IMG/VR virus record: IMGVR_UViG_3300042923_000082
Span: 1-52,452 of that record
Reading direction: 5' to 3' (one strand)
DNA from: a virus
Taxonomy: Duplodnaviria > Caudoviricetes
DNA: 52,452 nucleotides
The notes under the pieces: model-generated
What the model saw: only the letters and a program-made list of their open reading frames with translations
The model's database searches: none
Told to the model about the DNA's origin: nothing
Translations under genes and position numbers: made by a program
Part shown: positions 1 to 52,452 of the stretch, piece by piece
How the letters are laid out: the number at the start of each line of letters is the position of its first letter
How positions within the stretch are numbered: the first letter of the stretch is position 1

Positions 1-12
1 CCCTAAAAAATC
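1..12. repeat. Terminal 12-nt direct repeat (CCCTAAAAAATC), identical to 52441..52452; genome circularisation overlap or cohesive end
   Basis: Exact match of the first and last 12 nt. Confidence 0.85.
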
Positions 13-24
13 CCCGGGGGTACA

Positions 25-137
25 TTTTCAGAGATGTCTTTTAAACGCGCCTAGACAATAACCATAATAATCGCTACTCCCTTTCGATTCTCACATATTG
101 TACACCCCTAGGCGTGTTTAAAAGATATCTCTGAAAA
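25..137 (+). repeat. 30-bp inverted repeat (25..54 / 108..137) forming a long hairpin
   Basis: TTTTCAGAGATGTCTTTTAAACGCGCCTAG vs CTAGGCGTGTTTAAAAGATATCTCTGAAAA; the only two mismatches are G-U pairs on the + strand. Confidence 0.9.
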
Positions 138-162
138 GTAAATAATTAAAGTAGGTGAAAAT

Positions 163-579
163 ATGCAAATATATAATACAGAATTATGTCACTTTGGAAT
201 CAAAGGTATGAAGTGGGGTAAAGGACAATCTACTTTTGAAAACAATAAAAAAATGTTAAAGAAAGATGCAATAAACACAGTTAAGTTCCAAAACGAAGAT
301 ACTAAAAGAGAATCAAACAAGCATTATTCTAAATATGAAAGATCAATCCAAAAAGAAGCTTATAAGAATGTGATGTCTGGTAAAGTAGTAAGAAAACAAA
401 CTGGTAAAACTTGGAATTTTAATAGTGATGATTTAAAGACCATAGATGATGCCCGTATAGAATATGGCAAAAGAGAAACTAAAAAGAACATGTTAAAGAT
501 AGGTCTATTAACTATTGGCTCAGCAGCTAGTTTGGTTGGAGCTAATTATCTAGCTGAAATGAATATGATTAAAAGATAA
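163..579 (+). CDS. Hypothetical protein with N-terminal ELxHFGxKGMxWG leader and C-terminal hydrophobic segment (putative internal virion protein)
   Basis: MQIYNTELCHFGIKGMKWG; SD AGGTG; C-terminal IGLLTIGSAASLVGA. Confidence 0.75.
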   Translation: MQIYNTELCHFGIKGMKWGKGQSTFENNKKMLKKDAINTVKFQNEDTKRESNKHYSKYERSIQKEAYKNVMSGKVVRKQTGKTWNFNSDDLKTIDDARIEYGKRETKKNMLKIGLLTIGSAASLVGANYLAEMNMIKR

Positions 580-611
580 CTATATAAAAACTAATAGAAA
601 GGAGCATTGAA

Positions 612-935
612 GTGGCCAAGAATACATCTAAAGGTATAGGAAAGTCTAGACCTGGTTTAACACCTGAATCTAGAGAAAATCAATTAATATCATTGGCCAT
701 CGATTTGGCCGAGAAACAATTAAAGGAAGGTTCTGCATCGTCACAAGTAATATCACACTTCCTAAAATTAGGATCTACAACTAGCATGTTAGAGAAGCAA
801 ACGTTGGCGAAAAACTTAGACTTAATAACAGCTAAAACAGAAGCTATTAAATCTGGAAAAGTAATAGAAGAATTATATACAAACGCCTTAGCGGCGATGA
901 GGAGTTACAGTGGGAACAATAATTCGGACATATAA
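612..935 (+). CDS. Probable terminase small subunit
   Basis: GTG start with SD AGGAG; small helical protein next to the genome end, HNH and terL; mostly positional. Confidence 0.5.
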   Translation: MAKNTSKGIGKSRPGLTPESRENQLISLAIDLAEKQLKEGSASSQVISHFLKLGSTTSMLEKQTLAKNLDLITAKTEAIKSGKVIEELYTNALAAMRSYSGNNNSDI

Positions 936-1323
936 TGAGTTAATGAATTTTAAAACTTTTGATGAAAGATTTGAGTATCTAAAACTTAATGGTAGAGTTT
1001 CAGACTTAACATTTGGATTCGATAGATACTTAAACCAGGTATTCTATAAATCTCAAATATGGTTAGACACTAGGAGAGATATTATAATTCGTGATCTAGG
1101 ATGTGATCTCGGATTAGACGGTTATGAAATTTATAAGAACATAATAATTCATCACATGAATCCTATTTCAAAAGAAGACATATTAGATAATACGGATTAT
1201 TTAATAAATCCAGATTATTTAATAGCCACATGTTTACGAACGCACAATGCGATTCACTATGGTGATAAATCTCCAAATATAATAACTGATAGAAGTAGAG
1301 GAGATACTTGTCCTTGGAAATAG
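910..1323 (+). CDS. HNH endonuclease (packaging-associated)
   Basis: RD-x-GC, IHHMNP...TCLRTHNAIH motif; position near the terminase. Confidence 0.8.
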   Translation: MGTIIRTYNELMNFKTFDERFEYLKLNGRVSDLTFGFDRYLNQVFYKSQIWLDTRRDIIIRDLGCDLGLDGYEIYKNIIIHHMNPISKEDILDNTDYLINPDYLIATCLRTHNAIHYGDKSPNIITDRSRGDTCPWK

Positions 1324-1341
1324 ATAGGAGGTGATTACATT

Positions 1342-1692
1342 ATGGATAGTATACTAAACAACACGAAAAAGTTATTAGGAATAGATGTCACCGATGACAG
1401 TTTCGATACTGACATCACAACAATTATCAATTCAACAATATTCTCTCTATCACAGATGGGTATAGGTCCTGTTACAGGTTTCGTAGTAACTTCAATTGAC
1501 GATACATGGACTGACTGGATTAACACTACAACTATAAATTTAGAAGGGATAAAAACTTATCTATACTTAAAAACAAAACTAATATTCGATCCTCCACCAA
1601 ATTCTACAGTTATAGAAGCTTTCAATAATAATTTAAGCGAACTAGAATGGAGAATGATGTTAGCTGTAGAAACAAATAATTTGGAGGTGTAA
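1342..1692 (+). CDS. Head-tail connector/adaptor protein
   Basis: SILxxxKKLLGI...FDxDI...YLYLKTKLIFDPP pattern typical of siphovirus head completion proteins; SD AGGAGG. Confidence 0.65.
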   Translation: MDSILNNTKKLLGIDVTDDSFDTDITTIINSTIFSLSQMGIGPVTGFVVTSIDDTWTDWINTTTINLEGIKTYLYLKTKLIFDPPPNSTVIEAFNNNLSELEWRMMLAVETNNLEV

Positions 1693-1694
1693 AA

Positions 1695-2582
1695 ATGCAA
1701 GTATATAACACTGAACTTTATCACTTCGGTGTTAAAGGGATGAAATGGGGGCATCATACAAAAGTAGATATAACAAGTGCTAAATCGAGTGTTAATAAAG
1801 CTATATATTCAATAGGTGCAAAAGTTAATCCAAGAGAATTAAAATATAAAGTTCGCAAAGTAACTAATAAAGTAAATGATGATATTAAATTATTATCAGA
1901 TTTAACTTTACAATCGTTAAAACAGTCAGGAACTCTTCCATCAAATAAAAATGCACTTAAGGCAATAGAAAGTGTTGGGATAACAGCACATAAAAATGCT
2001 GTGTATAGTAATTTAAATAAAAACGATTTACAGAATTTAAAGACTTATACTGATTCTGCTAGATTTTCCAGAAGTGTTAATGGATATTTAGCCATTGGAG
2101 AACCAAAAGAATATGCTCGTGAAGCTGAAAAATTAAAACGTACACTTCAGAAAAACGCGGTTGATAATCAAACAGTATATAGGAGCTGTAATCTAAAGTT
2201 CTCGGTAAATGGTGTAGCCAAGAAACTGAATTCAATAGATGAAAAAGAAATGGAAAGTTTATTTGCTGGAATGTCAAATAATTATTCTGGAAAATCAAAT
2301 AAAGAAAACAGAGTATTCTCAACAAGTACTTCACCGCTATTTGCAATTGATACTTGGAGAGCTGTAAATCCAACAGCAGCTTCGACTTATAATACTTACA
2401 TGGTTATTAATTGTAAGAAATGTCCTGGTGTTTTAGCTGACGGAAAAACAAGTGACGGAAAAGCTCTTGTTAATACACGTAGTAATCAAGAAGCTATTCT
2501 AGCACCGAATAAATTAACTTATAAAAAATTAGAATTCGATAAAGAACGTGGTATGTTTGCAATAACTGTCGATGCCACTTAA
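1695..2582 (+). CDS. ADP-ribosyltransferase (R-S-E / VIP2-like) with N-terminal ELxHFGxKGMxWG leader
   Basis: LKTYT...VNGYL helix, VYRS (R), FSTSTS (S-T-S), NQEAIL (catalytic E) in the correct order. Confidence 0.75.
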   Translation: MQVYNTELYHFGVKGMKWGHHTKVDITSAKSSVNKAIYSIGAKVNPRELKYKVRKVTNKVNDDIKLLSDLTLQSLKQSGTLPSNKNALKAIESVGITAHKNAVYSNLNKNDLQNLKTYTDSARFSRSVNGYLAIGEPKEYAREAEKLKRTLQKNAVDNQTVYRSCNLKFSVNGVAKKLNSIDEKEMESLFAGMSNNYSGKSNKENRVFSTSTSPLFAIDTWRAVNPTAASTYNTYMVINCKKCPGVLADGKTSDGKALVNTRSNQEAILAPNKLTYKKLEFDKERGMFAITVDAT

Positions 2583-2599
2583 ATAATGGAGGTGATTAA

Positions 2600-3136
2600 A
2601 TGTGGGAATCTAAAGTAGATAAAGACTATAGAAATTTTGCAGAACGAATGGGTAGTTTCGAAGACGACTTAGATTTGTCTAGTGATGATTTAAAACATAG
2701 TAAGGTTATAGTAACTAGAAATAGATCAGCTATAATTAATGAAGACGAAATAACCCATTTCGGAATTAAAGGAATGCGTTGGGGTCGTCGTAGTAATTTT
2801 GTAGGACCACCAAAACCAAAACACAGAATAAATACTAATGACTTTAATGCTATTGGAGCTTCAGCTAGAGCTGGTCAAAGTGTATCAACTCTAGGACAGA
2901 CAATAAATCGCGGAGGTTTCAATGGTAAAGTTCTTAAGACCGCTAAAAGTTTAAGTGATGATGATTTGAAAAAATTAACGAATAGACTCAATCTGGAAAA
3001 TAATTACATGAATGCTACAACACAACAAGCCGGTAGAAGTAAGGTTGAGTCTATACTATCCACAGCAGGAGCAACCTTTGGTGTAGTAGCAAGTGCCGCT
3101 TTAATGGTTGATGCTATTTCTAAAGCTAGAGGATAG
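2600..3136 (+). CDS. Hypothetical protein with HFGIKGMRWG motif and C-terminal hydrophobic segment
   Basis: DDLKH and EITHFGIKGMRWG; LSDDDLKKLTNRLNLE; C-terminal AGATFGVVASAALMV. Confidence 0.7.
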   Translation: MWESKVDKDYRNFAERMGSFEDDLDLSSDDLKHSKVIVTRNRSAIINEDEITHFGIKGMRWGRRSNFVGPPKPKHRINTNDFNAIGASARAGQSVSTLGQTINRGGFNGKVLKTAKSLSDDDLKKLTNRLNLENNYMNATTQQAGRSKVESILSTAGATFGVVASAALMVDAISKARG

Positions 3137-3149
3137 GACGTGATTCAAA

Positions 3150-4895
3150 ATGGCACTAAATAATACTGCGGTTCCCATCTACTATGGACAATTTAGAGAT
3201 TCTGTAATACGTGGAGAGATACCAGTATGTAAAGAAATTGCCATGGAGATGAATCGTATAGATGATCTTATAGATAATCCTGGAATTTACTATGATGACG
3301 AAGCAGTTGAAGGATTCATACTATACTGTAATGAGGAGTTAACCCTTACTGATGGTTCGCCTATGCAATTACTAGATACGTTTAAACTATGGGCCGAACA
3401 AATATTCGGTTGGTATTATTACGTTGAGAAAAGTATTTATGTGCCTAGCTCGGATGGTCATGCTCCTGGAAGATATGAGAAGAGACGAGTTAAGAAGCGT
3501 CTTATAAATAAACAATATCTGATAGTAGCTAGAGGTGCAGCAAAATCCATGTATGCCGAGTGTATACAAAACTACTTTCTCAATGTTGACACTTCAACAA
3601 CTCATCAGATAACCACAGCCCCAACTATGAAACAAGCGGAAGAAGTAATGGCTCCGTTTCGAACCTCGATTATACAAAGTCGTGGACCATTATACAAGTT
3701 CTTAACTGAAGGTTCCATACAAAATACTACAGGTAGTAAAGCAAATAGACAAAAGTTAGTGGCTACTAAGAAGGGTATAGAAAACTTTCTTACTGGATCA
3801 CTGCTAGAAGTAAGACCAATGACTATTAATAAATTGCAGGGGCTGAGACCCAAAGTAACCACGATTGATGAATGGTTATCTGGAGACATTAGAGAAGACG
3901 TCGTTGGTTCAATAGAACAAGGAGCTTCAAAAGTTGATGACTGGTTAATAGTCGCTATAAGTTCAGAAGGTACAGTTCGTAATGGAGCTGGAGATACAAT
4001 CAAAATGGAGTTAGCCGACATACTAAAAGGCGATTATATAAATCCCCATGTTAGTATTTGGCATTATAAAATGGACAGTCTTGAAGAAATTAACAATCCT
4101 GATCTATGGTCTAAGGCTAATCCTAATTTAGATAAGACCGTATCATACGAGACATATCAATTAGATGTTGAACGAGCTGAAAATGCTCCAGCTTCTAGAA
4201 ATGATATATTAGCGAAACGTTTCGGAATACCTATGGAAGGATTAACATACTTCTTTACTTACGAAGAAACACTCCCACACAAACATAGAGAATACTGGCA
4301 ACTACCATGCGCTCTTGGTGCCGATTTATCTCAAGGAAATGACTTCTGTGCATTCACGTTTATGTTCCCACTTAACGATGGTAGTTTTGGCATTAAGACA
4401 AGAGCTTACATAACAAATTTAACGTTATCTAAGTTACCATCAGCAATGAGATTTAAATACGACCAATTCGTAGAGGAAGGTTCATTAATTGTTTTAGAAG
4501 GAACTATGTTGGAGATGGAAGAAGTATATGACGATCTAGATAATCATATAATTGCTTGCGATTACGATGTGAGATGTTTTGGGTATGACCCATATAATGC
4601 TAAATATTTTGTCGAAAGATGGGAAATTGAAAATGGATCATTCGGAATAGTTAAAGTTATACAAGGAGCTAAGACTGAATCAGTTCCACTTGGAGAATTA
4701 AAGAATCTAAGTGAGGAACGAATGCTATTATTTGATGAAGATTTAATGTCATTCACCATGGGTAACTGTATAACACTAGAAGATACGAATGGTAATAGAA
4801 AATTATTAAAGAAACGGAACGAGCAAAAGATAGACTGCGTGTCAGCTATGATGGATGCTCTCGTAGCTTATAAACTAAATAAAGATGCTTTTTAG
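3150..4895 (+). CDS. terL: Terminase large subunit
   Basis: Walker A-like ARGAAKS, Walker B TIDE, nuclease GADLS and KIDCVSAMMDA. Confidence 0.93.
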   Translation: MALNNTAVPIYYGQFRDSVIRGEIPVCKEIAMEMNRIDDLIDNPGIYYDDEAVEGFILYCNEELTLTDGSPMQLLDTFKLWAEQIFGWYYYVEKSIYVPSSDGHAPGRYEKRRVKKRLINKQYLIVARGAAKSMYAECIQNYFLNVDTSTTHQITTAPTMKQAEEVMAPFRTSIIQSRGPLYKFLTEGSIQNTTGSKANRQKLVATKKGIENFLTGSLLEVRPMTINKLQGLRPKVTTIDEWLSGDIREDVVGSIEQGASKVDDWLIVAISSEGTVRNGAGDTIKMELADILKGDYINPHVSIWHYKMDSLEEINNPDLWSKANPNLDKTVSYETYQLDVERAENAPASRNDILAKRFGIPMEGLTYFFTYEETLPHKHREYWQLPCALGADLSQGNDFCAFTFMFPLNDGSFGIKTRAYITNLTLSKLPSAMRFKYDQFVEEGSLIVLEGTMLEMEEVYDDLDNHIIACDYDVRCFGYDPYNAKYFVERWEIENGSFGIVKVIQGAKTESVPLGELKNLSEERMLLFDEDLMSFTMGNCITLEDTNGNRKLLKKRNEQKIDCVSAMMDALVAYKLNKDAF

Positions 4896-4911
4896 AAAGG
4901 AGGTATTCACA

Positions 4912-5376
4912 ATGCAAATATATAACGACGAACAACTCTATCACTTTGGCATCAAAGGTATGCACTGGGGTAAACGAAAATACGACGGTCATACATTAAC
5001 TGATAAAGAAAAAAAAGGAGTATCAAAAGAATACACATCGAATATGAAGAAAGCCACTAACAATATAAAAAAACAAGAATTGGATATCCATGTTAAATCA
5101 TATAATAAAGCCGCTAATAATATGAATAATGGCGGTATTGATAAATTTAATAAACAACAAGAAAAAAAATACGGATCAAATTATATGAATAGAAAAGATT
5201 ATGAGAATGATTATATGAAGTTATTCGATAGCACATACTCTAAATACAGAACTGAAACTGTAAGTAATTTACTTAAAAATGATAAAAATTTTAAAGAAGG
5301 TCAAAAATTAGTTGATAAATATAAGATGCTTGAATGGGATAAATTAGCTAAAGATAATCAACAATTTATTAAATAA
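4912..5376 (+). CDS. Hypothetical protein with QLYHFGIKGMHWG leader, between terL and portal
   Basis: SD AGGAGG before ATG 4912 (better start than 4885); MQIYNDEQLYHFGIKGMHWG. Confidence 0.75.
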   Translation: MQIYNDEQLYHFGIKGMHWGKRKYDGHTLTDKEKKGVSKEYTSNMKKATNNIKKQELDIHVKSYNKAANNMNNGGIDKFNKQQEKKYGSNYMNRKDYENDYMKLFDSTYSKYRTETVSNLLKNDKNFKEGQKLVDKYKMLEWDKLAKDNQQFIK

Positions 5377-5383
5377 TAGAAAG

Positions 5384-6736
5384 GTGAGTAATATGGGAAT
5401 TAAAGATAGACTCCAGCATGCCTGGAATGCGTTTACAAACCGAGATCCAACAGATAATTATAGATACTCAGGTGAATACAGTAGTTCATATAGACCAGAT
5501 AGACCTAGATTGTCTAGAGGTAATGAACGTTCTATTGCTACATCGGTATTCAATAGAATTGCTATGGATGCTGCTGCTATAAACATGAGTCATGCTAAGA
5601 TAGATCAAAATGGAAGGTTTATGTCTTATGTGAATTCAGGTTTAAATAATTGTTTAACTTTGGAAGCTAATAAAGATCAAACAGGTAGAGCTTTTATACA
5701 AGATGTAGTATTATCTATGTTAGATGAAGGTTGTGTAGCTATAGTTCCAGTAGATACAAATATCAATCCTGCTAATTCAGCAAGTGTTGACATAGAGACT
5801 ATGAGAGTTGGTAAAATAAAAGAATGGTATCCTAATCATGTTCTTGTAGAATTATATAACGACCATACTGGTATAAAACAAGATATTAAGTTGGCTAAGA
5901 GTACTATAGGAATTGTCGAAAACCCTTTGTATGCGGTTATAAATGAACCAAATAGTACTCTTCAACGATTAATTCATAAACTGGTATTATTGGATAGTGT
6001 TGATAATCAGAGTTCATCTGGCAAATTAGACATGGTAATTCAGTTACCTTATGTTATTAAAACGGATGCTAGGAGAAGAGAAGCTGACAAACGAAAGAAG
6101 GATCTAGAAGATCAATTAGCTGGATCTAAGTATGGTATAGGTTATATAGACGGTACTGAAAAGATAACTCAATTGAATAGACCAGTAGAAAATAATCTAA
6201 TGTCACAAATAGAATATTTAACGAGTATGCTTTACGGCCAGTTAGGTATAACTACAAGTGTTTTAGATGGTACTGCCGATCCAAAGGTGATGCTTAACTA
6301 TTTCAATAGAACCGTAGAACCTATACTATCAGCTATATCTGACGAAATGAAGAGAAAGTTTCTAAGTAAAACTGCTAGAACACAAGGTCAATCTGTTATA
6401 TTCATTAGAGATCCATTTAAATTATTACCATTAGATAACTTAGCAGAAATAGCTGATAAATTCACTAGAAACGAAATAGCATCAGCTAACGAGATACGTC
6501 AAGTAATAGGTATGCAACCATCTAGCGATCCTAAAGCTGATAAGTTACAAAATTCAAACATGCCTCAACCACCAGAATCTCAAATGACGCCTACTGATGA
6601 TCAAACCAAAACATCTGGCGGAATAGATATGGAAGCTGAGAGAACAAAGATACTAAATGATGTATTGGATTCTTTAGAAGGTGAAATCGATAACATAATT
6701 CAAAATGTGTCAGGTGGTGATTCTAATGAATCATGA
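5384..6736 (+). CDS. Portal protein
   Basis: 450 aa after terL; HK97-like portal features (NRIAMD, LTLEAN, NEIRQVIG). Confidence 0.88.
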   Translation: MSNMGIKDRLQHAWNAFTNRDPTDNYRYSGEYSSSYRPDRPRLSRGNERSIATSVFNRIAMDAAAINMSHAKIDQNGRFMSYVNSGLNNCLTLEANKDQTGRAFIQDVVLSMLDEGCVAIVPVDTNINPANSASVDIETMRVGKIKEWYPNHVLVELYNDHTGIKQDIKLAKSTIGIVENPLYAVINEPNSTLQRLIHKLVLLDSVDNQSSSGKLDMVIQLPYVIKTDARRREADKRKKDLEDQLAGSKYGIGYIDGTEKITQLNRPVENNLMSQIEYLTSMLYGQLGITTSVLDGTADPKVMLNYFNRTVEPILSAISDEMKRKFLSKTARTQGQSVIFIRDPFKLLPLDNLAEIADKFTRNEIASANEIRQVIGMQPSSDPKADKLQNSNMPQPPESQMTPTDDQTKTSGGIDMEAERTKILNDVLDSLEGEIDNIIQNVSGGDSNES

Positions 6737-7565
6737 TGAGATCCGAAATTTAGTTAATGGTCTATTTAATACTGAATTGAAACATTATGCATCGGATTAT
6801 TATGATCCAGAAAAAGCACATGAATATTATCTACAGAATCGTAAACTAAAGGGTAGAACCACTAGTGGATTATCAGATGAAGGTAAAGAAGTATGGACTG
6901 ACACCAAGGCTAATATAACTGCTAAAAAGAAAAGTGAAATAAATGAGTATAAAAAACAAGAAGAAATAGACATACAGAATGCAAGATCTAAAGCCGAAGC
7001 TACTAGAATATCAATAACTAACAAATTAAAAAGTTTAAATGATATGTTAAATTCCAAATATAAAACTAATACTGAAGGACTAACAAAATCGCAAAAGGAA
7101 CAGTTAGAAGTAATAGCTAGACAAAGAGCTCAAGAACAAAAGCAAATACAAGCCTCAAAACAAAGAAAAATAGAAAAAATAAATAAGGATGATGATTTAT
7201 CTGATGAAGAAAAAGCTTCTAAAAAAGAAGGAATAAACGAAAATTATAGTGAAGATTTACAAGAAGTTAAAGAAGAGTATAGTAAAAAAGCAGAAGAAAC
7301 TAGAACTGAAGTATCAAAAGAACGTCAAAAATTATCATCAGATAAGAAAATAGAGTCTACTAAAAATTCAGAAGAGTCTAAAACAGAAAGAACAAAGGTA
7401 GCTTCAGAATTAAAGAGTGCTATACAAACTGCTCGTGATACGTATTCTAAAAATAAAGAATCATTAAATTCGTCTTATGAAGATATTTATCAGGATGAAT
7501 ATGATGAAATAAAATCACAATATCAATCTACTAAAAAAAGTAGAAAAAGTAGAAAAAATAAATAG
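6726..7565 (+). CDS. Highly charged coiled-coil protein with NTELKHY motif (putative internal head protein)
   Basis: SD GGTGG before ATG 6726; NTELKHYASDYYDPEKAHEYY; K/E-rich. Confidence 0.65.
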   Translation: MNHDEIRNLVNGLFNTELKHYASDYYDPEKAHEYYLQNRKLKGRTTSGLSDEGKEVWTDTKANITAKKKSEINEYKKQEEIDIQNARSKAEATRISITNKLKSLNDMLNSKYKTNTEGLTKSQKEQLEVIARQRAQEQKQIQASKQRKIEKINKDDDLSDEEKASKKEGINENYSEDLQEVKEEYSKKAEETRTEVSKERQKLSSDKKIESTKNSEESKTERTKVASELKSAIQTARDTYSKNKESLNSSYEDIYQDEYDEIKSQYQSTKKSRKSRKNK

Positions 7566-7576
7566 GAGGATGAGAA

Positions 7577-9280
7577 ATGAAATACGATTTCAGTGGATGG
7601 GCCACCAAGAATAATTTAAAATGTTCTGATGGATTAACAATAATGCAAAATGCTTTTCAAGATAATGATGGTAGAACAGTTCCTTTAATTTGGAATCACA
7701 GGCATAATGAGGCCAGCAATGTTTTAGGACATGCTATGTTAGAAAATCGTGAAGACGGGGTATATGCCTACTGTACATTTAATAATACTCCATCTGCAAA
7801 TGATGCAAAAGACATGGTTAAGCATGGAGATATAAAATCGTTATCAATATATGCTAATCAATTAAAAAAACAAGGTTCTTATGTAATGCATGGTCAAATA
7901 AGAGAGGTATCACTCGTATTAGCTGGAGCTAATCCTGGTGCCTATATAGATGATGTTATGGTTCACGGCTTACTTCAAAATGATGCTGGTATATTATATA
8001 CTGGAGAAGAAATTGAATTAAGTCACAGCGATAATGAAAAAGAAGGGGATGCTAAAAAAGTGGAAAATCAATCAAGTGAAAAAACAATTCAAGAAGTGTT
8101 TGACACTTTCAATGAAGAACAAAAAAATGTAGTATATGCTATAGTAGGAGCTGCTGTGGAAGAAGAAAAAACTAAAAATACAGAAATACAACAATCAAAT
8201 ATTGATGATAAAGGTGGAGAAGAAATGAAACATAACGTATTTAACAAAGAAGATAACACACAAGGTGATGTATTATCACATGCTGAAATAGCAACAGTAC
8301 TTTCAGATGCTAAAAGATATGGTAGTTTAAAAGATGCAGTATTAGCTCATGGAATAACTAATATAGATTATTTATTCCCAGATTTCAAAAATGTTACTGA
8401 TGTTCCTGGATTTATTCAAAGACAAAATACTTGGGTTGATGGTGTATTAGCCTCAGTTCATCATACTCCATTCGCTAGAATCAAATCAACTTATGCTGAT
8501 ATAACTGCTGATGATGCTAGAGCTAAAGGTTATATTAAAGGTAATTTAAAGAAAGAAGAAGTATTCTCATTATTAAAGAGAACTACATCACCAACTACAA
8601 TCTACAAGAAACAAAAGCTTGATAGAGATGATGTTGTAGATATAACTGATTTCGATGTTGTAGCATGGTTAAAGACAGAAATGAGAATGATGCTTAATGA
8701 AGAAATTGCAAGATCTGTATTGATAGGAGATGGTAGATTATCATCTAGTGATGATAAAATCAATGAGCAAAATATTAGACCTGTTTGGACTGATGCTGAT
8801 CTATACACTATAAAAACTGCTTATGACGATAAGTTACTAACAACTGATGATGCTAAAGCTAAAACATTTATTAGAACTGCAGTTAAAGCCAGAAAAGATT
8901 ATAAAGGTTCTGGTCAACCAACTCTATACACAACTGAAGACATGCTAACTAATATTTTATTAATGGAAGATACTACTGGTAGAACAATATATGAGAGTGT
9001 TGATAAAGTTAAATCTGCATTAAGAGTTAGTGATATCGTTACAATTCCGTCTATGGAATCTTTAACTAGAGTAGATGGAGCAATCACTAAAACACTAGAA
9101 GGAATAATTGTAAATCTTGTAGATTATAACATTGGTGCTGACAAGGGCGGAGCTGTTAACCTGTTCGACGACTTCGATATCGATTACAATGCTCAAAAAT
9201 ACTTAATTGAAACTAGATGTTCAGGGGCTTTAATTAAACCATATGCAGCTATAGCTGTTGAATCTTTTACATCGGTTTAA
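7577..9280 (+). CDS. Prohead protease-scaffold-major capsid fusion protein
   Basis: HK97-type protease motifs PLIWNH-x-H, SLSI, EVSLVLAGANPGA; acidic linker; capsid-like C-terminus (EEIARSVLIGDG, KYLIETRCSGAL). Confidence 0.9.
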   Translation: MKYDFSGWATKNNLKCSDGLTIMQNAFQDNDGRTVPLIWNHRHNEASNVLGHAMLENREDGVYAYCTFNNTPSANDAKDMVKHGDIKSLSIYANQLKKQGSYVMHGQIREVSLVLAGANPGAYIDDVMVHGLLQNDAGILYTGEEIELSHSDNEKEGDAKKVENQSSEKTIQEVFDTFNEEQKNVVYAIVGAAVEEEKTKNTEIQQSNIDDKGGEEMKHNVFNKEDNTQGDVLSHAEIATVLSDAKRYGSLKDAVLAHGITNIDYLFPDFKNVTDVPGFIQRQNTWVDGVLASVHHTPFARIKSTYADITADDARAKGYIKGNLKKEEVFSLLKRTTSPTTIYKKQKLDRDDVVDITDFDVVAWLKTEMRMMLNEEIARSVLIGDGRLSSSDDKINEQNIRPVWTDADLYTIKTAYDDKLLTTDDAKAKTFIRTAVKARKDYKGSGQPTLYTTEDMLTNILLMEDTTGRTIYESVDKVKSALRVSDIVTIPSMESLTRVDGAITKTLEGIIVNLVDYNIGADKGGAVNLFDDFDIDYNAQKYLIETRCSGALIKPYAAIAVESFTSV

Positions 9281-9283
9281 TAG

Positions 9284-9598
9284 ATGCCTAAGTGCTCTGG
9301 TATTATAGGTTATGCTCTGGCTGTGGAAACTCAGCCTGGAGTGTGGACCGAAAGTATAACTGAGAAGACGTATTATGGGGACGTTGTAAAAGACAATAGA
9401 AGAATAGTCGATCAAAGTCAAATAAATGATAATTTAAACATAAGTAACAATATAAGTGTAGTATGTAATTCGTTTATGTTTAAAAATATGGCATTCATGA
9501 AGTTTATAACATTCATAGGTTCAAAATGGGAGATATCTTCAGTTGATATCAAACCTCCTAGGATAATTATAACGATTGGAGGTATATATAATGAGTGA
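9284..9598 (+). CDS. Head closure / head-tail adaptor
   Basis: Position after the capsid gene; ETQPGVW...YYGDV...KWEISSVD. Confidence 0.65.
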   Translation: MPKCSGIIGYALAVETQPGVWTESITEKTYYGDVVKDNRRIVDQSQINDNLNISNNISVVCNSFMFKNMAFMKFITFIGSKWEISSVDIKPPRIIITIGGIYNE

Positions 9599-9893
9599 AA
9601 GAATTAAGATACATGATTTATTACTATCAATAGGTGGACCTAATGTATATCTTCAGGCGCCTAGTAATATATTTATGAAATACCCAGCTATTAAATATGA
9701 AGAAAATAAAATAGAAAATATTCATGCCAATGATTTGGTGTATTATCAAAAGAAATCATATACAATAACAGTTATTAGTAAAGATGTAAATGAAAACATA
9801 GTATACCTTGTATCAAAACTTCCACAGTGTAGTTTTGATAGACGATATGTTAAAGACAATCTTTACCATAGTGTATTTGATATGTATTATTAA
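9591..9893 (+). CDS. Tail terminator-like protein
   Basis: Position before the major tail gene; NVYLQAP...MKYPAIKY; SD GGAGG. Confidence 0.6.
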   Translation: MSERIKIHDLLLSIGGPNVYLQAPSNIFMKYPAIKYEENKIENIHANDLVYYQKKSYTITVISKDVNENIVYLVSKLPQCSFDRRYVKDNLYHSVFDMYY

Positions 9894-9905
9894 GGAGGAA
9901 AATAA

Positions 9906-10862
9906 ATGTCTAAATTAGTTTGGGACGAAATGGGAAAACGTTTATACGAAACAGGAGTAAAAATGGGGGTTCTTTACCCTTGGCAAAACTCGGGTTTATA
10001 TTCTAAAGGAGTTGCTTGGAATGGTTTAACAACTGTTACAGAAAGTCCTTCAGGAGCTGAGGCATCACCACAATATGCAGATGACATAAAATATTTGAAC
10101 CTTATATCTGCAGAAGAATTCGGAGCTACGATAGAAGCTTTCACATATCCAGATGAGTTTGCAGTTTGCGATGGGTCATTAGAAATAGAAACTGGAGTAA
10201 TTATCGGTCAACAAAGCCGTAAGTCATTTGGACTTAGTTATAGAACTACACTAGGTAATGATGTCGATGGAACTGATCATGGATATAAACTTCATCTTAT
10301 ATATGGTGCGTTAGCTGCTCCATCTGAGAAAGGATATGCTACTATTAATGATTCTCCAGAAGCTATAACTTTCTCATGGGAAGTTACTACTACACCTGTG
10401 GCAGTAACAGGATTCAAACCAACTGCTTCTTTAGTTATAGACTCAACTAAGGTTGATTCAGCTAAACTTGCTGCTTTGGAACTAATTCTATATGGTAATA
10501 CAGGAGTTGATGCTCGTTTACCTTTACCTGATGAGATTGCTTCTATATTTGCAGCAGCAGCACCAACTGCTTTAACTGTGACAGTCGATCCAGCAGATGA
10601 AGAAACTGGAGTATTAGTTTCTGATAATGTAGTGTTAACATTTAATAATAAAATAAGTGAAGAAAGTATCATAGTTACTTCATCAGTCGGAGCATTGATA
10701 CCTGTAGTTAAGACTTGGGATATTACAGGAAAAATATTGACTATTAATCCTACAGGTGACTTCTCTGCTGCTACTATGTACTTAGTTACTATAGTAGGAG
10801 TTATAGACGTATACAATCAATCACTTGCGCCATCTGTTATTAACTTTACAACTGCAGTCTAG
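9906..10862 (+). CDS. Major tail protein with C-terminal Ig-like domain
   Basis: GVAWNGL, QYADDIKY, ITFSWE motifs; C-terminal beta-rich Ig-like segment (VVLTFN...INFTT). Confidence 0.9.
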   Translation: MSKLVWDEMGKRLYETGVKMGVLYPWQNSGLYSKGVAWNGLTTVTESPSGAEASPQYADDIKYLNLISAEEFGATIEAFTYPDEFAVCDGSLEIETGVIIGQQSRKSFGLSYRTTLGNDVDGTDHGYKLHLIYGALAAPSEKGYATINDSPEAITFSWEVTTTPVAVTGFKPTASLVIDSTKVDSAKLAALELILYGNTGVDARLPLPDEIASIFAAAAPTALTVTVDPADEETGVLVSDNVVLTFNNKISEESIIVTSSVGALIPVVKTWDITGKILTINPTGDFSAATMYLVTIVGVIDVYNQSLAPSVINFTTAV

Positions 10863-10871
10863 TCAAAATGG

Positions 10872-10899
10872 AGACCCCTTGTTTATATATGAGGGGTCT
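10872..10899 (+). terminator. Hairpin after the major tail gene
   Basis: AGACCCCT...AGGGGTCT 8-bp stem; weak U-tract. Confidence 0.55.
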
Positions 10900-10926
10900 A
10901 TTATAAATAAGGAGGACTTTTAAATT

Positions 10927-11241
10927 ATGAAACTTTCAGAAACAGTAGAATTAATGAATAGTAAAGATTTTAAAGAAAGATTTAGAGCTGAATATTTTCA
11001 ATTGATAAACAGAATAGATGGATTAGGAGCTATGTTAGATAAATATAGAAAAGGAAATTTAACTTTTACACCTAAATGTAGTATAAAATTATTAGATGGT
11101 CAATTGAACTCAATGATAATGTATAGAACACATTTAGAGGAAAGAGCTAAATTGGAAGAAGTAAGTTTAGAAGAAGTTGTTGAAATTATTGACAATACCA
11201 TAACAACTCCTCCAAACACTAAAGTCGAGGTGGATAAATAA
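10927..11241 (+). CDS. Small helical phage protein (crAss001_48-like family)
   Basis: DFKERFRAEYxQL...LLxxQLxxMxxYxxxLEERA pattern recognised from memory. Confidence 0.6.
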   Translation: MKLSETVELMNSKDFKERFRAEYFQLINRIDGLGAMLDKYRKGNLTFTPKCSIKLLDGQLNSMIMYRTHLEERAKLEEVSLEEVVEIIDNTITTPPNTKVEVDK

Positions 11242-11243
11242 TC

Positions 11244-11459
11244 ATGAAAACTCCAATAGAACAGATAGAAAATAATTTTAAATATCATGCTCCTAAGGCT
11301 GGTCAACCAGAGAGATACAATCAGTTAAGAGAAAAAGCTAAAGAATTAGCATATCTAATAAATGAATTATGTCCTAATAGTAGAGAACGAGCATTAGCTA
11401 TAACTAAACTCGAGGAAACATCTATGTGGGCAAATGCATCAATAGCAAGGGAGGAATAA
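11244..11459 (+). CDS. Acb2/Tad1-like helical hairpin protein (candidate nucleotide-signal sponge)
   Basis: FKYH...CPNSRERALAITKLEETSMWANASIAR motif. Confidence 0.6.
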   Translation: MKTPIEQIENNFKYHAPKAGQPERYNQLREKAKELAYLINELCPNSRERALAITKLEETSMWANASIAREE

Positions 11460-11461
11460 TT

Positions 11462-11863
11462 ATGTTAAAAAAGACAATATCATATACCGATTATAATGGG
11501 GTGGAAAGAACTGAGGACTTTTACTTCAATCTTACAAAGGCTGAAGTAATGGAAATGGAAATGGGTACCGTTGGTGGATTATCAGAGAAGATAAATAAAG
11601 TAATAGCATCTAAAGATCCAGCAACTATCATTATAATATTCAAAGATCTCGTACTTGGAGCTTATGGTGAAAAGTCAGCAGATGGTAAACATTTTATTAA
11701 GAACGACGAAATAAAGATCGCGTTTTCTCAAACTGAAGCTTACTCTGATCTATTTATGTTGTTAGCAACAGATGCTAAAGAAGCAACATCATTTGTTAAT
11801 GGAATAGTTCCAGCAGTGAAATATGAGGAGGTTGTTAATAATGAAAAAGTATCAATGTCATAA
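11462..11863 (+). CDS. Tail assembly chaperone
   Basis: SD GGAGG before ATG 11462; MLKKTISYTDYNG...EDFYFNL; position upstream of the tape measure gene. Confidence 0.7.
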   Translation: MLKKTISYTDYNGVERTEDFYFNLTKAEVMEMEMGTVGGLSEKINKVIASKDPATIIIIFKDLVLGAYGEKSADGKHFIKNDEIKIAFSQTEAYSDLFMLLATDAKEATSFVNGIVPAVKYEEVVNNEKVSMS

Positions 11864-12019
11864 AATAGTTCAAGCTGAACCAATGAATTTAGGAGAATAT
11901 AATAAGTTTAAATGTTGGACAATACCTGAAGATGAAGATCCTGAGAGAGAAGGATATAAAGTTGTATATCATGGTCTCCAAAAGAACAGTTCGAAGATGG
12001 TTATAATGAAATAAATTAA
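11841..12019 (+). pseudogene. Frameshifted Tad2/DUF2829-like small gene
   Basis: MKKYQCHKIVQAEPM...EGYKVVY, then the family-typical SWSPKEQFEDGY continues in another frame from 11969 to TAA 12019. Confidence 0.65.
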
Positions 12020-12033
12020 AAGGAGGTAATGAA

Positions 12034-12573
12034 ATGTTTCAACTTGTTATACCTGATCTCGAAAGCTATGATGAAGGCAAGGGTGAATTTATAAATGTCA
12101 AAGGACAAACTATACAAGTTGAACATTCACTCGTCTCACTTTCAAAATGGGAATCAAAATGGCATAAGCCTTTCCTAGGCAAAGAACATAAAACTACCGA
12201 AGAAACTATAGATTATGTTAAGTGTATGACCATAACTCAAAACGTTAAACCAGAGATTTATAACAATATAACTAATAATAATATTGAAATGATTAGCGAG
12301 TACATAGCTGCTACTATGTCCGCGACCACTTTCAATGATACTAATGACAAACCACAGAATGAGATAATAACATCTGAAATAATTTACTACATGATGATAA
12401 TATATAATATACCATTAGAATGTCAAAAATGGCATCTAAATAGACTTCTGACTCTGATAAGAGTATGCGGACATAAAAATAATCCAAATAAAAAGATGTC
12501 AAGGTCTGAGATAATTAATAGAAATAGGGATTTAAATAACAAAAGAAGACAACAATTAAACAGTAATGGGTAA
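12034..12573 (+). CDS. Tail assembly chaperone (second)
   Basis: EHSLVSLSKWESKWHKPFL, WHLNRLLTLI; position upstream of the tape measure gene. Confidence 0.65.
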   Translation: MFQLVIPDLESYDEGKGEFINVKGQTIQVEHSLVSLSKWESKWHKPFLGKEHKTTEETIDYVKCMTITQNVKPEIYNNITNNNIEMISEYIAATMSATTFNDTNDKPQNEIITSEIIYYMMIIYNIPLECQKWHLNRLLTLIRVCGHKNNPNKKMSRSEIINRNRDLNNKRRQQLNSNG

Positions 12574-12587
12574 GGAGGAATTACATA

Positions 12588-12965
12588 ATGATAACATTTG
12601 GTAACAAAGGTGATTTCTCAAAAACATTAGATTTTTTAAATAATACATCCAAAAATAAGATAACAAGAATACTAGACAAATACGGTAACGAAGGTGTTGA
12701 AATACTTTCAAAAAATACACCATTAGATTCGGGAGTAACTTCTTCATCTTGGTATTATAAGATCGAAACAGTTAAGGGTAAGGCAACTATATCCTGGTTT
12801 AATTCTAATGTTGTAAATGGAGTGCCAATCGCCATAATATTACAATATGGTCATGGTACTCAAAATGGTGGTTATGTTGCAGGAAGGGACTATATTAACC
12901 CTGCAATGAAACCACTGTTTGATAAAATTGCAAATCAAGTATGGAAGGAGGTTATTAATAAATGA
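12588..12965 (+). CDS. HK97 gp10-like tail completion protein
   Basis: TPLDSG...LQYGHGT...DYINPAM motifs. Confidence 0.75.
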   Translation: MITFGNKGDFSKTLDFLNNTSKNKITRILDKYGNEGVEILSKNTPLDSGVTSSSWYYKIETVKGKATISWFNSNVVNGVPIAIILQYGHGTQNGGYVAGRDYINPAMKPLFDKIANQVWKEVINK

Positions 12966-15900
12966 GTAGTATCGACGAACGAATCTTATCGATGAAGTTT
13001 GATAATAAACAATTTGAAAGCGGTGTCGCTACTAGTATGAACACCCTAAATGGTCTTAAGAAAGGATTAGATCTTTCAGGATCAGCTAAGGGACTAGAAT
13101 CTATTAACGATGCTGCAAAAAGAGTAAGTTTTGATGGAATGGCGAACAGTATTGAATCAGTAAAGGTTAAATTCTCAGCACTTCAAGTTATCGCTGTAAC
13201 AGCTCTGTCTAATATAGCAAACTCAGCTGTAACTGCTGGAAAGAATCTTATATCGTCATTAACTATCGATCCAATAATGGAAGGTTTCAAGGAATATGAA
13301 ACTCAGATGAATGCCATACAAACCATATTAGCTAATACATCAACTAAAGGTACTACTCTAGTTGAAGTAAAAGCCGCTTTACAAGAACTTAATACCTACT
13401 CCGATAAAACCATTTATAATTTCACTGAGATGAGTAAAAATATTGGTACTTTCACTGCGGCTGGCGTAGACTTAAAAACATCAACTGCAGCCATTAAAGG
13501 TATAGCTAATTTAGCGGCTGTATCCGGATCAAATTCTCAACAAGCATCGACAGCTATGTATCAACTCTCTCAGGCATTAGCTGCCGGTAGAGTAAACTTA
13601 CAAGACTGGAACTCAGTTGTTAACGCCGGTATGGGTGGTGCCGTATTTCAAAATTCATTAAAAGAAACTGGTAAATTAATGGGTAAGAATATAGATGAGT
13701 CCCAATCGTTCAGAGATTCTATTAGTGATAAAGATGGAACCGGTTGGTTAACATCTGACGTTCTAATAGCCACTCTTCAAAAATTTACTGGTGATATGAC
13801 TGCTTCTGAATTAGCAGCTAAAGGTTACACACAAACTCAAATAGAGTCTATAATCAAAATGGGTCAGACTGCTAACGACGCTGCTACTAAAGTTAAGACG
13901 TTTACTCAATTACTTGACACTCTAAAAGAAGCAGTTGGATCAGGATGGGCTCAAACTTGGCAAACTTTATTTGGAGACTTTGAAGAAGCTAAAGTAATGT
14001 TTACTGATGTAAGTAATGTTCTAGGTGGAATTATAGGTGCCTCATCTAAGGCTCGTAATGATATGCTTACTGGATGGAAAGACTTAGGTGGTCGAACTGC
14101 ATTGATTGATGCTATTAAAAACGCATTCGATGGTGTTATGAGTGTAGTAACTACTCTTAGTGGTGCATTCAGAGATATATTTCCAGCTACAACATCAGCT
14201 CAATTATTCAGTTTCACAGAGGGTTTAAAAAGTCTAACTGAAAACTTTAAGTTCAGCGAAACAACACTATCAAATCTTAGATCAACATTCAAAGGAGTCT
14301 TTGCTATATTAGATATAGGTAAGACAATATTTCTAGCAGTGGCTAATGCCATAGGAATAATGCTAGGAGGAGTTGGAGATCTCGGTTCAAGTATATTAGG
14401 TTTGACTGGATCTTTAGGAGAGTGGTTTACGGCTTTAGACAACTCTATTAAAAAGTCTGATGTCTTTAATAAAGTATTAACTGCTCTAGCATATGGCATT
14501 AAAAATGCCTTCAGTTCAATAGCATTTGTATTTGACTTAGTAGTAAAAGGAATGCAGAAAGTTATTGCTGTTATAAGTGAAAAGATAAGTTTACCTTCAT
14601 TTGAAGACATACAAGCATTCTTAGAACTACTAGGTAAGAGAATGACTAGCATTAGTAATGAAGCCGATGGTATGAAAACAGTAATAAGTGGAGCTTTCGT
14701 TGGTATCGCCAAATCAATTGCTGATAGTAAGATTGGTGAATTATTCACTGCGATATGGAACACAGTTAAAGTAGTCTCAGATAGTATTGGAACTTTAGTT
14801 GGTAAAATGGCAGATTCAATTACTAAAGCATTTAGCAACGCTAACTTTAGTGGTATGTTTGATGCTATAGCCGGAGTATCAATAGGTGCAGTGGCTATAT
14901 CAATTAGTAAATTCTTAAAGAGTTTAACTGAACCATTACACGGCTTACAAGGAATGATAGATGGTGTTACTGGTATTCTTGATGGTGTTAGAGGTAGCTT
15001 CGAAGCTTACCAACAAAATTTAAAAGCTGGTATTTTACTTAAATTAGCAATGGCTATAGGTATACTTGCAGCATCAATTGTAGCAATATCACTAATAGAC
15101 TCAGGAAAATTGACTAGTTCACTTGCTGCAATAGGAACTTTATTTGCACAATTATTAATTGCAATGAAATTATTTACAACTATAGGTGAATTTAAAGGCG
15201 GAGTTATTAAAGCTAGTATAGTTATGATAACCATGTCAACAGCTATTCTTATATTATCAACCGCTATGGCCAAACTTGCAACTTTGGATTGGAATGGTAT
15301 TGCTAAAGGAACTGTTGGTATTGCAGCTTTGTCTGGAACATTAGTAGCGACTTCTAAATTACTATCTACTGGTAGCGGATCAATGATTAAAGGATCAGCA
15401 GGAATTGTAGCCTTTGCTTTGGCTATAAAAGTATTAGCTTCAGCCTGTGCCGACCTATCTAAACTAAGTTGGAACGAACTAGCTAAAGGTTTGACTGGAG
15501 TAGGAGTATTACTTGCTGAAATATCAGTATTCCTAAACACTGCTAAATTTAGCGCTAAGTCGACGTTAACTGCAACGGGTATTGTTATATTAGCAGCTGC
15601 TATGAAAGTATTAGCTTCAGCCTGTGCTGACTTTGGAAATTTATCCTGGTCTGAAATAAGTAAAGGGTTGATTAGTATAGGAGTATTACTTGGAGAATTA
15701 TCATTATTTTCTAATATTACAGGTAATGCTAAAAATGTTATATCTACAGGTGTTGCTCTAATCGCTATTGCTGCGGCTATGAAAATATTAGCTTCAGCTA
15801 TGGCTGACTTTGGTCGTATGTCTTGGTCTGAAATAGCTAAGGGATTAGTGGCGATGGGCGTGGCTTTAACTGAGATATCAATAGCTGTAAAATTAATGCC

Positions 15901-17587
15901 TAAAAACATCGCAGTTACAGCATCTGGATTAGTTATTATGGGTGGTGCTTTAATATTAATAGCTGATGCACTTAAAAACATGGGTAGTATGTCCTGGGAA
16001 GAAATAGCTAAAGGTTTAATTACTATGGGTGGAGCTTTAACTATTCTATCTATAGCGTTATCGTCAATGACTGGGTCGCTTGCCGGGTCTGCAGCATTAT
16101 TAGTTGCAGCAGGAGCATTAATGATATTAGCACCAGCGTTGTCTATGCTTGGAGCTATGACATGGGAAAGTATAATTAAAGGTCTTGTAGATTTAGCAGC
16201 TACAATAGCTATATTTGCAATAGCCGCAGCAGTATTAACTCCGATACTTCCATCTATGCTTGGTTTGGGAGCAGCTTTGGTTTTACTAGGGGTATCTATG
16301 ATTGGTATAGGTGCTGGTTTAGCATTAGTTGGTGTAGGTTTGTCAGGGGTAGCAGCAGGGTTTATATTATTGGCTGGCGTTACAGCTACAGGTGCAACTG
16401 CTATTGTTACAGCATTAGGAATTATAATAATAGGTGTAGCTGCATTGATACCTCAAGTTATGGCTAAAATTGGCGAAGGTATAATAGCGTTCTGTAAAGT
16501 ATTATCTGATGGTATACCTACAATAGTAGCCACAATAACTACTATAATAGCAGCCATCGTAGATTGTATAGTTACAAATATACCAGTAATACTAAACGGA
16601 GTGTTAACAACACTATCATCTATACTTGATGCTTTAATAACTTGGATTCCAACTATAAGTCAGAAAGTTGCAGATATAATACTTGCCCTATTAAAAGTTA
16701 TAGCAGATAATATACCTAAATTCGTAAAGGCTGGGGTAGACATAATAGTTGGATATATTCAAGGGATTACTGATAGTTTACCTAAGGTTATAGACGCAGC
16801 AGCTAAATTAATTGTTAGTTTTATAAATGGATTAGCTGATGCTGTCGATGCTAACGCAGGACCAATGGGAGATGCGTGTTTAAAATTAGTAAAAGCTATA
16901 GTAGATGGCATACGTTCACTAGAAGATAAGTTCATAGACGCTGGTATATATGCAGTACAAGGATATATAAAAGGATTAGCAAGTATGCCTGGAAAGATAT
17001 GGGATGCTGGAGCAGCATTAGGTAATGAAGCACTTGCAGCAGCTAAAAAAGCATTGAAAGAGCATTCACCATCTAGAGAATTTAAACAAGTTGGAGTTTA
17101 CGCAGGTGAAGGTCTTGTTATAGGTCTTAATAATATGGGAACTAAAGTGTCTAATGCTGGATATGATATGGGATCTAATGCTCTCGACTCGATGTCAAAC
17201 TCTATTGCTGGCATTACAGATGTTATTAATAGTGACATAGATTCACAACCGGTTATACGACCAGTTTTAGATTTAACAGACATTCAAAATGGAAGTAACA
17301 AATTATATAGTATGATGAATGGTATAGACAATTATGGAATAGACAGTTCTATAAATTCAGTTAGTTCAACTGCTAGGAGTATACAAAGTAAACAGGTTGT
17401 TAATGAACCTATTAATAATGGAGGTACTAATTTAGCAACTACAAATAACCCAACAACATCGAAACAACCAATGGCAATACAACTAGTATTACAAAATGGA
17501 AAGGCTATTGCTGAGTACATAATTGATGATGTAGATAATTTAATGGGTGTTAAAAATAACTTTACAGGAAGGATGGTTGGATCATGA
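12962..17587 (+). CDS. Tape measure protein
   Basis: 1541 aa, Ala/Gly/Ile-rich periodic repeats (SWxEIAKGL), N-terminal tape-measure domain, HSPSR motif. Confidence 0.93.
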   Translation: MSSIDERILSMKFDNKQFESGVATSMNTLNGLKKGLDLSGSAKGLESINDAAKRVSFDGMANSIESVKVKFSALQVIAVTALSNIANSAVTAGKNLISSLTIDPIMEGFKEYETQMNAIQTILANTSTKGTTLVEVKAALQELNTYSDKTIYNFTEMSKNIGTFTAAGVDLKTSTAAIKGIANLAAVSGSNSQQASTAMYQLSQALAAGRVNLQDWNSVVNAGMGGAVFQNSLKETGKLMGKNIDESQSFRDSISDKDGTGWLTSDVLIATLQKFTGDMTASELAAKGYTQTQIESIIKMGQTANDAATKVKTFTQLLDTLKEAVGSGWAQTWQTLFGDFEEAKVMFTDVSNVLGGIIGASSKARNDMLTGWKDLGGRTALIDAIKNAFDGVMSVVTTLSGAFRDIFPATTSAQLFSFTEGLKSLTENFKFSETTLSNLRSTFKGVFAILDIGKTIFLAVANAIGIMLGGVGDLGSSILGLTGSLGEWFTALDNSIKKSDVFNKVLTALAYGIKNAFSSIAFVFDLVVKGMQKVIAVISEKISLPSFEDIQAFLELLGKRMTSISNEADGMKTVISGAFVGIAKSIADSKIGELFTAIWNTVKVVSDSIGTLVGKMADSITKAFSNANFSGMFDAIAGVSIGAVAISISKFLKSLTEPLHGLQGMIDGVTGILDGVRGSFEAYQQNLKAGILLKLAMAIGILAASIVAISLIDSGKLTSSLAAIGTLFAQLLIAMKLFTTIGEFKGGVIKASIVMITMSTAILILSTAMAKLATLDWNGIAKGTVGIAALSGTLVATSKLLSTGSGSMIKGSAGIVAFALAIKVLASACADLSKLSWNELAKGLTGVGVLLAEISVFLNTAKFSAKSTLTATGIVILAAAMKVLASACADFGNLSWSEISKGLISIGVLLGELSLFSNITGNAKNVISTGVALIAIAAAMKILASAMADFGRMSWSEIAKGLVAMGVALTEISIAVKLMPKNIAVTASGLVIMGGALILIADALKNMGSMSWEEIAKGLITMGGALTILSIALSSMTGSLAGSAALLVAAGALMILAPALSMLGAMTWESIIKGLVDLAATIAIFAIAAAVLTPILPSMLGLGAALVLLGVSMIGIGAGLALVGVGLSGVAAGFILLAGVTATGATAIVTALGIIIIGVAALIPQVMAKIGEGIIAFCKVLSDGIPTIVATITTIIAAIVDCIVTNIPVILNGVLTTLSSILDALITWIPTISQKVADIILALLKVIADNIPKFVKAGVDIIVGYIQGITDSLPKVIDAAAKLIVSFINGLADAVDANAGPMGDACLKLVKAIVDGIRSLEDKFIDAGIYAVQGYIKGLASMPGKIWDAGAALGNEALAAAKKALKEHSPSREFKQVGVYAGEGLVIGLNNMGTKVSNAGYDMGSNALDSMSNSIAGITDVINSDIDSQPVIRPVLDLTDIQNGSNKLYSMMNGIDNYGIDSSINSVSSTARSIQSKQVVNEPINNGGTNLATTNNPTTSKQPMAIQLVLQNGKAIAEYIIDDVDNLMGVKNNFTGRMVGS

Positions 17588-18303
17588 ACACATTAATGTC
17601 TGGTTTAAGAGGATTTACATTTAATGGTAAACATAATAACGATGTTGGAGTGGTTATGCATAATAAATCAATCCAATCTCCTCCTAAGAAAAAGATAAAG
17701 GATTCAGTTCCTTTTATGAATGGTAGTTATGACTTTAGTACAATAGGAAGTAATGGTGAAATAGTTTATTCAGAACGAGAAATAACTATAGTTTTAGGTT
17801 TACCAGCAGAAACTAAAGAGAGGTTGCAAGTATTATACTCCACAACACTAGAATGGTTAGTAGATGTTGGTAAACAAAAATTAGTGTTTGATGTTATAAA
17901 AGATTACTATTTTATGGCTGAAGTAGAAGAAACAAGTTCGTTTGAAGAGACTATGGAATTCGGTAAATTAGAAATAAAATTTGTAGTTGATCCTTTTAAG
18001 TCTTCAGTAGACTATGTCGGAGTAAATATATGGGACACTTTCAATTTCGAAGAAGATTATTTACAGGATTCTGGTTATGATGTAGTTGGTTCTAAAACAA
18101 TAACCCTTTATAACCCTGGAAGGACTGTAAGACCAATCATAAATTGTAATGCTCCTATGACACTTATTCAAAATGGAAAGAGTTATGATTTAGTAGTTGG
18201 TGATAATAAGTTATATGGATTCTATTTAACTAACTTAGCTAATACTCTAACCATTAATGGAACTGGGAGAATTAACTTTATATTTAGAAAGGAGAGTATA
18301 TAA
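17584..18303 (+). CDS. Distal tail protein (Dit)
   Basis: Directly after the tape measure gene; FTFNG...VPFMNGSYDFS. Confidence 0.8.
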   Translation: MNTLMSGLRGFTFNGKHNNDVGVVMHNKSIQSPPKKKIKDSVPFMNGSYDFSTIGSNGEIVYSEREITIVLGLPAETKERLQVLYSTTLEWLVDVGKQKLVFDVIKDYYFMAEVEETSSFEETMEFGKLEIKFVVDPFKSSVDYVGVNIWDTFNFEEDYLQDSGYDVVGSKTITLYNPGRTVRPIINCNAPMTLIQNGKSYDLVVGDNKLYGFYLTNLANTLTINGTGRINFIFRKESI

Positions 18304-19979
18304 TGTATAGGATGTCAATATTTAATAATAATGTTGAAACTATTGTACATTTTCCAAGTGCAAATATAGATGACCCACATGTGCAAAAAATGGCATTAAA
18401 AGAAGGACTATCAGTAGTAGATACTCTCACTTTCTCTTTATATGCTACTAACCAAGGATATGATAAAGTATTTGAATTAACTACAAGAGTAAAGGTATTA
18501 GATGTTAGGGATAACTCTATTAGATTTACTGGTAGAATATTAGATATAAATAATAAAATGGATAGCTCTGGTGTAGTATATAAAGAAATTACGGCTGAAG
18601 GAGCATTAAGTTTCCTAAATGATACTAAATTAAGAGGTAGTTCATTTTATGCTGATAATGTTACAGGATTTCTATCACAGATTTTAGGAGTTCATAATTC
18701 TAAAGTCGAATCTGGAAAACAAATACAAATAGGTAATGTGGATATACCTGGTAATGTAATTCATACATGCGAGTTTAAAACTACATTTTCTGAGATAATA
18801 GCAGTAAAGGAAAAACTTGGTGGTCAGATAAGAATAAGGGAAGTAAACGATATACTATATATGGACTGGTTACAATCCTTTAGTGATACCGTTTTGGAAG
18901 TAAGTTTAGGTGTTAACATGAAAGATATGATAGTTAGTAAAGACGTTACTAGTCTTGGCACTAGAATCATACCTATAGGAGCTAATAATTTGACTATAGA
19001 ATCAGTAAATGGTGGTTTAGATTATTTAGAAGATGCTGGGGCTAAAGCAATATATGGTGTTATTGAGAAAACGGTAGAATATAGAGATATAGAGGACGCT
19101 ACAATATTAAGGAATACTTGTATATCTGGAATATCTGAGCATACTCAACCATCGTATATACTAACAAGTAATGCTTTAGATTTAAGTTTCCTGTCAGGTA
19201 ATAAGGCTGAACAATTTGCGTTAGGTGTAAAACTACATTTATTAAATCGTTTTATGGGTGTGGATTCTATTTATAGTATTGTCAATATTGATTTAGATTT
19301 ATTAGAACCATATAATCCTAATCTAACCATATCCAAAAAACCAGTAACGTTGTCGACGGCTATTAATGATTTAAGAAAATCCTCTATTCAAAATAATGGT
19401 GTTTATAACAATGTTCAAATTGGCAGTGCATATGGTATTAGAGCAGTTAGAAGTGATAATAAAGTCGTAACTACTATGAACGCAACTGAGGGTATAAGCA
19501 TAGAAAATCAAAATCAGAAAGTATTCTATGTCGATATTAATGGTAAATTAGTAGCTGTCGATATAACAGCACAAGGTGGAACATTTGATAATATTACAGT
19601 TAACCAAGGAACGTTTAATGATATAACTGCACAAGGTGGAACATTTGATAGTATTACAGCTACAGGTGGTTTAACAATTCAAGATAATTCAGCTTCATGT
19701 ACTATAAATTCCTCAGGTGTACATTTAGTTGGTTCATCCGGAGCAATAGCGGACGTAGAAATTATAGAGGATGGTTCCCACACAGGAGTAAATATCCCAG
19801 ATGATTTATATGTTCAAGATGTATTACGTGTTTTCGGTAAGCTTAATGCAGAGGCCGACGCTCGTTTTTATGCTAATGTAAAGATAAATGGAACTTTAAC
19901 TTTAGATGATGTTACTTTGGATGATTATGTTAATGACCTAATACACGATTACAGCGTAGCTCATAATTGGGAAACTTAG
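18303..19979 (+). CDS. Tail-associated baseplate hub / Tal-like protein
   Basis: After Dit; FTGRI, TRIIPIG, YGVIEK motifs; C-terminal 10-aa repeats. Confidence 0.78.
   Translation: MYRMSIFNNNVETIVHFPSANIDDPHVQKMALKEGLSVVDTLTFSLYATNQGYDKVFELTTRVKVLDVRDNSIRFTGRILDINNKMDSSGVVYKEITAEGALSFLNDTKLRGSSFYADNVTGFLSQILGVHNSKVESGKQIQIGNVDIPGNVIHTCEFKTTFSEIIAVKEKLGGQIRIREVNDILYMDWLQSFSDTVLEVSLGVNMKDMIVSKDVTSLGTRIIPIGANNLTIESVNGGLDYLEDAGAKAIYGVIEKTVEYRDIEDATILRNTCISGISEHTQPSYILTSNALDLSFLSGNKAEQFALGVKLHLLNRFMGVDSIYSIVNIDLDLLEPYNPNLTISKKPVTLSTAINDLRKSSIQNNGVYNNVQIGSAYGIRAVRSDNKVVTTMNATEGISIENQNQKVFYVDINGKLVAVDITAQGGTFDNITVNQGTFNDITAQGGTFDSITATGGLTIQDNSASCTINSSGVHLVGSSGAIADVEIIEDGSHTGVNIPDDLYVQDVLRVFGKLNAEADARFYANVKINGTLTLDDVTLDDYVNDLIHDYSVAHNWET
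19560..19670 (+). repeat. Intragenic 30-nt period tandem repeat encoding DITAQGGTFD/NITVNQGTFN/DITAQGGTFD/SITATGG
   Basis: GATATAAC(A/T)GCACAAGGTGGAACATTTGATA occurs twice, 60 nt apart. Confidence 0.85.
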
Positions 19980-19995
19980 AAGGAGGTGATTCAAA

Positions 19996-20445
19996 ATGGC
20001 TAATGTAACAGAAAAAGTCGCATCAATAAGACAAGCCGTTTATGGAAAAGATGTAAGAGAAAGTATAGCCAGTGGTATAGAAGCTATTAATGACGAAGTA
20101 GTTAGCACCACATCAAGACAGAATGTAATCGACTCACAGGAACAAACAAGAATAAATAATGAAAATATAAGACAATCTCAAGAAGCTAGTAGACAATCTC
20201 AAGAATCTGTTAGAACAAATATTTTTAATACCAATGAAGATGCTAGAGAAGCCACGTTTAATACTAATGAAAATAATAGACAAGATATATTCTCAACAAA
20301 TGAAGTGGATAGAGATGCAACAATTGCACAATTTCAAAATTGGTATAATACATCATCACTAACTGGGAAATTACCATTTATGATAGATGGTGGGGATTTT
20401 GGAGACCCTATAGAAGGGGGCGTTTATGATGGTGGAGATTTTTAA
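19996..20445 (+). CDS. Minor tail/baseplate protein with coiled-coil repeats
   Basis: IRQAVYGKDVRESI; (N/Q)E-x-x-R heptad-like repeats; DGGDF twice at the C-terminus. Confidence 0.65.
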   Translation: MANVTEKVASIRQAVYGKDVRESIASGIEAINDEVVSTTSRQNVIDSQEQTRINNENIRQSQEASRQSQESVRTNIFNTNEDAREATFNTNENNRQDIFSTNEVDRDATIAQFQNWYNTSSLTGKLPFMIDGGDFGDPIEGGVYDGGDF

Positions 20446-20467
20446 TAAAAGTAAAGGAGTGATATAA

Positions 20468-21607
20468 ATGGGAGATATAATTAAATTCAGGAAAGGATTA
20501 AAGACCAGTCTACCAACCTTAAGACTAGCAGAACCTGGATTTACTACTGATGAAAAAAGATTATATATAGGCGGTACATCTGGTAATGTTCCGTTACCTA
20601 GTAAAGAGGATATTGATAGTATCGATGTACAATTGTTAGAAAAGGCGAATGCAAATTGGATTATAAATGGTGGCTTAGAGTTTTGGCAAAGAGGAACAAC
20701 AATAGTAAATCCAGTCACTCAAACATATTTAGCTGATAGATTTGAAATAACTTGTAGTTTAACAGGAATAGCGCCAACCACAATAACACATTCTAGACAA
20801 ACTTTTTCAACACCAGATATTCCTAATGCTTCAAATTTTTATAGAATAGTAAGTGATAGCGTGGGTGTGTTAAATTCAAATGATCTTTACAGGTTAAATC
20901 ACAGTATAGAAAATGGTGCACGAAAATTATGTGGTAATGGTAAAAAAGTTACAATTTCTTTTTATGCTAGGAGCTCTATAACCAATAAAAAACTTGGAGT
21001 ATTTTGTATACAAAATTATGGTTCAGGTGGAAGTCCGTCTTCTTTCGAATTTTTAAATGGTACTAATTTCATATTAAATAATACTTGGCAAAAATATTCT
21101 TTAACAATTAATACTAATACTTTAGTGGGTAAAACGTTTGGTAGTAATAATGACGATTATTTGAGAGTTGTCTTTACAAACGCATACGGAAGTGGAACGG
21201 CACAATATGTTGGAGATACAATAACAGAAACTTTTGGAATTGGATATGTAGATATAGCACAAATTAAACTAGAAAGTGGAGATAAAGCAACACTTTTTGT
21301 ACCAAGACTTTATGGAGAAGAATTAGCATTGTGTTTACGTTATTACCTTGGTAGTGGAACTTCTATAAACAATGGAATTTATACTAATTCAATGACCTAT
21401 TTGTCACCTACGCATGTTCGTATGAGAGCAAATCCATCTATAGCAAGTGGCACTATATGGTATAATGATGGCGGAATTGCAAGTGGTTTCACTTTCACGG
21501 GAAGTTTAACTGGTAATGGTATATCAATTACAGCAAATAAAATAGCACACGGCATTAATACAGCAACACACGCTGATATTTCCGGTTTAGATGCTGAAAT
21601 ATATTAA
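20468..21607 (+). CDS. Tail fibre / receptor-binding protein
   Basis: LAEPGFTTDEKRLYIG shoulder; NWIINGG..WQRG, KLExGxKATxF, EELALCLRYY carbohydrate-binding-like domain. Confidence 0.78.
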   Translation: MGDIIKFRKGLKTSLPTLRLAEPGFTTDEKRLYIGGTSGNVPLPSKEDIDSIDVQLLEKANANWIINGGLEFWQRGTTIVNPVTQTYLADRFEITCSLTGIAPTTITHSRQTFSTPDIPNASNFYRIVSDSVGVLNSNDLYRLNHSIENGARKLCGNGKKVTISFYARSSITNKKLGVFCIQNYGSGGSPSSFEFLNGTNFILNNTWQKYSLTINTNTLVGKTFGSNNDDYLRVVFTNAYGSGTAQYVGDTITETFGIGYVDIAQIKLESGDKATLFVPRLYGEELALCLRYYLGSGTSINNGIYTNSMTYLSPTHVRMRANPSIASGTIWYNDGGIASGFTFTGSLTGNGISITANKIAHGINTATHADISGLDAEIY

Positions 21608-21625
21608 AATTGGAGTGATAAAAAT

Positions 21626-22009
21626 ATGGAAGAAAATATAAAAGTTTATGTAAAAGTAGATAGTAATAATGTCATTAAAGAAATAAATAGTATTATATTT
21701 ATACAAGATTTAACAGGATGGATTAAAATTGATGAGGGTCAAGGAGATAAATATGCTCATGCTCAAGGAAATTATTTTCCACAAGAAAAGCCTTTAAGCG
21801 ATATGACAGGGAAATATAATTATAAGTTAGTCGATGGTAAGGCTGTCGAATTAATTGAGGAGGAAAAGTATAATTTATTTCCCCCTCAACCTAAACAGCA
21901 AATATTAGAAGAGAAACAAGCAGAATTAATTAGTGATCTTGTCTTAGATAATTTAACTATGCAAGCTAAACTAGATAGTATAACATTGAACGTTTTAGGA
22001 GGGAACTAG
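21626..22009 (+). CDS. Tail fibre-associated protein, copy 1
   Basis: IDEGQGDKYAHAQGNY; paralog of 22163..22495. Confidence 0.7.
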   Translation: MEENIKVYVKVDSNNVIKEINSIIFIQDLTGWIKIDEGQGDKYAHAQGNYFPQEKPLSDMTGKYNYKLVDGKAVELIEEEKYNLFPPQPKQQILEEKQAELISDLVLDNLTMQAKLDSITLNVLGGN

Positions 22010-22010
22010 T

Positions 22011-22133
22011 ATGTTTGAAATAATAAAATCACTATATGACCAAAAAAGATTAACCCCACAGATGCTTGACGCTGCTGTAAGTAAAAAATGGATTACAACA
22101 GAGGAAAAAGAGTTAATATTATCTACTAATTAG
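22011..22133 (+). CDS. XkdX-like microprotein (40 aa; not in the ORF track)
   Basis: SD GGAGG; MFEIIKSLY...AVSKKWITTEEKELIL. Confidence 0.7.
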   Translation: MFEIIKSLYDQKRLTPQMLDAAVSKKWITTEEKELILSTN

Positions 22134-22162
22134 AAAAAATTAATAAATTGGAGGAATACAAA

Positions 22163-22495
22163 ATGGAAGAAAATATAAAGGTATACATAAAAATTAATGA
22201 CAAAAATGTAGTTATAAATATAAATAGTGGTATTTTTCTAACTGACATTATAGGGTGGATATGCGTAGATGAAGGTCAAGGAGATAAATATGCTCATGCA
22301 CAAGGGAATTATCTAGAAAATGGGTTAATGGATATGTTTGGAAAGTATAACTACAAATATGAAAATAATACTTTAAGTTTATTAACTGATTCTGAAAAAG
22401 CTATATTATACCCACCAACTATACATTCACCAAGTGACCAACAAAGAATAGGTAGTGTAGAGAATGCAATTAATACAATATTAACTATAATGTAG
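22163..22495 (+). CDS. Tail fibre-associated protein, copy 2
   Basis: MEENIKVY...VDEGQGDKYAHAQGNY; SD GGAGG. Confidence 0.7.
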   Translation: MEENIKVYIKINDKNVVININSGIFLTDIIGWICVDEGQGDKYAHAQGNYLENGLMDMFGKYNYKYENNTLSLLTDSEKAILYPPTIHSPSDQQRIGSVENAINTILTIM

Positions 22496-22509
22496 GAGGA
22501 ATACTAAAG

Positions 22510-22644
22510 ATGTATGATTATTTATTAAACCAATGGATTTTAAGAAAAGTGGATACAACATTTCTGCAAATGCAGGTGACAAAAGGACGTATAACACAGG
22601 AACAATATGAAACTATAATATCAACTCCACAAATGACTATATAA
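22510..22644 (+). CDS. XkdX-like microprotein (44 aa; not in the ORF track)
   Basis: SD AGGAGG; MYDYLLNQW...VTKGRITQEQYETII. Confidence 0.7.
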   Translation: MYDYLLNQWILRKVDTTFLQMQVTKGRITQEQYETIISTPQMTI

Positions 22645-22665
22645 TCTGTAACCATATACTGAAAA

Positions 22666-23010
22666 GTGAGGTTAAAAATGAATAAGGTAAATACTATAAT
22701 TATGATGTCAGTGTTAACTATAATAATAGCATTTTTGCTTGGCTTTTCAGTATCTCTAAGTCAGAAGAATAATGCAAACACCAATAACAATATAATTAAT
22801 ATAGGTAATGCTGATCGTAAAAAAATAGATATGAATAAGTCTAATAAATCAGAACTAATGTCAATAAAAGGCATTGGCGACAAGAAAGCAGACTTAATTA
22901 TTAAAAATAGACCATACAAATCTATTTGGGATATAGCTACAATTGATGGTATCTCAGAAGATTTTATTGAGGATATCCGGGAGGAGGTGTGCGTAAATGC
23001 CGAATCTTGA
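22666..23010 (+). CDS. ComEA-like membrane-anchored helix-hairpin-helix DNA-binding protein
   Basis: N-terminal TM segment; IDMNKSNKSELMSIKGIGDKKADLII...RPYKS...IDGISE tandem HhH. Confidence 0.8.
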   Translation: MRLKMNKVNTIIMMSVLTIIIAFLLGFSVSLSQKNNANTNNNIINIGNADRKKIDMNKSNKSELMSIKGIGDKKADLIIKNRPYKSIWDIATIDGISEDFIEDIREEVCVNAES

Positions 23011-23296
23011 GATATTTGAAGGTAAAAGTATAACTTGGATATTATTAATGGCGTTATTACTAGCTATATGGTATTTAGCTAAGTTCACAAGGGACTTCGT
23101 AAGTAATACCATTATCAAATTTGAAATGCAATTAAAAGACCAAAGCGATACTTCGGAGAAACGTGAAGAACAGCTTAATATTCAACTAAATAAGAGTATT
23201 GAAAACAATACTAGACTAGCAGTTGCAATAGAAAAGATAGAGAGTAGATTTGATAGTCTAAATATACAAATAGAAAGTATAGAAAAGAGGTTGTAA
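22997..23296 (+). CDS. BhlA/UviB-like holin-type peptide
   Basis: One N-terminal TM segment plus coiled coil with EKREEQL; in the lysis cassette. Confidence 0.6.
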   Translation: MPNLEIFEGKSITWILLMALLLAIWYLAKFTRDFVSNTIIKFEMQLKDQSDTSEKREEQLNIQLNKSIENNTRLAVAIEKIESRFDSLNIQIESIEKRL

Positions 23297-23299
23297 AAA

Positions 23300-23590
23300 A
23301 TGGATTTTACAAATATAACAAATTTCGTACCTAGCAACTTAGCAATATTAATAGCTGGAATATATGTAATGGGCATGTTTCTAAAGAAAACTGAAAAGAT
23401 TAATGATAATTATATTACTATTATATTAATGCTTTTCAGCATAACATTCGCAGTTCTACTTATCAGTATTAACTCACAATATAAAACTTTATTTGAAGCT
23501 ATCGTTAACGGTGTATTACAAGGCATCTTATGTTGGGGAGTAGCTATAGGTATAAATCAAACAGCAAAACAATTAAATAAAGATGAATAG
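23300..23590 (+). CDS. Holin
   Basis: Three hydrophobic segments, LQGILCWGVAIGINQTAKQ; directly upstream of the endolysin. Confidence 0.82.
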   Translation: MDFTNITNFVPSNLAILIAGIYVMGMFLKKTEKINDNYITIILMLFSITFAVLLISINSQYKTLFEAIVNGVLQGILCWGVAIGINQTAKQLNKDE

Positions 23591-23601
23591 GAGATGTTGT
23601 T

Positions 23602-24390
23602 ATGAATATTATAGATAACAATCTAAGTTTTGGATCTATGAATATGAATAATCACCCATCAATGTTAATAGTACATCATTTAGAAGCTGAAGGAGAAAAC
23701 TGGACAGTTGATATGATTCATAATATGCATATAAATGAACATGGTTGGGCTGGTATAGGATATCATTATTATATAAGAATTGATGGTTCCATATATAAAG
23801 GACGTCCAGATAAGGCTATAGGAGCTCATTGTCAGGGGTGTAATACCAATACACTTGGTATAGCATTTGAGGGTGATTATGACTATAGATCTGATATGAC
23901 AGATTCTCAATATAATGCTTGGTGTGAATTGAAAGCTTATTTATGTAATAAGTACGGCAATATGCCGGTATATGGACACAGGGATAATCCAAATACACCA
24001 GGGAGTTCAGAATGTCCAGGTGCATATTTTCCATTAGATAAAGTTAAGAAAGCTAATATCGTGAACTTACACAAACAAGGATGGAATGAAAATAAAAAAG
24101 GTTGGTGGTATTGTACATCATTAGAAGATGGTTATTACTATAAAAACTGTTGGAAATCGATTGATGGCGAATATTATCTATTTAACGATGAAGGATATGC
24201 AATAGCTAATTACTGGTCTAAGTGGAAAGATAAATGGTACTACTTAAGATCAAACTGTATGATGGCTAAGTCACAATGGCTATGGATAGATAGTGTATGT
24301 TATTGTTTCGATAAGGATGGAGTAATGTATGAAGATTGTAAAACTCCAGATGGATATTATGTAGATAAGTCAGGAGCATGGATCAAATAA
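23602..24390 (+). CDS. Endolysin: N-acetylmuramoyl-L-alanine amidase (Amidase_2) with cell-wall-binding repeats
   Basis: IVHH, GWAGIGYHYYI, GAHC, GHRD, ECPG; C-terminal W/Y-rich repeats (WYYL, YCFD). Confidence 0.92.
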   Translation: MNIIDNNLSFGSMNMNNHPSMLIVHHLEAEGENWTVDMIHNMHINEHGWAGIGYHYYIRIDGSIYKGRPDKAIGAHCQGCNTNTLGIAFEGDYDYRSDMTDSQYNAWCELKAYLCNKYGNMPVYGHRDNPNTPGSSECPGAYFPLDKVKKANIVNLHKQGWNENKKGWWYCTSLEDGYYYKNCWKSIDGEYYLFNDEGYAIANYWSKWKDKWYYLRSNCMMAKSQWLWIDSVCYCFDKDGVMYEDCKTPDGYYVDKSGAWIK

Positions 24391-24393
24391 ATT

Positions 24394-24437
24394 AAGAGAA
24401 TTGGGGGCTTGTATGGTATACATGTCCTTTTCTTTTT
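24394..24437 (+). terminator. Intrinsic terminator after the lysis cassette
   Basis: Imperfect hairpin followed by TTTTCTTTTT. Confidence 0.6.
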
Positions 24438-24466
24438 AGTTATAATAAAATATAGGGGATGTTAAA

Positions 24467-24751
24467 ATGAGTAATATAGAAAAATTAATTGGTAAACCAT
24501 CATTACTAGAACAATTGGCTGAGGAAGCTACAGAGTTAGCTAAGGCCGCTTTAAAACAAGCTAGAATATTAAGGGGAGAGAATCCTACACCAGTAACTGA
24601 GGAAGAGGCTAGGGCTAGTGTCATAGAAGAATATACGGACGTAGTTCATTGCGCTAAGATGTTAGATATCAATGAAGACGAATTACAAATCGAATATAAA
24701 AGTAAACGTTGGATCGATAGAATTACAAATAAAAATACAGGGGTGTTATAA
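24467..24751 (+). CDS. MazG-like nucleotide pyrophosphohydrolase
   Basis: EEATEL...EEYTDV (ExxE...ExxD). Confidence 0.7.
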   Translation: MSNIEKLIGKPSLLEQLAEEATELAKAALKQARILRGENPTPVTEEEARASVIEEYTDVVHCAKMLDINEDELQIEYKSKRWIDRITNKNTGVL

Positions 24752-24752
24752 A

Positions 24753-25247
24753 ATGGAAAAGAAGAAAGTTATTATAAATGGATCAGGCGGAGTTGGTAAA
24801 GACACGTTTGTTGACTTTTGTCGTATATATGCTAATATAATGAATATATCGTCAGTGGATAAAATAAAAGAGTCAGCTAAAATATTAGGTTGGGATGGTG
24901 GTAAAACTGAAGCAGATAGAAAATTCTTATCTGACTTAAAAGTATTATCGACTGGTTATAACAATTATCCATATGAATATATTAAGGCTAATATGGAACA
25001 ATTTAATAATGATAGATCTCTAGGTGTAATGTTCATACACGTAAGAGAGCCAGAAGAAATTGAAAAGTTAAAGAAAGAGTTTAATTGTATAACTCTACTT
25101 ATCCAAAATATAAACAAAGAAGGCATAAGTTCAAATATGGCAGATGCCAATGTTGACAATTATGAATATGATTTCGTAGTTCATAATGATGACGATTTAA
25201 TCAGTCTAAAGAACAAGGCTATAGAATTCATTAAAAGTATAGTATAA
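24753..25247 (+). CDS. P-loop nucleotide (dNMP) kinase-like protein
   Basis: INGSGGVGKDTF Walker A; FIHVREPEE. Confidence 0.75.
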   Translation: MEKKKVIINGSGGVGKDTFVDFCRIYANIMNISSVDKIKESAKILGWDGGKTEADRKFLSDLKVLSTGYNNYPYEYIKANMEQFNNDRSLGVMFIHVREPEEIEKLKKEFNCITLLIQNINKEGISSNMADANVDNYEYDFVVHNDDDLISLKNKAIEFIKSIV

Positions 25248-25250
25248 CCC

Positions 25251-25280
25251 ACGCGAAAATAACAACTCCTATTATGAGAA
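25251..25280 (+). promoter_or_regulatory. Conserved phage promoter-like motif P1
   Basis: ACGC GAAAATA ACA ACTCC TATTATGAGAA. Confidence 0.8.
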
Positions 25281-25302
25281 AGAATATAGGAGGATGATTA
25301 TT

Positions 25303-25470
25303 ATGTTTAATATTAAAGAAATGATCTTATCAGCAATTATCAAGAAAGGAATATTATATGAAGCAAACAAAGTGGATGTTAATATAGATATTCCTAATGG
25401 AGATCAAGTGATAAAGATTAACTTTAAAGCAGACAATATGAAACTAAGAATAGAAAAATCAGATGAATAG
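25303..25470 (+). CDS. Hypothetical 55-aa protein (not in the ORF track)
   Basis: SD AGGAGG; MFNIKEMILSAIIKKG...; lies between P1 and a terminator. Confidence 0.75.
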   Translation: MFNIKEMILSAIIKKGILYEANKVDVNIDIPNGDQVIKINFKADNMKLRIEKSDE

Positions 25471-25505
25471 ATTGGGCTTTACAAAGGCTCTTTCTTTTTG
25501 TTTTT
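25469..25505 (+). terminator. Terminator (GGCTCTTTCTTTTT type)
   Basis: GGGCTTT ACA AAGGCTC + U-tract. Confidence 0.7.
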
Positions 25506-25535
25506 ACGCTAAAATAACACATCATATTATGAGAA
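25506..25535 (+). promoter_or_regulatory. Promoter-like motif P2
   Basis: ACGC TAAAATA ACA CATCA TATTATGAGAA. Confidence 0.8.
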
Positions 25536-25552
25536 ATATAAACTAAATAGGA

Positions 25553-25774
25553 GTGATTAATATGAATATAAAAACTATTATTAATGTTATGAAGGTTGTA
25601 AGTCTAGCAGTAACAGTAGTACCGCCAGTTATAGGTGGAGCTAAAGTTATTTTTGGAGGAGCGGCTAAAGTAGTTAAGAATAAAATATATGATTCAGAAT
25701 ATATCAAAGATGTTAAGAAAGATTTCGAATTAAGAAGAGATAATGTACAAACAGTTAAATATACAGAAGTTTAA
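25553..25774 (+). CDS. Hypothetical small protein with hydrophobic N-terminus
   Basis: ORF between P2 and a terminator; likely start ATG 25562. Confidence 0.7.
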   Translation: MINMNIKTIINVMKVVSLAVTVVPPVIGGAKVIFGGAAKVVKNKIYDSEYIKDVKKDFELRRDNVQTVKYTEV

Positions 25775-25776
25775 TT

Positions 25777-25799
25777 GGAGAGCATTGACTCTTCTTTTT
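25777..25799 (+). terminator. Terminator
   Basis: GGAGAG CATTGA CTCTTC + TTTTT. Confidence 0.65.
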
Positions 25800-25829
25800 A
25801 CGCATAATATACATACTCTATTATGAGGA
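25800..25829 (+). promoter_or_regulatory. Promoter-like motif P3
   Basis: ACGC ATATAAT ACA TACTC TATTATGAGGA. Confidence 0.78.
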
Positions 25830-25840
25830 TAGTGATTAAT

Positions 25841-25942
25841 ATGAGAGAAGTGAATAAAAGAGATATAGTGGTAAAAATAATAACATTGCCAATAGCAGCT
25901 TATGGTTTATATTCTATAATTAGAGATCAATTCAAAAAATAG
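25841..25942 (+). CDS. 33-aa membrane microprotein (not in the ORF track)
   Basis: MREVNKRDIVVKIITLPIAAYGLYSIIRDQFKK; fills the P3-terminator interval. Confidence 0.65.
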   Translation: MREVNKRDIVVKIITLPIAAYGLYSIIRDQFKK

Positions 25943-25971
25943 AGTGGAGTCTAACAAAGGCTCTTTCTTTT
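25941..25971 (+). terminator. Terminator
   Basis: GGAGTCT AACAA AGGCTCT + TTCTTTT. Confidence 0.7.
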
Positions 25972-26001
25972 ACGCGAAAATTACATACACTATTATGAGA
26001 A
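25972..26001 (+). promoter_or_regulatory. Promoter-like motif P4
   Basis: ACGC GAAAATT ACA TACAC TATTATGAGAA. Confidence 0.8.
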
Positions 26002-26165
26002 ATAGACGACGGTTCAATTCCGTTTATATAGTGGTCTATCTATATCTCAGGACAATGGATAAATGTGGGTGAGAACCCCATGGTAAGATACGAAGGTGGA
26101 CAGACAACTCTGTTCCTACCGGGCAACAGTTTTCGATAGGCTGACCCTGAATACATTGTTCTTTA
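26002..26165 (+). ncRNA. Putative structured non-coding RNA with T-loop-like hairpins
   Basis: No SD/ORF, raised GC; ATAGAC/GTCTAT enclosing ACGG-TTCAATT-CCGT; GGACAATG/CATTGTTC enclosing three hairpins. Confidence 0.65.
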
Positions 26166-26214
26166 AATTTTGCACTGTTAATTTATATATAAAAATTTAA
26201 AATATTAGGAGGTT

Positions 26215-26427
26215 TTGAAAATGATAAAAGATATAACAATATCAAAAGAATATGTAGTAATTTGGATTCCAGGATCAACTGATATATCATTATATGAAAA
26301 GGATGAATTCGAAGGTAAAATGTCAATTGGATATTATAAAAATGATGGGTACATTTACAACGAATTTAAAACTTATGATGAGGCTATTAAGTTCTTTAAA
26401 AAATTATGGACTAACATTATAACATAA
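26215..26427 (+). CDS. Hypothetical protein
   Basis: SD AGGAGG; ORF. Confidence 0.65.
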   Translation: MKMIKDITISKEYVVIWIPGSTDISLYEKDEFEGKMSIGYYKNDGYIYNEFKTYDEAIKFFKKLWTNIIT

Positions 26428-26445
26428 CGTATAACAAAATGGGGG

Positions 26446-26643
26446 ATGATAAAAATGATACACTATATTTACTCAGGTCCAGTTTTAAATAAATATCAAG
26501 TACTAACTAACGAATGGATAGGAGAAACATATGCTATATCTGATAAAAAAGCTAAAAGTAATCTAGCTTATCAATTCAAAAAACAACATGGATTATTACC
26601 ATCAGCTAAGGTAATATTACCTAAAAATCCAATAAAGGGTTGA
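26446..26643 (+). CDS. Hypothetical protein
   Basis: YSGPV...ETYAISDKKAKSNLAYQFKK. Confidence 0.65.
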   Translation: MIKMIHYIYSGPVLNKYQVLTNEWIGETYAISDKKAKSNLAYQFKKQHGLLPSAKVILPKNPIKG

Positions 26644-26689
26644 TATATCTTATACTTTTTGATTATCAAAATATAAGGAGGCATTATTA

Positions 26690-27412
26690 ATGTTAAATAA
26701 ATTAATAAGAAAAGACAAACAATTCTTACTAAATTTCACAGCAGTTTTAGGAGTTGGTCTAACTATGGTATCGACAATAAGGGATACTACTAAAGCTTGT
26801 AAATTAGTAACTGAAGATATGACATTAAAAGAGAAAATAAAGAAGACTTGGAAATGTTATATACCATCAGGGGTTATAGCAACTAGTACTATGCTTTGTA
26901 TAATTTACTCGGATAAGGTATCTATGAATGAAAAAATAGCTTTAATAAATACCTTAACCACCATACAAGGTAATTATAGAGATTTAAGAACTGCTGTGGA
27001 TGAGACATGTGATCCCAAGACAAAAGAAGAAATACTTAAGAGGACTGTTAAAAATAAAGTACCACGAGAATTATACATTGAACGAACTGAAGAAAAAATA
27101 TTTTATGAAGAATATAGTGGTAAACACTTCACTAGTACAATCGATAATGTTCTTAAAGCAGAATATATGTTTAATAAACAATTATCGATTGTTGGTTATG
27201 CATCACTAAACGAATTTTATGATTTTCTTGGAGTATCTAAAACTACTGAAGGTGAATATCTTGGTTGGTCAGTATATGATGGATATTTCGGATCATCTTC
27301 TATTAATCCATGGGTAGACTTTGAACATAGTAAAATGGAAGACGATAACGGTATTGAATATTTTCATATAGAGTATAGTAATCAACCAGATGTAAATTAT
27401 GATATATTTTAA
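26690..27412 (+). CDS. DUF6353-like protein, paralog 1
   Basis: N-terminal hydrophobic helices; GYASLNEFYDFLG...GW. Confidence 0.7.
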   Translation: MLNKLIRKDKQFLLNFTAVLGVGLTMVSTIRDTTKACKLVTEDMTLKEKIKKTWKCYIPSGVIATSTMLCIIYSDKVSMNEKIALINTLTTIQGNYRDLRTAVDETCDPKTKEEILKRTVKNKVPRELYIERTEEKIFYEEYSGKHFTSTIDNVLKAEYMFNKQLSIVGYASLNEFYDFLGVSKTTEGEYLGWSVYDGYFGSSSINPWVDFEHSKMEDDNGIEYFHIEYSNQPDVNYDIF

Positions 27413-27413
27413 C

Positions 27414-27443
27414 ACGCGAAAAACACAAGCACTATTATGAGAA
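27414..27443 (+). promoter_or_regulatory. Promoter-like motif P5
   Basis: ACGC GAAAAAC ACA AGCAC TATTATGAGAA. Confidence 0.8.
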
Positions 27444-27470
27444 AATAATAAATTTTAGGAGGAAAAAGAA

Positions 27471-27662
27471 ATGAATGAAAAAATGGAAGGTTTAGAAAAA
27501 ATGATAGAAGGGGTTAGTACTTATTGTAATGATAACAAAATTGAATATGTCTTTGCAGCAGTAGCTGAAGAAGGTAAACATCAATTTGTATCGCACAGTG
27601 CATTAGCTAATACTATATTAAAAGAATCAGCTAAAGTTATTCAAACATTAATTGGAAAGTAA
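27471..27662 (+). CDS. Hypothetical protein
   Basis: SD AGGAGG; lies between P5 and a terminator. Confidence 0.75.
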   Translation: MNEKMEGLEKMIEGVSTYCNDNKIEYVFAAVAEEGKHQFVSHSALANTILKESAKVIQTLIGK

Positions 27663-27676
27663 AATTATTATTTAAA

Positions 27677-27704
27677 TAAGATTGAGCTTAGGCTCTTTCT
27701 TTTT
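27677..27704 (+). terminator. Terminator (identical to the one at 40961)
   Basis: GAGCT TA GGCTC + TTTCTTTTT. Confidence 0.7.
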
Positions 27705-27734
27705 ACGCAATAAAAACATAGCCTATTATGAGAA
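27705..27734 (+). promoter_or_regulatory. Promoter-like motif P6
   Basis: ACGC AATAAAA ACA TAGCC TATTATGAGAA. Confidence 0.8.
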
Positions 27735-27760
27735 ATATATTAATTTGGAGGATGATAATT

Positions 27761-27907
27761 ATGGGTACAGAAAAAGTTGTAAAAATTGCAGGAATTGCTA
27801 TTAGTGTAATCGGAATGGGGTTACAATTAGCATCAGGTATATTAGACGATAAAAAACTGGACATGAAAATAGCAAAACAAGTTAGTGAACATCTAAAAAA
27901 GAAGTAG
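27761..27907 (+). CDS. 48-aa membrane microprotein (not in the ORF track)
   Basis: SD GGAGG; MGTEKVVKIAGIAISVIGMGLQLASGILDDKK... Confidence 0.75.
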   Translation: MGTEKVVKIAGIAISVIGMGLQLASGILDDKKLDMKIAKQVSEHLKKK

Positions 27908-27933
27908 GAGTCTTATCAAAGACTCTTTCTTTT
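27899..27933 (+). terminator. Terminator
   Basis: GGAGTCT TATCAA AGACTCT + TTCTTTT. Confidence 0.7.
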
Positions 27934-27955
27934 ACATTTACTTAAGGAGGATAAA

Positions 27956-28681
27956 GTGATGAAACCAATTATTAAAACAGCGAGAAACTTATTAAATAGA
28001 AATGCCTCGGATCTATTATTAGTGGGCGGAGTAGCTTGTATATTAGGCGGTGGTATATTAGCCATTAGACAAACCCCTAAAGCAGTACAATTAATGGAAA
28101 ATAAGAAAGATAAACCAACTATTGATAAAATTAAAACAGTAGCTCCATTATATATACCACCATTGCTACTTACGGGAGTCGGTATAGCACAAATTGTATG
28201 CTCTAGAAATATAACTAACAATAAGATAGCAGCAATGGCAACCGCTTACACAGTATCAGAGACGGCTTTTAAGACTTACAGAGAAAAGGTTAAAGATATA
28301 GTAGAACCTGATAAATATGAAGAGATTAAAAGAGAAGTTGCCGACGAACAGTTAAGAAGAGATCCAATAGGTAATAAGGAAATAATAATGACTACTAGGG
28401 GTAACGTTCTAATGTACGACAATATGTCAGGAAGATATTTAAAGAGTACAATGGATGATGTAGACAGAGCTGTAAATATTCTAAACAAAAGAATGATGAG
28501 TGACATGACTGTATTGTTAAATGATTTTTATACTGAAATAGGTCTGGATGTCATTAAACTAGGATGTGAGGTTGGATGGGATATTGAGAAAGACTCAATA
28601 GATGTTAGATACACTTCAACTATAGCTGACAATGGAGAACCTTGTTTAGTTATGGATTACGAGGTTGTTGTATTAAGATAA
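27956..28681 (+). CDS. DUF6353-like protein, paralog 2
   Basis: TPKA...YIPP...LNDFYTEIG...VGW. Confidence 0.7.
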   Translation: MMKPIIKTARNLLNRNASDLLLVGGVACILGGGILAIRQTPKAVQLMENKKDKPTIDKIKTVAPLYIPPLLLTGVGIAQIVCSRNITNNKIAAMATAYTVSETAFKTYREKVKDIVEPDKYEEIKREVADEQLRRDPIGNKEIIMTTRGNVLMYDNMSGRYLKSTMDDVDRAVNILNKRMMSDMTVLLNDFYTEIGLDVIKLGCEVGWDIEKDSIDVRYTSTIADNGEPCLVMDYEVVVLR

Positions 28682-28682
28682 C

Positions 28683-28712
28683 ACGCAGAAATTACAAGCA
28701 CTATTATGAGAA
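28683..28712 (+). promoter_or_regulatory. Promoter-like motif P7
   Basis: ACGC AGAAATT ACA AGCAC TATTATGAGAA. Confidence 0.8.
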
Positions 28713-28740
28713 ATACTTATTTTGAAAGGGGATTATTAAA

Positions 28741-29025
28741 ATGGAAGAAATGAATAAAGAAATAATGGAAAACGGAGCAATAGAAATAGTAGAGGAAGTT
28801 ACTGATAAATTAACTTTTGGACAAAATTGTTTGGCATATGCATTAGCAGGAACATTTGTAATAGGAGTAACTACAGTTGGTTATTTAGGTTATAGAGGAA
28901 CTAAAATGTTAGTCAATAAGATTAAGGACAAAAAGAAAATCACAGTAGAAGAATCTGGAGAAGATATTGTTGACGTTGAAGAGGAAGATATTCAAGAGGA
29001 CGTGAATGAATCTGAAGATAAATAG
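28741..29025 (+). CDS. Single-TM protein with acidic C-terminus
   Basis: SD AAGGGG; TM segment LAYALAGTFVIGVTTVGYLGY. Confidence 0.75.
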   Translation: MEEMNKEIMENGAIEIVEEVTDKLTFGQNCLAYALAGTFVIGVTTVGYLGYRGTKMLVNKIKDKKKITVEESGEDIVDVEEEDIQEDVNESEDK

Positions 29026-29032
29026 GATTTAT

Positions 29033-29067
29033 AAAGAATAGGGGCTTATACAAGTTCTTATTCTTTT
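29033..29067 (+). terminator. Terminator
   Basis: AAAGAATAGGGGCT TATACA AGTTCTTATTCTTT. Confidence 0.7.
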
Positions 29068-29102
29068 GTCTTTATCCAAATATAAATGGTGGAGGAACGA
29101 GT

Positions 29103-29711
29103 ATGCAAAATTATAAACCAAACTCTAGATCATCAAAAGTTGGAACAATTGGTGAAGAAAAAGAGGAGATTAAGAAAGAAAAAGTTGAGAAGATAGTACA
29201 AGGTGTTGCTAAGTCTAAAAAGAAAAACGGATTTCTAGGTATGTTTATGACTGGTGACGTATTAGATATAAAAGATTATATAATGCAGGATGTATTGATA
29301 CCAGCTATTAAAAATGCTATAGAGGATACTATAACTAATGGTATATCTATGATGTTAAATGGTGGGGAACCTAGAAGAAATATTAGAAAATCGACAGCGT
29401 CTTCTAGAGTATCATATAGATCATATTACGAACGAGAAGATAGGGAAAGAGATAGTAGACCTAGATCTGGCGGCTATTCTTATGATGATATACTACTTGA
29501 GTCTAGAGCAGATGCTGAGGATGTTATATTAAGATTAAACGAAATAATTGATATGTACGAAATGGCATCTGTAGCTGATTTATACGACCTTGTAGGGATG
29601 AGTGGACAACATACAGATAATAAATATGGTTGGACCGATGTACGTTCAGCTACTCACATTAGAGTTAGGGATGGATATTTATTGAAAATGCCAAGAGCAA
29701 AACCTTTGTAG
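29103..29711 (+). CDS. Hypothetical protein
   Basis: SD GGAGG; C-terminal SVADLYDLVG...YGWTD domain. Confidence 0.75.
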   Translation: MQNYKPNSRSSKVGTIGEEKEEIKKEKVEKIVQGVAKSKKKNGFLGMFMTGDVLDIKDYIMQDVLIPAIKNAIEDTITNGISMMLNGGEPRRNIRKSTASSRVSYRSYYEREDRERDSRPRSGGYSYDDILLESRADAEDVILRLNEIIDMYEMASVADLYDLVGMSGQHTDNKYGWTDVRSATHIRVRDGYLLKMPRAKPL

Positions 29712-29750
29712 ATTACTATTAAAACTAAATTCGAAAGGAAATGATGAAAA

Positions 29751-30002
29751 ATGAGTAATTACTCATCTATAGATGAAATTGTGTTGGAAACTAGGGAAGT
29801 GGCAGAGGAAGTAATATTTAACATAAATAAAGTGATGGATACGTATGGTTCAGTTGCCGTTGCGGACGTATATGACATTTGTGGATTGGTGTCTGATTAT
29901 AAAGCAGGAGCATATGGTTGGACTGACGTTAGTTCAGCTAAAGTTGAAACATGTAAAAATGGATACATGATAAAAATAGACTCACCAACAAAATTTAAAT
30001 AA
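29751..30002 (+). CDS. Stand-alone paralog of the C-terminal domain of 29103..29711
   Basis: AVADVYDICG...YGWTDV. Confidence 0.7.
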   Translation: MSNYSSIDEIVLETREVAEEVIFNINKVMDTYGSVAVADVYDICGLVSDYKAGAYGWTDVSSAKVETCKNGYMIKIDSPTKFK

Positions 30003-30019
30003 GAGAGGAAATGATATAA

Positions 30020-30934
30020 ATGAATAAATTAAAATTACAACAAACTTTTAACAAATATAAATTCAAGACTATAAAGAATTCACCACAAATACTTATGTAT
30101 GCAGGAGCTATTGGAGTTGTAGTATCGGGAGTATTGGCTTGTAAAGCAACGTTAAAGCTTACTGGGATATTAGAAGAATCTAGAATTTCACTAAATAAAA
30201 TAACTGAAGTTGAAAATGATGAAACTATAAATTATACAAACGAAGATGCTAGAAAAGATAAAGCTATAGTATATACCTCAACTGCTTTAGATATTGCTAA
30301 GATTTATTCGCCTTCTATAATATTAGGTGGAGTATCAATAGTAGCTATGATTCAATCTCATAATATATTAAACAGAAGAAATGCTGCATTAGCTGCTGCT
30401 TTCGCAACGGTATCTGAATCCTTCTCTAAATATAGAAAAGCAGTAGTTGATAAATATGGAGAAAGAGCTGACTATGAATTTAAGCATGGGATTAGATCTG
30501 AGAAGATTGAAGTAGAAGAGACTGATGAAAATGGTAAGACTAAGAAGAAAAAAGTAAGTGTTGATGTTATCGATGGATTAGACGGGTATAGTGACTATGC
30601 TAGATTCTATGACGATGGTTGTGTTGGTTGGGAGAAGGATCCTGACTATAATAAAATGTTCCTAAAAGCTCAACAACAGTATGCTAATGATAGATTAGTA
30701 GCTCAAGGATATTTATTCTTAAACGACGTTTACAGAATGCTAGGAATCCCAGATTCTAAAGCAGGCCAAATTGTAGGTTGGACATACGATCCTGAAAATC
30801 CAAAGGGTGATAACTATGTTGACTTCGGTATATTCGATGTAAGTAAAGAAAATTCTAGGGATTTTGTTAATGGATACGAGGCAACTATATTACTAGATTT
30901 TAATGTTGATGGAAATGTTTGGGAATATATGTGA
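30020..30934 (+). CDS. DUF6353-like protein, paralog 3
   Basis: SPQIL...ACKAT...GYLFLNDVYRMLG...GQIVGW...LDFNVDG. Confidence 0.75.
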   Translation: MNKLKLQQTFNKYKFKTIKNSPQILMYAGAIGVVVSGVLACKATLKLTGILEESRISLNKITEVENDETINYTNEDARKDKAIVYTSTALDIAKIYSPSIILGGVSIVAMIQSHNILNRRNAALAAAFATVSESFSKYRKAVVDKYGERADYEFKHGIRSEKIEVEETDENGKTKKKKVSVDVIDGLDGYSDYARFYDDGCVGWEKDPDYNKMFLKAQQQYANDRLVAQGYLFLNDVYRMLGIPDSKAGQIVGWTYDPENPKGDNYVDFGIFDVSKENSRDFVNGYEATILLDFNVDGNVWEYM

Positions 30935-31076
30935 GAGAGAAATGGCTTGGGGTCAGGTGATTCATATAAGGATATGCTTGACTACTCCGGCTTATTATAC
31001 GATGAAGAATCAGAACCCGAAACCATACTAACCACAAGAATAATTTTAAGCACATTATAATTAGGAGGAATAGAAT

Positions 31077-31634
31077 ATGAAAAGTTTATTAATGTTTACA
31101 TCTGGTATTGTTGTAGGAGCTGGTGTATCATGGATATACCATAAGAATAAATACGAGGAGATGGTTCAAGAAGAGGTTGAATCACTAAGAGAACGTAGTA
31201 AAAAGAAAGAAGTTAAAACTAAAGTTTCTTCAGAATACGGAGAAACAAAAAAAGAGGAAGAATGCGATTATATGGCAGAAGAAAATAGAAGAAATGAAGA
31301 GTATGAAGTAATTCTTCATAATAATAACTATATATATGGCGAGCCAAAAAATAAAGACGATAGACCACCATTCATAGTTACACCTCAAGAATTTTCATCT
31401 TTACCAGAGTTTGATACTGACACTTTATATTACTATATAAACGACATCATAGCAAATGATAGTAACGAGATAGTAGATGATGTTGAACGAATCTTAGGAA
31501 TGTCGGCTGAAAAAGTAAAAGAACAGTTTGGAGTATATGAAGATGATTCAGTGTTCATTAGAAATATACAATTAAAGTGTGATTATGAAATATTAAGAGA
31601 AGACACAGAATATTTAAGAAGGAATGGTGATTAA
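31077..31634 (+). CDS. Hypothetical protein with N-terminal membrane anchor
   Basis: SD AGGAGG; LMFTSGIVVGAGVSW. Confidence 0.75.
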   Translation: MKSLLMFTSGIVVGAGVSWIYHKNKYEEMVQEEVESLRERSKKKEVKTKVSSEYGETKKEEECDYMAEENRRNEEYEVILHNNNYIYGEPKNKDDRPPFIVTPQEFSSLPEFDTDTLYYYINDIIANDSNEIVDDVERILGMSAEKVKEQFGVYEDDSVFIRNIQLKCDYEILREDTEYLRRNGD

Positions 31635-32170
31635 TGAAAAAGATTAATAATAAGTATTTTGAGTGGTTATGTAGTAAAATAATAGATGATGAATCAAATG
31701 TTAAATATTCTAAATTGATGAGTCATCTATATGATTCTATATTTATACCTAGAATGGATATGGATACTAATAGAGCTGAAGACGGTAAAGATCTAAGATA
31801 TAGATTTGGAGTTGAATGTGACGAATCGAAAAATGACTTATTTAAATATATAGATCTTAATGCTGAGTGTAGAATGTTAGAAATGATGATAGCTTTATCT
31901 ATAAGATGTGAGGAATCTATAATGACTGACGACGAATTTGGAGATCGAACAGGGTCTTGGTTCTGGAATATGATAGTTTCCCTAGGTCTTGGAACTATGA
32001 ACGATTCAAGGTATGATGAGAGGTATGTAAATGTAGTTTTGGAAAGATTCATGGAGAGACAATATAAAAGAAATGGTGAAGGAGGACTATTTACAATAGA
32101 TGGTATAAAAAAAGATATGAGAAATGTTGAAATATGGTATCAGATGTGTTGGTACTTAGATTACTTATAA
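31634..32170 (+). CDS. Hypothetical protein
   Basis: Translationally coupled; YFEWL...NRAEDG..LR...GGLF...EIWYQ. Confidence 0.75.
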   Translation: MKKINNKYFEWLCSKIIDDESNVKYSKLMSHLYDSIFIPRMDMDTNRAEDGKDLRYRFGVECDESKNDLFKYIDLNAECRMLEMMIALSIRCEESIMTDDEFGDRTGSWFWNMIVSLGLGTMNDSRYDERYVNVVLERFMERQYKRNGEGGLFTIDGIKKDMRNVEIWYQMCWYLDYL

Positions 32171-32255
32171 AATGTATATAGATGGATAAATAACGAATGG
32201 GGGAGTTAAAATGATAAACATAACACCCGGAGAATCAGAACGAAGGAGGTAACTT

Positions 32256-35200
32256 ATGCTTGACTTTTTAGTTGTGTCTTCTAGAAGTACTAAACGTGGT
32301 TGCATAGAAGTATATCCTAAATTTATAATAAAAAAGAGTTCTGATTTGATGGTTAGAGGTGGCGATTTTTACGCAATTTGGAATGAAAATAGAGGTCTAT
32401 GGTGTACTGATGAAAACGACGCATTGATGCTTATAGACAAGGAATTAGATGATTATGCTGAGAAAAATAAAGGAGCTTTCAATTCCGAAGTTAAGGTATT
32501 ACACATGTGGGATGCTGAAACTGGAATGATAGATAACTGGCATAAATATTGTCAAAAACAAATGAGAGATAACTATATATCTCTTGACGAACGAATCATA
32601 TTCTCAAATAGTGAGTCTAATAAAAAAGAGTATGCTAGTAAAATGTTAGATTATCCTTTAATAAGTGGATCATATTCCGGGTATGATAAACTTATAGGAA
32701 CTCTATACAGTGAAGAAGAACGTCATAAGATTGAATGGGCTATAGGAGCAGTAATAACTGGTGCATCTAAGCATATTCAAAAATTTATGGTGTTCTATGG
32801 TTCAGCAGGTGCTGGTAAGAGTACTATACTAAATATAATACAAGAATTATTTCATGGATACTATTCAGTGTTTGATGCTAAAGCCCTTGGCTCATCGAGT
32901 AATTCATTTGCATTGGAATCATTTAAGGGTAATCCACTTGTAGCAATTCAACATGATGGTGATCTATCTAAAATTGAAGATAATACAAGACTTAATAGTT
33001 TAGTATCTCATGAGTTAATGACAGTTAATGAAAAGTTTAAATCAACCTATGCTTCCAAGTTTAAATGTTTCTTATTTATGGGCACAAATAAACCAGTCAA
33101 GATAACCGATGCTAAGTCAGGGTTAATAAGAAGACTTATTGATGTTGTTCCTTCTGGAAATAAAGTTGCTAATGCTGAATATAATTCCATAATGTCAAAT
33201 ATAAAGTTTGAGCTAAGTGGAATAGCGTATCATTGCAAGGAAGTATTTGAATCTAATCCTAATTATTATGATGGATATATTCCTGTAAATATGTTAGGTG
33301 CTTCAAATGATTTCTACAATTTTATTCTAGATGCTTATTATGTATTTTCTAAAGATGACACCACAACCTTAAAAGCTGGTTGGGAGATGTATAAAAACTA
33401 TTGTGTAGATTCGAATATACAATATCCATTTTCACAAAGAGCATTTAAGGAGGAACTTAGAAATTACTTTAACGAGTTTAGAGAAAGAGATGCTATAGAT
33501 GGAAATAGAGTTAGAAATGTATATGTTGGTTTTAAGAAAGATATATTTATAGAGAATAAAGAAATTGATACTGTTGGAGATTTAGAAGAATACTCAATAG
33601 AATTTATAGAGGGTATCGAATCTATATTTGACAAAGAATTAAAAGACTGCAAAGCTCAATTAGCTAATGCAGAAGAAATACCATCATATAAATGGGACAA
33701 AGTTGATTCATCATTAAGTCAAATAAATACTAAAAAATTACATTATGTTAGAGTTCCACTTAATCATATAGTAATAGACTTTGATATCCCAGATGGAAAC
33801 GGTAAGAAATCATTTGAATTAAATTTAAAGGCGGCTAATAAATGGCCAAAAACATACTCTGAATTAAGTAAGAGTGGAGCAGGTATTCATCTTCATTATA
33901 TTTATACTGGAGATGCTAGTAAATTAAGTAGGGTGTACGATGAGCATGTTGAGGTAAAGATATTCAATGGTAATTCATCTCTTAGAAGAAAATTGACAAA
34001 ATGTAACGATCTTCCTATAAGTGAAATAAGTTCTGGATTACCTTTAAAGAAAGGGGACAATATGATTGACAATAATATAATTAAAAATGAAAAAATGTTA
34101 CGTATCATGGTTAAGAAAAACCTAAACAAGGAGATACATCAAGGTACTAAACCAAGTGTTGACTTTATATATAAGAATTTAGAGGATGCTAAAAAAGAAG
34201 GTTTTTCATATGATGTTACTGATTTGAGAAACTCAGTATTAGCATTCGCAGCTAATAGTAGTCACCAAGCTGATTATTGTATTAAGCTTGTAAATAAAAT
34301 GAACTTTAAATCCGAGGAAAGAAGCGACTCAGTTTCAAGTAAAAAAGATGAAATCATATTCTTTGACTGTGAAGTATTTCCTAATCTGTTCTTAGTAAAC
34401 TGGAAAATAAGAGGTGAAGGTAAACCAGTTGTTAGAATGATAAACCCAAAACCACAAGATATAGAAGAATTACTAAATTTCAATTTAGTAGGATTCAATT
34501 GTCGAAGATATGATAATCATATGTTGTATGGATGTCTGATGGGATATACTAATATTCAGTTATATAATCTGTCTCAGAAGATAATATCTGGGGTTAAAGG
34601 TTGTATGTTTGGAGAGGCGTATAATTTATCTTACACTGATGTATATGACTTTGCTTCAGCTCCTAATAAACAATCACTTAAGAAATATGAAATACAATTA
34701 GGATTAAAACATCACGAGTTGGGATTACCATGGGATCAACCAATACCAGAGGATATGTGGATTAAAGTTGCTGAATATTGTGATGATGATGTGTTAGCTA
34801 CTGAGGCTACTTTCAACTACTTAGAAAATGACTGGACAGCTAGAAAGATATTAGCTAAGATGGCTGATAAATCAGTAAACGACTCAACAAATTCCCTATC
34901 TACAAAGATAGTATTTGGTAATAATAGGAAACCACAAGACGAGTTTAATTATAGAGATATGTCTAAACCTGTATATTTTCCAGACGACTTAAAGTGGACT
35001 CCAGAAGAAGATCCTGATGGATATTTTGATGATATGGATAAGGTACCTTTTGATGAGGTAAACCTACCAATGTATGAATTTATAAAAGAAAACAATATAC
35101 TACCATTGAAATTCACAGCTTATAATGGTGAAAAGAGTGTATTACCATTCTTCCCAGGATATAAATTTGAATTTGGTAAATCTACTTATAGAGGTGAAGA

Positions 35201-36278
35201 AGCTGGAGAAGGTGGATTTGTATATGCCGAACCAGGTATATATCACGATGTTGCATTATTAGACGTAGCTTCTATGCATCCAACTTCTATGATAACAGAG
35301 TGTGTGTTCGGTCCTAAATATACTGGAAGATTTAGGGATATTGTACAATCTAGAATAGCTATAAAACATAACGATACTGACTCTATAAAGACTCTATTAG
35401 ACGGGTTATTATTTGAAGTATTGAAAGAAGGGACATACTCTACCAAAGCATTAGGAGTAGCTTTGAAAACTCCTATCAATTCGGCATATGGATTAACTAG
35501 TGCTTCTTTTGAAAACCCTTTCAGAGACCCAAGAAACAAAGATAATATAGTGGCTAAGCGTGGAGCATTATTCATGATTGATCTATTAAATGAGGTTAAA
35601 TCTTTAGGATTTACGGTTGCTCATATTAAAACAGATTCTATAAAGATACCTAATGCTACTCCTGAGATAATAAAACGTGTTATGGAATTTGGTAAGCAAT
35701 ATGGATATACATTTGAACATGAGGCTACTTACGAGAAGATATGTTTAGTAAATGATGCAGTATATGTAGCTAAATATGCTGATAAGGAAAAATGTGAGAA
35801 ACTATATGGATATATTCCAGGGGATAATTACGAACATGGTGACGAATGGACAGCTACTGGTACACAATTCCAAGTACCATATGTATTCAAGAAGTTGTTT
35901 AGTAAAGAACCAATAGAATTTGAAGATCTATGTGAGACTAAGTCTGTAAGTTCATGTATGTATTTAAACATGAATACTGATATTCCAAATGAGGAAGTTA
36001 AAGTCGAAGATATGCAATTTATAGGTAAGGTTGGAGCTTTCACACCCATGAAGAAAGGATATGGAGGTAATTTATTAAGACAAGCTGTTGATAAAAACAC
36101 TGGAGATTTCAAATATGGTTATGTAAATGGTAGTAAAGGATATTACTGGTTAGAGAGTGACATGGTCAAGGAATTAAATAAGGAAGAATATATAGACCGA
36201 ACTATATATAACGAATTAGTAAATGATGCAGTTAAGACTATTAGTAAATATGGGGATTTTGAACAATTTGTAGATTAG
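32256..36278 (+). CDS. Fused SF3 helicase - AEP primase/polymerase - family B DNA polymerase with 3'-5' exonuclease
   Basis: YGSAGAGKS Walker A, FMGTN; VIDFDI and SKSGAGIHLHY (prim-pol); FFDCEV, FNCRRYD, YCDDDV (Exo I-III); DVASMHP, KTPINSAYG, KTDS (PolB A-C). Confidence 0.9.
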   Translation: MLDFLVVSSRSTKRGCIEVYPKFIIKKSSDLMVRGGDFYAIWNENRGLWCTDENDALMLIDKELDDYAEKNKGAFNSEVKVLHMWDAETGMIDNWHKYCQKQMRDNYISLDERIIFSNSESNKKEYASKMLDYPLISGSYSGYDKLIGTLYSEEERHKIEWAIGAVITGASKHIQKFMVFYGSAGAGKSTILNIIQELFHGYYSVFDAKALGSSSNSFALESFKGNPLVAIQHDGDLSKIEDNTRLNSLVSHELMTVNEKFKSTYASKFKCFLFMGTNKPVKITDAKSGLIRRLIDVVPSGNKVANAEYNSIMSNIKFELSGIAYHCKEVFESNPNYYDGYIPVNMLGASNDFYNFILDAYYVFSKDDTTTLKAGWEMYKNYCVDSNIQYPFSQRAFKEELRNYFNEFRERDAIDGNRVRNVYVGFKKDIFIENKEIDTVGDLEEYSIEFIEGIESIFDKELKDCKAQLANAEEIPSYKWDKVDSSLSQINTKKLHYVRVPLNHIVIDFDIPDGNGKKSFELNLKAANKWPKTYSELSKSGAGIHLHYIYTGDASKLSRVYDEHVEVKIFNGNSSLRRKLTKCNDLPISEISSGLPLKKGDNMIDNNIIKNEKMLRIMVKKNLNKEIHQGTKPSVDFIYKNLEDAKKEGFSYDVTDLRNSVLAFAANSSHQADYCIKLVNKMNFKSEERSDSVSSKKDEIIFFDCEVFPNLFLVNWKIRGEGKPVVRMINPKPQDIEELLNFNLVGFNCRRYDNHMLYGCLMGYTNIQLYNLSQKIISGVKGCMFGEAYNLSYTDVYDFASAPNKQSLKKYEIQLGLKHHELGLPWDQPIPEDMWIKVAEYCDDDVLATEATFNYLENDWTARKILAKMADKSVNDSTNSLSTKIVFGNNRKPQDEFNYRDMSKPVYFPDDLKWTPEEDPDGYFDDMDKVPFDEVNLPMYEFIKENNILPLKFTAYNGEKSVLPFFPGYKFEFGKSTYRGEEAGEGGFVYAEPGIYHDVALLDVASMHPTSMITECVFGPKYTGRFRDIVQSRIAIKHNDTDSIKTLLDGLLFEVLKEGTYSTKALGVALKTPINSAYGLTSASFENPFRDPRNKDNIVAKRGALFMIDLLNEVKSLGFTVAHIKTDSIKIPNATPEIIKRVMEFGKQYGYTFEHEATYEKICLVNDAVYVAKYADKEKCEKLYGYIPGDNYEHGDEWTATGTQFQVPYVFKKLFSKEPIEFEDLCETKSVSSCMYLNMNTDIPNEEVKVEDMQFIGKVGAFTPMKKGYGGNLLRQAVDKNTGDFKYGYVNGSKGYYWLESDMVKELNKEEYIDRTIYNELVNDAVKTISKYGDFEQFVD

Positions 36279-36302
36279 GGGGTGATTCTATGTCACCCTT
36301 AG
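36276..36302 (+). terminator. Hairpin after the polymerase gene
   Basis: TAGGGGGTGA TTCTATG TCACCCTTA. Confidence 0.5.
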
Positions 36303-36369
36303 CCTTGCCTTTGGTTATGATTATATCTATTATATTAGTAGTAATTTTAATATTTTAGGAGGTTATTTA

Positions 36370-36582
36370 ATGAAAAAAATATTGGTATTTAATACCGGAA
36401 ATTTAGTTGGAGTAGCAAAGATTCCAGAACCAGATAAAAATGAACTAGTTAGTCTTTATGAGAAATGGACAATAGAGAACAATGAAACTGCTAATCTTTT
36501 GTACTTTGTAGATATGAATTATGCCATAGTTATACCTGAAAGTACAGTTCAGTATTTTAGAGAAATAGACGAAATGATTTAA
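36370..36582 (+). CDS. Hypothetical protein, paralog of 44194..44511
   Basis: [14 protein letters not shown] vs NVLYFQDMDYGLII. Confidence 0.7.
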
Positions 36583-36608
36583 AAATAAATAAAAAGGTGG
36601 AGATAAAA

Positions 36609-37103
36609 ATGAAAAACAATAATTTAATAATCGAGGATGCTAGAATAATATTTAGAAACTTTGCAGGGGCTGAAGGTAAATATAATAGAGCAGGCGATAG
36701 AAACTTTGGAGTTGTGTTAGACGATTCAAGAGATGCAGAGAGATTATCTTTAGATGGTTGGAATGTCAAGGTATTAAAACCTAGAGACGAAGAAGATGAA
36801 CCTACTCATTATTTACCAGTAACTGTTAATATGGACGGAATGAATCCTCCCAAAGTAAATATGGTCACTAAAAGAAATATAGTTGAATTAGATGGTGAGA
36901 GTATAGAGACTCTCGACTTCGTTGAAATAGCAAATGTAGATGTTACAATTAGACCTTACGACTGGGAAGTTAATGGTAAGACCGGTAGAAAGGCATATTT
37001 GAAGAATATGTATGTTAAGATAGTGGAAGATGATTTAGCTAGAAAATATACTAATGGTTACGATGACGACGAACCTATGGAATCCTTTAGTTATATACGC
37101 TAG
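36609..37103 (+). CDS. Probable single-stranded DNA-binding protein
   Basis: [10 protein letters not shown]...DVTIRPYDW...KAYL; acidic tail; located in the replication module. Confidence 0.7.
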
Positions 37104-37126
37104 ATTTACAAGCTCTATTATGAGAA
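37097..37126 (+). promoter_or_regulatory. Promoter-like motif P8
   Basis: ACGC TAGATTT ACA AGCTC TATTATGAGAA. Confidence 0.8.
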
Positions 37127-37146
37127 ATATTTAGGAGATGATTATT

Positions 37147-37348
37147 ATGAATGAAAAAGTAAAGTATATAATTGAACTATCTAAGTTGGTGAATAACATG
37201 ACTGAAAGAGGAGCTACACAAATAGAAATATTAAATGTTGGTTAGTTTTTCAAGGCGGTTATGACCACTATCATGGAATGTGACTATATATATATATATA
37301 TATGAATTTGATATTTTGAGAGAATATCGAGATAAATATTGTAAATAA
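37147..37348 (+). pseudogene. Disrupted small gene resembling a helical segment of the phage RNAP
   Basis: SD AGGAG; in-frame TAG at 37243 and a (TA)9 tract; SKLVNNMTERGAT vs RNAP SNLITDMTLKGAS. Confidence 0.55.
37285..37302. repeat. (TA)9 microsatellite
   Basis: Directly visible. Confidence 0.9.
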
Positions 37349-37373
37349 AGTTGGAGCTTCGGCTCTTCCTTTT
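37347..37373 (+). terminator. Terminator
   Basis: GGAGC TTCG GCTCT + TCCTTTT. Confidence 0.7.
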
Positions 37374-37396
37374 AATTTTATAAAAAGGAGGTCGAT

Positions 37397-38635
37397 ATGA
37401 GTTTATTATACGACTATCAATTAAAAGCTGTGGACGAAATGTCTAATGGTTGTATATTATGTGGAGGAGTTGGATCGGGTAAGTCTAGAACATCCCTAGG
37501 ATATTACTGTAAAGAAAACGGGGCCGACTTACACTCCGACAAACCGATAAAAATGAAAAGACCGTTAGACTTGTATATAATAACTACAGCTAGAAAAAGA
37601 GATACCTTAGAATGGGATGCTGAGCTTCCTATATTTAGAATGTCAAGTAAACCAGACTGTAATATGTATAAACAAAAGATAGTTATAGATAGTTGGAATA
37701 ATATTAAAAAATATGCAGATGTGAAGGATTCCTTCTTTATATTTGATGAACAAAGAGTTATTGGTAGTGGATCATGGGTTAAAGCTTTTCTAAAGATAGC
37801 TAACCACAACAAATGGATATTACTATCAGCAACGCCAGGAGACTCTTGGTCTGACTATATTCCAGCTTTCATAGCTAATGGATTCTATAAAAATAGAACA
37901 CAATTTAATGATGAACATGTAGTGTTTAAAAGATTTAGTAAATTTCCACAAATAGATAAATTTATTAATATAAATAGACTTATTAGATTAAGGGATAAAC
38001 TATTAGTTGATATGGAGTTTGATAGAAAAACTACTGCTCATCATACTGACGTATTCTGTGATTATCCAAAAATGAAATATTCTGATGTTATGAAGAATAG
38101 GTGGAACCCTTATAAAAATGAACCAATAGTTAATTCTGGAGAATTATGTTACACACTAAGAAAAGTAGTTAATAGTGATATGAGTAGACTTAATGAAGTG
38201 ATCAATATATTTCGCAAACACAAACGAGTAATAATATTCTATAACTTTGATTATGAGTTAGAGATATTGCAAGCCTTATATTTACTTGAAGTTGCGAATC
38301 AAGATGGACCCGGTAAATTTGAGGTGGCTGAATGGAATGGACATAAACATCAACCAATACCAGATACCCATGAGTGGGTATATTTAGTTCAGTACACTTC
38401 TGGAAATGAAGGGTGGAACTGTATTAAGACTGATGCTATAATATTCTATTCTCAGAATTACTCATATAAGGTTATGGAACAAGCTGCAGGTAGAATAGAT
38501 CGACTTAATACACCATTCATGGATTTATATTATTATCATTTAAAGAGTAAATCGAAAATAGATCTAACTATATCTAGAGCTTTGAGTATGAAGAAGAATT
38601 TCAGCGAAGGCAGATACACTAACAAATTTAAATAG
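37397..38635 (+). CDS. Superfamily 2 (SNF2/DEAD-like) helicase
   Basis: YQ, GGVGSGKS, IFDE, LSATP, EGWN, EQAAGRIDR. Confidence 0.9.
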   Translation: MSLLYDYQLKAVDEMSNGCILCGGVGSGKSRTSLGYYCKENGADLHSDKPIKMKRPLDLYIITTARKRDTLEWDAELPIFRMSSKPDCNMYKQKIVIDSWNNIKKYADVKDSFFIFDEQRVIGSGSWVKAFLKIANHNKWILLSATPGDSWSDYIPAFIANGFYKNRTQFNDEHVVFKRFSKFPQIDKFININRLIRLRDKLLVDMEFDRKTTAHHTDVFCDYPKMKYSDVMKNRWNPYKNEPIVNSGELCYTLRKVVNSDMSRLNEVINIFRKHKRVIIFYNFDYELEILQALYLLEVANQDGPGKFEVAEWNGHKHQPIPDTHEWVYLVQYTSGNEGWNCIKTDAIIFYSQNYSYKVMEQAAGRIDRLNTPFMDLYYYHLKSKSKIDLTISRALSMKKNFSEGRYTNKFK

Positions 38636-38645
38636 GAGTGATATT

Positions 38646-38891
38646 ATGAAAGTTATAGATAGTAAAATAGTTATGGGTTTGGAAGCCATAATATGGAATG
38701 GAAAAAATTTAGAAGAATTTCATAACTTTGTTAAATGTAGTTATTATTTTATCAAAGATACTCCAATGCTACTGACAACTGGAGGTTATGAAGAAATAGA
38801 AATAGGGTACTATGTAATTAAAGGTATTGATGGTAAATTTTATTCATGTAAACCTGAGATATTCGATTTTACTTATGAGGAGGTAAAATAA
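38646..38891 (+). CDS. Small conserved phage protein (FYSCKPEIF family)
   Basis: EAIIW...GYYVIKGIDGKFYSCKPEIFDFTYE. Confidence 0.7.
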   Translation: MKVIDSKIVMGLEAIIWNGKNLEEFHNFVKCSYYFIKDTPMLLTTGGYEEIEIGYYVIKGIDGKFYSCKPEIFDFTYEEVK

Positions 38892-39443
38892 ATGATAATT
38901 AAAATAGGAGATAGATATTACGATAGTAATGTTCAACCAATAATTGTAGTTATGGATGATGTAGATAAACAACTTATTTCAGAAATGGGTAAAAAGAAGA
39001 TATATTGTAGATGTCCTGATGGTATAAAAGAATTTATGCATGTCACATCTGAAAAATCAAAAGAACAATATATAAAAGATATAGATAATCAAGTTCTTAA
39101 GGCTATTGATATTCTACAAAGTGTTACTGAACAATACTCTTCTTGGGATTTATGGGATAAATCTGGGGTTATCGATAGTTCTCTTAGTATATTAAAAGAA
39201 AGATACGAAAAAGAATTAATGGAGGAATATCTTAATACTAAAATAACATGGTTCAAAGTAGAAGATAAGTTACCTGAAGAGAATCAAGAATGTATAATTG
39301 AAATTGAGTATACTAATAAATTAAATATTGATGACGTTATGTATAATCATTATGAAGCTAAATATCATCACAAATACTGGTTAGGAAAATATGAAAAATT
39401 TCCAAAGTGTGATATGAAAGTAACTAGATGGAGGTTGAAGTAA
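38892..39443 (+). CDS. Hypothetical protein with C-terminal DUF551-like domain
   Basis: WFKVEDKLPE...VTRWR. Confidence 0.6.
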   Translation: MIIKIGDRYYDSNVQPIIVVMDDVDKQLISEMGKKKIYCRCPDGIKEFMHVTSEKSKEQYIKDIDNQVLKAIDILQSVTEQYSSWDLWDKSGVIDSSLSILKERYEKELMEEYLNTKITWFKVEDKLPEENQECIIEIEYTNKLNIDDVMYNHYEAKYHHKYWLGKYEKFPKCDMKVTRWRLK

Positions 39444-39596
39444 ATGCAAACTGAAACTAAGGAAGTATATTTTTATATGTATTGTAATATTTGCGAATTT
39501 GAGACTGTAAGTGAAACTGAAGATCCTTGTAATGAGTGTCTAACTAACCCAACAAATATAGATTCTCGTAAACCAGTAAAATTCGAACCAAAATAA
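39444..39596 (+). CDS. 50-aa Cys-rich (zinc-binding) microprotein (not in the ORF track)
   Basis: SD GGAGG; YCNIC...PCNECL. Confidence 0.7.
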   Translation: MQTETKEVYFYMYCNICEFETVSETEDPCNECLTNPTNIDSRKPVKFEPK

Positions 39597-39619
39597 TTTA
39601 GATGAGAGGGTGTTGATTT

Positions 39620-40027
39620 TTGGATAGAATATCTAAAACTAATTATTATCTAGAAATTGCCAAAGCCGTATCAAGACGAAGTACATGTTTAAGAAGACAA
39701 TACGGAGCAGTCTTAGTTCGGAATGATGAAATAATATCTACTGGTTATAACGGATCACCACGAGGTGAAGAAAATTGTTGCGATATGGGTTATTGTTGGA
39801 GGGAATCTAATAACATTGCTCATGGTAAAGAATATGAGTCATGCTTATCAGTACATGCCGAACAAAATGCTATAATATCTGCGTGTAGAAGAGATATTAT
39901 AGGGTCAACTTTATATTTAGTAGGATTTGAAAATGGTAAACTCATATCTTCAGAAGAAGTAAAACCTTGTAAAATATGTGAAAAAATGATTATTAATTCC
40001 GGAATAGTAAAAGTTATAACAAAATAA
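39620..40027 (+). CDS. dCMP deaminase
   Basis: RSTC, TGYNG, HAEQNA, PCKIC. Confidence 0.92.
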   Translation: MDRISKTNYYLEIAKAVSRRSTCLRRQYGAVLVRNDEIISTGYNGSPRGEENCCDMGYCWRESNNIAHGKEYESCLSVHAEQNAIISACRRDIIGSTLYLVGFENGKLISSEEVKPCKICEKMIINSGIVKVITK

Positions 40028-40051
40028 TCTAATAAGAAAGGGTGTTGAGAA

Positions 40052-40219
40052 ATGAGAAATAAAATTGTAATATTAGAGAATGGTTCAAGAGAGGAAGCTT
40101 GTAAGAGGTTCGATGAGGTTAAGTCAACTATTACTGATTTCGCAAAGGAGTCGGTAAGCATTAGAGGTAATATAAGAAATTCTAATGAAGGTTGGAATGT
40201 TATTAAGTCTTATAGATAA
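40052..40219 (+). CDS. Hypothetical 55-aa protein (not in the ORF track)
   Basis: MRNKIVILENGSREEACKRF...; fills the intergenic gap. Confidence 0.55.
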   Translation: MRNKIVILENGSREEACKRFDEVKSTITDFAKESVSIRGNIRNSNEGWNVIKSYR

Positions 40220-40235
40220 TTTAGGAGGTAGTGTT

Positions 40236-40715
40236 ATGAACGAAAAAATTGATATTATACTAGATGAAATTAAAGCTCTATGTAAAAGTAATAGTATAGA
40301 AGTTACAAATAAATATGAAGAATGTATTAAATCGAATGTTCTAATATTTAGAAAAAATGATAGAAAAATGGCTTTTGAAATTAGAGAAGGAATGCTTAGA
40401 TTTCTCCCTTGTGAATATATTATAGCTGATATAAACCAACAAATAAATGATAAACTTCTAATTCCCAATGCTCCAGAAGAGGTATTCGATAAAGTAATGG
40501 AAGAGATTAAAACACTATGTGATGACAATGGCATATATTTAAAATATTATTATAGTGATGATCACAATATTTGTACATTTAGATTTTCAAAATTTGGCAA
40601 AACATTTAGATATTCTATTAGTTCTACTGATATATTATACAAAAATGTGAGAAACTATGAAATACACGATAGAATGATTAAAATGTATGATGCGGCTAGA
40701 AATGAAATAGGATAA
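40236..40715 (+). CDS. Hypothetical protein with internal duplication
   Basis: SD AGGAGG; EIKALCKSNSI...FRK vs EIKTLCDDNGI...FSK. Confidence 0.65.
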   Translation: MNEKIDIILDEIKALCKSNSIEVTNKYEECIKSNVLIFRKNDRKMAFEIREGMLRFLPCEYIIADINQQINDKLLIPNAPEEVFDKVMEEIKTLCDDNGIYLKYYYSDDHNICTFRFSKFGKTFRYSISSTDILYKNVRNYEIHDRMIKMYDAARNEIG

Positions 40716-40745
40716 ACGCATAATATACACGTCCTATTATGAGAA
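40716..40745 (+). promoter_or_regulatory. Promoter-like motif P9
   Basis: ACGC ATAATAT ACA CGTCC TATTATGAGAA. Confidence 0.8.
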
Positions 40746-40760
40746 AATATTATATAGGAG

Positions 40761-40949
40761 ATGATTTTAATGGAAGAAAAAGATAAACAAAAAGAATCTG
40801 GAGATATGATAGCTGGGTTGATTGTATGTGGTGTTATTTATACTATTGGATATATAGTTGGAAGATCGATACCTAATACTAGAATTGACGCTGCTTATAA
40901 CAAGGGTGTTGTTGATGCTTTTAATTACAATATAACAAAGATTAGATAA
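40761..40949 (+). CDS. Single-TM microprotein
   Basis: MIAGLIVCGVIYTIGYIVG; lies between P9 and a terminator. Confidence 0.7.
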   Translation: MILMEEKDKQKESGDMIAGLIVCGVIYTIGYIVGRSIPNTRIDAAYNKGVVDAFNYNITKIR

Positions 40950-40960
40950 TATTATAAATT

Positions 40961-40988
40961 TAAGATTGAGCTTAGGCTCTTTCTTTTT
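40961..40988 (+). terminator. Terminator (identical to the one at 27677)
   Basis: GAGCT TA GGCTC + TTTCTTTTT. Confidence 0.7.
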
Positions 40989-41009
40989 ACTTTAAGGAGG
41001 ATAAATTGG

Positions 41010-41156
41010 ATGACTAAAAAATTGAAGGAAATGATATTTAAGATAGCTGGAGATAAAGCAAAAGATATAGATGGTGATATAATCGACATCTTTGATAAAA
41101 AATACTATGTTAATTATATAAATGACGAAGTTATGGAGGTTAAAAGCAATGAGTAA
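41010..41156 (+). CDS. Hypothetical 48-aa protein (not in the ORF track)
   Basis: SD AAGGAGG; MTKKLKEMIFKIAG... Confidence 0.6.
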   Translation: MTKKLKEMIFKIAGDKAKDIDGDIIDIFDKKYYVNYINDEVMEVKSNE

Positions 41157-41661
41157 AGAATATAACAAATACTTACAAGAACACAAAAGTAATGTAGCTG
41201 CGGCTTTCTATTGGATTCAGACAAATTTACCAGAATTATTAACTGGTGACTATGATTATGAGAGACAAATATGTTCAGCTCATGATAAATCTAAATCCGA
41301 TAAGGAAGAGTATGAAGCCTATGATAATTATTTCTATGGAAAAGATCAATCATATAATGTTAAGCTGGAATTCAATAAAGCTTGGTTAGAACATATTCAT
41401 AAAAATCCACATCATTGGCAATTTTGGGTACTAAACAATGATGATCCAAAAGAAGGTGAAATGATTCTAGATATTCCGTATAATTATATAATTGAAATGG
41501 TTTGTGATTGGTGGTCATTTAGCTTTAAACAAAATAAGTTAGATGAGATGTTTAAATGGTATAATGATCGTAAAAAATATATGAAACTTAGTGACAAGAC
41601 TAAGACTAATGTTGAGTATATTTTAAAAGAGATTAATAAGAAGTTAGAGGGTATAAAATAA
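41149..41661 (+). CDS. HD-like metal-binding protein (DUF5662-like)
   Basis: EH...HDKSK...HIHKNPHH...EMVCDW. Confidence 0.7.
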   Translation: MSKEYNKYLQEHKSNVAAAFYWIQTNLPELLTGDYDYERQICSAHDKSKSDKEEYEAYDNYFYGKDQSYNVKLEFNKAWLEHIHKNPHHWQFWVLNNDDPKEGEMILDIPYNYIIEMVCDWWSFSFKQNKLDEMFKWYNDRKKYMKLSDKTKTNVEYILKEINKKLEGIK

Positions 41662-41679
41662 TTATGGAGGGCGATTGAG

Positions 41680-42018
41680 ATGAGAGTAAGGTGCATTGGT
41701 AAATTTTCTATAGCTGTTGGTAATGGTACTTACAGAGAAACCATGAAAGCTATAAAGGATACGTTTAGTGAATTAAATAATTTAGGAGTAAGGTGTGTAT
41801 TATATTTAAAGAGACGTTTAATAGTTACAGATAACGTGATTATCAAATTTATTATTAGAAAATATTATTATAACTATAGTCGTAATAGATATGGTGTAAG
41901 GTGTCATGGATGTTATGGGTTTACTGATGAGGAATCTTATAGTATAACTAATGGAAAAAATAAATGTAAAGGTTATGAGTTATTGGACTATATTTTAGAA
42001 AGAGGGAACAAAGTATGA
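41680..42018 (+). CDS. Hypothetical protein
   Basis: SD GGAGG; ORF. Confidence 0.6.
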   Translation: MRVRCIGKFSIAVGNGTYRETMKAIKDTFSELNNLGVRCVLYLKRRLIVTDNVIIKFIIRKYYYNYSRNRYGVRCHGCYGFTDEESYSITNGKNKCKGYELLDYILERGNKV

Positions 42019-42653
42019 AAATAATAAAGGCTAGTTATGAAATAATAAATAAGGAAAAAATAAATGGAATTGAAATATTGAAGGATATCGAAAAGGTTGG
42101 AAGAACGTGTTATAAATCAGAAGAAAATATAACTGATACTTCAGCTTTGTTATTTGTAGATATGTTAATAAAAAGAGGACACGAAGCTATGGTTGAACAT
42201 AATTCTATATCTGTTAAATTTATATGCGATAGAGGAGTTAGTCACGAATTAGTAAGACATAGATTGGCTAGCTTCGGACAGGAGAGTACTAGATATTGTA
42301 ATTACTCTAAAGATAAATTCGGTAATGAGATTACAGTTATTAAACCTTGTTTCTGGGAATATGATAGTTCTGAATATTTATGTTGGAGCCATGCTACATC
42401 ACAAGCTGAGGATCACTATTTTGATTTGTTAAATATTGGTGCTAGTCCTCAAGAAGCTAGATCAGTGCTACCAAATTCGTTAAAAACAGAAATAGTAATG
42501 ACGATGAATATAAGAGAATGGAGACATTTCTTTAGTTTACGTTGTGATGCTCCAGCCCATCCACAAATGAGAGAATTGACTTTACCATTGCTAAAAGAGA
42601 TGAGCGAGCTTATCCCGATTGTATTTGATGATCTAAAACACAAGTTTTATTAG
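42015..42653 (+). CDS. thyX: FAD-dependent thymidylate synthase
   Basis: GHEAMVEH, HELVRHR-x7-STRY, ARSVLPN, AHPQMR. Confidence 0.95.
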   Translation: MKIIKASYEIINKEKINGIEILKDIEKVGRTCYKSEENITDTSALLFVDMLIKRGHEAMVEHNSISVKFICDRGVSHELVRHRLASFGQESTRYCNYSKDKFGNEITVIKPCFWEYDSSEYLCWSHATSQAEDHYFDLLNIGASPQEARSVLPNSLKTEIVMTMNIREWRHFFSLRCDAPAHPQMRELTLPLLKEMSELIPIVFDDLKHKFY

Positions 42654-42772
42654 CAGATTATATTTTAGAAAGGAATAAACATGTTGAGAGCATTTATAAA
42701 GATATTAAGTACCATACTAAAATCTAATAGAAAAATTGTTTATGATTACTATAAAGATGAAGAAGTATATTA

Positions 42773-42997
42773 ATGAAATTGGAGGATGAGAAAATGATAA
42801 TCAAAACAATAGTACCAAAATTAGGAGATTCGATGTATTATGTAGGAAAACCAGTTACAAATGGGGTAGGTGCTCGTATAGGATCCGTATCCGAAGTTAT
42901 AGATGAAGGAGATCATTATGAATTGATAATGGATATACCATGTGTATATTCTAAACCAGATAAAGATATGTGTTCAATGTCTATATGTTCTAGATGA
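42773..42997 (+). CDS. Hypothetical protein
   Basis: SD GGAGG before an internal ATG; ORF. Confidence 0.55.
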   Translation: MKLEDEKMIIKTIVPKLGDSMYYVGKPVTNGVGARIGSVSEVIDEGDHYELIMDIPCVYSKPDKDMCSMSICSR

Positions 42998-43115
42998 ACG
43001 AAGGGGTGATTTAGTATGCTTATGATATTATCCGATATTGTCGCCATAGTAGTATGGGTATTGTTGGTTAGGTATGCTATAGATTATTAATTTTTTAAAA
43101 TAGGAGTGAAATAAT

Positions 43116-43238
43116 ATGCGTAAATTTTTAGATCTCAAATATAAAACTAGACTTATGATAATATTACCAATTTGTGTAGTCTACTATTTAGGTTTAATGT
43201 ATGGAGTTGTTAGACTTTTAAAATATATTTTTATTTAG
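43116..43238 (+). CDS. 40-aa membrane microprotein (not in the ORF track)
   Basis: SD AGGAG; LMIILPICVVYYLGLMYGVV. Confidence 0.6.
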   Translation: MRKFLDLKYKTRLMIILPICVVYYLGLMYGVVRLLKYIFI

Positions 43239-43252
43239 GAGAGTGATATTAT

Positions 43253-43744
43253 ATGAAAGAATTTCCAATATTAGGAAGTAATATAAAAAGCGTACCTTAT
43301 GGTTTAGTTGAAAAACATAATTGTCAGGCTTTCGCCAATCACATGCAAAATGTTGATAGGTTGGCTGAACGTGGAGGATTAGCTTGGGATGAATTATATT
43401 ATGTGTTAAGCGATAAACCATTTGATAAAAGAAAACTATTGATTGAGTCTACAGTTGAAGAATGGATTCAAGGAGAAGTTAATAAATATAATAAAAGTAT
43501 AATGTCTACTTCTATAAAAGCTGATAGATTAGGATTAAGACCGTGTGTAGTCATCAATGGTAGGAAATTAATGAAAGAGGATATTAAAAAACGAGGAGTA
43601 CTTATTAACGCATATTTTCACACATGGACTGAAGTTATAGATACCGATAAGAATAAAATATTTAAATCAACATTAGCTTTAGTAGAATATGAAGATGGTT
43701 CTATTGATAAAATATATCCTGAAAATTTAAGATTTATTGTTTAA
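43253..43744 (+). CDS. Hypothetical protein
   Basis: NHMQNVDRLAERGGL N-terminal domain; ALVEYEDG C-terminal domain. Confidence 0.7.
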   Translation: MKEFPILGSNIKSVPYGLVEKHNCQAFANHMQNVDRLAERGGLAWDELYYVLSDKPFDKRKLLIESTVEEWIQGEVNKYNKSIMSTSIKADRLGLRPCVVINGRKLMKEDIKKRGVLINAYFHTWTEVIDTDKNKIFKSTLALVEYEDGSIDKIYPENLRFIV

Positions 43745-43757
43745 GGGGTGAAGTAAA

Positions 43758-43967
43758 ATGAAATTAATGATAGAGAGTTGCAAGGGTTGTCCGTCTATAT
43801 TTGGATGTTATTATAATGATTTAGAGAGATGCCCTAAAATTGAAATGGCGGCCTCAGGACTTGGTATTCCTTGTAAACCTAAAAAGGAAGAAGTGTATTT
43901 AAGAGATATTCCTTTTGGAGTATATATGGGACTTAAGCATATGATTGAGAGGACTGGTGATAGATAA
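43758..43967 (+). CDS. Cys-rich hypothetical protein
   Basis: CKGCP...C...CP. Confidence 0.6.
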   Translation: MKLMIESCKGCPSIFGCYYNDLERCPKIEMAASGLGIPCKPKKEEVYLRDIPFGVYMGLKHMIERTGDR

Positions 43968-44194
43968 TGAGTAAAGAAAACGAAACTCATAAAATGATTG
44001 GTGTAGACTTAGCTAGTGACAAGAAAGATCGTACTGTTACTACTATGTTTGTAGGCGGAATAATGTGTGGAAAAACAACTTTTATGGAGGCTATGAAAAA
44101 TATAAAAAAGATGCCCGGTTTAACTGCAGAAGAATGTGCGATTGCCCTATCTAATGCTAGCTACAAATTAAATAAAAAGGATGGTAAAAGATAA
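43967..44194 (+). CDS. Hypothetical protein
   Basis: Translationally coupled ORF. Confidence 0.6.
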   Translation: MSKENETHKMIGVDLASDKKDRTVTTMFVGGIMCGKTTFMEAMKNIKKMPGLTAEECAIALSNASYKLNKKDGKR

Positions 44195-44511
44195 TGAAAA
44201 TAATTGTATATGAAAGAAGTATGTTTGTTGGCATACTTACAGTTAAGAAACCAACTAAAATCGAACCGATCATGCTATTTGAAAATATACAAGAGTGTGA
44301 TGATAGACGCATAAATGTATTGTATTTTCAAGATATGGATTATGGATTAATTATATCTGACACGATAGTTTATCATTACAAAAAACTTTTAAATGATAAA
44401 AATGTCGGAACTGATCTAGATATTTTACATGATGCTGTGTATAGAGCTTTAGGTTGTCCAGCGGTTCTTTTAAATTTGAATAATAAAAAGGAGGTAAAAG
44501 ATAATGAGTAG
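44194..44511 (+). CDS. Hypothetical protein, paralog of 36370..36582
   Basis: Translationally coupled ORF; shared N-terminal ~65 aa pattern. Confidence 0.65.
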   Translation: MKIIVYERSMFVGILTVKKPTKIEPIMLFENIQECDDRRINVLYFQDMDYGLIISDTIVYHYKKLLNDKNVGTDLDILHDAVYRALGCPAVLLNLNNKKEVKDNE

Positions 44512-44593
44512 AGGAAGATATGGATTAGGAAGTTTTTTAATAGATCTGTTTCTAACAAGTCTTACAGGTGGGTTATGGTTACTATACCTTTAA
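44504..44593 (+). CDS. 29-aa membrane microprotein, truncated paralog of 45451..45567
   Basis: SD AGGAGG; MSRGRYGLGSFLIDLFLTSLTGGLWLLYL. Confidence 0.6.
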   Translation: MSRGRYGLGSFLIDLFLTSLTGGLWLLYL

Positions 44594-44727
44594 ACGAATA
44601 TAACGATCTAAGAGATAAAGCTAATGATATTATGCGAATGTATGATAGACTTCATTTTTTAGAAAGTAGAATGAGAGAGATCGATAGAATGATAGAAGAT
44701 CTAGAAACCCGTAAGGTGAATAAATAA
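44575..44727 (+). CDS. 50-aa coiled-coil protein (not in the ORF track)
   Basis: MVTIPLNEYNDLRDKA...; ends immediately before P10. Confidence 0.55.
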   Translation: MVTIPLNEYNDLRDKANDIMRMYDRLHFLESRMREIDRMIEDLETRKVNK

Positions 44728-44728
44728 A

Positions 44729-44758
44729 GCGCTTAATAAACATCCCCTATTATGAGAA
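44729..44758 (+). promoter_or_regulatory. Promoter-like motif P10
   Basis: GCGC TTAATAA ACA TCCCC TATTATGAGAA. Confidence 0.75.
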
Positions 44759-44784
44759 ATACTTATATTAGAGGAGGAATTGAA

Positions 44785-45138
44785 ATGAGAAATATTAAAG
44801 ATATTTACGAAAGTCAAAGAGTAAGAGAATTTAGAAGTAAGGTAGATAAGAGTTTCAGAGATGGAAAAGATTGGATAGTAGATAATAAGGAAGCTATTAT
44901 AGTCTTAGCACCAGTTGTTATAGGAGTTGTGACACCTGTCATAAAGGCAGTGAGTAAATATATAACACTTGGTAAAGCTAAAGACTTAAAAGAACTTTAT
45001 TGTTATGATAGAAGTCTTGGCCATTACTGGAGTCTTAAAAGAGAACTTACTAATACCGAATGGTTAACTGTTGACAGACGTAAAAAATGCGGAGAACGTT
45101 TAGCAGACATTCTAGCTGATATGAGAGTATTGAAATAA
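44785..45138 (+). CDS. Hypothetical protein with central hydrophobic segment
   Basis: SD GAGGAGG; CYDRSLGHYWSLKREL. Confidence 0.75.
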   Translation: MRNIKDIYESQRVREFRSKVDKSFRDGKDWIVDNKEAIIVLAPVVIGVVTPVIKAVSKYITLGKAKDLKELYCYDRSLGHYWSLKRELTNTEWLTVDRRKKCGERLADILADMRVLK

Positions 45139-45142
45139 TTAT

Positions 45143-45173
45143 AGAGGGCCTTTACAAGGGCTCTTTTCTTTTT
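45143..45173 (+). terminator. Terminator
   Basis: AGAGGGCCTT TAC AAGGGCTCTT + TTCTTTTT. Confidence 0.75.
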
Positions 45174-45188
45174 AAGGAGTGATTTATA

Positions 45189-45377
45189 ATGAAAAGTTTG
45201 TTTGAAGTTAATGGTAAAAATAGATTTGAGAATAATAAAAAAATAACTATATCTGTATATGGAGTCAGAACTGCAGAAGACAATTCTAATGAGGCTGAGT
45301 TTCTTGTATATAATTATGATAATTGGTATTGGAGTAGTGCTAAAAACTATACACCAGTATCTAATAAACACGGTTAA
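45189..45377 (+). CDS. Hypothetical protein
   Basis: SD AAGGAG; VYGV...EFLVY...WYW. Confidence 0.65.
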   Translation: MKSLFEVNGKNRFENNKKITISVYGVRTAEDNSNEAEFLVYNYDNWYWSSAKNYTPVSNKHG

Positions 45378-45388
45378 GAATTGTAAGT

Positions 45389-45418
45389 ACGCGAAAATTA
45401 CAACCTATATTATGAAAA
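45389..45418 (+). promoter_or_regulatory. Promoter-like motif P11
   Basis: ACGC GAAAATT ACA ACCTA TATTATGAAAA. Confidence 0.78.
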
Positions 45419-45450
45419 ATATTAAAGTATAATATATGGAGGTAATTGAT

Positions 45451-45567
45451 ATGAGTAAAAGTGGATATGGTATAGTTGGGTTTTTAATAGACTTATTATT
45501 AACAAGTTTGACAGGTGGATTATGGTTATTATTTATATTACTTAGATATTTAAGAAAAAGAGCATGA
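45451..45567 (+). CDS. 38-aa membrane microprotein (not in the ORF track)
   Basis: SD GGAGG; MSKSGYGIVGFLIDLLLTSLTGGLWLLFILLRYLRKRA. Confidence 0.75.
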   Translation: MSKSGYGIVGFLIDLLLTSLTGGLWLLFILLRYLRKRA

Positions 45568-45573
45568 TAATTG

Positions 45574-45606
45574 GAGGAGAGTCCGACACAAAGGCTCTTT
45601 CTTTTA
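45574..45606 (+). terminator. Terminator
   Basis: GGAGAGTC...GGCTCTTT + CTTTT. Confidence 0.65.
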
Positions 45607-45630
45607 TATTTGTACAAGGGGGTGATTAAT

Positions 45631-46461
45631 ATGGAAAGGGCTGAAAAAAGGAGGCTAGAACGAGAAAGACATAAATATGAAAAACAAAATATTAAAGAAG
45701 ATATTGCGAATAAACAATGGTATTCGAGTTTACCTATGAATAGAAAGATATTTATTGGTAAGTTTGTTGAGAGAAGGACTATCGAGAATGATAATCTAGT
45801 TGCAGCAATTATGGATAAATGTATATTAGGTTCTTTAGACGATAATACGAGTATTGATATTAGACTTATGAAAAAAGTATTAGATGATTGTAATGGTTAT
45901 ATATTAGACTATAAAGAATATTTAGATAAAAATGGTGAAGGTGGTTTTGATATGATAGAAAATGATAAACTTAGAAATGAAGTAATAAAAAGAATTGACG
46001 AATGCATTGAAAATGGGATTACTAAAATTAAATGTATGGCCGCTCTTAAGAAAGAATTTAATTTACCTGGTGCGGAGCTATCTGAAATGTGGGTTGAATG
46101 TGAGAAATCGATGAGTAAACTAATTGATGAGGGGCTTCCTAGTCCTGAGATTATTACAACAGGTCCTAATAATAGTATTAGAGATAGTTTGAAAGTTATT
46201 GATCATTTAAAAATCATTAAGGGTGAATTCGGATATTATCATGTGAGTAATGATGGTGTAAGGTTTAGTAATGATATAAAATTAGTAAACGATGATGTTG
46301 CTTTTAAGAATAAACAAAGAGTTATTGAAGAACATTATCACGCAGTTAACGATATCAATAAAGATATAATGATCTTAGAAGAAAAACTTGTGTTGCTAAA
46401 TAAAGATAAAGATTTAATAAATGCTAAATTTGCAGAGTTTGAACAATCATTTGATATGTAA
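45631..46461 (+). CDS. Hypothetical protein
   Basis: SD GGGGTG before ATG 45631; MERAEKRR; the ORF-track start at 45571 lies in the terminator. Confidence 0.7.
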   Translation: MERAEKRRLERERHKYEKQNIKEDIANKQWYSSLPMNRKIFIGKFVERRTIENDNLVAAIMDKCILGSLDDNTSIDIRLMKKVLDDCNGYILDYKEYLDKNGEGGFDMIENDKLRNEVIKRIDECIENGITKIKCMAALKKEFNLPGAELSEMWVECEKSMSKLIDEGLPSPEIITTGPNNSIRDSLKVIDHLKIIKGEFGYYHVSNDGVRFSNDIKLVNDDVAFKNKQRVIEEHYHAVNDINKDIMILEEKLVLLNKDKDLINAKFAEFEQSFDM

Positions 46462-46472
46462 GGAGTGATGTT

Positions 46473-46763
46473 ATGTTTACAAAAGTATTAATAGATCCAA
46501 TAGAAATAGAATATATACAATTTGATTATACCAATGCAGATTGTGTTCGTAACACAGTTAGTGAATTACAAATGAATATAGAACCGTCTTTGGATAGTTT
46601 AAATCAACCTTATTTAATCATACCAACAACCGATGGAGAACTAACTTGTCATATTGGAGATTATATAATTAAATATCCTGATCCAAAAGACTGGTGTAAA
46701 TTTATGTGTTGTAGTCCAGTGGTATTTAAAAGTCTGATGAAAGTATTTGGCGTGGAGTTATAA
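46473..46763 (+). CDS. Small conserved phage protein, distant paralog of 38646..38891
   Basis: PIEIEYIQF...IPTTDG...IGDYIIK...CSPVVF. Confidence 0.65.
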   Translation: MFTKVLIDPIEIEYIQFDYTNADCVRNTVSELQMNIEPSLDSLNQPYLIIPTTDGELTCHIGDYIIKYPDPKDWCKFMCCSPVVFKSLMKVFGVEL

Positions 46764-46765
46764 GT

Positions 46766-46795
46766 ACGCGAGTTTTACATGTCATATTATGAGAA
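46766..46795 (+). promoter_or_regulatory. Promoter-like motif P12
   Basis: ACGC GAGTTTT ACA TGTCA TATTATGAGAA. Confidence 0.8.
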
Positions 46796-46897
46796 GATAG
46801 CAACTTAATTGTAAAGAGCCTCTCGAAAGATATAGTTCTCTCATGGTAAGAGAGCCCTGAAATAAGGGGTGAGGACATGTTCGAATCCTGTGCTATT
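46796..46897 (+). ncRNA. tRNA-like non-coding RNA with an expanded, multi-hairpin anticodon domain
   Basis: Acceptor-like GATAGCA/TGCTATT, D-like CTT-AATTGTA-AAG, T-arm CATG-TTCGAAT-CCTG, followed by a U-tract. Confidence 0.65.
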
Positions 46898-46933
46898 TCT
46901 TTTTGTTTTATTAAAATATTAGGAGGTTATATT

Positions 46934-47239
46934 ATGAAAGAAGTTCAAGATATATTAGAAGAAGTATTAATTAAAGTCAGAGATTTAAAATATTTTAGAA
47001 ATGTTACATTAACAAAACAAGATATTGAGGCGGTTAGTATTATCAGAGAAGAATTGACTAAATTTGCTGACTCTAAGGATATTGATGCTGTGAAACTAAG
47101 ATTTAATAATAAAGAAAGTGACAAAAGGAAAAAAGATATTGAAACTATAAAAAGTATGGATATTAATACTATGATTGAAATTCGAAATGTAATAAACAAA
47201 TATTTGGATGATATGATTCTAGAAAATGATAATAAATAG
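46934..47239 (+). CDS. Hypothetical protein
   Basis: SD AGGAGG before ATG 46934. Confidence 0.7.
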   Translation: MKEVQDILEEVLIKVRDLKYFRNVTLTKQDIEAVSIIREELTKFADSKDIDAVKLRFNNKESDKRKKDIETIKSMDINTMIEIRNVINKYLDDMILENDNK

Positions 47240-47240
47240 G

Positions 47241-47283
47241 AGAAGAAAAGAGTCCGTTTATAGTACAAGGGCTCTTTCTTTTT
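47241..47283 (+). terminator. Terminator
   Basis: AAAGAGTCC...GGGCTCTTT + CTTTTT. Confidence 0.65.
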
Positions 47284-47564
47284 GCCCACTTTTGTTTTTA
47301 TAAATGTGTCCATGCCCACTTTTTTGTAGATAATTTATTATATTTGGTAATAATTGGAAGAATATTTTGTAAATTTGGATACATTTCTGCCCACTTTGCC
47401 CACTTTTTGCCCACTTTTTGCCCACTTTTGTTAAACCCTGCAGGACAGTGATACCAACGGTTTGCGGACTTTTTGCCCACTTTCCCACTTATTTCTCTTA
47501 TTTATTATGATAAAAAATATAGTATATATAGAGAAGTTGTCCAAATAAAGTGGGCAAGTGGGCA
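47283..47564. repeat. TGCCCACTT iteron cluster, putative replication origin
   Basis: Direct copies at 47283, 47313, 47388, 47397, 47408, 47419, 47474 (variant at 47483); inverted AAGTGGGCA at 47548 and 47556; AT-rich spacers; non-coding. Confidence 0.8.
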
Positions 47565-47574
47565 AAGGTGTTTT

Positions 47575-47604
47575 ACGTGGTTTTTACATGGGCTATTATG
47601 AGAA
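47575..47604 (+). promoter_or_regulatory. Promoter-like motif P13
   Basis: ACGT GGTTTTT ACA TGGGC TATTATGAGAA. Confidence 0.75.
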
Positions 47605-47628
47605 CTTATTTTGAAAGGGGATAATAAA

Positions 47629-48072
47629 ATGAACAAAGATATTAAAACAAAAATCGAGAATTATGTATTAGGAGAATTAGAACATTTAAAAAGTTTAGAC
47701 AAACAAGAAGAAGGACACAATGATACTAGAACTAATAGTGTTAAAAACATTAGTACTTTAGTAGAACTATTACAAAAAGAAGATATCAATAATAATGAAT
47801 TACATTTAGAGACTAGAAAGATTGATGGTGCTGAAATTAAAAATAACAGCGATCAAGATCTAAAGGTTAAAGAATTAGATATGAATTCTAAAAGAGATAT
47901 TGAACTTAGAAGTGATAGAATAATAAAAGTAATAACTGATACAGCGGTAGTAGTAGTACCAATTGTATTCTATAATGTATGGATGAATAAAGGATTTAAA
48001 TTTGAAGAGACTGGGACATATACTTCGAACACGTTTAAAAACATGTTTAGTAAATTTAAACCAACAAAGTAA
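47629..48072 (+). CDS. Hypothetical protein with C-terminal hydrophobic segment
   Basis: SD AAGGGG; WMNKGFKFEETGTYTS. Confidence 0.75.
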   Translation: MNKDIKTKIENYVLGELEHLKSLDKQEEGHNDTRTNSVKNISTLVELLQKEDINNNELHLETRKIDGAEIKNNSDQDLKVKELDMNSKRDIELRSDRIIKVITDTAVVVVPIVFYNVWMNKGFKFEETGTYTSNTFKNMFSKFKPTK

Positions 48073-48078
48073 ATTAAA

Positions 48079-48110
48079 TAAAGACTGAGTCTACAAGGGC
48101 TCTTTCTTTT
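48079..48110 (+). terminator. Terminator
   Basis: GAGTCT ACAA GGGCTC + TTTCTTTT. Confidence 0.7.
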
Positions 48111-48141
48111 ATTATAACAAAATATTAAGGAGTGATTAATA

Positions 48142-48408
48142 GTGACAAATAGAATAAGTAATGAACAATTAAAAAATACAATATGTTATAATATTAAAAA
48201 TTGTTGTGATAATGGAAAAAGTGGAACTAATATAGAAATAGCTAAAAAGTTAAATATAACATATAGACAATTATCAAATTATAAAAATGGTACTTCTGAA
48301 CCATCAGCAATAATGATATATTTAATGGCCGACTTATTTAAAATAGATATTAAATGTATGTATATGACATGCGACGAATGGATTGATTATGTTATTAATG
48401 AACAATAA
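48142..48408 (+). CDS. XRE/Cro-family HTH transcriptional regulator
   Basis: EIAKKLNITYRQLSNYKNGTSEPS...MADLF. Confidence 0.85.
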   Translation: MTNRISNEQLKNTICYNIKNCCDNGKSGTNIEIAKKLNITYRQLSNYKNGTSEPSAIMIYLMADLFKIDIKCMYMTCDEWIDYVINEQ

Positions 48409-48449
48409 TTTAAAAAAGAATACAATTACTCTTTCTTTTTATTTCGGGC

Positions 48450-48479
48450 ACGCGAAAATTACATGCCCTTTTATAGAGA
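48450..48479 (+). promoter_or_regulatory. Variant promoter-like motif P14
   Basis: ACGC GAAAATT ACA TGCCC TTTTATAGAGA; flanked by a GGGCA/TGCCC inverted repeat. Confidence 0.7.
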
Positions 48480-48534
48480 GAATAGGCATTTTTGAATGTT
48501 ATGTAAATTAAATTTTACACTCTCTCTATTTTTT
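48473..48534 (+). promoter_or_regulatory. Structured leader / attenuator-like three-way junction
   Basis: ATAGAGAGA/TCTCTCTAT 9-bp stem enclosing two hairpins, then TTTTT. Confidence 0.55.
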
Positions 48535-48576
48535 GGTGTACAAGCTATTTATAAATTATTAAGGGGTGGTTAACAA

Positions 48577-48873
48577 ATGTTAGAGAGTAAGTTTCAGAGT
48601 AACCTAATTAAAAAAATAAAGACAATGTTTGAAGATTGTATAGTTTTAAAAAATGACGCTAACTATATTCAGGGTTTTCCTGATATTTTAATTTTGTACA
48701 AAGACAAATGGGCGACCCTAGAGAATAAAAGATCTAGTACTGCATCTCATAGACCTAATCAATCATTTTATGTAGATCTTACAAATAAGATGTCATTCTC
48801 AAGATTCATATATCCAGAGAATGAAAAGGAGGTATTAGATGAACTTCAACAGGCATTTGGATCTAAAAGATAA
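48577..48873 (+). CDS. VRR-NUC / PD-(D/E)xK nuclease (Holliday junction resolvase-like)
   Basis: LESKFQ...GFPD...LENK...RPNQ. Confidence 0.85.
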   Translation: MLESKFQSNLIKKIKTMFEDCIVLKNDANYIQGFPDILILYKDKWATLENKRSSTASHRPNQSFYVDLTNKMSFSRFIYPENEKEVLDELQQAFGSKR

Positions 48874-49399
48874 ACATGCTTATTTAGGAGCTTCTAAATA
48901 TAGTTGGTTAAACTATTCAGAAGATAAATTAAAAGAAGCATATAATAGATCTGTAGCAGCACAAAAAGGAACTATGATACATGAGTTCGCAGCTAATTGT
49001 ATAAAATTAAGACAAAAATTACCTAAGAGTGAAAAGACACTAAACAAATATGTTAATGATGCTATTGGATATAAGATGCATTGTGAAAAAATATTATTCT
49101 ATTCTGATAATTGTTTCGGTACTGCTGATGCTATTAGTTTTAGAAATGGTTTGTTGAGAATACATGATTTAAAAACAGGAGTTATTCCAGCTCATATAGA
49201 ACAGCTTCTAATCTATGCAGCTCTATTTTGTTTGGAATATAAACTAAGACCATCGGAAATTGATATTGAGTTAAGAATTTATCAGAATGATGAAGTAGTA
49301 TATCATATACCAGAAGGTGATGATATAGTTCCTATCATGGATAAAATAAAAACTTTTGACAAAATCATAAATGATATTAAGAAAGAGGATGATATTTGA
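48839..49399 (+). CDS. Cas4-like / DUF2800-like PD-(D/E)xK exonuclease
   Basis: GTMIH, E, FGTADAI, IHDLKTG, QLLIYA. Confidence 0.8.
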   Translation: MNFNRHLDLKDKHAYLGASKYSWLNYSEDKLKEAYNRSVAAQKGTMIHEFAANCIKLRQKLPKSEKTLNKYVNDAIGYKMHCEKILFYSDNCFGTADAISFRNGLLRIHDLKTGVIPAHIEQLLIYAALFCLEYKLRPSEIDIELRIYQNDEVVYHIPEGDDIVPIMDKIKTFDKIINDIKKEDDI

Positions 49400-52143
49400 T
49401 GAATGATGATCATCTTGAACATTATGGTACTAAAAAACATTCAGGAAGATATAAATGGGGTTCAGGCAACGATCCATACCAACATAGTGGAGATTTTTTA
49501 AGTAGAGTTGACACATTAGAAAAAAGTGGAATGAGTGAAAAAGATGTAGCTGAAAGTCTTGGTCTAAACACAAGCCAACTTAGAATACAAAAATCACTAG
49601 CTAATTCAGAACGTAAAAATCTATTGTATGAAGAAGCGGTAAGTTTAAGAAATAAAGGTTATTCTCTTTCTAAAACCGCTGAATTAATGGGTTACAATAA
49701 TGACTCATCAATTAGATCATTATTAGATGAAAATAGTTTAGAAAGATCTAAGCAAGCTACAAAAACTGCTGACTTTCTAAAGAAACAAGTTGATGAAAAA
49801 GGTATGATAGATGTTGGTACTGGAGTAGAAAGAGAGCTAGGAGTGTCTAAAGAGAATCTTAAGAAATCTCTTTATATATTGGAGATGCAAGGATATCAAA
49901 CTTTTGGAGGAGGAATAACTCAAGCTACAAACAAAAATCAACAGACTAATTTAAAAGTTCTAACTCCACCAGGAACAGAGCATAAAGATATTTATGAATT
50001 TGATAAGATAAAATCCATAGGTAATTATGTTTCTAGAGATGGTGGTGAGACTTTCGACTCATTCAAATACCCAAGTAGTTTAGATAGTAAAAGATTAGAA
50101 ATAAACTATGGAGATAAAGGTGGATCTGATAAGGATGGAGTTGTAGAATTAAGAAGGGGAGTTAAAGATCTATCATTAGGTAATTCAAACTATGCTCAAG
50201 TTAGAGTCATGGTCGATGATAAACATTATATTAAAGGAATGGCTGTATATACTGATGATTTACCAAAGGGTGTTGATGTTAGGTTTAATACTAATAAACC
50301 TTCTGGAACTCCTTTGGAAAAAGTATTAAAACCTATAAAAGAAGATCCAGATAATCCTTTCGGTTCATTGATAAAAGCAGGTGGTCAAAATTATTATGAT
50401 GATCCTAATGGTAAACATATAGACCCAATAACTGGAAAAAAACAATCATTGTCATTAATTAATAAAAGAGCAGAAGAAGGAGATTGGACCGAATGGAAAG
50501 ATAAATTACCTTCGCAATTTTTGGCTAAACAAAATCTATCACTTATCAAGAAACAATTAGATCTAACAAAAAGTGAAAGAGAATCTGAATTTGATGAAAT
50601 TAATTCACTATCTAATCCAACAATTAAAAAAGCTTTATTAAAAACGTTTTCTGATGATTGTGATTCTGCTGCAGTTCATTTAAAGTCAGCAGCTCTACCA
50701 AGACAGAAGTATCATGTAATACTTCCTATAAACTCATTAAAGGACAACGAAGTATATGCACCTAATTATGAGAATGGTGAAAAACTAGCTTTAGTGAGAT
50801 TTCCACATGGTGGTACATTTGAAATTCCTATACTAACAGTTAATAATAAAAATAAAGATGGTAAGAATATTATAGGATCTAATGCTAAAGATGCTGTTGG
50901 TATAACTAGTAAAGTAGCTGAAAGATTATCAGGTGCAGATTTTGATGGTGATACAGTATTAACAGTACCTACAGGAAAGAATGTAAACATAACTTCTACT
51001 AATCCGTTAAAAGGGTTAGAAGGATTCGATAGTAAGTCTTATAAATATTCTAAGTCTAAGACTGATAAAGATGGTAATGAACATTACTATACTGCTGACG
51101 GTACAGAATTTAGAAGAATGAAGAACACACAAACCGAAATGGGTAAAATTTCTAATCTTATAACTGATATGACTTTAAAAGGTGCTTCAGAAGATGATCT
51201 AGCTAAAGCAGTTAGACATTCAATGGTTGTTATAGATGCTGAAAAGCACATACTAAACTATAAGAAGTCTGAAGTAGATAATGGTATAGCTTCTTTAAAA
51301 AGTAAGTATCAAGGTCATTATGACGATCAAGGTAAGTGGCATTCTGGTGGGGCATCGACATTATTATCTAGAGCTAAATCCAAAATAGATATAGTTAAAC
51401 GAAAAGGATCTCCAATTATAGATCCAATTACAGGAGAACAATCGTGGAAAGAGAATTATCAAGAATACACTGACCCTAAAGGAAAAGTTCAAGTTAGAGC
51501 TCAAAAGTCTACTAAGATGTTCGAGACTAATGATGCTCGTACATTATCAAGTGGAACACCTCAAGAAGAAGCTTATGCTGACTATGCTAATAAGATGAAG
51601 TCTTTAGCTAATCAAGCTCGTAAAGAGATGATCTCAACAGGAGACATCAAGTATTCCGCTGAAGCTAAAACTAAGTATTTAAATGAGGTTAATTCTTTAA
51701 ACGCCCAGTTAAATGTATCACTAATGAACGCTCCAAAGGAAAGGCGTGCTCAAGTAATAGCAAATACTGCTATTAAAGCTAAGCAACAAGAGTATCCAGA
51801 TTTATCTAAAGGTGAGTTAAAGAAGATAAGTCAACAAGCTTTAAACGCTGCACGAATTCAGGTTGGAGCTAAGAGAGAACTTATAAAGATCTCAGATAAA
51901 GAATGGGAAGCTATACAAGCCGGTGCAATAAGTCCTAACAAACTAAGTCAGATAATAAACAACTCTGACATGGACATACTAAGACAGAGAGCTACACCTA
52001 GATCTACTAAAGAACTAAGTCAAGTTAAGATTAATAAGATTAATTCAATGTCTAAGTCTGGTTATAGTACTGCTGAGATAGCTAAAAGTTTAGGAATGTC
52101 AAGCACAACTATTGTTAACTACATGAAAGGAGGATTGGATTAA
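49396..52143 (+). CDS. Single-chain double-psi beta-barrel DNA-dependent RNA polymerase (YonO/RdRP-like) with HTH domains
   Basis: KDG, AQVR-x8-IKG (barrel B-like); LVRFPH and LSGADFDGD (catalytic barrel); HTH-like segments at the N- and C-termini. Confidence 0.8.
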   Translation: MMNDDHLEHYGTKKHSGRYKWGSGNDPYQHSGDFLSRVDTLEKSGMSEKDVAESLGLNTSQLRIQKSLANSERKNLLYEEAVSLRNKGYSLSKTAELMGYNNDSSIRSLLDENSLERSKQATKTADFLKKQVDEKGMIDVGTGVERELGVSKENLKKSLYILEMQGYQTFGGGITQATNKNQQTNLKVLTPPGTEHKDIYEFDKIKSIGNYVSRDGGETFDSFKYPSSLDSKRLEINYGDKGGSDKDGVVELRRGVKDLSLGNSNYAQVRVMVDDKHYIKGMAVYTDDLPKGVDVRFNTNKPSGTPLEKVLKPIKEDPDNPFGSLIKAGGQNYYDDPNGKHIDPITGKKQSLSLINKRAEEGDWTEWKDKLPSQFLAKQNLSLIKKQLDLTKSERESEFDEINSLSNPTIKKALLKTFSDDCDSAAVHLKSAALPRQKYHVILPINSLKDNEVYAPNYENGEKLALVRFPHGGTFEIPILTVNNKNKDGKNIIGSNAKDAVGITSKVAERLSGADFDGDTVLTVPTGKNVNITSTNPLKGLEGFDSKSYKYSKSKTDKDGNEHYYTADGTEFRRMKNTQTEMGKISNLITDMTLKGASEDDLAKAVRHSMVVIDAEKHILNYKKSEVDNGIASLKSKYQGHYDDQGKWHSGGASTLLSRAKSKIDIVKRKGSPIIDPITGEQSWKENYQEYTDPKGKVQVRAQKSTKMFETNDARTLSSGTPQEEAYADYANKMKSLANQARKEMISTGDIKYSAEAKTKYLNEVNSLNAQLNVSLMNAPKERRAQVIANTAIKAKQQEYPDLSKGELKKISQQALNAARIQVGAKRELIKISDKEWEAIQAGAISPNKLSQIINNSDMDILRQRATPRSTKELSQVKINKINSMSKSGYSTAEIAKSLGMSSTTIVNYMKGGLD

Positions 52144-52144
52144 C

Positions 52145-52381
52145 ATGAAGAAGCCGATGATAACTACAATAGACAATCCGTATGATCCTCAAAGTGAGTT
52201 CAGCCAATGGTTTGTCTTCGACACCACTAATGGTTATAATACTTGCGCTTATCTAAGTAGAATTGCAAAAACTTCAGAACAATTAAGTGATGAGGAAAAT
52301 GATATCGAGACTGAAAGAGCAATAGATGAAATAATCAAGTATGATTTCCAAAATATTTATAAAAAAATTTATAAAAATTAA
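52145..52381 (+). CDS. Hypothetical acidic protein
   Basis: SD AGGAGG; MITTIDNPYDP...W..FD...GY. Confidence 0.7.
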   Translation: MKKPMITTIDNPYDPQSEFSQWFVFDTTNGYNTCAYLSRIAKTSEQLSDEENDIETERAIDEIIKYDFQNIYKKIYKN

Positions 52382-52390
52382 AAATGTTAT

Positions 52391-52452
52391 ACCGGGGGAG
52401 GGGTCTTCAAAAACCACACCCCCTATTTGATCGGGTGCCTCCCTAAAAAATC
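52391..52452. other. G/C-run-rich genome end (putative cos/packaging region continuing into 1..24)
   Basis: ACCGGGGGAGGGG...CCCCCT...CCCTAAAAAATCCCCGGGGGTA in an AT-rich genome, adjacent to HNH and terminase genes. Confidence 0.55.

Follow-up and report, generated by a model that had tools for sequence, protein, structure and literature searches.

Motif-bearing genes in the head module

The window, that is, the whole stretch of 52,452 nucleotides analysed here, is a siphophage of about 52 kb from the lineage of Lactococcus phage 1706, Faecalibacterium phage Oengus and actinophages. Four of its ORFs, named here by their first nucleotide (163, 1695, 2600 and 4912), share the motif (E/Q)-(L/I)-x-H-F-G-(I/V)-K-G-M-x-W-G and, as originally predicted, are interspersed with head genes, flanking the terminase gene on both sides and preceding the portal gene (Table 1). 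The small protein that opens the packaging module is possibly the small terminase subunit. Within the protease-capsid fusion, conservation is high in the protease domain (residues 1-125), and the linker varies. No MuF-family minor head protein (PF04233, PF06152) was found in the window, which leaves that role free.

Table 1. Genes of the window. Locus counts refer to 80 viral loci retrieved with the motif; bit scores of tagged ORFs are against Pfam DUF7211.
Feature	Coordinates	Strand	Details
Tagged ORF 1	163..579	+	138 aa, pI 9.8; motif ELCHFGIKGMKWG, nt 181-219; 30.6 bits
Conserved small protein phrog_4259	612..935	+	107 aa; opens packaging module; 55 of 80 loci
Head-tail connector	1342..1692	+	Pfam Phage_connect_2; tagged genes commonly come after; 69 of 80 loci
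Tagged ORF 2	1695..2582	+	295 aa, pI 9.7; motif ELYHFGVKGMKWG, nt 1713-1751; 31.0 bits
Tagged ORF 3	2600..3136	+	178 aa, pI 9.8; motif EITHFGIKGMRWG, nt 2747-2785, residues 50-62; 31.5 bits
Terminase large subunit	3150..4895	+	context gene; 72 of 80 loci
Tagged ORF 4	4912..5376	+	154 aa, pI 9.5; motif QLYHFGIKGMHWG, nt 4933-4971; 35.6 bits
Portal protein	5384..6736	+	64 of 80 loci
Prohead protease (S78) fused to major capsid protein	7577..9280	+	58 of 80 loci
YonO/QDE-1-like single-chain RNA polymerase	49396..52143	+	915 aa; phrog_4291, 1254 bits

A degenerate DNA pattern for the tag core has four exact matches in the window and none in 100 dinucleotide shuffles, and between pairs of tags 2-6 of the 13 codons differ synonymously, which indicates that the motif is conserved at the protein level. 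The four tags are members of Pfam DUF7211 (PF23847), all exceeding its gathering score of 27 bits, and a second scan gave them 32.3-38.1 bits. That entry, a 25-position 'family of unknown function', gives no function, and our literature search found no paper naming PF23847 or the motif strings; what is added here is the lineage restriction, gene position, multiplicity and fused domains of the motif, together with a functional hypothesis. A tag HMM with a catalogue of fused domains had been proposed beforehand as a check. The custom HMM, trained on 198 distinct tags, all from other phages, recognised the window tags at E 3e-12 to 4e-11, and several enzyme domains proved to be fused to the motif. 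Beyond the motif the four proteins, all basic (pI 9.5-9.8), have no mutual BLAST similarity (best E 0.08), so that the original prediction of a shared tag on unrelated sequences is borne out.

The placement of the tag at the N-terminus, also predicted, holds for ORFs 163, 1695 and 4912 and fails for ORF 2600, in which an acidic 49-residue leader lies ahead of the motif; the ATG at 2600 has its own ribosome site (GGAGGTG), and in the closest relative (L019) the tag is 59 residues from the first in-frame start codon. ORF 4912, between the terminase and portal genes, starts at the ATG at 4912, with a AAGGAGGT site, rather than at 4885, and FP_oengus gp69 and Arthrobacter phage Circum gp9 are orthologous to it in position. 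Both ORF 163 and ORF 2600 have a hydrophobic segment near the C-terminus (residues 113-131, KD19 1.44, and 152-170, KD19 1.82, respectively). ORF 1695 had been called an ADP-ribosyltransferase. When its protein was aligned with 30 homologs 70-84% identical, Y162-R163-S164, S209-T-S-T-S213 and N264-Q265-E266 were invariant in the 31 sequences, 20 of which match PF03496 at E<=1 (best 8.4e-7), whereas the window's own protein gives no PF03496 match. The C-terminal half is, to judge from this family, ADP-ribosyltransferase-like.

Further copies of the tag had been claimed. The partial tag NTELKHY in ORF 6705-7565, which would have given a capsid-scaffold copy, is noise: it lies at nt 6768-6788 instead of 6726, its next residue is A where G-x-K-G-M would be expected, and its score with the custom HMM is E 14. 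This ORF has homologs in 2 of the 80 loci, and most relatives carry no separate scaffold gene. The divergent copy claimed for the RNA polymerase stands in its first half. The enzyme, with DFDGD at residues 524-528 and a C-terminal HTH, belongs to a type whose YonO-like nature in the 1706/Oengus/actinophage lineage is described in a preprint (bioRxiv 10.1101/842583). Its N-terminus, HLEHYGTKKHSGRYKWG (nt 49411-49461), has no DUF7211 match at E<=1 and reaches only E 0.37 with the custom HMM, while in a profile-profile comparison its first 11 columns (x-x-L-x-H-Y-G-x-K) align with the tag at 94.1% probability, none of 200 column shuffles exceeding 47.2%. The half-tag raises the possibility that the polymerase is packaged, as are the virion RNA polymerases of N4 and crAss-like phages. 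The window protein is a two-barrel polymerase of the YonO/QDE-1 kind, like YonO of SPbeta, which is not known to be a virion protein; it differs from the N4 and crAss enzymes in that its ortholog in phage 1706, also half-tagged, is not labelled structural in the record.

Distribution of the motif and the sequences that follow it

Motifs of the DUF7211 type were matched in 4,575 protein clusters, with the general consensus [DN]-E-L-x-H-[FY]-G-[VI]-K-G-M-[KR]-W-G-[VI]-R-[KR], which is nearly invariant between phages of Bacillota and those of Actinomycetota. Wherever it occurs, the motif accompanies the head-assembly gene set of one lineage (terminase large subunit, portal and protease-capsid fusion). 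In the 80 viral loci, phmmer with the window proteins found these genes and the connector at the frequencies given in Table 1; the terminase was present in 65 of 77 loci of species-representative genomes, and 43 of the 47 such loci of at least 12 kb had a lineage head gene. Two viral loci had no head genes near the tag; elsewhere in the complete genomes to which they belong are additional tags and the same protease-capsid gene, at 52-62% identity.

Many loci hold 2-8 copies, almost all between the 107-aa gene and the portal gene. In two sets every motif instance (263 of 263 and 192 of 192) shares the orientation of the seed tag, and the head genes that served as landmarks for the 263 have that orientation too. 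Most commonly the 263 instances fall between connector and terminase (73), terminase and portal (51), terminase and HNH (37), connector and portal (24) or phrog_4259 and terminase (24), the other 54 being in smaller gap classes or adjoining a locus end; only 2 lie beyond the capsid gene. Two temperate genomes have some of their tagged genes beside the integrase, a position typical of prophage-expressed genes.

Across phages, the predicted N-terminal location applies to 333 tags, which lie no more than 35 residues from the first start codon. It does not apply to 38, about one in ten, which are internal at 60 residues or more. An ATG is kept within 20 codons upstream of 26 of the 38 internal tags, and a start codon with a Shine-Dalgarno sequence precedes 14 of them versus 14 of 190 control windows. 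Proteins with 2-4 copies are numerous; in the best-scoring ones the copies are spaced by about 198 residues (median 198), the median length of single-motif proteins being 172 aa. Internal and repeated tags are not what a strict N-terminal signal would predict.

The tails that follow the motif contain 12.4% Lys and 8.6% Arg against 10.2% Asp plus Glu, are rich in Ala, Gly and Ser, and form 92 BLAST clusters among 241 tails; a hydrophobic segment with KD19 of at least 1.6 is present in 28 of 255, and most have none. All 100 long tagged proteins scanned match DUF7211 and only a minority match any other Pfam domain: Gln_amidase (2), GNAT (1), CW_7 (1), ADPrib_exo_Tox (1) and 2H phosphoesterase (1) in a set of 50 long tagged ORFs taken from loci, and 2H phosphoesterase (9), GNAT (5), LigT (3), Barstar (1) and CW_7 (1) among 50 cluster representatives. 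By their family assignments the fused domains are of effector or counter-defence type. Since they are so few, cargo may be exceptional and a basic tail the norm. In pairs with unrelated tails, the lead-in of 8 variable residues ahead of the motif is 28.3% alike within a locus versus 12.8% between loci, and none of 300 label shuffles reached the within-locus value. This likeness fits a motif partner encoded by the same phage, but could also stem from duplication or partial gene conversion.

Proposed virion incorporation and the alternatives

We propose, with confidence evenly balanced between acceptance and doubt, that the motif serves as a module for virion incorporation, specific to the siphophages of the 1706/Oengus/Mudcat lineage, and most likely brings accessory proteins and enzymes into the particle, to be delivered together with the DNA. 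The proposal takes into account that: (i) the motif is tied to one head-gene set; (ii) the genes lie in the packaging and head operon; (iii) the fusions are of effector type; (iv) the tails are small and basic, and (v) orf7 of Lactococcus phage 1706 (462 aa, two motifs) was labelled 'structural protein' by its depositors. Predictions in that record are marked 'putative' and the orf7 label does without the word; it probably rests on mass spectrometry.

In the model, the tagged proteins would be made late in infection alongside the head proteins. The motif of about 20 residues would dock on a conserved phage-encoded head component, the candidate receptors being the protease-capsid fusion proteins, at the procapsid interior, and the portal protein. 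Docking would enclose in the prohead the attached tail, which is in most cases basic, of low complexity and about 150 residues long, but in some proteins an enzyme. The proteins, possibly cleaved, would stay in the virion after DNA packaging and exit with the DNA at the next infection, where the delivered enzymes (the ADP-ribosyltransferase of ORF 1695; elsewhere GNAT, 2H-phosphoesterase, glutamine deamidase and Barstar) could act ahead of any phage gene expression. Multi-motif proteins would be fused tandem single-motif genes.

The motif might instead be the conserved core of a single family of fast-evolving paralogs, all of them basic and acting as minor head, internal or scaffold-like proteins, a reading that we consider unlikely. 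It would then be a structural or DNA-contacting element, anchoring for example basic tails whose role is to neutralise the packed DNA or to cross-link capsomers, with the enzyme fusions as rare later additions. The scarcity of other Pfam domains, the uniform composition of the tails, the regular spacing of repeated motifs and the lack of a separate scaffold gene in most relatives agree with such a family, as does the reach of PHROG profiles past the motif (phrog_7021 matches ORF 4912 at residues 15-141). Against it stand the dissimilarity of the four window tails, the many tail clusters and the attachment of the same motif to unrelated folded enzymes; moreover, it overlaps with virion incorporation, both placing the proteins in the head.

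It is quite unlikely that the tagged proteins are non-virion proteins whose motif docks on a conserved cytoplasmic host factor (a chaperone, protease adaptor, ribosome or host RNA polymerase, for example) for host takeover. Near-invariance of the motif in phages of both bacterial groups would suit a universally conserved target, and the half-tag of a cytoplasmic enzyme, the phage RNA polymerase, and the integrase-adjacent genes point the same way. A host target, however, would not account for the tie to one head-gene set, the late packaging and head operon or the structural label of orf7, and the lead-in is specific to the phage instead of universal.

That the motif is mainly a recognition and cleavage site of the S78 prohead protease, multi-motif proteins being polyproteins that are cut to single modules and targeted by other parts, appears very unlikely. 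The prohead protease does cut off known capsid-targeting sequences, as in T4, every motif genome checked also has the protease-capsid fusion, and module spacing is near the length of single-motif proteins; but twenty conserved residues far exceed the need of a cleavage site, and among 52 aligned fusion proteins the protease-capsid junction shows no conserved sequence resembling the motif. It is highly improbable that the motif is a signal for secretion or membrane insertion (by type VII secretion or a holin-like route, for instance), with proteins acting outside the cell or in the membrane, since the hydrophobic ends of ORFs 163 and 2600 and of some other tails, the CW_7 cell-wall-binding repeats in two tagged proteins and the Gram-positive hosts are outweighed by a motif that is glycine-rich and basic rather than hydrophobic, by the majority of tails without a hydrophobic segment, by the cytoplasmic action of ADP-ribosyltransferase, GNAT and Barstar and by the location of the genes in the head module.

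Several observations count against virion incorporation: the leader of ORF 2600, the integrase-adjacent tagged genes of the two temperate genomes, and the half-tagged 1706 polymerase not labelled structural.

The original prediction drew an analogy with T4, whose internal proteins (IPI-III and Alt), unrelated small basic proteins and an ADP-ribosyltransferase, share a short N-terminal capsid-targeting sequence and are packed in the head and injected. The proposed logic is the same, with an ADP-ribosyltransferase among the cargo, but the sequences are neither alike nor homologous. The T4 signal has about 10 residues, ends in a gp21 cleavage site (L/I-x-E) and acts via the scaffolding core, whereas the DUF7211 motif has about 20, may be internal or repeated and occurs mostly in phages without a separate scaffold gene. 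A modular label for head cargo fits the circumstantial evidence, while strict N-terminality, likeness to the T4 sequence and the scaffold copy do not stand and the polymerase copy is half supported. Short terminal peptides also lead cargo to the interior of HK97-fold shells in the case of the P1 Dar antirestriction head proteins, the phiKZ-type inner-body proteins, which have N-terminal propeptides, and the cargo-loading peptides of encapsulins, with counter-defence proteins among the cargo and receptors known or partly known. These peptides differ from the tag in sequence and in phage or compartment lineage, and the tag receptor is here only a candidate.

The MuF polymorphic toxins of temperate phages, as described by Jamet et al. 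(2017, PMC5576092), have a conserved N-terminal head-associated module, adjoin the portal gene, carry variable C-terminal toxin domains including ADP-ribosyltransferases, and are hypothesised to be loaded in the head and delivered with the DNA. The proposed likeness lies in a conserved head-associated module with variable C-terminal domains near the portal gene. The window has no MuF domain, the systems are not homologous, and the tag is not a folded domain but a motif of 20 residues. MuF toxins are encoded downstream of the portal gene, whereas the tagged genes lie upstream of it, in many loci 2-8 together, and the motif occurs in a virulent phage, 1706, as well.

Four copies of a DUF7211 motif in the window

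The record (52,452 bases, 31.5% G+C, estimated to be 87% complete) has all its assigned genes on the + strand. They follow the order small phrog_4259 protein, HNH endonuclease, connector, terminase large subunit (TerL), portal, coiled scaffold-like ORF and S78 protease fused to the major capsid protein (protease-capsid), continued by tail genes, lysis genes, a long early/middle region with a primase-polymerase, and a 915-aa RNA polymerase (RNAP) of the YonO/QDE-1 kind. The motif (E/Q)-(L/I)-x-H-F-G-(I/V)-K-G-M-x-W-G is present in four + strand ORFs, named here by their start nucleotides 163, 1695, 2600 and 4912. All four belong to DUF7211 (PF23847), with 30.6-35.6 bits against a curated cut-off of 27 bits; this family, which has no assigned function, is the sole one to which the motif belongs. 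A six-frame DUF7211 search of the whole record returned the same four places, and a degenerate DNA pattern for the motif core matched exactly these, with no match in 100 shuffles. Since the copies differ by 2-6 synonymous codons per 13, it is the protein that is conserved and not a DNA repeat. The shared tag originally predicted on several ORFs is confirmed for four of them, and the four tails behind it show no mutual BLAST likeness (best E 0.08). The four proteins are all basic (pI 9.5-9.8), two of them with a hydrophobic C-terminal segment, and in ORF 2600 the motif lies at residues 50-62, preceded by a leader that has a ribosome site of its own.

The original prediction also counted as a partial copy the string NTELKHY in ORF 6705, the scaffold-like ORF. 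This candidate was rejected: our own tag HMM, built from 198 distinct tags, gives it E 14, which is noise, and the sole clear homolog of the ORF reads ELKHYAS at that place. The six-frame search showed no fifth DUF7211 match at E<=1 anywhere in the record; both the RNAP N-terminus and ORF 6705 lie below the cut-off. Homologs of ORF 6705 occur in only 2 of the 80 related viral loci listed, and in most relatives the portal gene is followed directly by the protease-capsid gene.

Coordinates of the tagged ORFs and of other features of the window
Feature	Position (nt)	Strand	Remarks
Tagged ORF 163	163-579	+	motif; DUF7211 30.6 bits
Tagged ORF 1695	1695-2582	+	motif; DUF7211 31.0 bits
Tagged ORF 2600	2600-3136	+	motif; DUF7211 31.5 bits
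Tagged ORF 4912	4912-5376	+	motif; DUF7211 35.6 bits; ATG at 4912 (not 4885) has a AAGGAGGT site
ORF 6705, scaffold-like	6705-7565	+	Lys/Glu-rich; between portal and protease-capsid genes
Tail protein	20468-21607	+	Mtd_N (major tropism determinant N-terminal domain)
Endolysin	23602-24390	+	Amidase_2 domain and choline-binding repeats
30-nt element, 13 copies	25251-47604	+	ACGC-N7-ACA-N5-TATTATGAGAA
DUF6353 genes, three paralogs	26690-27412, 27956-28681, 30020-30934	+	early region
Run of 11-nt direct repeats	47388-47494		intergenic; GCCCACTTTTT and variants
Weaker copy of the 30-nt element	48450-48474
RNAP (ORF 49396)	49396-52143	+	YonO/QDE-1-like, single-chain, 915 aa; phrog_4291, 1254 bits over residues 3-911

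ORF 1695 had been put forward as an ADP-ribosyltransferase and is a candidate member of that exoenzyme family (PF03496). Exoenzymes of this type carry the catalytic motifs R, S-T-S and [QE]-x-E. Among 31 aligned sequences (the window's own and 30 homologs, 70-84% identical), 20 match PF03496 at E<=1, the best at 8.4e-7, and Y162-R163-S164, S209-T-S-T-S213 and N264-Q265-E266 are invariant; but the window's own protein has no PF03496 match at E<=1, and the third motif is N-x-E, not Q/E-x-E. The ORF has 406 homologs, the 120 listed being 78-100% identical over the query region, and four of those listed carry precomputed PF03496 matches. Neither the protein nor its alignment gave a sequence match to solved structures at E<=10, tblastn against isolated phages gave no match, and the predicted structures (pLDDT 31.8 from the single sequence, 43.9 from the 31 sequences) were both too low for use.

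Spread, anatomy and genomic setting

The motif is a genuine and widespread feature, specific to a single lineage, that of the 1706, FP_oengus and actinophage (Circum, Mudcat) siphophages. At E<=0.001 a profile of the four window tags matched 4,575 of 1.84 billion cluster representatives (clusters at 50% identity); at E<=1e-10 it matched 234. The scan of viral contigs gave at least 80 loci, of which the 80 listed are considered here; since its seed pattern demanded H-F-G-[IV]-K-G-M, this viral sample leans to canonical tags. By regular expression these loci hold 263 instances, all on the strand of the seed, with a mean of 3.3 and a maximum of 8 per locus. Species-representative genomes yielded 77 loci with 192 instances, all on one strand and mostly on contigs labelled Clostridia, Bacilli, Actinomycetota or unclassified; the few labelled as other phyla may be binning errors. 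The motif is also found in isolated phages: FP_oengus gp69; Circum gp7 (two copies) and gp9; Curtobacterium phage Eevee gp11, gp14 and gp15 (two copies); 1706 orf7 (two copies); and ReqiPepy6 gp013, gp015, gp016 and gp017. Tagged genes of such phages, where annotated, are labelled hypothetical, with the exception of one labelled acetyltransferase in Streptomyces phage Bilo. Homolog searches with the tag region alone, for which a word index is unsuited at 20 residues, gave no match in the 'longer' setting and seven in the 'near' setting, one of them with GNAT. A sequence search of solved structures with the tag alignment found nothing at E<=10. For ORF 4912 the ESM Atlas returned DUF7211 clusters only, with no structural neighbour above TM 0.38. 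A literature search for DUF7211 and the motif strings gave a single string match, in an unrelated neurology paper.

The consensus, drawn from 212 distinct instances, reads [DN]-E-L-x-H-[FY]-G-[VI]-K-G-M-[KR]-W-G-[VI]-R-[KR]; at positions that the regular expression leaves free, L and K are each kept in 93%, M in 95% and R in 93%. The median length is 172 aa among the 238 complete tagged ORFs. Their tails are basic (K 12.4%, R 8.6%, D+E 10.2%) and diverse, 241 of them falling into 92 BLAST clusters, and 28 of 255 contain a strongly hydrophobic stretch. The N-terminal position claimed for the tag holds for most instances but not for all: leaving aside tags at 36-59 residues, which belong to neither class, 333 lie no more than 35 residues from the first in-frame start and 38, internal, at least 60 residues in. 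Among the 38 internal tags, 26 keep an upstream ATG no more than 20 codons away, and 14 are preceded by a start codon with a Shine-Dalgarno site, compared with 14 of 190 control windows; part of the 'internal' tags are thus in truth N-terminal, and others look like fused neighbours. In a ranking biased towards repeats, most of the top 150 representatives contain 2-4 motifs, with a median spacing of 198 residues and a median tail of 151 past the last motif.

The catalogue of fused domains for which the original prediction had called shows enzyme or toxin domains behind the motif, but in a minority of members, most tagged proteins having no second Pfam domain. The 50 longest tagged ORFs of the viral loci listed contain Gln_amidase (2), GNAT (1), CW_7 (1), ADPrib_exo_Tox (1) and 2H phosphoesterase (1), and 50 representatives chosen for a long segment contain 2H phosphoesterase (9), GNAT (5), LigT (3), Barstar (1) and CW_7 (1).

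The setting of the tags was established by a head-gene census with the window's proteins as queries. Of the 80 viral loci listed, many of which are cut by contig ends, 72 contain TerL, 69 the connector, 64 the portal, 61 HNH, 58 protease-capsid and 55 the phrog_4259 protein. TerL occurs in 65 of the 77 genome loci, and a lineage head gene in 43 of the 47 loci of at least 12 kb. By interval, the tags of the viral loci listed lie between connector and TerL (73), TerL and portal (51), TerL and HNH (37), connector and portal (24), the phrog_4259 gene and TerL (24), TerL and the end of the locus (20), in other, smaller classes (32) and after the capsid gene (2). Head genes are not near the tags in two viral loci, L016 (7377-9414) and L083 (7986-8507), where integrase and lysis genes adjoin them instead; both records are complete temperate genomes of the lineage with terminal repeats, in which the same protease-capsid gene (52-62% identity) and additional tags are found at other places. 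The eight variable residues ahead of the motif, compared in pairs with unrelated tails, are 28.3% identical within a locus against 12.8% between loci, a likeness reached by 0 of 300 label shuffles; duplication or partial gene conversion could account for part of it.

A candidate virion-incorporation motif

A T4-type capsid-targeting sequence, as on the injected ADP-ribosyltransferase Alt, would be defined by a strictly N-terminal position, by being necessary and sufficient for encapsidation, and by cleavage at a fixed site by the prohead protease. By analogy, the nearest systems in function would be this sequence with Alt and the MuF polymorphic toxins (PMC5576092). The tag shares no sequence likeness with the T4 peptide and does not keep its strict N-terminal position, as seen in ORF 2600, in the internal tags and in the proteins with several motifs. 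MuF toxins sit next to portal genes (PMC5576092). The tagged genes resemble them in adjoining portal and terminase genes, above all in the two most populated intervals, and in having a constant N-terminal module that is followed, in a minority of proteins, by a variable toxin or enzyme domain at the C-terminus; they differ in lying upstream of the portal gene, whereas MuF toxins lie downstream. Since no MuF domain (PF04233, PF06152) matches at E<=1 in the whole record, and both the T4-peptide likeness and the strict N-terminal position are absent, the motif belongs to neither system.

In the depositors' record of phage 1706, orf7 is a 'structural protein', and predicted functions are marked 'putative'; as the orf7 label is not so marked, it is taken as detection in particles. 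The 2008 paper by Garneau et al. on this phage reportedly employed gel bands and mass spectrometry. Virion proteomics was not found in the FP_oengus paper, where 'proteom' refers to shared protein content, nor was 'mass spectrometry' in the Arthrobacter phage paper.

The best-supported reading, a plausible hypothesis, is that of a virion-incorporation motif docking onto a conserved head component of the lineage. We propose a model in which (i) the motif would dock onto this component, the protease domain of protease-capsid and the portal being the receptor candidates; (ii) basic tails, and in some cases enzymes, would thereby be brought into the prohead, and (iii) the enclosed proteins would leave with the DNA. 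Of the surfaces exposed on the inside of the prohead, that of the protease domain is the most conserved. Prediction of a complex between the tag (45 residues) and full protease-capsid (567 residues), run without controls, gave ipSAE 0.00 in both runs, a value that speaks neither for nor against docking.

Among the rival explanations, the motif could be the core of a structural family and not a label. Were it merely the core of a minor-head-protein family, the function-less DUF7211 would still have gained a context and a probable location. It could also be a docking motif for a host factor, a secretion signal or a protease site. No motif-like sequence is conserved at the protease-capsid junction of 52 aligned fusion proteins.

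The tagged class is common in gut Clostridia phages, actinophages and dairy lactococcal phages. Were the motif a packaging label, injected phage proteins that carry it would form a new class of 4,575 clusters, recognisable from sequence; pre-made counter-defence and takeover effectors could be found as whatever follows it, and its 20 residues would offer a handle to load foreign proteins into the capsids of cultivable, harmless model phages.

The RNA polymerase and a promoter-like element

ORF 49396 is assigned to the YonO/QDE-1-like two-barrel RNAPs by its match to the family profile and by the D-x-D-G-D catalytic loop, here DFDGD at residues 524-528; it also has a C-terminal helix-turn-helix. 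Relatives that align over the full length, at 48-51% identity, are encoded in 251 records of phages whose hosts (Arthrobacter, Gordonia, Streptomyces, Lactococcus, Faecalibacterium and others) are Actinomycetota and Bacillota; many of these records annotate the RNAP merely as a helix-turn-helix protein. Such relatives place the window in the interphylum phage group of bioRxiv 10.1101/842583, the available text of which describes the D-x-D-G-D motif for the RNAP of this lineage and lists this enzyme together with the same conserved head genes, with no mention of the tag motif.

The divergent tag predicted on this RNAP is matched at profile level in its first part only. When ten RNAP N-termini are made into a profile and compared with that of the tag, the first 11 columns (L-x-H-Y-G-x-K) align at 94.1% probability, against 47.2% at most in 200 column shuffles, but the N-terminus falls short of DUF7211 and scores E 0.37 with our own tag HMM. 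The RNAP version, L-x-H-Y-G-x-K-R-x-S-G-R-Y-P-W-G-S-G, is conserved in FP_oengus, 1706 and Circum. In the depositors' record the RNAP of phage 1706 does not bear the label 'structural protein'.

A 30-nt element is repeated 13 times, against 0.09 copies expected by chance, always on the + strand and in the early/middle region, with 0 copies in the structural module. A Shine-Dalgarno site and a start codon follow within about 40 nt at 8 of the 13 copies. From its sequence the element could be a host sigma-A promoter (TTTACG-16-TATTAT), or it could be a promoter of the phage's own YonO-like RNAP, in which case the RNAP would have to arrive with the DNA. Should the motif be a packaging label, such an arrival becomes a testable question in this lineage. 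A more extensive proposal seems to us unlikely: that DUF7211 would be a general cargo-loading peptide of a large Gram-positive-infecting lineage, docking onto the protease/scaffold face or the portal, so that changeable counter-defence and takeover enzymes are packed and injected, and that a derived half-motif would load the YonO-like RNAP, making it a virion RNAP that fires the 13 identical promoter-like early/middle sites.

Other features of the window deserve mention. The promoter-like element lies ahead of two of the three DUF6353 paralogs, and the 11-nt direct repeats are possibly iterons or a replication origin. The choline-binding repeats of the endolysin hint at a host whose cell-wall polymers bear choline, and one of the tail proteins carries an Mtd_N domain.

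Follow-up and report, generated by a model that had tools for sequence, protein, structure and literature searches.

Late promoters of phage T4 (TATAAATA), which are read by gp55, are orientation-specific elements of 8-9 bp that lack a -35 part and occur in many copies across the late genes. They often lie inside the upstream coding sequence, upstream of ribosome sites and not on start codons, and their reader is the host polymerase with a phage sigma-like factor. The RfaH ops element, Chi and the FtsK KOPS are short, strand-polar and over-represented words that tolerate any reading frame; their reader is a moving DNA machine or an elongating polymerase. The readers of Chi and KOPS are host enzymes, and these two words vary from one host phylum to another.

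Promoters of two-barrel phage polymerases have also been described. According to PMC7598289, the late promoters of the phiKZ non-virion RNA polymerase consist only of 5'-T(-3)ATG(+1)-3'. YonO, the single-chain two-barrel polymerase of the Bacillus prophage SPbeta, transcribes late structural and lysis genes, and the sequence of its promoter, P_YonO, was still undefined in the account of PMC5467207. The Thermus phage P23-45 polymerases gp96 and gp64 each have a repeated motif of their own (PMC10770324). Start-associated sequences are present in cluster K mycobacteriophages and cluster EF Microbacterium phages, and PMC7302621 describes their role as unknown.

The window of 52,452 nt analyzed here for a 9-mer, TCAAAATGG, is the circularly closed genome of a siphovirus in the 1706 / FP_oengus / Arthrobacter AM / Gordonia DJ / Streptomyces BI supercluster. 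A literature search found no publication describing this word.

Distribution of the word in the window

An exact count on both strands of the whole window gave 12 matches to TCAAAATGG, all on the + strand between 3145 and 19999 (Table 1); there was no copy on the - strand and none past 19999. The earlier note had reported at least 12 + strand copies and none in the 24-52 kb half, and both statements proved correct, with neither minus-strand nor early-region copies in the window. As also claimed, the copies occur in all three reading frames and between genes: three are read as SKW, four as QNG and two as IKM, two hold a gene start codon, and one is intergenic. The out-of-frame ATGs within copies open short frames only (seven such copies in the window, 2-14 codons). 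The word is sharply defined, as its 27 possible one-mismatch variants sum to 18 + strand copies, and all 14 copies of the 8-mer TCAAAATG lie between 3 and 20 kb.

Table 1. Positions of TCAAAATGG, its variants and the predicted polymerase gene in the window.
Feature	Positions	Strand	Context
Copy 1	3145..3153	+	ATG is the start codon of the large terminase (TerL) gene 3150-4895; SD-like GGACGTGAT just upstream
Copy 2	4000..4008	+	Inside TerL; read IKME within the conserved peptide GD(T/D)IKMEL
Copy 3	5605..5613	+	Within the portal gene, 221 nt past its start; QNG
Variant TCAAAATGT	6700..6708	+	ATG is the start codon of gene 6705-7565
Variant TCAAAATGA	7975..7983	+	Within the protease-capsid fusion gene; fills the 3.9 kb that separate copy 3 from copy 4
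Copy 4	9521..9529	+	Inside gene 9284-9598 (SKW, +237); 55 nt before the start of gene 9576
Copy 5	10863..10871	+	Intergenic; directly 3' of the major tail protein stop codon and directly 5' of an 8-bp hairpin
Copy 6	12142..12150	+	Family-conserved SKWE site; phrog_4338 gene, between the major tail and tape measure genes
Copy 7	12154..12162	+	Second SKW, 12 nt after copy 6
Copy 8	12860..12868	+	In gene 12588-12965 (QNG); tape measure start 102 nt downstream
Copy 9	13854..13862	+	Within the tape measure gene; IKM
Copy 10	17284..17292	+	Tape measure gene (QNG); Dit gene start 300 nt downstream
Copy 11	18168..18176	+	Dit gene (QNG); tail protein gene 18303 starts 135 nt downstream
Copy 12	19991..19999	+	ATG is the start codon of gene 19996-20445; preceded by GGAGGTGAT
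Predicted single-chain two-barrel RNA polymerase, 915 aa	49396..52143	+	PHROG 4291; C-terminal HTH; conserved disordered N-terminal peptide

The enrichment persisted under every null model. One hundred dinucleotide-preserving shuffles of the window averaged 0.77 copies, with at most 3 in any shuffle, and the Markov expectations for the + strand were 0.49 (order 1), 0.80 (order 3) and 1.68 (order 5). For the late region, 1000 within-gene synonymous shuffles, in which the three copies outside the shuffled codons were held fixed, gave a mean of 5.34 (sd 1.25, maximum 9) against the 12 observed; approximately 2.3 copies were thus expected among the nine coding ones. The same shuffles of the early region always gave 0 because the early proteins contain none of the word-capable peptides SKW, QNG and [FLIV]KM[VADEG], which number 4, 5 and 3, respectively, in the late proteins. 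Synonymous choice in the relatives revealed the same selection: the conserved Ser codon inside the word at the SKWE peptide was TCA in 40/52 homologues, in contrast to 14/51 and 11/36 at neighbouring Ser codons within that peptide. Codon choice, as the earlier note had argued, does not explain the word, and TCAAAATGG is a real, oriented signal selected at the nucleotide level and not a product of codon or peptide choice.

Conservation and placement in related genomes

Strand exclusivity was near-absolute in all 45 of the relatives' records tested. In 38/38 uncultured records, TCAAAATGG occurred 413 times on the capsid-gene strand and 7 times on the other, and a reverse-read control word occurred 28 times in all. 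Seven GenBank records, six of which are named phages of Actinobacteria and Firmicutes, gave 50 versus 1 (FP_oengus 17/1, Circum 4/0, P162 6/0, Tanis 5/0, Bing 2/0, BitterVaud1 5/0 and MT835495 11/0). This set spans 32-59% G+C and two host phyla, with 0.08-1.3 copies expected per genome under Markov models of order 1 and order 3; the word is present even at 51-59% G+C, where 0.08-0.4 are expected. Exact copies per genome ranged from 2 (Bing) to 21, and one-mismatch copies showed the same polarity (+ versus -: Bing, 9 versus 0; Circum, 21 versus 4). Since an identical, strand-exclusive word is found in phages on two host phyla, this pattern indicates that its reader must be phage-encoded.

The earlier note had placed the word in the late region only. 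That holds for the window and 10/12 whole genomes examined, in which TCAAAATGG is confined to an arc from approximately TerL to the tail and lysis genes, but not for G020 and G027, where it and its ninth-letter variant are spread over nearly the whole genome and many early genes begin with SD+TCAAA+ATG. Variant TCAAAATGA is common in these two relatives. Every genome examined was unidirectional, and transcription polarity is therefore inseparable from genome polarity.

Among 122 copies, 36% were not wholly within a called gene, compared with 8% of random positions, while 64% were intragenic, with all three frames represented. The next gene start lay at a median distance of 270 nt, versus 546 nt for random positions, and the ATG coincided with a called gene start in 23/122 copies (19%) versus 0.1%. 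Such start-codon placements recur at the portal (26/66 distinct relatives, unlike window copy 3), capsid (31/64) and next gene, the homologue of gene 9284-9598, which bears the word at or near its start in 50/66. Sites shifted by approximately 200 nt among relatives, between start codons and gene interiors, with roughly even spacing kept at 1.5-4 kb. Gaps were more even than random, with a CV below the null mean in 10/10 genomes (P<=0.03 in four).

Individual sites were conserved to different degrees. The word at the TerL start was also found in FP_oengus and at 6/55 distinct loci. At the place homologous to copy 2, 7/12 genomes have the exact word and the rest differ by synonymous or single changes. 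The copy 6 site has it in 39/57 distinct homologous contexts; Streptomyces phage Bing, at 59% G+C, and Arthrobacter phage Circum are among them. Six of the 12 window copies resemble copies of the closest relative, G001, in upstream context, among them copy 4 (same context) and copy 8 (similar), and the first exact copy in G001 comes only after the capsid gene.

The flanks were also compared. The two positions following the word were purines in 69% and 75% of copies (background approximately 55%), a purine dinucleotide followed directly in 218/384 unique contexts, and the 5' flank was weakly A-rich; beyond approximately 3 nt, the copy flanks compared showed no similarity. Hairpin stems of at least 7 pairs flanked 4.2% of copies versus 1.8% of controls, and some copies in G009 and G027 lie in terminator hairpin loops.

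The predicted polymerase and an early-class motif

The product of gene 49396-52143 is the only DxDGD protein in the window. Its DFDGD motif (residues 515-519) was invariant in 61 aligned homologues, and the AlphaFold model (pLDDT 86, pTM 0.77) matched QDE-1 (E 2.7e-10) and the P74-26 gp62 and P23-45 gp64 polymerases (E about 1.5e-7) in Foldseek. All 11 relatives mapped encode it, at 36-81% identity; it occurs in 251 phage records, compared with 257 for the capsid fusion, and the family comprises 940 clusters at E<=1e-30. In the preprint 10.1101/842583, it is described as a signature gene of the group, and the conserved core given there lists no other transcription protein. Throughout a phage family whose hosts belong to two phyla, TCAAAATGG is conserved together with this polymerase, which makes the enzyme the best candidate for the reader of the word. 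The polymerase bears a variant of a tag common to four late proteins and may therefore be a virion enzyme acting early. The XRE protein, named in the earlier note for binding tests, is an unlikely reader because section 11 of 10.1101/842583 does not give it as a conserved core gene, whereas the word is conserved in phages of two phyla.

A second, promoter-like family motif, CGC-N19-ATG-purine, lies between genes in the early region. It occurs 6-19 times on the + strand versus 0-1 on the - strand in 11/12 genomes, is also conserved across phyla, and has ATG plus purine in common with TCAAAATGG. The late region of the window contains one partial match, the -10-like part at 12002, lacking the upstream CGC element. 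In five relatives (G001, FP_oengus, Circum, G023 and G027), an early-class promoter stands just upstream of the HNH2-polymerase operon, which continues into the late genes. The window has a variant at 48450, upstream of its HNH-exonuclease-polymerase operon, and this operon likewise passes over the closed genome ends into the late genes.

Possible functions of the word

The interpretation in the earlier note was partly supported: TCAAAATGG is an oriented signal, and a late promoter element, antitermination or processivity, and a packaging or ejection checkpoint are the candidate functions listed there. A checkpoint near the entering end is unlikely, as 3-8 kb separate the left end from the first copy in records starting at the phrog_4259/HNH end of the map. 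Our tentative reading, to which we give a probability of about 0.4, is that TCAAAATGG is a candidate short late or internal transcription initiation signal. The word, its weakly A-rich 5' flank and the following purines would form a promoter core of the initiator type, with the phage polymerase as its reader, either unaided or helped by a small late cofactor. The many copies in the 17-kb virion module would be repeated entry points for transcribing the long unidirectional late block, each placed wherever coding tolerates it: in an SD-ATG spacer, a terminator loop or a gene interior. That the act is initiation we infer by analogy with phiKZ late promoters, in which the G of ATG is +1. This reading is consistent with the requirement for a phage-encoded reader, the polymerase as a family hallmark, the precedents of YonO, P23-45 and phiKZ, the ATG-purine core of both motifs, the over-representation outside genes and near gene starts, the confinement to the TerL-to-lysis arc in the window and 10/12 genomes, and a late region that in the window has no other promoter class except the partial match. 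However, most copies lie inside genes, and where the ATG is a start codon, a +1 at its G would leave that gene unserved by that copy. YonO, as described, uses one late promoter for its entire operon. Given the 2-21 copies per genome and the position of the first exact copy in G001 after the capsid gene, exact copies are therefore not the sole route of late transcription, and read-through from 48450 could transcribe the late genes. The early-class motif is more like a classical phage-polymerase promoter, which leaves TCAAAATGG without an obvious separate reader; the tag on the polymerase points to a possible early role; and the shared ATG core is three letters only and could be coincidence.

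Even gaps are better explained by a travelling machine than by promoters, and TCAAAATGG could instead be a processivity or antitermination signal, recognized either in the nascent RNA of a single long late transcript or in the non-template strand. Such a transcript would begin upstream, perhaps at the promoter that precedes the HNH-exonuclease-polymerase operon, and continue across the joined genome ends; the elongating polymerase would be reloaded or re-licensed at every copy, in the manner of ops and RfaH. Confinement to the coding strand, site shifts with spacing kept (window copies at +221 and +237 where relatives use the start codons), copies in terminator loops and the early-class promoters before the operon all suit this explanation. 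We nevertheless consider it fairly unlikely: PHROG scans of 74 ORFs and a Pfam scan of 8 revealed no NusG/RfaH-like or Q-like factor, Bing and Circum have too few exact copies (2 and 4) for a late region of >20 kb unless degenerate copies count, and YonO is highly processive without such signals according to PMC5467207. A polar DNA site that acts independently of transcription, such as a nick target, a priming site or a packaging or recombination signal, would also account for strand exclusivity (absolute in the window) and for a frame-independent, position-flexible word at even spacing. The core genes include two HNH endonucleases, either of which could make single-strand nicks as in T5 or Pseudomonas phage tf, as well as a RecB-type exonuclease and a 1340-aa primase-type/polymerase fusion; with all genes on the + strand and a fork co-directional with transcription, the + strand would be the lagging-strand template on which a primase-helicase-polymerase could prime. 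Priming is hard to reconcile with restriction to the virion module and another 30-50 kb without sites, and the early region lacks the minus-strand copies that bidirectional replication predicts, so we regard this explanation as quite unlikely.

At the RNA level, an endoribonuclease directed by the phage might cut late mRNA at UCAAAAUGG, or a translation or stability factor might bind there; the word may be a start-associated sequence of the kind present in cluster K mycobacteriophages. The word is found on the sense strand only, recurs at the starts of the portal, capsid and next genes, and in a few cases occupies hairpin loops, and many early genes of G020 and G027 open with SD+TCAAA+ATG. An RNA-level role is improbable, however, because the majority of copies lie inside genes in three frames, with out-of-frame ATGs that open short frames only, and cutting inside a start codon would inactivate the message. 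The window copies that moved >200 nt into the portal gene and gene 9284 with the word kept defeat a start-site role, hairpin flanks are barely enriched, and no conserved RNA-binding protein or RNase was recognizable in the PHROG scans of 74 ORFs or the Pfam scan of 8. That the word has no function and follows only from base composition, codon usage, peptide conservation or common descent is practically negligible in probability. Two sites do lie in conserved peptides (TerL IKME and SKWE), and half of the window copies share similar upstream context with G001, but the by-product reading is contradicted by the dinucleotide and codon shuffles, the Markov models, the strand counts in relatives, the Ser codon use, the presence at high G+C and flanks alike for approximately 3 nt at most.

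Comparison with known systems

Like the start-associated sequences of clusters K and EF, TCAAAATGG is a conserved word at many gene starts in actinobacteriophages; those words, as described, are found at the ribosome-binding site only, whereas 19% of TCAAAATGG copies are at start codons and 64% inside genes. With ops, Chi and KOPS it shares short length, strand polarity, over-representation and tolerance of any reading frame. Unlike Chi and KOPS, it is identical in phages of Actinobacteria and Firmicutes, and unlike the case of ops, no RfaH-like gene was seen in the PHROG scans of 74 ORFs and the Pfam scan of 8. The word and the T4 late promoters are alike in length, orientation, lack of a -35 part, late multiplicity and frequent location within upstream coding sequence, but some TCAAAATGG copies are on start codons.

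As in P23-45, a monomeric two-barrel phage polymerase is accompanied by two motif classes per genome, and gp64 is a structural neighbour of the window enzyme. P23-45 has two polymerases, in contrast to the one DxDGD protein of the window, and its motifs are described upstream of mapped starts of pre-early and early genes and not inside late genes. The window enzyme resembles YonO in being a predicted single-chain two-barrel polymerase proposed for late genes; its fold matches were to QDE-1 and P23-45 gp64, and no solved structure of YonO was among the matches. YonO, as reported, serves one operon from a single start site, unlike the 2-21 copies per genome here. As proposed here for TCAAAATGG, the late promoters of phiKZ are very short, overlap the start site and drive late genes through a phage two-barrel polymerase, and the ATG-purine core in this comparison is present in both TCAAAATGG and the intergenic promoter class of the family. 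The phiKZ enzyme is described as multisubunit, with a four-letter motif unpredictable from sequence; in contrast, TCAAAATGG has nine invariant letters, is enriched at least 10-fold and is conserved across phyla.

The 9-mer in the window genome

An exact search of both strands of the window revealed 12 copies of the 9-mer TCAAAATGG, which ends in ATG plus a purine; all were on the + strand at the positions collected in the table below, and none was on the − strand. The count agreed with the earlier note, and the search of the whole 52,452 bases found no copy past 19,999, as that note had also remarked for the second half of the genome. Dinucleotide shuffles gave a mean of 0.77 copies and a maximum of 3 with both strands taken together, and the Markov expectation for the + strand was 0.5-1.7. 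Of all 9-mers in the window, TCAAAATGG was the fourth most frequent, sharing its count of 12 with others, and the words that were as frequent or more frequent were pure A/T words or pieces of another repeat. Its 8-mer TCAAAATG occurred 14 times, every time within 3-20 kb, and the 27 possible one-mismatch variants of the 9-mer amounted to 18 copies in total on the + strand.

The copies were found in all three reading frames and between genes, as first described (SKW three times, QNG four times, IKM twice, on a start codon twice and intergenic once); the two start codons belong to TerL (3150) and gene 19996. Codon choice, which the earlier note had held insufficient to explain the word, was addressed with 1000 synonymous-codon shuffles inside each gene, and 5.3 copies were expected in the late region (sd 1.25, maximum 9) vs 12 observed. 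Because the 3 copies outside the shuffled codons stay fixed, about 2.3 were expected among the 9 coding copies. Peptides able to encode the 9-mer were present in late proteins (SKW 4, QNG 5, [FLIV]KM[VADEG] 3) and in no early protein, so protein sequence appears to follow from the DNA word and not the reverse.

PHROG scans identified the window as the genome of a siphovirus whose genes are all on the + strand. The ends were identical, bases 1-12 matching 52441-52452 (ccctaaaaaatc), which indicates that the assembly is circularly closed and probably complete; the source estimate of completeness is 87%. A G/C-rich stretch between the last and first genes (52385-52452 plus 1-30, GGGGGAGGGGTC...CCCCC) may be part of a cos region or a terminator, and a similar stretch in the relative G027 (~61150-61197) had a loop containing TCAAAATGA, a variant of the 9-mer in the ninth letter. 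We also observed three phrog_2152 paralogues (26690-27412, 27956-28681 and 30020-30934), two phrog_24451 paralogues (21626-22009 and 22148-22495) and a phrog_4079 gene (29103-29711) followed by a short C-terminal copy (29751-30002). With its nucleotide-metabolism genes (24467-25247, 39620-40027 and 42015-42653; MazG-like pyrophosphohydrolase, dNMP kinase, dCMP deaminase and thymidylate-synthase-like), the phage may alter the nucleotide pool or bases. A tRNA scan found no tRNA, and a search for sequencing runs matching 9301-19300 gave seven DNA sets, all as contigs, and no RNA set.

Features of the window genome, with positions in nucleotides and, for genes, the source of the assignment
Feature	Position	Strand	Source or setting	Region
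Copies of TCAAAATGG	3145, 4000, 5605, 9521, 10863, 12142, 12154, 12860, 13854, 17284, 18168, 19991	+	exact search	late
HNH endonuclease	910	+	PHROG	late
TerL	3150	+	PHROG	late
Portal	5384	+	PHROG	late
Protease-capsid fusion	7577	+	PHROG	late
Major tail protein	9906	+	PHROG	late
Tape measure	12962	+	PHROG	late
Dit, tail proteins, fibre		+	PHROG	late
Holin	23300	+	PHROG	late
Amidase	23602	+	PHROG	late
Early-class element	25270-47594 overall, e.g. 25252-25282, 27415-27445, 47576-47606	+	intergenic	
Primase-type/polymerase fusion, 1340 aa	32256	+	PHROG	early
Single-strand annealing protein; helicase		+	PHROG	early
dCMP deaminase; thymidylate synthase		+	PHROG	early
XRE regulator	48142	+	PHROG	early
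Second small endonuclease	48577	+	PHROG	early
RecB-type exonuclease		+	PHROG	early
915-aa protein, labelled RNA-dependent RNA polymerase	49396-52143	+	PHROG	early

Conservation in related phages

Homologues of the capsid fusion were found in 257 phage records and those of the 915-aa protein in 251, mostly at 35-50% identity. The family includes Faecalibacterium phage FP_oengus, the Lactococcus 1706 group and, on the Actinobacteria side, phages of Arthrobacter, Gordonia, Streptomyces, Curtobacterium, Microbacterium, Rhodococcus and Bifidobacterium. A megablast search with window positions 3000-20000 for a near-identical cultured phage gave a sole match of 7.8 kb at 73% identity. The supercluster of the window was described in a preprint (10.1101/842583), which treats an HTH-flanked protein with a DxDGD motif as the product of a signature gene that may be an RNA polymerase; neither 'promoter' nor 'repeat' was found when its text was searched for these terms.

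The 9-mer was present in all 38 uncultured relatives (capsid 47-75% identical), with 3-21 copies each, and 413 copies lay on the strand of the capsid gene vs 7 on the other; the reversed 9-mer, used as a control, occurred 28 times across the same records. It was also present in seven of seven GenBank records (+/− copies: FP_oengus 17/1, Circum 4/0, P162 6/0, Tanis 5/0, Bing 2/0, BitterVaud1 5/0 and MT835495 11/0), making it essentially one-stranded in the 45 of 45 relatives' records searched. The G+C content of the relatives was 32-59%, and order-1 and order-3 Markov models predicted 0.08-1.3 copies per genome. In FP_oengus and the relatives G009 and G027, TCAAAATGG was the commonest of all 9-mers, and 92 pooled sequences (1.9 Mb, overlaps included) held 496 vs 2 copies between strands. 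As the word is the same, with no letter changed, in phages that infect Arthrobacter, Gordonia, Streptomyces, Bifidobacterium, Lactococcus and Faecalibacterium, and thus across hosts of two phyla, a host-lineage-specific reader is impossible; judged from these comparisons, the reader is phage-encoded or universal. A host-read word such as Chi, an uptake sequence or KOPS was ruled out by the same cross-phylum identity.

The proposed restriction to the late region held for the window and 10 of 12 whole genomes, in which the largest copy-free arc measured 31-50 kb, beginning where the tail/lysis genes end, taking in the replication genes and the polymerase gene and stopping near TerL, but it did not hold for G020 and G027. 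In these two relatives, the 9-mer and TCAAAATGA were spread genome-wide, often as SD+TCAAA+ATG at the starts of early genes, and late confinement is therefore a rule, not a law. Reverse-strand gene blocks, which could tell the polarity of transcription from that of the genome, were absent in 11 of the 12 genomes examined. In FP_oengus, two minus-strand ORFs, both unconfirmed, lie beyond the annotated stretch that was checked, and its single minus-strand 9-mer is antisense within the annotated endolysin gene.

Conservation at synonymous sites, a check suggested together with the word, was analyzed at site 12142, which falls within the peptide VSLSKWESK of a conserved protein whose gene separates those for the major tail protein and the tape measure. 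The exact 9-mer was retained in 39 of 57 distinct homologous contexts. The Ser codon within it was TCA in 40 of 52 contexts, compared with 14 of 51 for the Ser two residues upstream and 11 of 36 for that four residues downstream, and the Lys codon was AAA in 50 of 56 vs 33 of 41 for a control Lys. The SKW site of Streptomyces phage Bing (59% G+C) read TCA AAA TGG. At the TerL site, GD(T/D)IKMEL, 7 of 12 genomes had the exact 9-mer and the others were one change away, often a synonymous one. In the closest relative, G001, the TerL-site copies had been lost through single changes; the upstream contexts of its 6 copies were similar to those of 6 of the 12 window copies. Taken from these codon patterns, the 9-mer is selected even at synonymous sites, and a word without any function is scarcely conceivable.

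Placement of the copies

Among 384 unique contexts, the flanks favored A at −4 to −2 and T or A at −1, where C accounted for 2%; the two positions 3' of the 9-mer were purines in 69% and 75%, and a purine pair followed directly in 218 contexts. The flanks carry little information, and no −35-like or other distant element was found near the 9-mer in these contexts.

The placement of 122 copies from 12 genomes was determined with simple gene calls made for this analysis. The ATG of the word coincided with a called gene start for 19% of copies (23/122) vs 0.1% of random positions, and 36% of copies vs 8% of random positions were not wholly within a gene; the remaining 64% were inside genes. The median distance to the following gene start was 270 nt for copies and 546 nt for random positions. 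Counted over distinct loci, the 9-mer was found at the start of the portal gene in 26 of 66, of the capsid fusion in 31 of 64, of the post-capsid gene in 50 of 66 and of TerL in 6 of 55, and at none of the major tail protein, tape measure or HNH starts. The window had no 9-mer at its portal, capsid or next-gene starts; its copies were found instead 221 nt into the portal gene and 237 nt into gene 9284, and ninth-letter variants at 6700 and 7975 bridged the remaining gap, indicating that the position moves and coverage is preserved. The gaps between copies were also more even than random: all 10 genomes that had enough copies gave a CV smaller than the null mean (P<=0.03 in 4).

Many copies occupied the SD-ATG spacer and a few the loops of terminator hairpins (G009 and G027), which are the cheapest places for the 9-mer in coding terms. 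Terminator-like hairpins at 5371, 5813 and 15782 of G009 and at 36169 and 50814 of G027 (oriented coordinates) had a 9-base loop equal to TCAAAATGA, with a T-rich run after it. Presentation in a hairpin was rejected as a general feature, as stems of at least 7 pairs surrounded 4.2% of 212 8-mer copies vs 1.8% of controls.

Early-region elements

The early region of the window contained 13 intergenic elements of ~30 bases, aCGCGAAAATtACA-N5-cTATTATGAGAAAT, each upstream of an SD sequence and start codon. The underlying motif, CGC-N19-ATG-purine with fixed spacing, was found 6-19 times on the + strand and 0-1 times on the − strand per genome in 11 of 12 family genomes, including phages of Gordonia, Streptomyces and Arthrobacter, mostly between genes of the early region; the exception, P162, kept the TTTTACA...CTATAATGAAA part and lacked CGC. 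This spacing does not fit a sigma-70 −35/−10 pair, so this element also looks phage-specific, and it probably represents a phage-specific class of early or middle promoter. A variant with ATA for ATG, ACGCGAAAATTACAtgccctTTTATAGAGAGAA (48448-48482), was located upstream of the endonuclease-exonuclease-polymerase operon, which continues past the closed ends of the genome and leads into the late genes. The standard element occupied that place in five relatives. For cluster AU phages, a preprint (10.1101/2020.01.10.891226) describes only one repeat, which is intergenic, 32 bp long and located in the early region, and reads it as a recombination boundary; this repeat may be the AU version of the early-class motif.

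Two further kinds of repeat or hairpin were observed in this half of the genome. Five direct TTGCCCACTTT and two inverted AAAGTGGGCAAGTGGGCAAAGG copies surround an A/T-rich stretch at 47282-47570, immediately before the last early-class promoter and close to the XRE gene, and resemble an origin of the iteron type or an array of operators. Seven terminator-like sites, each a hairpin plus GGCTCTTTCTTTT, were present at 25487, 25960, 27692, 40976, 45594, 47271 and 48099, all in the early region, with an early-class promoter immediately after several of them.

The candidate reader

The 915-aa protein was encoded in 11 of 11 mapped relatives, alongside the one-stranded 9-mer. Its predicted catalytic loop, ADFDGD, occupies residues 514-519, and D515, D517, G518 and D519 were invariant in 61 aligned homologues. 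It was the sole long window protein with a DxDGD-type motif; the idea that the tape measure protein conceals another polymerase, as it does in P23-45, was rejected, as the only other DxDGD-like match lay in a 48-aa ORF. The family comprised 2358 representative clusters at E<=0.001 and 940 at E<=1e-30. A sequence search against solved structures gave nothing meaningful, and Pfam gave only weak HTH matches at the C-terminus. The AlphaFold model built from the 61-sequence alignment was confident, with a pLDDT of 86.2 and a pTM of 0.77, and its top Foldseek matches were QDE-1 (E 2.7e-10) and the non-virion polymerases P74-26 gp62 and P23-45 gp64 (E ~1.5e-7), followed by plant RDR2, P23-45 gp96 and the large subunits of cellular RNA polymerases; the TM-scores were low (0.27-0.42), placing the likeness in the core and not the whole chain. 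By modeled fold and motif, the protein is a predicted single-chain two-barrel polymerase, comparable to YonO, QDE-1 and P23-45 gp64.

Four late proteins (163-579, 1695-2582, 2600-3136 and 4885-5376) had in common the peptide (L/Y)xHFGIKGM(K/R/H)WG, which is consistent with a capsid-targeting or cleavage tag; DUF7211 of Pfam scored for the three of them that were scanned. A variant of this tag, LEHYGTKKHSGRYKWGSG (HYGTK..GRYKWGSG), is present in the N-terminal part of the polymerase, where it was invariant in 61 homologues and disordered in the model, and given this variant, the polymerase may be a virion enzyme. No relevant paper emerged from a literature search on the virion proteome of a family member.

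Competing readings of the 9-mer

We tentatively favor, at a probability of roughly 0.4, the reading in which the 9-mer is the late initiation signal of the family polymerase, with the predicted 915-aa enzyme initiating late transcription at the word. A conserved phage-encoded reader is required, and the 915-aa polymerase is the sole conserved transcription protein. The 9-mer also has its ATG-purine core in common with the early-class motif, is confined to a late module without other recognisable promoter and is biased to gene starts. Precedents are available in YonO, which transcribes late genes (PMC5467207), in the motifs of the P23-45 polymerases (PMC10770324) and in the TATG of phiKZ. However, the majority of copies are inside genes and some are on start codons, genomes carry between 2 and 21 copies, and upstream of the capsid gene of G001 the exact word is missing. 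The early-class variant at 48450 heads an operon that enters the late genes across the joined ends, and since a promoter is located ahead of this operon, as the standard element is in five relatives, read-through could supply late RNA. The polymerase itself is possibly a virion enzyme. Moreover, even spacing with drifting positions is what a signal read by a moving machine would show, and on this rests a view that we regard as somewhat doubtful, namely that the word is a polar 'track' signal and not a promoter. A moving phage machine would read the nine letters at roughly even intervals on one strand, for example the polymerase during elongation or a DNA enzyme such as the HNH nickase or the primase-polymerase, and copies would drift among start codons, terminator loops and gene interiors with their spacing, not their position, kept. 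On this view, the nine letters have stayed unchanged throughout a polymerase family with >900 clusters (50% identity) and in phages of two host phyla.

A signal for processivity or reloading, like the ops site of RfaH, appears unlikely. No NusG/RfaH-like or other elongation factor was named among the 74 ORFs scanned with PHROG or the 8 of these scanned with Pfam; many small ORFs are unannotated. The one-stranded copies could alternatively mark a polar site acting on DNA, for single-strand nicking in the manner of T5 and tf, priming, packaging or recombination, which we consider less likely still. A leaderless or start-site role as a general explanation was ruled out by the 19% of copies at starts and the 64% inside genes. 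The word was likewise not assigned to the start-associated sequences, which are defined by a ribosome site or start codon, since 23 of 122 copies were at start codons and the window copies are displaced into genes where relatives have start-site copies; a signal for RNA processing or translation is improbable.

Significance and relation to known systems

The supercluster brings together Lactococcus phages from dairies, Faecalibacterium phages from the gut and several hundred phages of Actinobacteria and is defined by its predicted RNA polymerase; the 9-mer is a candidate for what that polymerase or another conserved machine reads. If the 9-mer is a promoter, few others known for phage polymerases would be as short or as well conserved, and Gram-positive hosts would gain a compact part for orthogonal expression; otherwise, it would be a new kind of polar genome signal. 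It could also serve as a simple marker of the late strand and module of supercluster phages in metagenomes. No description of the 9-mer in phages was found in the open-licensed PMC and bioRxiv literature, and its occurrences among the matches listed were, by titles and abstracts, primer, spacer or unrelated uses. Short phage-polymerase signals are known as a kind, whereas this 9-mer, its reach and its in-gene behavior have not been described; a polar 'track' signal, if true, would be of a kind not described for phages.

Comparison of the 9-mer with the early-class motif revealed ATG plus purines in both, with different upstream parts, TCAAA in the former and CGC-N7-AC-N10 in the latter. These ATG-purine ends recall the late promoter of phiKZ, T(−3)ATG(+1), in which all four letters are reported to be required (PMC7598289).

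Follow-up and report, generated by a model that had tools for sequence, protein, structure and literature searches.

The window analyzed here is the whole stretch of 52,452 nucleotides from a siphovirus that encodes a YonO-like RNA polymerase. On its + strand lie a copy of a phage promoter, a tRNA-like element, a T-tract, and a short open reading frame (ORF), arranged as listed below. The rows from G-1 to C73 follow the alignment to R1, a covariance model of 72 positions built in this analysis for a family that we delimited from relatives of this siphovirus.

46762..46795, +, promoter copy (P12), AAGTACGCGAGTTTTACATGTCATATTATGAGAA; repeat family D1
46791..46824, +, degenerate 5′ partial duplicate (copy 1), 33–34 nt, as judged by alignment to 46825–46862
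46829..46901, +, tRNA-like core (copy 2), the sole R1 match in the window
46829, +, G-1
46830–46836, +, acceptor 5′ strand ATATAGT
46839–46842 with 46850–46853, +, D arm TCTC/GAGA, loop ATGGTAA
46855–46858 with 46865–46868, +, anticodon arm CCCT/AGGG, 6-nt loop GAAATA
46869–46874, +, variable region
46875–46879 with 46887–46891, +, T arm ACATG/CCTGT, one U.C mismatch
46880–46886, +, T loop TTCGAAT
46892–46898, +, acceptor 3′ strand GCTATTT
46899, +, C73
46900..46909, +, T-tract TTTTTGTTTT, directly after the closing helix and C73, with no CCA encoded
46921–46926, +, AGGAGG ribosome-binding site, from the sequence
46934–47239, +, 101-amino-acid ORF, from the ORF list, without a promoter motif of its own

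The promoter copy, named P12 in an earlier reading of the letters alone (hereafter, the sequence-only reading), is one of 13 + strand copies of ..ACGC..ACA..TATTATGAGAA in the window. The string TATTATGARRA occurs 14 times there, 13 of them on the + strand, vs 0.92 ± 0.91 times in shuffled sequences, and none of 100 shuffles reached 14 copies. This type of phage promoter is genuine, and the claim that the element has a promoter of its own holds, with P12 lying directly upstream. Indeed, the TATTATGARRA copy at 46785–46795 stops one base upstream of 46796, where the sequence-only reading let the element begin. The 5′ leader behind P12 measures 138 nt; behind 11 of the 13 promoter copies, the leader does not exceed 32 nt.

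At the 3′ end, C73 is followed by TTTTTG, and the T-tract at 46900..46909 looks like a terminator tail. The hairpin terminators of the window (repeat families D11 and D12) finish in GGCTCTTTCTTTTT, which the tail at 46900 resembles, and members of the family end in ...ACTGNTTCTC followed by TTTTATTTTT. The U-tract adjoins the closing helix of a multi-branch fold, and a scan of 46000–47600 for simple terminators returned none. As the 101-amino-acid ORF has no promoter motif of its own, it would be reached only by read-through from P12 or from upstream. It had no PHROG match, no Pfam match above the cut-off, and no relative in GenBank phages (tblastn) or IMG/VR (protein search). A small peptide encoded in the leader was considered and rejected, there being no notable ORF in 46785–46960; an in-frame ATG at 46877 was also set aside, as its ribosome-binding site is inferior to that of the ATG at 46934.

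Folding, chance level and detector results

The sequence-only reading described 46796..46897 as a tRNA mimic in which a multi-hairpin domain replaces the anticodon arm. All the strings that it named are present, namely GATAGCA (46796–46802) and TGCTATT (46891–46897) as an acceptor-like stem, CTT-AATTGTA-AAG (46804–46816) as a D-like arm, CCTC (46820–46823) and GAGG (46871–46874) as the stem closing the domain, GTTCTCT-CATGGTA-AGAGAGC (46835–46855) and CCT-GAAATA-AGG (46856–46867) as hairpins inserted in it, and TTCGAAT (46880–46886) as the T loop, followed by TTTCTTTTTGTTTT, with a U-tract and without CCA. Predicted pairing probabilities were 0.8–0.95 for the outer stem, the CCUC/GAGG stem, and the CCCU/AGGG hairpin, and about 0 for the D-like arm and the T arm. 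The minimum free energy of the region was −26 kcal/mol vs −25.4 ± 3.5 for shuffles (z = −0.18), and 78 of 200 shuffles folded as well as the real region or better. A loose tRNA frame, consisting of a 7-bp acceptor, a T arm with at most one mismatch, and a D arm, was found at two places in the real genome and at least once in 21.5% of 200 dinucleotide-shuffled genomes. Taken without homologues, the architecture of the locus is within chance expectation, and it rises above chance only because of homology, that is, through its match to the family model R1. The GC content of the locus is 41% vs a genome mean of 31.5%, and just 5.6% of 100-nt segments reach 40% or more. The region is identical across contigs of four public DNA sequencing runs, which leaves no variation for tests of pairing.

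As a tRNA we counted anything that scored no lower than the gathering cut-off of RF00005 (29 bits) or that ARAGORN called at default stringency, and the element gave neither result. ARAGORN reported no tRNA in the window at default settings and, at the same stringency, nothing with introns (-i) or in tmRNA mode (-m), on which grounds an intron-containing tRNA and a tmRNA were rejected; relaxed settings produced 35 calls in the window. Rfam at gathering thresholds had no match in the window, with riboswitches, T-boxes, and other curated families included. At E ≤ 10, it returned only noise around the element and around 25950–26250, and RF00005 had no match at the element.

No homologue of the window's version was recovered by blastn of 46700–46960 against GenBank phages or by an exact 23-mer search in IMG/VR, where a pattern for copy 2 also had no match. 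Against the loci of 80 relatives, blastn matched the promoter and the T-rich tail and nothing else, and the upstream ORF had no more than weak tblastn matches, the best being to Clostridium phage LPCPA58. A pattern joining copy 1 to the T loop had 46 matches in metagenome contigs, all of them in unrelated bacterial tRNAs or coding DNA. Since these searches found no homologue, the duplicated form's own structure is not open to covariation. Two other origins were tried and rejected. An attP site with a tRNA fragment is at odds with the absence of an integrase among 76 ORFs scanned against PHROGs and with an element that is a whole cloverleaf rather than a 3′ fragment, and a decayed remnant of a tRNA cluster beside the RNA polymerase gene is at odds with the count of zero tRNAs around that gene in all 60 relatives' loci. 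Separately, the 26-kb leader had no homologue in GenBank phages or IMG/VR, and a GC-rich RNA unit of one relative (G003) matched only itself among 46 records.

A family of promoter-fused tRNA-like RNAs

RF00005 found exactly one tRNA above its cut-off in 22 of 50 related records, and the clear members of the family scored 35.8–72.8 bits with this model. IMG/VR contains more than 580 relatives; R1 matched 24 of the 46 records searched with it, including 13 of the 19 that are at least 90% complete. The gene is absent from the other 22, among them the closest relative (82% RNA polymerase identity), which has no R1 match and carries a different gene behind the orthologous promoter. In the family layout, the promoter ...TATTATGGA is fused to the 5′ acceptor strand GAAACAGTTAGCTCA..., and the gene ends in C and a T-tract; among 22 oriented loci of relatives, 21 have the promoter motif of the window immediately 5′ of this gene. 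The family RNA would be expected to start within GAGAAACAG.

In an alignment of 16 sequences, 90.9% of cells were paired and both sides changed in 16 of 22 pairs, a level that none of 500 shuffles reached; slid controls were 29–48% paired. The acceptor stem, the D arm, the T arm, and the 15:48 tertiary pair all covary. Position 15 is complementary to 48 in 35 of 37 distinct sequences (G:C in 14, U:A in 10, and A:U in 11), and G-1:C73 is G:C in 13 of 16 family sequences. The spacing between D arm and T loop was the canonical 27 in only 3 of 26 distinct promoter-fused sequences and 24 in 13 of them, compared with 27 in 20 of 28 other sequences, and insertions in the anticodon arm also occur in the family, with spacings of 41 and 45. 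ARAGORN called 18 of 29 distinct family sequences 'tRNA-???' and made no call for one; six of the remaining 10 were given A34 anticodons (aaa, aac, aat). As a control, 22 of 25 ordinary phage tRNAs were typed normally. Natural anticodons in a 7-nt loop are seen in a few members (Ile UAU, Glu UUC, Leu UAA, and Lys UUU), and 8-nt anticodon loops, as in frameshift suppressors, in some. Because the arms and 15:48 covary while the anticodon arm varies, usually without a 7-nt loop, the tRNA L-shape appears to be kept without decoding. Comparison of these sequences indicates that the family is real and under selection and that its RNA does not decode.

Prophage copies were found in Hungatella hathewayi (WAL-18680), Enterocloster lavalensis (KCTC 15153), and [Ruminococcus] torques ATCC 27756, and 10 of 13 copies in bacterial genomes were again '???' by ARAGORN. 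The cultured Faecalibacterium prausnitzii phage FP_oengus has an unannotated copy at 2935–3007 (72.7 bits with R1), which is absent from its RefSeq annotation. The neighboring proteins, either DUF6353 or ORFs without a family, gave no functional lead. A blastn search with one family member (L100) had no match in GenBank phages, and the family is not described in PMC open-access or bioRxiv full text, subscription journals being outside this search.

The window copy and its 5′ duplicate

R1 has a single match in the 52 kb (36.7 bits, E = 2.7e-8 by a rough calibration), which covers model positions 1–72 of 72 and begins 33 nt downstream of 46796. It bears out a tRNA-derived element, in a register other than the one first proposed. 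By this alignment, GTTCTCT-CATGGTA-AGAGAGC is the true D arm and CCT-GAAATA-AGG the true anticodon arm, CCCT-GAAATA-AGGG, rather than inserted hairpins. Likewise, GAGG falls in the variable loop and CCTC in the 5′ duplicate, which takes away the stem thought to close the domain, and the GATAGCA acceptor strand and the D-like arm become part of the duplicate. The alignment does not support a multi-hairpin domain in the position of the anticodon arm; it shows a true D arm and a short anticodon arm. The score alone shows just a 'tRNA-like of this flavour', since ordinary tRNAs also score 22–67 bits with R1; it is the second lowest of the promoter-fused copies, with L146 lower (26.2 bits) and the clear members at 60–91. 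ARAGORN at -ps70, a stringency at noise level, recovers a cloverleaf identical to the R1 alignment, and the isolated core segment is predicted to fold into a cloverleaf at −16.7 kcal/mol.

The core has the TTCRANY T loop, the GG in the D loop, and the 7-bp acceptor stem of a tRNA, and as in the family, G46829 pairs with C46899, after which the T-tract follows without CCA. Its anticodon arm, 4 bp with a 6-nt loop, amounts to 14 nt, the commonest length class of the family, vs 17 in tRNA; the GAAAUA loop has no room for U33 plus a triplet, in place of the 7-nt loop and 5-bp stem of a tRNA. The acceptor strands ATATAGT/GCTATTT contain one U.G and one U.U, the latter at 2:71 in the cloverleaf register. 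The T stem, 100% paired in 16 aligned family members, has a U.C at 52:62, and U15 stands opposite G48, so that 15:48 is not complementary. Finally, 33 nt (46796–46828) separate the promoter motif from the core, and this is the only copy observed with a leader at that place. With damage that the family otherwise avoids, the window copy may be only weakly functional. That it decodes is very unlikely, given its 14-nt anticodon arm with a 6-nt loop and the aberrant loops of most relatives.

Judged by alignment, 46791–46824 repeats the 5′ third of the molecule in degenerate form and is placed between promoter and core. It contains the initially transcribed GAGAA, AGATAGC (46795–46801), CTT-AATTGTA-AAG, and GCCTC. 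Its alignment to 46825–46862 has a score of 8, equalled by 1.5% of 5000 shuffles, and its vestigial D arm matches R1 positions 12–24 at 4.4 bits. AGATAGC begins at the fifth base after TATTAT, the register of position 1 in the family's tRNA-like RNAs, and it is the only one of the two 5′ strands to sit in this promoter-fused register. Its closing helix with the 3′ strand is fully complementary (six Watson-Crick pairs and one G.U), and pairing with the 3′ strand is predicted at −10.1 kcal/mol for copy 1 vs −8.6 kcal/mol for copy 2.

The window element is assigned to the family by its full-length R1 match, the promoter copy (the motif ..ACGC..ACA..TATTATG(G)AGAA lies upstream, at 46762–46795), the AGATAGC register, C73 with the T-tract, and the 14-nt anticodon arm. 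The locus, with its core at 46829–46901, is thus probably a divergent representative of this family of promoter-fused, non-decoding, tRNA-derived small RNAs of phages. The 14-nt anticodon arm and the aberrant loops of the family speak for the tRNA mimic, as opposed to a decoder, that the sequence-only reading had seen, whereas its register and its assignment of the arms are not supported. Covariation, which that reading had named as a check, supports the cloverleaf of the family, the window's duplicated form having no homologue to compare.

Alternatives and proposed role

In the proposed mechanism, transcription would begin near 46795 and mostly end in the T-tract at about 46900–46909, giving an RNA of about 105–115 nt, with some read-through into the 101-amino-acid ORF. 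The 3′ acceptor strand could pair with either 5′ copy. Pairing with copy 1 would give the fold of the sequence-only reading; pairing with copy 2 would give a cloverleaf whose 34-nt leader could be cleaved off by RNase P.

It is possible, if doubtful, that the locus is instead an inactive relic, that is, a decaying family copy that was broken by tandem partial duplication and point mutations and survives as a long 5′ untranslated leader. The second-lowest promoter-fused R1 score, the U.C where 16 aligned members always pair, the U.U at 2:71, the 33-nt insertion unique to this copy, and a fold no better than that of shuffles would all fit such decay, as would the dispensability of the family, which is missing in 22 of 46 records. 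However, 100 nt of junk are seldom retained in phage genomes, the GC content stays above the genome mean, the promoter, the C73 and T-tract end, and the closing helix of copy 1 are all intact, and the isolated core still forms a cloverleaf. We consider it unlikely that the element is a cis-acting leader for the 101-amino-acid ORF, acting as a leaky terminator or attenuator, a 5′ stabilizer with a paired 5′ end, or an RNase P/Z signal, and not as a free RNA. Such a role would suit an ORF with a strong ribosome-binding site and no promoter of its own, and two alternative 5′ strands, one 3′ strand, and a U-tract recall a terminator/antiterminator choice; in many relatives, too, the element and its T-tract are followed by a ribosome-binding site and a gene, with no new promoter in between. 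It would be hard to reconcile with a downstream gene that differs from relative to relative (DUF6353 in 5 of 17 loci, unrelated ORFs in others), with the new promoter motif 3′ of the element in FP_oengus, and with the separate hairpin terminator found there in some relatives. Moreover, a regulator of a single gene needs neither a conserved tRNA elbow nor a covarying 15:48.

The architecture of the sequence-only reading could itself be the evolved functional form, with acceptor and D-like arm taken from 46795–46816 and a three-hairpin domain closed by CCTC/GAGG, but we regard this as improbable. The closing helix and CCUC/GAGG do dominate the predicted ensemble, copy 1 pairs slightly better with the 3′ strand and sits in the family's promoter register, and long anticodon-arm insertions are known in the family. 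By homology, however, two of the three hairpins correspond to the D arm and the anticodon arm, and GAGG belongs to the variable loop; the third hairpin has just 2 bp, the D-like arm lacks GG and has a predicted probability of about 0, and there is no variable region, with about 37 nt standing where tRNAs have 2. An unusual decoding tRNA, whether a frameshift or suppressor tRNA or one with a short intron, has very little probability: the few family members with 7-nt loops and natural anticodons, and those with 8-nt loops, speak for it, and the 6-nt loop of the window copy without U33 and triplet, the missing CCA, the mismatches in T stem and acceptor, and the empty default ARAGORN search with introns speak against it. 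We give as little credence to a chance resemblance within an ordinary 5′ untranslated region. The z of −0.18, the loose frame in 21.5% of shuffled genomes, and the 35 relaxed ARAGORN calls are what chance would produce, but a single R1 match in 52 kb (E = 2.7e-8), behind the family's type of promoter and with the same tail, is not.

If the locus is a family member, as we favor, we infer that its RNA acts via its tRNA shape. Most likely, it would be a decoy or competitor directed at a host factor recognizing the tRNA elbow and acceptor end, for example, a tRNA-targeting defense or a tRNA-processing enzyme. T-box and stringent-response sensing require an anticodon, and these roles are for that reason the least likely of the functions that the sequence-only reading had offered, the others being a decoy for anticodon nucleases and a Y-RNA- or tmRNA-like molecule. 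A bolder proposal, to which we assign a rather low probability, is that the family is a dedicated phage 'anticodon-less tRNA', a primary transcript from a YonO-like RNA polymerase promoter that jams a host tRNA-shape enzyme. Its targets could be a tRNA-cleaving or -modifying immune effector, RNase P/Z, or the CCA-adding enzyme, and through its shortened or varied anticodon arm, the RNA would escape both cleavage at that site and recruitment to translation.

The family resembles phage tRNA genes (RF00005) in its tRNA-derived cloverleaf, the TTCGAAT T loop, and the GG in the D loop. It differs from them in anticodon arms that are mostly of the wrong length, a promoter fused to position 1, a T-tract in place of CCA, and an acceptor helix lengthened by G-1:C73 and two more pairs, and the window copy has no RF00005 match even at E ≤ 10. 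Leaderless tRNAs transcribed from position 1 have been reported for Nanoarchaeum equitans; similarly, the initially transcribed bases of the family promoter are the 5′ acceptor strand, and the family RNA may owe its 5′ end to initiation instead of RNase P cleavage. However, the N. equitans RNAs are decoding archaeal tRNAs, and the window has a 33-nt duplicate between promoter and core. An acceptor/T-arm 'top half' or a tRNA elbow is also preserved, without decoding, in the tRNA-like domains of tmRNA, of the bacterial Y-RNA-like YrlA, and of viral 3′ tRNA-like structures. Unlike these, the whole cloverleaf is retained here and only the anticodon loop is lost, and the window element has no tag reading frame and no ARAGORN tmRNA or Rfam match. 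An excerpt of PMC3399842 describes the pseudo-tRNA 'tRNA-Other' of Bacillus cereus as having no role in translation and yet a cellular effect, which likewise places a tRNA-like gene product outside translation. That gene is a chromosomal bacterial one, whereas the family is phage-borne, and the two are likened by description, not by sequence or structure. Neither a promoter fusion nor a variable anticodon arm is known to us for tRNA-Other.

Codon usage is the usual explanation for phage tRNAs; a more recent one is that they serve as spare parts when defenses cleave tRNAs. The phage tRNAs that counter defenses such as PARIS are functional replacement tRNAs, and they provided the template for the decoy proposal, being tRNA-shaped RNAs that a phage supplies against host tRNA-targeting immunity. 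Nevertheless, an RNA that lacks an anticodon cannot stand in for a cleaved tRNA; all that it could do is compete or inhibit. The combination of a fused promoter, a covarying L-shape, and, for the most part, no usable anticodon loop points to a job for the tRNA shape outside translation.

From a biological perspective, the group concerned, phages and prophages of gut and soil Firmicutes, is widespread, and about half of it retains one tRNA-shaped gene of this kind. Where such genes are detected, annotation would report them as tRNAs of undetermined type, and the window copy is an example of an element drifting below the reach of tRNA finders. If the family is indeed an anticodon-less tRNA directed at a host enzyme, it would represent an RNA-based counter-defense of a new type.

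Phage and promoter layout

At 52,452 bp, an entire IMG/VR virus record, the window has a GC content of 31.5% and carries all of its large ORFs on the + strand. PHROG matches to a terminase, portal, tape measure, lysis genes, DNA polymerase-primase and exonuclease mark a siphovirus, and the PHROG scan found no integrase among the 76 ORFs. The two record ends (1-12 and 52441-52452) are the same 12 bases, CCCTAAAAAATC, consistent with circular permutation or terminal redundancy of the assembly, although the record is listed as linear in IMG/VR. The phage also encodes an 'RNA-dependent RNA polymerase'-type protein. Such a polymerase, termed YonO-like, is presented in a preprint as the signature of a phage supercluster that includes Faecalibacterium phage FP_oengus, relatives of Lactococcus phage 1706 and several actinophage clusters; the preprint gives cluster BI phages as lacking predicted tRNA genes (10.1101/842583). 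The closest GenBank relatives share ~50% identity in the polymerase, and nearer ones in IMG/VR share 55-82% (best 80 of more than 580).

Features of the window around the element
49396-52143, +: 'RNA-dependent RNA polymerase'-type protein, 915 aa (PHROG match)
46473-46763 and 46934-47239, +: ORFs of 96 and 101 aa flanking the element's 170-nt gap (ORF list)
25472-25500, 25945-25971, 27680-27706, 40964-40990, 45143-45171, 48082-48110: conserved hairpin terminators, a type also present in relatives

At least 11 copies of a ~34-nt promoter motif (..ACGC..ACA..TATTATGAGAA) lie in the window. Its TATTATGARRA core occurs 14 times against 0.92 expected, a count reached in none of 100 shuffles, and the promoter that the sequence-only reading placed ahead of the RNA is thus genuine. 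A ribosome-binding site and ORF follow within 32 nt in 11 of the 13 + strand copies; long leaders lie behind the other two, the element's (138 nt) and the copy at 25991 (213 nt). The 101-aa ORF is itself preceded by an AGGAGG site. The hairpin terminators (GAGYC..loop..GGCTC, then TTTCTTTTT) often merge into the TTTTACGC of the next promoter. In FP_oengus (NC_047916.1 2865-3100; loci L122/L147), whose host has a higher GC content, the motif is kept as GCGCGAAAAATGCA-N-CCTTATGGAAGG and is repeated immediately after the tRNA-like gene. Bases beyond the sigma-70 hexamers are conserved too, which suggests that the phage's own polymerase uses this promoter.

Other repeats were seen nearby. Past the 101-aa ORF and before the next promoter (47571-47604), a non-coding stretch of 50% GC (47388-47494) contains an 11-nt unit (TTTGCCCACTT-like) in five or more copies, some in tandem and some dispersed, an arrangement reminiscent of iterons or of a binding array for a regulator. 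Two small ORFs are paralogous, with 77% identity over their initial 82 nt (44504-44585 and 45451-45532; MS.(G)GYG...FLIDL..TSLTGGLWLLW), and the closest relative (L003, ~2938) has a homolog ahead of its orthologous promoter.

The element alone and the family in relatives

Every string quoted in the sequence-only reading is present, and a standard tRNA was indeed not found at the site: ARAGORN reported no tRNA in the window by default, with introns allowed or in tmRNA mode, and Rfam gave nothing in the window at gathering thresholds and no tRNA at the site at E ≤ 10. Taken from the window sequence alone, a tRNA-like reading has a weak basis. Shuffles fold just as well (z -0.18; 78 of 200 equally good), and of 200 shuffled genomes 21.5% contain a loose acceptor/T/D frame, which also occurs a second time in the real one, in coding sequence (2606-2676). 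Thermodynamically, the likely parts are confined to the outer stem, CCUC/GAGG and the CCCU/AGGG hairpin, the proposed D-like arm and T arm being unlikely, and at relaxed settings ARAGORN proposes another cloverleaf, at 46829-46900. Elsewhere, a sub-threshold match to RF00005, the general tRNA model of Rfam, at 975-1030 (25.5 bits, E 1e-4 for this record) lies within an HNH endonuclease ORF (910-1323) and is probably due to chance.

Searching five relatives' records with the leader DNA gave a T-loop and tail match in one of them (G003), where the order is promoter motif, tRNA, C, T-tract, ribosome-binding site and gene. This tRNA scores 50.5 bits with RF00005 and is called 'tRNA-??? (atac)', with an 8-nt loop, by ARAGORN. 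Exactly one tRNA exceeds the RF00005 cut-off in 22 of 50 related records. ARAGORN calls for 24 loci were '???' (16), Ile(tat) (2), Glu(ttc), Ser(tga) and an ordinary Met(cat) (one each) and uncalled (3). Among 22 oriented loci, 21 have the gene starting right at the promoter motif (...TATTATGGA, then GAAACAGTTAGCTCA), the sole exception being the ordinary Met tRNA, which has a CCA; in the oriented flanks, family 3' ends read ...ACTGNTTCTC then TTTTATTTTT.

A covariance model of this family (R1), built from a 16-sequence alignment (A3), matches 24 of 46 records (13 of 19 of those at least 90% complete) and neither the window's closest relative nor Arthrobacter phage Mudcat. In FP_oengus it matches 2935-3007 (72.7 bits), a stretch between gp05 and gp06 that is left without annotation in RefSeq and that ARAGORN calls 'tRNA-??? 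(ga)'. Promoter-fused copies also occur in 13 bacterial genome records, mostly Lachnospiraceae (10 of 13 '???'). Full-text searches of PMC open-access papers and of bioRxiv gave no description of the family.

A selected fold, and the window's copy of it

The 16 sequences of A3 are distinct, and their cloverleaf was scored with an 8-bp acceptor, counting G-1:C73. In total, 90.9% of cells are paired (100% in the T stem) and both sides change in 16 of 22 pairs; none of 500 shuffles reaches any of these measures, and slid controls are 29-48% paired. Of 37 distinct sequences, 35 have complementary bases at the tertiary 15:48 pair, with three types. Together with the covariation, this speaks for retention of the L-shape as such. 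The family fold is under selection, without constraint for a 7-nt anticodon loop.

At E ≤ 10, R1 has a single full-length match in the window, at 46829-46901 (36.7 bits, E 2.7e-8 on a rough calibration), in line with the tRNA ancestry claimed earlier.

The tRNA-like core in the R1 alignment (46829-46901, +)
46829: G-1
Acceptor: ATATAGT/GCTATTT, with U.U at 2:71 and U.G at 7:66
D arm: TCTC-ATGGTAA-GAGA, then G26
Anticodon arm: CCCT-GAAATA-AGGG
Variable region: (G)TGAGG
T arm: ACATG-TTCGAAT-CCTGT, one U.C mismatch
3' end: C73, then T-tract

The TTCGAAT T loop and the terminal U-tract without CCA were thus read correctly. The frame was not: the 'multi-hairpin domain' consists of the D arm and a short anticodon arm, and the 'D-like arm' is a vestige within a degenerate duplicate. 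Since ordinary tRNAs score 22-67 bits with R1 (clear members, 60-91), the window's score by itself does not single out the family; what does so is the promoter context, together with the tail, the 14-nt arm and the fact that the general tRNA model fails at the site.

The 33-nt stretch that separates promoter from core (46796-46828) is similar to the first third of the core (alignment score 8, reached by 1.5% of 5000 shuffles) and contains CTTAATTGTAAAG, a 4.4-bit match to the R1 D arm. It can be read as a degenerate tandem partial duplication. The duplicate's AGATAGC strand starts at the fifth base after TATTAT, the family register, and pairs with the 3' strand at -10.1 kcal/mol versus -8.6 for the core's own strand (ensemble probabilities ~0.9 versus ~0.05). 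The earlier fold looks convincing because the duplicate strand pairs slightly better. Folded in isolation, the core is predicted to form a cloverleaf (-16.7 kcal/mol). The duplicated form had no homolog in GenBank phages, IMG/VR, 80 relatives' loci or metagenome contigs, and four contig sets showed no sequence variation over the region. The covariation described above is that of the family cloverleaf.

Decoding capacity and possible role

An IMG/VR pattern scan gave 80 loci among at least 110 matches, yielding 54 distinct bodies: 26 promoter-fused and 28 others, three of which (L176, L208, L210) appear by eye to be family members too. Because the pattern demanded conserved D and T arms, sampling is biased toward them; the T stem except its last base, the spacing and the 15:48 pair were left free. 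The D arm-to-T loop spacing is the canonical 27 in 20 of the 28 others and in 3 of the 26 family sequences, 13 of which have 24 and the rest 25, 26 (four), 28 (two), 29, 30 or 41. ARAGORN called 18 of 29 family sequences '???', left one uncalled and typed 10, six of them with A34 anticodons (aaa, aac, aat), which bacteria are not known to use; 22 of 25 ordinary tRNAs were typed normally. The short anticodon-arm stem covaries (for instance CCACA/TGTGG, CCGC/GCGG, CCTCA/TGAGG, CAAC/GTTG). Judged from these arms, most family members are probably unable to decode. The window's 14-nt arm, with the aberrant spacing and '???' calls of most relatives, bears out the earlier view of a mimic rather than a decoder. 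On unrelated phage contigs in IMG/VR, three tRNA-like genes adjoining ordinary tRNAs (L150, L200, L201) also have aberrant spacing (24 or 33) and are uncalled by ARAGORN, so that odd anticodon arms may extend beyond the family.

A DUF6353 protein is the recurrent neighbor of the family gene (5 of 17 loci); going by its best window counterpart (26690-27412), the customary site of the family is close to 26 kb rather than at 46.8 kb. There, the second long leader (25968-26214, 213 nt) follows a promoter copy upstream of the first DUF6353 gene, at the relatives' tRNA-like gene site. It starts with a minihelix-like unit, GAGAAATAGA paired with TCTAT..CTC around the T arm GACGG-TTCAATT-CCGTT (R1 positions 42-62, 8.9 bits); the ~110 nt that follow include the genome's GC-richest 100-nt stretch (50%). 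This leader had no Rfam match and no homolog in GenBank phages or IMG/VR (fold z-score -1.24). Its hairpins loosely resemble an extra unit in G003 (L083 1285-1405), a promoter, GC-rich RNA of ~110 nt and T-tract immediately upstream of the tRNA-like gene, which matched only itself among 46 records.

We consider the element's homology to the family and its non-decoding nature likely to very likely. The window's copy is less probably a relic, and it is still more doubtful that it serves mainly as a leader for the 101-aa ORF, as the downstream gene varies among relatives, which speaks against a gene-specific leader; both are sub-cases of one identity. A decoy or counter-defense role is possible, if unlikely. 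Transcription of the window's copy would start at ~46795 and terminate, leakily, at the T-tract, RNase P would perhaps process the RNA, and the product may work through its tRNA shape on a host tRNA-binding factor.

Follow-up and report, generated by a model that had tools for sequence, protein, structure and literature searches.

Which polymerase transcribes a phage genome, from which promoters and from which moment of the infection are questions raised by a long open reading frame near the right end of the DNA analyzed here (the window, i.e. all 52,452 nucleotides of the uncultured-virus record IMGVR_UViG_3300042923_000082). The frame lies on the + strand and is open from a TTG codon (49396..52143, 915 aa). 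An alternative in-frame ATG at 49399 is located 9 nt 3′ of a GAGGA and overlaps the stop of the upstream gene. This ATG is probably the true start, because an identical database protein has 914 aa. The RNA polymerase (RNAP)-like CDS was thus assigned to 49399..52143 (+, 914 aa); the 915 aa given in the initial annotation describe the open frame correctly, but probably not the start. Residues are numbered with the TTG codon as residue 1.

A two-barrel polymerase core in a known phage family

The protein consists of a two-barrel RNAP core with invariant RxP and DxDGD motifs and of fused helix-turn-helix (HTH) modules, and it belongs to PHROG 4291. The core spans 50065..51645 (+, residues 224-750) and includes R468-F-P470 (50797..50805, +) and the metal-binding loop D515-F-D-G-D519 of the beta-prime-like barrel (50938..50952, +). 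R468 and P470 precede the DxDGD loop at the spacing expected of the two-barrel superfamily (about 35-50 residues). Conservation was assessed in an alignment of 85 relatives (45-85% identity) and in a second one of 52. R468, P470, D515, D517, G518 and D519 were invariant in both, as were Q268, R270, K280, G281, D294 and K312. D247 was invariant across the 52 sequences and at least 90% conserved across the 85. Judged by alignment, K280, D294, K312 and D247 are candidates for the conserved Asp and two Lys of the first, beta-like barrel. All motifs quoted in the initial annotation were recovered, i.e. LVRFPH (R468, P470), GADFDGD (D515-D519), KDG (D247, G248), QVR (Q268, R270), KG (K280, G281) and the N-terminal DHLEHYG...KWG, and the invariance of the catalytic residues in both alignments sets these motifs beyond chance.

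The double-psi beta-barrel, the lack of which had been named beforehand as a possible refutation of the polymerase reading, was obtained: the predicted core fold superposes on solved two-barrel RNA polymerases, and together with the invariant RxP and DxDGD this supports the reading. Among solved structures, QDE-1 and RDR2 (Pfam PF05183) come closest in fold; both are eukaryotic RNA-silencing enzymes that use RNA or ssDNA templates. The PF05183 (RdRP) profile itself gave no row at E ≤ 1 for the RNAP-like protein, and weakly matched 36 of the 52 relatives at this threshold (best E = 2.9 × 10−6). Likeness to QDE-1 and to YonO of Bacillus prophage SPbeta had both been anticipated; the fold agrees for QDE-1, but YonO showed no detectable sequence relation when compared with the 52-sequence profile (hhalign, profile-to-sequence, probability 0.2%). 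The description as compact or minimal was wrong, since YonO has 838 aa and the solved Thermus phage enzymes about 590 aa, as compared to 915 aa here. The non-virion RNAP of that smaller size in phages P23-45 (gp64) and P74-26 (gp62) is without fused HTHs.

Proximity to QDE-1 and RDR2 could also mean that the protein is not a transcriptase and instead makes RNA for priming or R-loops in replication or recombination, or carries out RNA-templated synthesis as these enzymes do. Public records indeed name it 'RNA-dependent RNA polymerase', and its gene shares a conserved operon with the genes of the two nucleases, an endonuclease and an exonuclease. We regard this as very improbable: the phage already encodes a primase-polymerase fusion, four predicted DNA-binding HTH modules and a co-conserved motif (see below) fit promoter-directed transcription better, and the RNA-dependent name derives from weak similarity only, according to the accessible text of 10.1101/842583.

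The RNAP-like protein does not represent a new kind of enzyme. It is, by profile comparison, a full-length member of an already noticed family, with residues 3-911 aligning to positions 8-906 of the 909 in the PHROG 4291 profile (E = 0, 1254.5 bits). A tblastn search retrieved 251 records of cultured phages, with matches near full length in 249 and none named for Bacillus, and homologues at E ≤ 0.001 amounted to 2359 cluster representatives (50% identity). The family is thus very large, and the hosts of its phages comprise soil actinobacteria, dairy lactococci, and gut Faecalibacterium; orf75 of Lactococcus phage 1706, Faecalibacterium phage FP_oengus and actinophages provide full-length homologues with 47-51% identity. 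The member studied here is low in GC (about 31%). The conserved gene context of PHROG 4291 is present as well. An endonuclease (phrog_93; 48577..48873, +) opens the operon, followed by an exonuclease (phrog_3953; 48839..49399, +) whose stop overlaps the RNAP start, by the RNAP gene, and by a conserved small ORF (phrog_4303; 52145..52381, +) with the counterparts Mudcat gp95 and 1706 orf76. Arthrobacter phage Mudcat and phage 1706 show the same order, likewise at the right genome end.

As far as the accessible text of the two sources goes, the family was flagged in 2010 and 2021 as a putative RNAP bearing an HTH at either terminus (PMC2919709; bioRxiv 10.1101/842583), the phage 1706-type RNAP being counted among five YonO-like families (PMC2919709) and described as carrying DxDGD and HTHs at both ends (10.1101/842583). 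The single-chain RNAP with fused HTHs proposed in the initial annotation is therefore supported in its core and its HTHs, but the same inference was already in print. The word 'promoter' does not occur in 10.1101/842583, and the accessible parts of the family literature contained no mention of promoters or of the N-terminal peptide of these RNAPs. No activity, template or promoter assay for any PHROG 4291 member was found in the searchable literature.

HTH modules and a promoter-like motif

Two N-terminal HTH units are predicted at 49495..49800 (+, residues 34-135; helices 34-43, 48-54, 59-86, 91-98, 103-109, and 112-135), followed by a winged-helix-like unit at 49804..49995 (+, residues 137-200; strands 137-139, 168-175, and 183-190, helices 144-148 and 152-164). 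A sigma-70-region-4-like HTH is predicted at the C-terminus (52006..52128, +, residues 871-911). Three HTH-like strings noticed earlier in the translation sit on HTHs of the model (helices 48-54/59-86, 91-98/103-109, and 892-899/903-910). The N-terminal HTH region gave weak Pfam rows (HTH_8, Xre, HTH_28), the N-terminal DNA-binding region had no structural match at E ≤ 0.001, and the best Foldseek rows for the winged-helix-like unit, to the TFIIE winged helix, were not significant (E = 0.15). For the C-terminal HTH, the Pfam matches to HTH_38 (4 × 10−5) and Sigma70_r4_2 (2.9 × 10−4; 20.9 bits versus a cut-off of 25.7) were both below cut-off; Sigma70_r4_2 matched all 52 relatives at E ≤ 1, with a best value of 2.9 × 10−12. 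Because the N-terminal region is without a significant structural match, we use 'sigma-like' for the C-terminal HTH only.

A motif of about 30 nt, CGCG-AAA-TTACA-N4-CTATTAT-GAGAA, occurs in 14 copies, all on the + strand and exclusively between 25 and 48.5 kb. Scanning the window with at most one mismatch yielded 13 matches, all on the + strand, compared to 0.09 expected. With a position weight matrix (PWM), 14 + strand sites scored at least 28.7 bits, no site on the − strand reached 12 bits, and the best score within 1-25 kb was 7.5 bits. Numbered from left to right, the sites are (1) 25248..25283 (34.1 bits), (2) 25503..25538 (28.7 bits), (3) 25797..25832 (30.0 bits), (4) 25969..26004 (38.5 bits), (5) 27411..27446 (30.7 bits), (6) 27702..27737 (32.1 bits), (7) 28680..28715 (34.4 bits), (8) 37094..37129 (37.8 bits), (9) 40713..40748 (33.9 bits), (10) 44726..44761 (29.5 bits), (11) 45386..45421 (30.3 bits), (12) 46763..46798 (32.2 bits), (13) 47572..47607 (31.8 bits), and (14) 48447..48482 (29.4 bits). 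The last one, a variant with CTTTTAT AGAGAGA, heads the endonuclease-exonuclease-RNAP operon.

The same motif class was detected in Mudcat (7 sites) and in phage 1706 (12 sites used). Across 80 related loci (1.17 Mb), the PWM gave 154 matches on the RNAP strand, none on the opposite strand and none in shuffles. A motif was located 907-1581 nt before the RNAP gene in 70/70 loci with at least 1300 nt of upstream sequence; these loci are not all independent and, counting the window, amount to 63 different leader sequences. On the late side, 31 of the 32 loci with downstream sequence showed no PWM match above 8.9 bits. Judged by this conservation, the motif probably represents a phage-specific promoter class shared by related phages of very different bacteria.

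Our favored reading, which we consider probable, is that the protein is a single-chain two-barrel DNA-dependent RNAP that is sigma-free and recognizes its own promoter of about 30 nt via the fused HTHs. The two N-terminal HTHs, the winged helix, and the C-terminal sigma-region-4-like HTH would together read CGCG-AAA-TTACA-N4-CTAT(T/A)AT-GAGAA, and the enzyme would have no need for a sigma factor. The motif would head 14 transcription units spanning the whole non-structural half (25-52 kb), one of them being the enzyme's own operon. Replacement of a sigma factor by the fused HTHs, as put forward in the initial annotation, is plausible, with the retention of the promoter class across host phyla as indirect support. 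A PHROGs scan of 40 ORFs in the window did not find a sigma factor. The conserved motif flanks could, on the other hand, belong to another phage factor. If the enzyme alone reads the motif, it would represent a compact, sigma-free, promoter-specific two-barrel RNAP. It would then offer a simple model of promoter finding by two-barrel polymerases and possibly an orthogonal expression tool for Gram-positive hosts, and it would account for a single phage backbone functioning in hosts from two phyla, since the phage brings its own transcription.

The host RNAP could use the 14 motifs too, since they contain a good −10-like hexamer (TATTAT, 5/6 in 13 of the 14 sites) and 7/14 sites reach 9 of 12 in a sigma-70 scan. 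In such a scenario, the host sigma-A RNAP would employ the motifs as early or middle promoters and so produce the enzyme, which would act outside the virion and transcribe the 25-kb late block as one unit starting downstream of its own gene. [quoted passage not shown]

Gene order provides a parallel for such a late-gene polymerase. YonO, likewise a single-chain two-barrel siphovirus RNAP, is a proven DNA-dependent enzyme, and the late genes of SPbeta are transcribed by it as a single operon, according to the available text of PMC5467207. The gene studied here is placed much like yonO, which is situated just upstream of its late block and on the same strand. Together with the nuclease genes of its operon, it closes the non-structural half, and the late genes are its neighbors only across the genome ends. 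We found no terminator-like site on the way from the RNAP gene to the late genes, and the late region contained no promoter of the 14-motif class. Both findings fit the earlier proposal that the gene joins the late genes once the genome circularizes. Lacking a promoter of the early class, the late region needs something else. A conserved candidate late promoter was not found, however, and the family profile does not align with YonO. Moreover, YonO is without a reported fused HTH set and serves one late promoter, as compared to many early ones here. Overall, we consider a YonO-like role unlikely.

Under the promoter-specific reading that we favor, it is probable either that transcripts of the RNAP operon read on over the joined genome ends into the late genes or that a different polymerase serves these. 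The operon has a leader hairpin, AUAGAGAGA...UCUCUCUAU followed by UUUUUU (48473..48535, +; −15.5 kcal/mol, z = −2.26). A hairpin with T-tract was present in 55 of the 63 distinct leaders versus 73 of 1260 shuffles, and at none of the other 13 promoters in the window (0/13). This element probably throttles or times expression of the RNAP operon.

The N-terminal peptide and the DUF7211 proteins

Because the RNAP operon lies behind a phage-specific promoter in all 70 loci, a bootstrap problem arises: an enzyme made only from its own operon could not start the cycle, as the promoter there is of the same class. Delivery with the virion, as in phage N4, would solve it. A few copies packed in the head would be injected along with the genome and act at the 14 promoters from the first minute; the gene would be expressed late, among the first cistrons of the read-through transcript, and its HYG...WGSG peptide would direct the enzyme to the capsid in the manner supposed for DUF7211. 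The absence of a terminator-like site before the late genes agrees with this, and virion RNAPs have precedents in P23-45 and crAss-like phages, in the accessible text of PMC10770324. P23-45 starts its cycle with a second, tape-measure-fused virion RNAP (gp96), whereas here the RNAP-like ORF is the sole long ORF with DxDGD in the window; the tape-measure ORF (12962..17587) is without the motif. Co-transcription with replication and recombination nucleases speaks against virion delivery, as does the record of phage 1706, in which orf75 is without a structural label, unlike other proteins there. We offer it tentatively, as a possibility that falls short of being probable.

The peptide, DDHLEHYGTKKHSGRYKWGSGNDPYQH (49396..49488, +, residues 1-31, DUF7211-like), is near-invariant in the family (G11, S16, G17, R18, G22, and G24 are invariant in both the 85 and the 52 sequences) and yet predicted to be disordered (two models, each with pLDDT < 50), a combination that would suit a docking motif. 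It gave no row for Pfam DUF7211 (PF23847, a 25-position motif with a threshold of 27 bits), and its likeness to DUF7211 segments is sub-threshold (hhalign probability 83.7%, P = 8 × 10−6, 12 columns). When the DUF7211 profile was run against 1425 six-frame ORFs from three phages, seven true members came before the RNAPs of these phages, which ranked 8, 10, and 12. A profile of the RNAP peptide placed Mudcat gp7 and gp9 at ranks 4 and 5 among the same ORFs, each being the best non-member match of the other. The likeliest reading of the peptide is a docking motif with kinship to DUF7211. Loading of the enzyme into the head by this peptide, with the injected enzyme making the first transcripts, is conceivable, although we lean against it. 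Should it serve in head loading, this would assign a role to DUF7211, for which no function was found in print, and define a new way of co-injecting phage proteins.

Four ORFs of the window (all +) carry a clear H-F-G-[IV]-K-G-M-x-W-G motif and match Pfam DUF7211 above cut-off. These encode (i) a small protein with a hydrophobic C-terminal helix (163..579, 30.6 bits); (ii) a DUF7211 leader joined to an ADP-ribosyltransferase-like domain (1695..2582, 31 bits), as indicated by structural rows to PF03496 and by its features (0.97) in the ESM Atlas; (iii) a protein directly upstream of the large terminase (2600..3136; same position in 27/31 related loci); and (iv) a protein in the interval between large terminase and portal (4885..5376, 38.1 bits; same position in 20/31). 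DUF7211 ORFs flank the large terminase in 30/31 related loci. The leader said to be common to head proteins is therefore found, as DUF7211, in four ORFs of the head module, but the RNAP peptide shares with it only the sub-threshold likeness. Since some DUF7211 ORFs of related loci sit in the early region, the domain is not strictly a mark of the head module, and it is absent from the 25 commonest families in the 52 RNAP relatives.

In phage T4, CTS and Alt illustrate how a capsid-targeting leader takes cargo into the phage head. The ADP-ribosyltransferase fold of ORF 1695..2582 is fused in other phages to MuF, minor-capsid-2 or portal domains, and it resembles the cargo of MuF-type systems. 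In MuF/minor-capsid-2 polymorphic toxins, an N-terminal module takes variable cargo into heads, ADP-ribosyltransferases included, as described in the accessible text of PMC5576092. DUF7211, a 25-residue motif, is unlike the MuF domain. An extended version, in which acidic-L-x-H-Y/F-G...W-G peptides act as a lineage-wide cargo signal that packs a self-sufficient RNAP, the ADP-ribosyltransferase, and small membrane proteins, and the injected RNAP alone drives the promoter class, which is nearly constant between phages of Actinobacteria and Firmicutes, is doubtful; if true, the phage would inject its own transcription machine along with host-modifying enzymes. Two further observations are in line with packaging. 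Phage 1706 orf7, with two DUF7211 motifs, is labeled 'structural protein' in its record, and the fusion proteins P0011 and P0029 are arranged as DUF7211, a P-loop domain and the RNAP's own motif, which looks like a series of modules each opening with a motif.

The RNA polymerase gene and its family

The last large gene of the window is the RNAP ORF (49396..52143, + strand), which encodes 915 aa when read from its TTG codon. Position 49399 holds an in-frame ATG that follows a GAGGA sequence by 9 nt and overlaps the stop codon of the upstream gene, and the identical database protein has 914 aa; the true start is therefore probably 49399. Residues are numbered here with the TTG as 1. All strings quoted for this protein in the initial annotation were found in its translation, confirming the observation on which that annotation was based. 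In an alignment of 85 relatives (45-85% identity), the following residues were invariant: R468, P470, D515, D517, G518, D519, Q268, R270, K280, G281, D294, and K312, and also, within the N-terminal peptide, G11, S16, G17, R18, G22, and G24. A subset of 52 sequences showed no variation at D247, which was conserved to at least 90% in the full set of 85.

The AlphaFold2 model derived from the 85-relative alignment was confident (pLDDT 87.3, pTM 0.80). A Foldseek search of this model against the PDB returned 25 matches at E ≤ 0.001. The matches listed were all two-barrel RNA polymerases, i.e. QDE-1 (E = 6.9 × 10−9), Thermus phage P32 gp64, named "RNA polymerase" (E = 2.7 × 10−6), P74 gp62 (E = 3.5 × 10−6), and plant RDR2. 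A viral structure library additionally gave a match to an "RNA dependent RNA polymerase" of uncultured phages (E = 2.7 × 10−8). Judged by the predicted fold, the gene product is a two-barrel polymerase, as had been proposed together with the Foldseek comparison. Sequence searches were less informative: Pfam returned sub-threshold helix-turn-helix (HTH) rows and no polymerase for the RNAP protein, and phmmer with RNAP as well as hmmsearch with the family profile against PDB sequences gave HTH-type or chance rows and no polymerase. Of 52 relatives, 36 matched Pfam RdRP at E ≤ 1 (best 2.9 × 10−6), and the family profile produced no alignment with YonO (probability 0.2%). No second long ORF with DxDGD was present in the window; a second RNAP domain in the style of the P23-45 tape-measure protein was considered and rejected, the only other DxDGD string being located in a 68-aa ORF.

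RNAP matched PHROG 4291, annotated as "RNA-dependent RNA polymerase", from end to end (E = 0). By tblastn, relatives were detected in 251 phage records (249 near full length, all below 60% identity), comprising phages of Arthrobacter (95), Gordonia (55), Streptomyces (54), and Lactococcus (13), as well as Faecalibacterium phage FP_oengus and others. A full-library search yielded 2359 cluster representatives at E ≤ 0.001, of which 940 remained at E ≤ 1 × 10−30. The order endonuclease (48577..48873), exonuclease (48839..49399), RNAP, and small ORF (52145..52381) at the right end is common to the window, Arthrobacter phage Mudcat, and Lactococcus phage 1706.

The earlier interpretation is partly supported. 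Its core, a DFDGD polymerase, is right but already in print, since two papers flag the family. Ruprich-Robert and Thuriaux name five distant YonO-like families, one of them being the phage 1706 protein (PMC2919709). Koert et al. linked the protein to PF05183 by HHpred and described its DxDGD loop and an HTH domain at either end; they regard it as a possible signature gene of this group of phages and do not mention promoters (bioRxiv 10.1101/842583). The literature searched contained no experiments on any PHROG 4291 member. RNAP is thus a fresh member of a known, putative polymerase family. The enzyme had also been described as minimal, which does not hold: YonO (838 aa as translated here) and the solved Thermus enzymes (~590 aa) are both shorter than RNAP.

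Promoter-like sites and DNA-binding modules

Repeat finding yielded a promoter-like motif of ~34 nt. The pattern ACGC-N7-ACA-N5-TATTATGAGAA had 13 matches with at most one mismatch (0.09 expected), all on the + strand between 25251 and 47604; a fourteenth, variant copy at 48447 lies ahead of the RNAP operon. Most copies are found a few tens of bases 5′ of a ribosome-binding site, and nothing above 7.5 bits occurs in the first 25 kb of the window. Related sites were detected in phage Mudcat (seven sites, CGCGTAAATTACA-N4-CTATAATGAGAA) and phage 1706 (12 sites used, TTTTACA-N4-CTATAGTAGAAAG), in both cases in the non-structural half only.

A weight matrix was built from 32 sites of these three genomes and scanned on 80 IMG/VR loci encoding RNAP relatives (1.17 Mb). 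At 16 bits or more, the RNAP strand had 154 sites, whereas the opposite strand and mononucleotide shuffles had no site. In each of the 70 loci whose upstream sequence extended to at least 1300 nt, a site was located 907-1581 nt (mostly 930-990 nt) 5′ of RNAP, the related loci being partly non-independent (63 distinct leader sequences, window included). The corresponding spacing in the window is 949 nt. On the late side, nothing above 8.9 bits was detected in 31 of 32 loci. At the genome junction, the best matrix score was below 0 bits, and a late promoter of this class was rejected there as well. We consider the conservation of this putative promoter class across host phyla to be among the most useful points here. 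No paper was found on promoters of "Cluster AK" Arthrobacter phages.

The kept positions are (i) CGCG; (ii) TTACA, five bases 5′ of a −10-like hexamer; and (iii) GAGAA, all of which differ from sigma-A elements, and TTGACA is matched at the right distance in only 2-5 of its 6 positions. The hexamer TATTAT is a good −10 element and a sigma-70 scan reaches 9 of 12 in 7 of the 14 sites, so the host RNAP may use the motifs. In the RNAP model, residues 34-135 form two helix-turn-helix units and residues 137-200 a winged-helix-like unit, all ahead of the core, and the protein ends with a three-helix HTH (876-910). Among 52 relatives, this C-terminal HTH has a match to Pfam Sigma70_r4_2 in all 52 (best 2.9 × 10−12) and to Sigma70_r4 in 43; for RNAP itself, the Sigma70_r4_2 score of 20.9 bits is below the cut-off of 25.7. 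When the N-terminal region was folded alone (pLDDT 80.9), Foldseek found no PDB match at E ≤ 0.001, the best rows being the TFIIE winged helix (E = 0.15) and Stf76 (E = 0.63). No phage sigma factor was detected among the 40 longer ORFs scanned in PHROGs. Our reading is that RNAP's own HTH modules recognise the promoter-like motif, and we lean towards a promoter-specific enzyme that works without a sigma factor.

A repeated hairpin-tail element, GGCTCTTTCTTTT, was noted at 25480-25500, 25953-25973, 45153-45173, 47264-47284, 48092-48112, and 48421-48441. These elements sit directly 5′ of several promoters and look like terminator-promoter junctions between early units. A string GGTTCAATTCC had suggested a tRNA 3′ of motif 4 (the promoter-like site at 25969..26004); ARAGORN found none.

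The leader of the RNAP operon

The variant site ahead of the RNAP operon (48447..48482) belongs to a sub-class, CTTTTAT-GAAGAGAGA. Directly 3′ of it is a hairpin (48473-48535; −15.5 kcal/mol, z = −2.26), in which a purine-rich 5′ arm (GAAGAGAGAGG) pairs with a pyrimidine-rich 3′ arm (CCTCTCTCTTTT) running into a T-tract. Requiring a stem of at least seven uninterrupted pairs and a T-rich tail, such a hairpin was found in 55 of 63 distinct leaders (the window and 62 from related loci L006-L084) versus 73 of 1260 shuffles, and at none of the other 13 promoters of the window. The arms vary between loci while their pairing is kept.

The hairpin resembles a terminator or attenuator in the leader, or alternatively a 5′ stabiliser. 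An attenuator-like leader recalls the control of the lambda late operon. This arrangement suggests that the RNAP operon, and perhaps also the late genes behind it, is under separate control; a simple scan from the RNAP gene to 3.2 kb into the late block detected no terminator-like site. The attenuator-like leader, too, ranks among the most useful points here.

Genome layout, head-module proteins, and possible virion packaging

The window covers an entire virus record of 52,452 bases, which is classified as linear and has a CheckV completeness of 87%. The GC content is ~31%, and the + strand carries nearly all of the long ORFs. A 12-nt string, CCCTAAAAAATC, is common to both ends (1-12 and 52441-52452) and adjoins a GC-rich stretch. 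This terminal overlap suggests that the assembly is circular or that a cut lies close to the physical end. A long inverted repeat at 30-135, with arms of ~26 nt (CAGAGATGTCTTTTAAACGCGCCTAG / CTAGGCGTGTTTAAAAGATATCTCTG), follows the GC-rich end region 5′ of the first late ORF and could serve as a cos or terminase site or else have a regulatory function.

The left 25 kb include the HNH endonuclease gene at 910..1323, the genes for the large terminase (3150..4895) and the portal (5384..6736), a gene for a head protease family protein of 567 aa (7577..9280), and tail genes. A full-length match links the 567-aa protein to a "head maturation protease" family, and ahead of the tail genes a separate gene for the major capsid protein was not seen. 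Like 1706 orf10, the 567-aa protein probably unites protease and capsid in one chain. After the portal, ORF 6705-7565 is Lys/Glu-rich and, by eye, looks coiled-coil in the manner of a scaffold. It begins with ELKHYASDYYDPEKAHEYY and Mudcat gp11 with FLEHYSSQYYDPQKAHEYY, a further L-x-H-Y N-terminal motif in the head module. The right half includes a primase-polymerase fusion (32256..36278), a helicase, an annealing protein, thymidylate synthase, and many small ORFs.

In four ORFs near the terminase and portal (163..579, 1695..2582, 2600..3136, and 4885..5376), an acidic stretch is followed by H-F-G-[IV]-K-G-M-x-W-G. This motif corresponds, above cut-off, to Pfam DUF7211 (PF23847), a family named in no paper found. 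Among 31 related loci, 27 had a DUF7211 ORF ending within 150 nt 5′ of the large terminase and 20 had another that began no more than 150 nt from the terminase's end; at least one of the two was present in 30. A few DUF7211 ORFs of related loci are in the early region. Since no small terminase was recognisable, the DUF7211 ORF 5′ of the large terminase may fill this role, or may be a head protein. Mudcat gp7 and 1706 orf7 each contain two motif copies, and the latter is labelled "structural protein" in its record.

ORF 1695..2582 combines DUF7211 with an ADP-ribosyltransferase-like domain, as read from ESM Atlas (features 0.97; structural rows to PF03496). Its structural neighbours there are ADP-ribosyltransferase domains fused to minor-capsid-2, MuF, or portal domains in other phages, and phmmer of ORF 1695..2579 against PDB sequences gave no match. 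The protein may be an injected host-modifying enzyme. For longer DUF7211 proteins, a word-index search gave one candidate and no match, and tblastn with ORF 4885..5373 matched only 31 Arthrobacter phage records. Overall, the DUF7211 proteins look like head or ejection cargo, an idea that we also count among the most useful points here.

Residues 1-31 of RNAP are near-invariant in the family (consensus L-x-HYG-x-x-R-HSGRYPWGSG-x-x-PYQ) and were predicted to be disordered in both models. The initial annotation had assigned to RNAP a leader shared with head-region proteins. This was half right: the head module does contain a real leader family, DUF7211, of which the RNAP peptide is a sub-threshold look-alike. 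The two have in common an acidic-L-x-H-Y-G-[VT]-K start and a W-G, a weak match that does not reach the Pfam DUF7211 model; hhalign gave a probability of 83.7% (P = 8 × 10−6) over 12 columns. Among 1425 six-frame ORFs of three phages, the DUF7211 profile ranked three RNAPs within its top five non-member matches, and the RNAP-peptide profile had Mudcat gp7 and gp9 as its top non-member matches, all with E > 0.001. In two database relatives, P0011 (1110 aa) and P0029 (1049 aa), DUF7211 and a P-loop NTPase module are fused in frame to the RNAP N-terminus, and the RNAP part keeps its own HYG...KWGSG motif. Prediction of a complex between residues 1-40 and the portal scored 0.00, which gives no answer in either direction.

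These features bear on the proposal that RNAP is packaged in the virion, which we put forward only tentatively. The RNAP operon lies behind its own promoter class, so that a first copy of the enzyme would have to come from elsewhere; the N-terminal peptide behaves like a docking motif, the DUF7211 proteins that it resembles look like cargo, and virion two-barrel RNA polymerases provide a precedent (PMC10770324). However, the likeness to DUF7211 is sub-threshold, 1706 orf75 has no structural label in its record, and the RNAP gene is part of a nuclease operon. YonO, moreover, is a working model of a non-virion enzyme whose gene, like that of RNAP, is placed just 5′ of the late block (PMC5467207). 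A YonO-like, non-virion role for RNAP appears rather unlikely to us, somewhat more so than packaging.

Megablast of 40000-52452 against phage records gave no match, and 44000-52452 was present in six DNA runs labelled soil metagenome, with no RNA run listed. Direct repeats of 11 nt (TTGCCCACTTT) are clustered at 47388-47494 in the right-hand region and may form an iteron or origin-like array. Three paralogous early ORFs (26690-27412, 27956-28681, and 30020-30934) belong to one family, phrog_2152.
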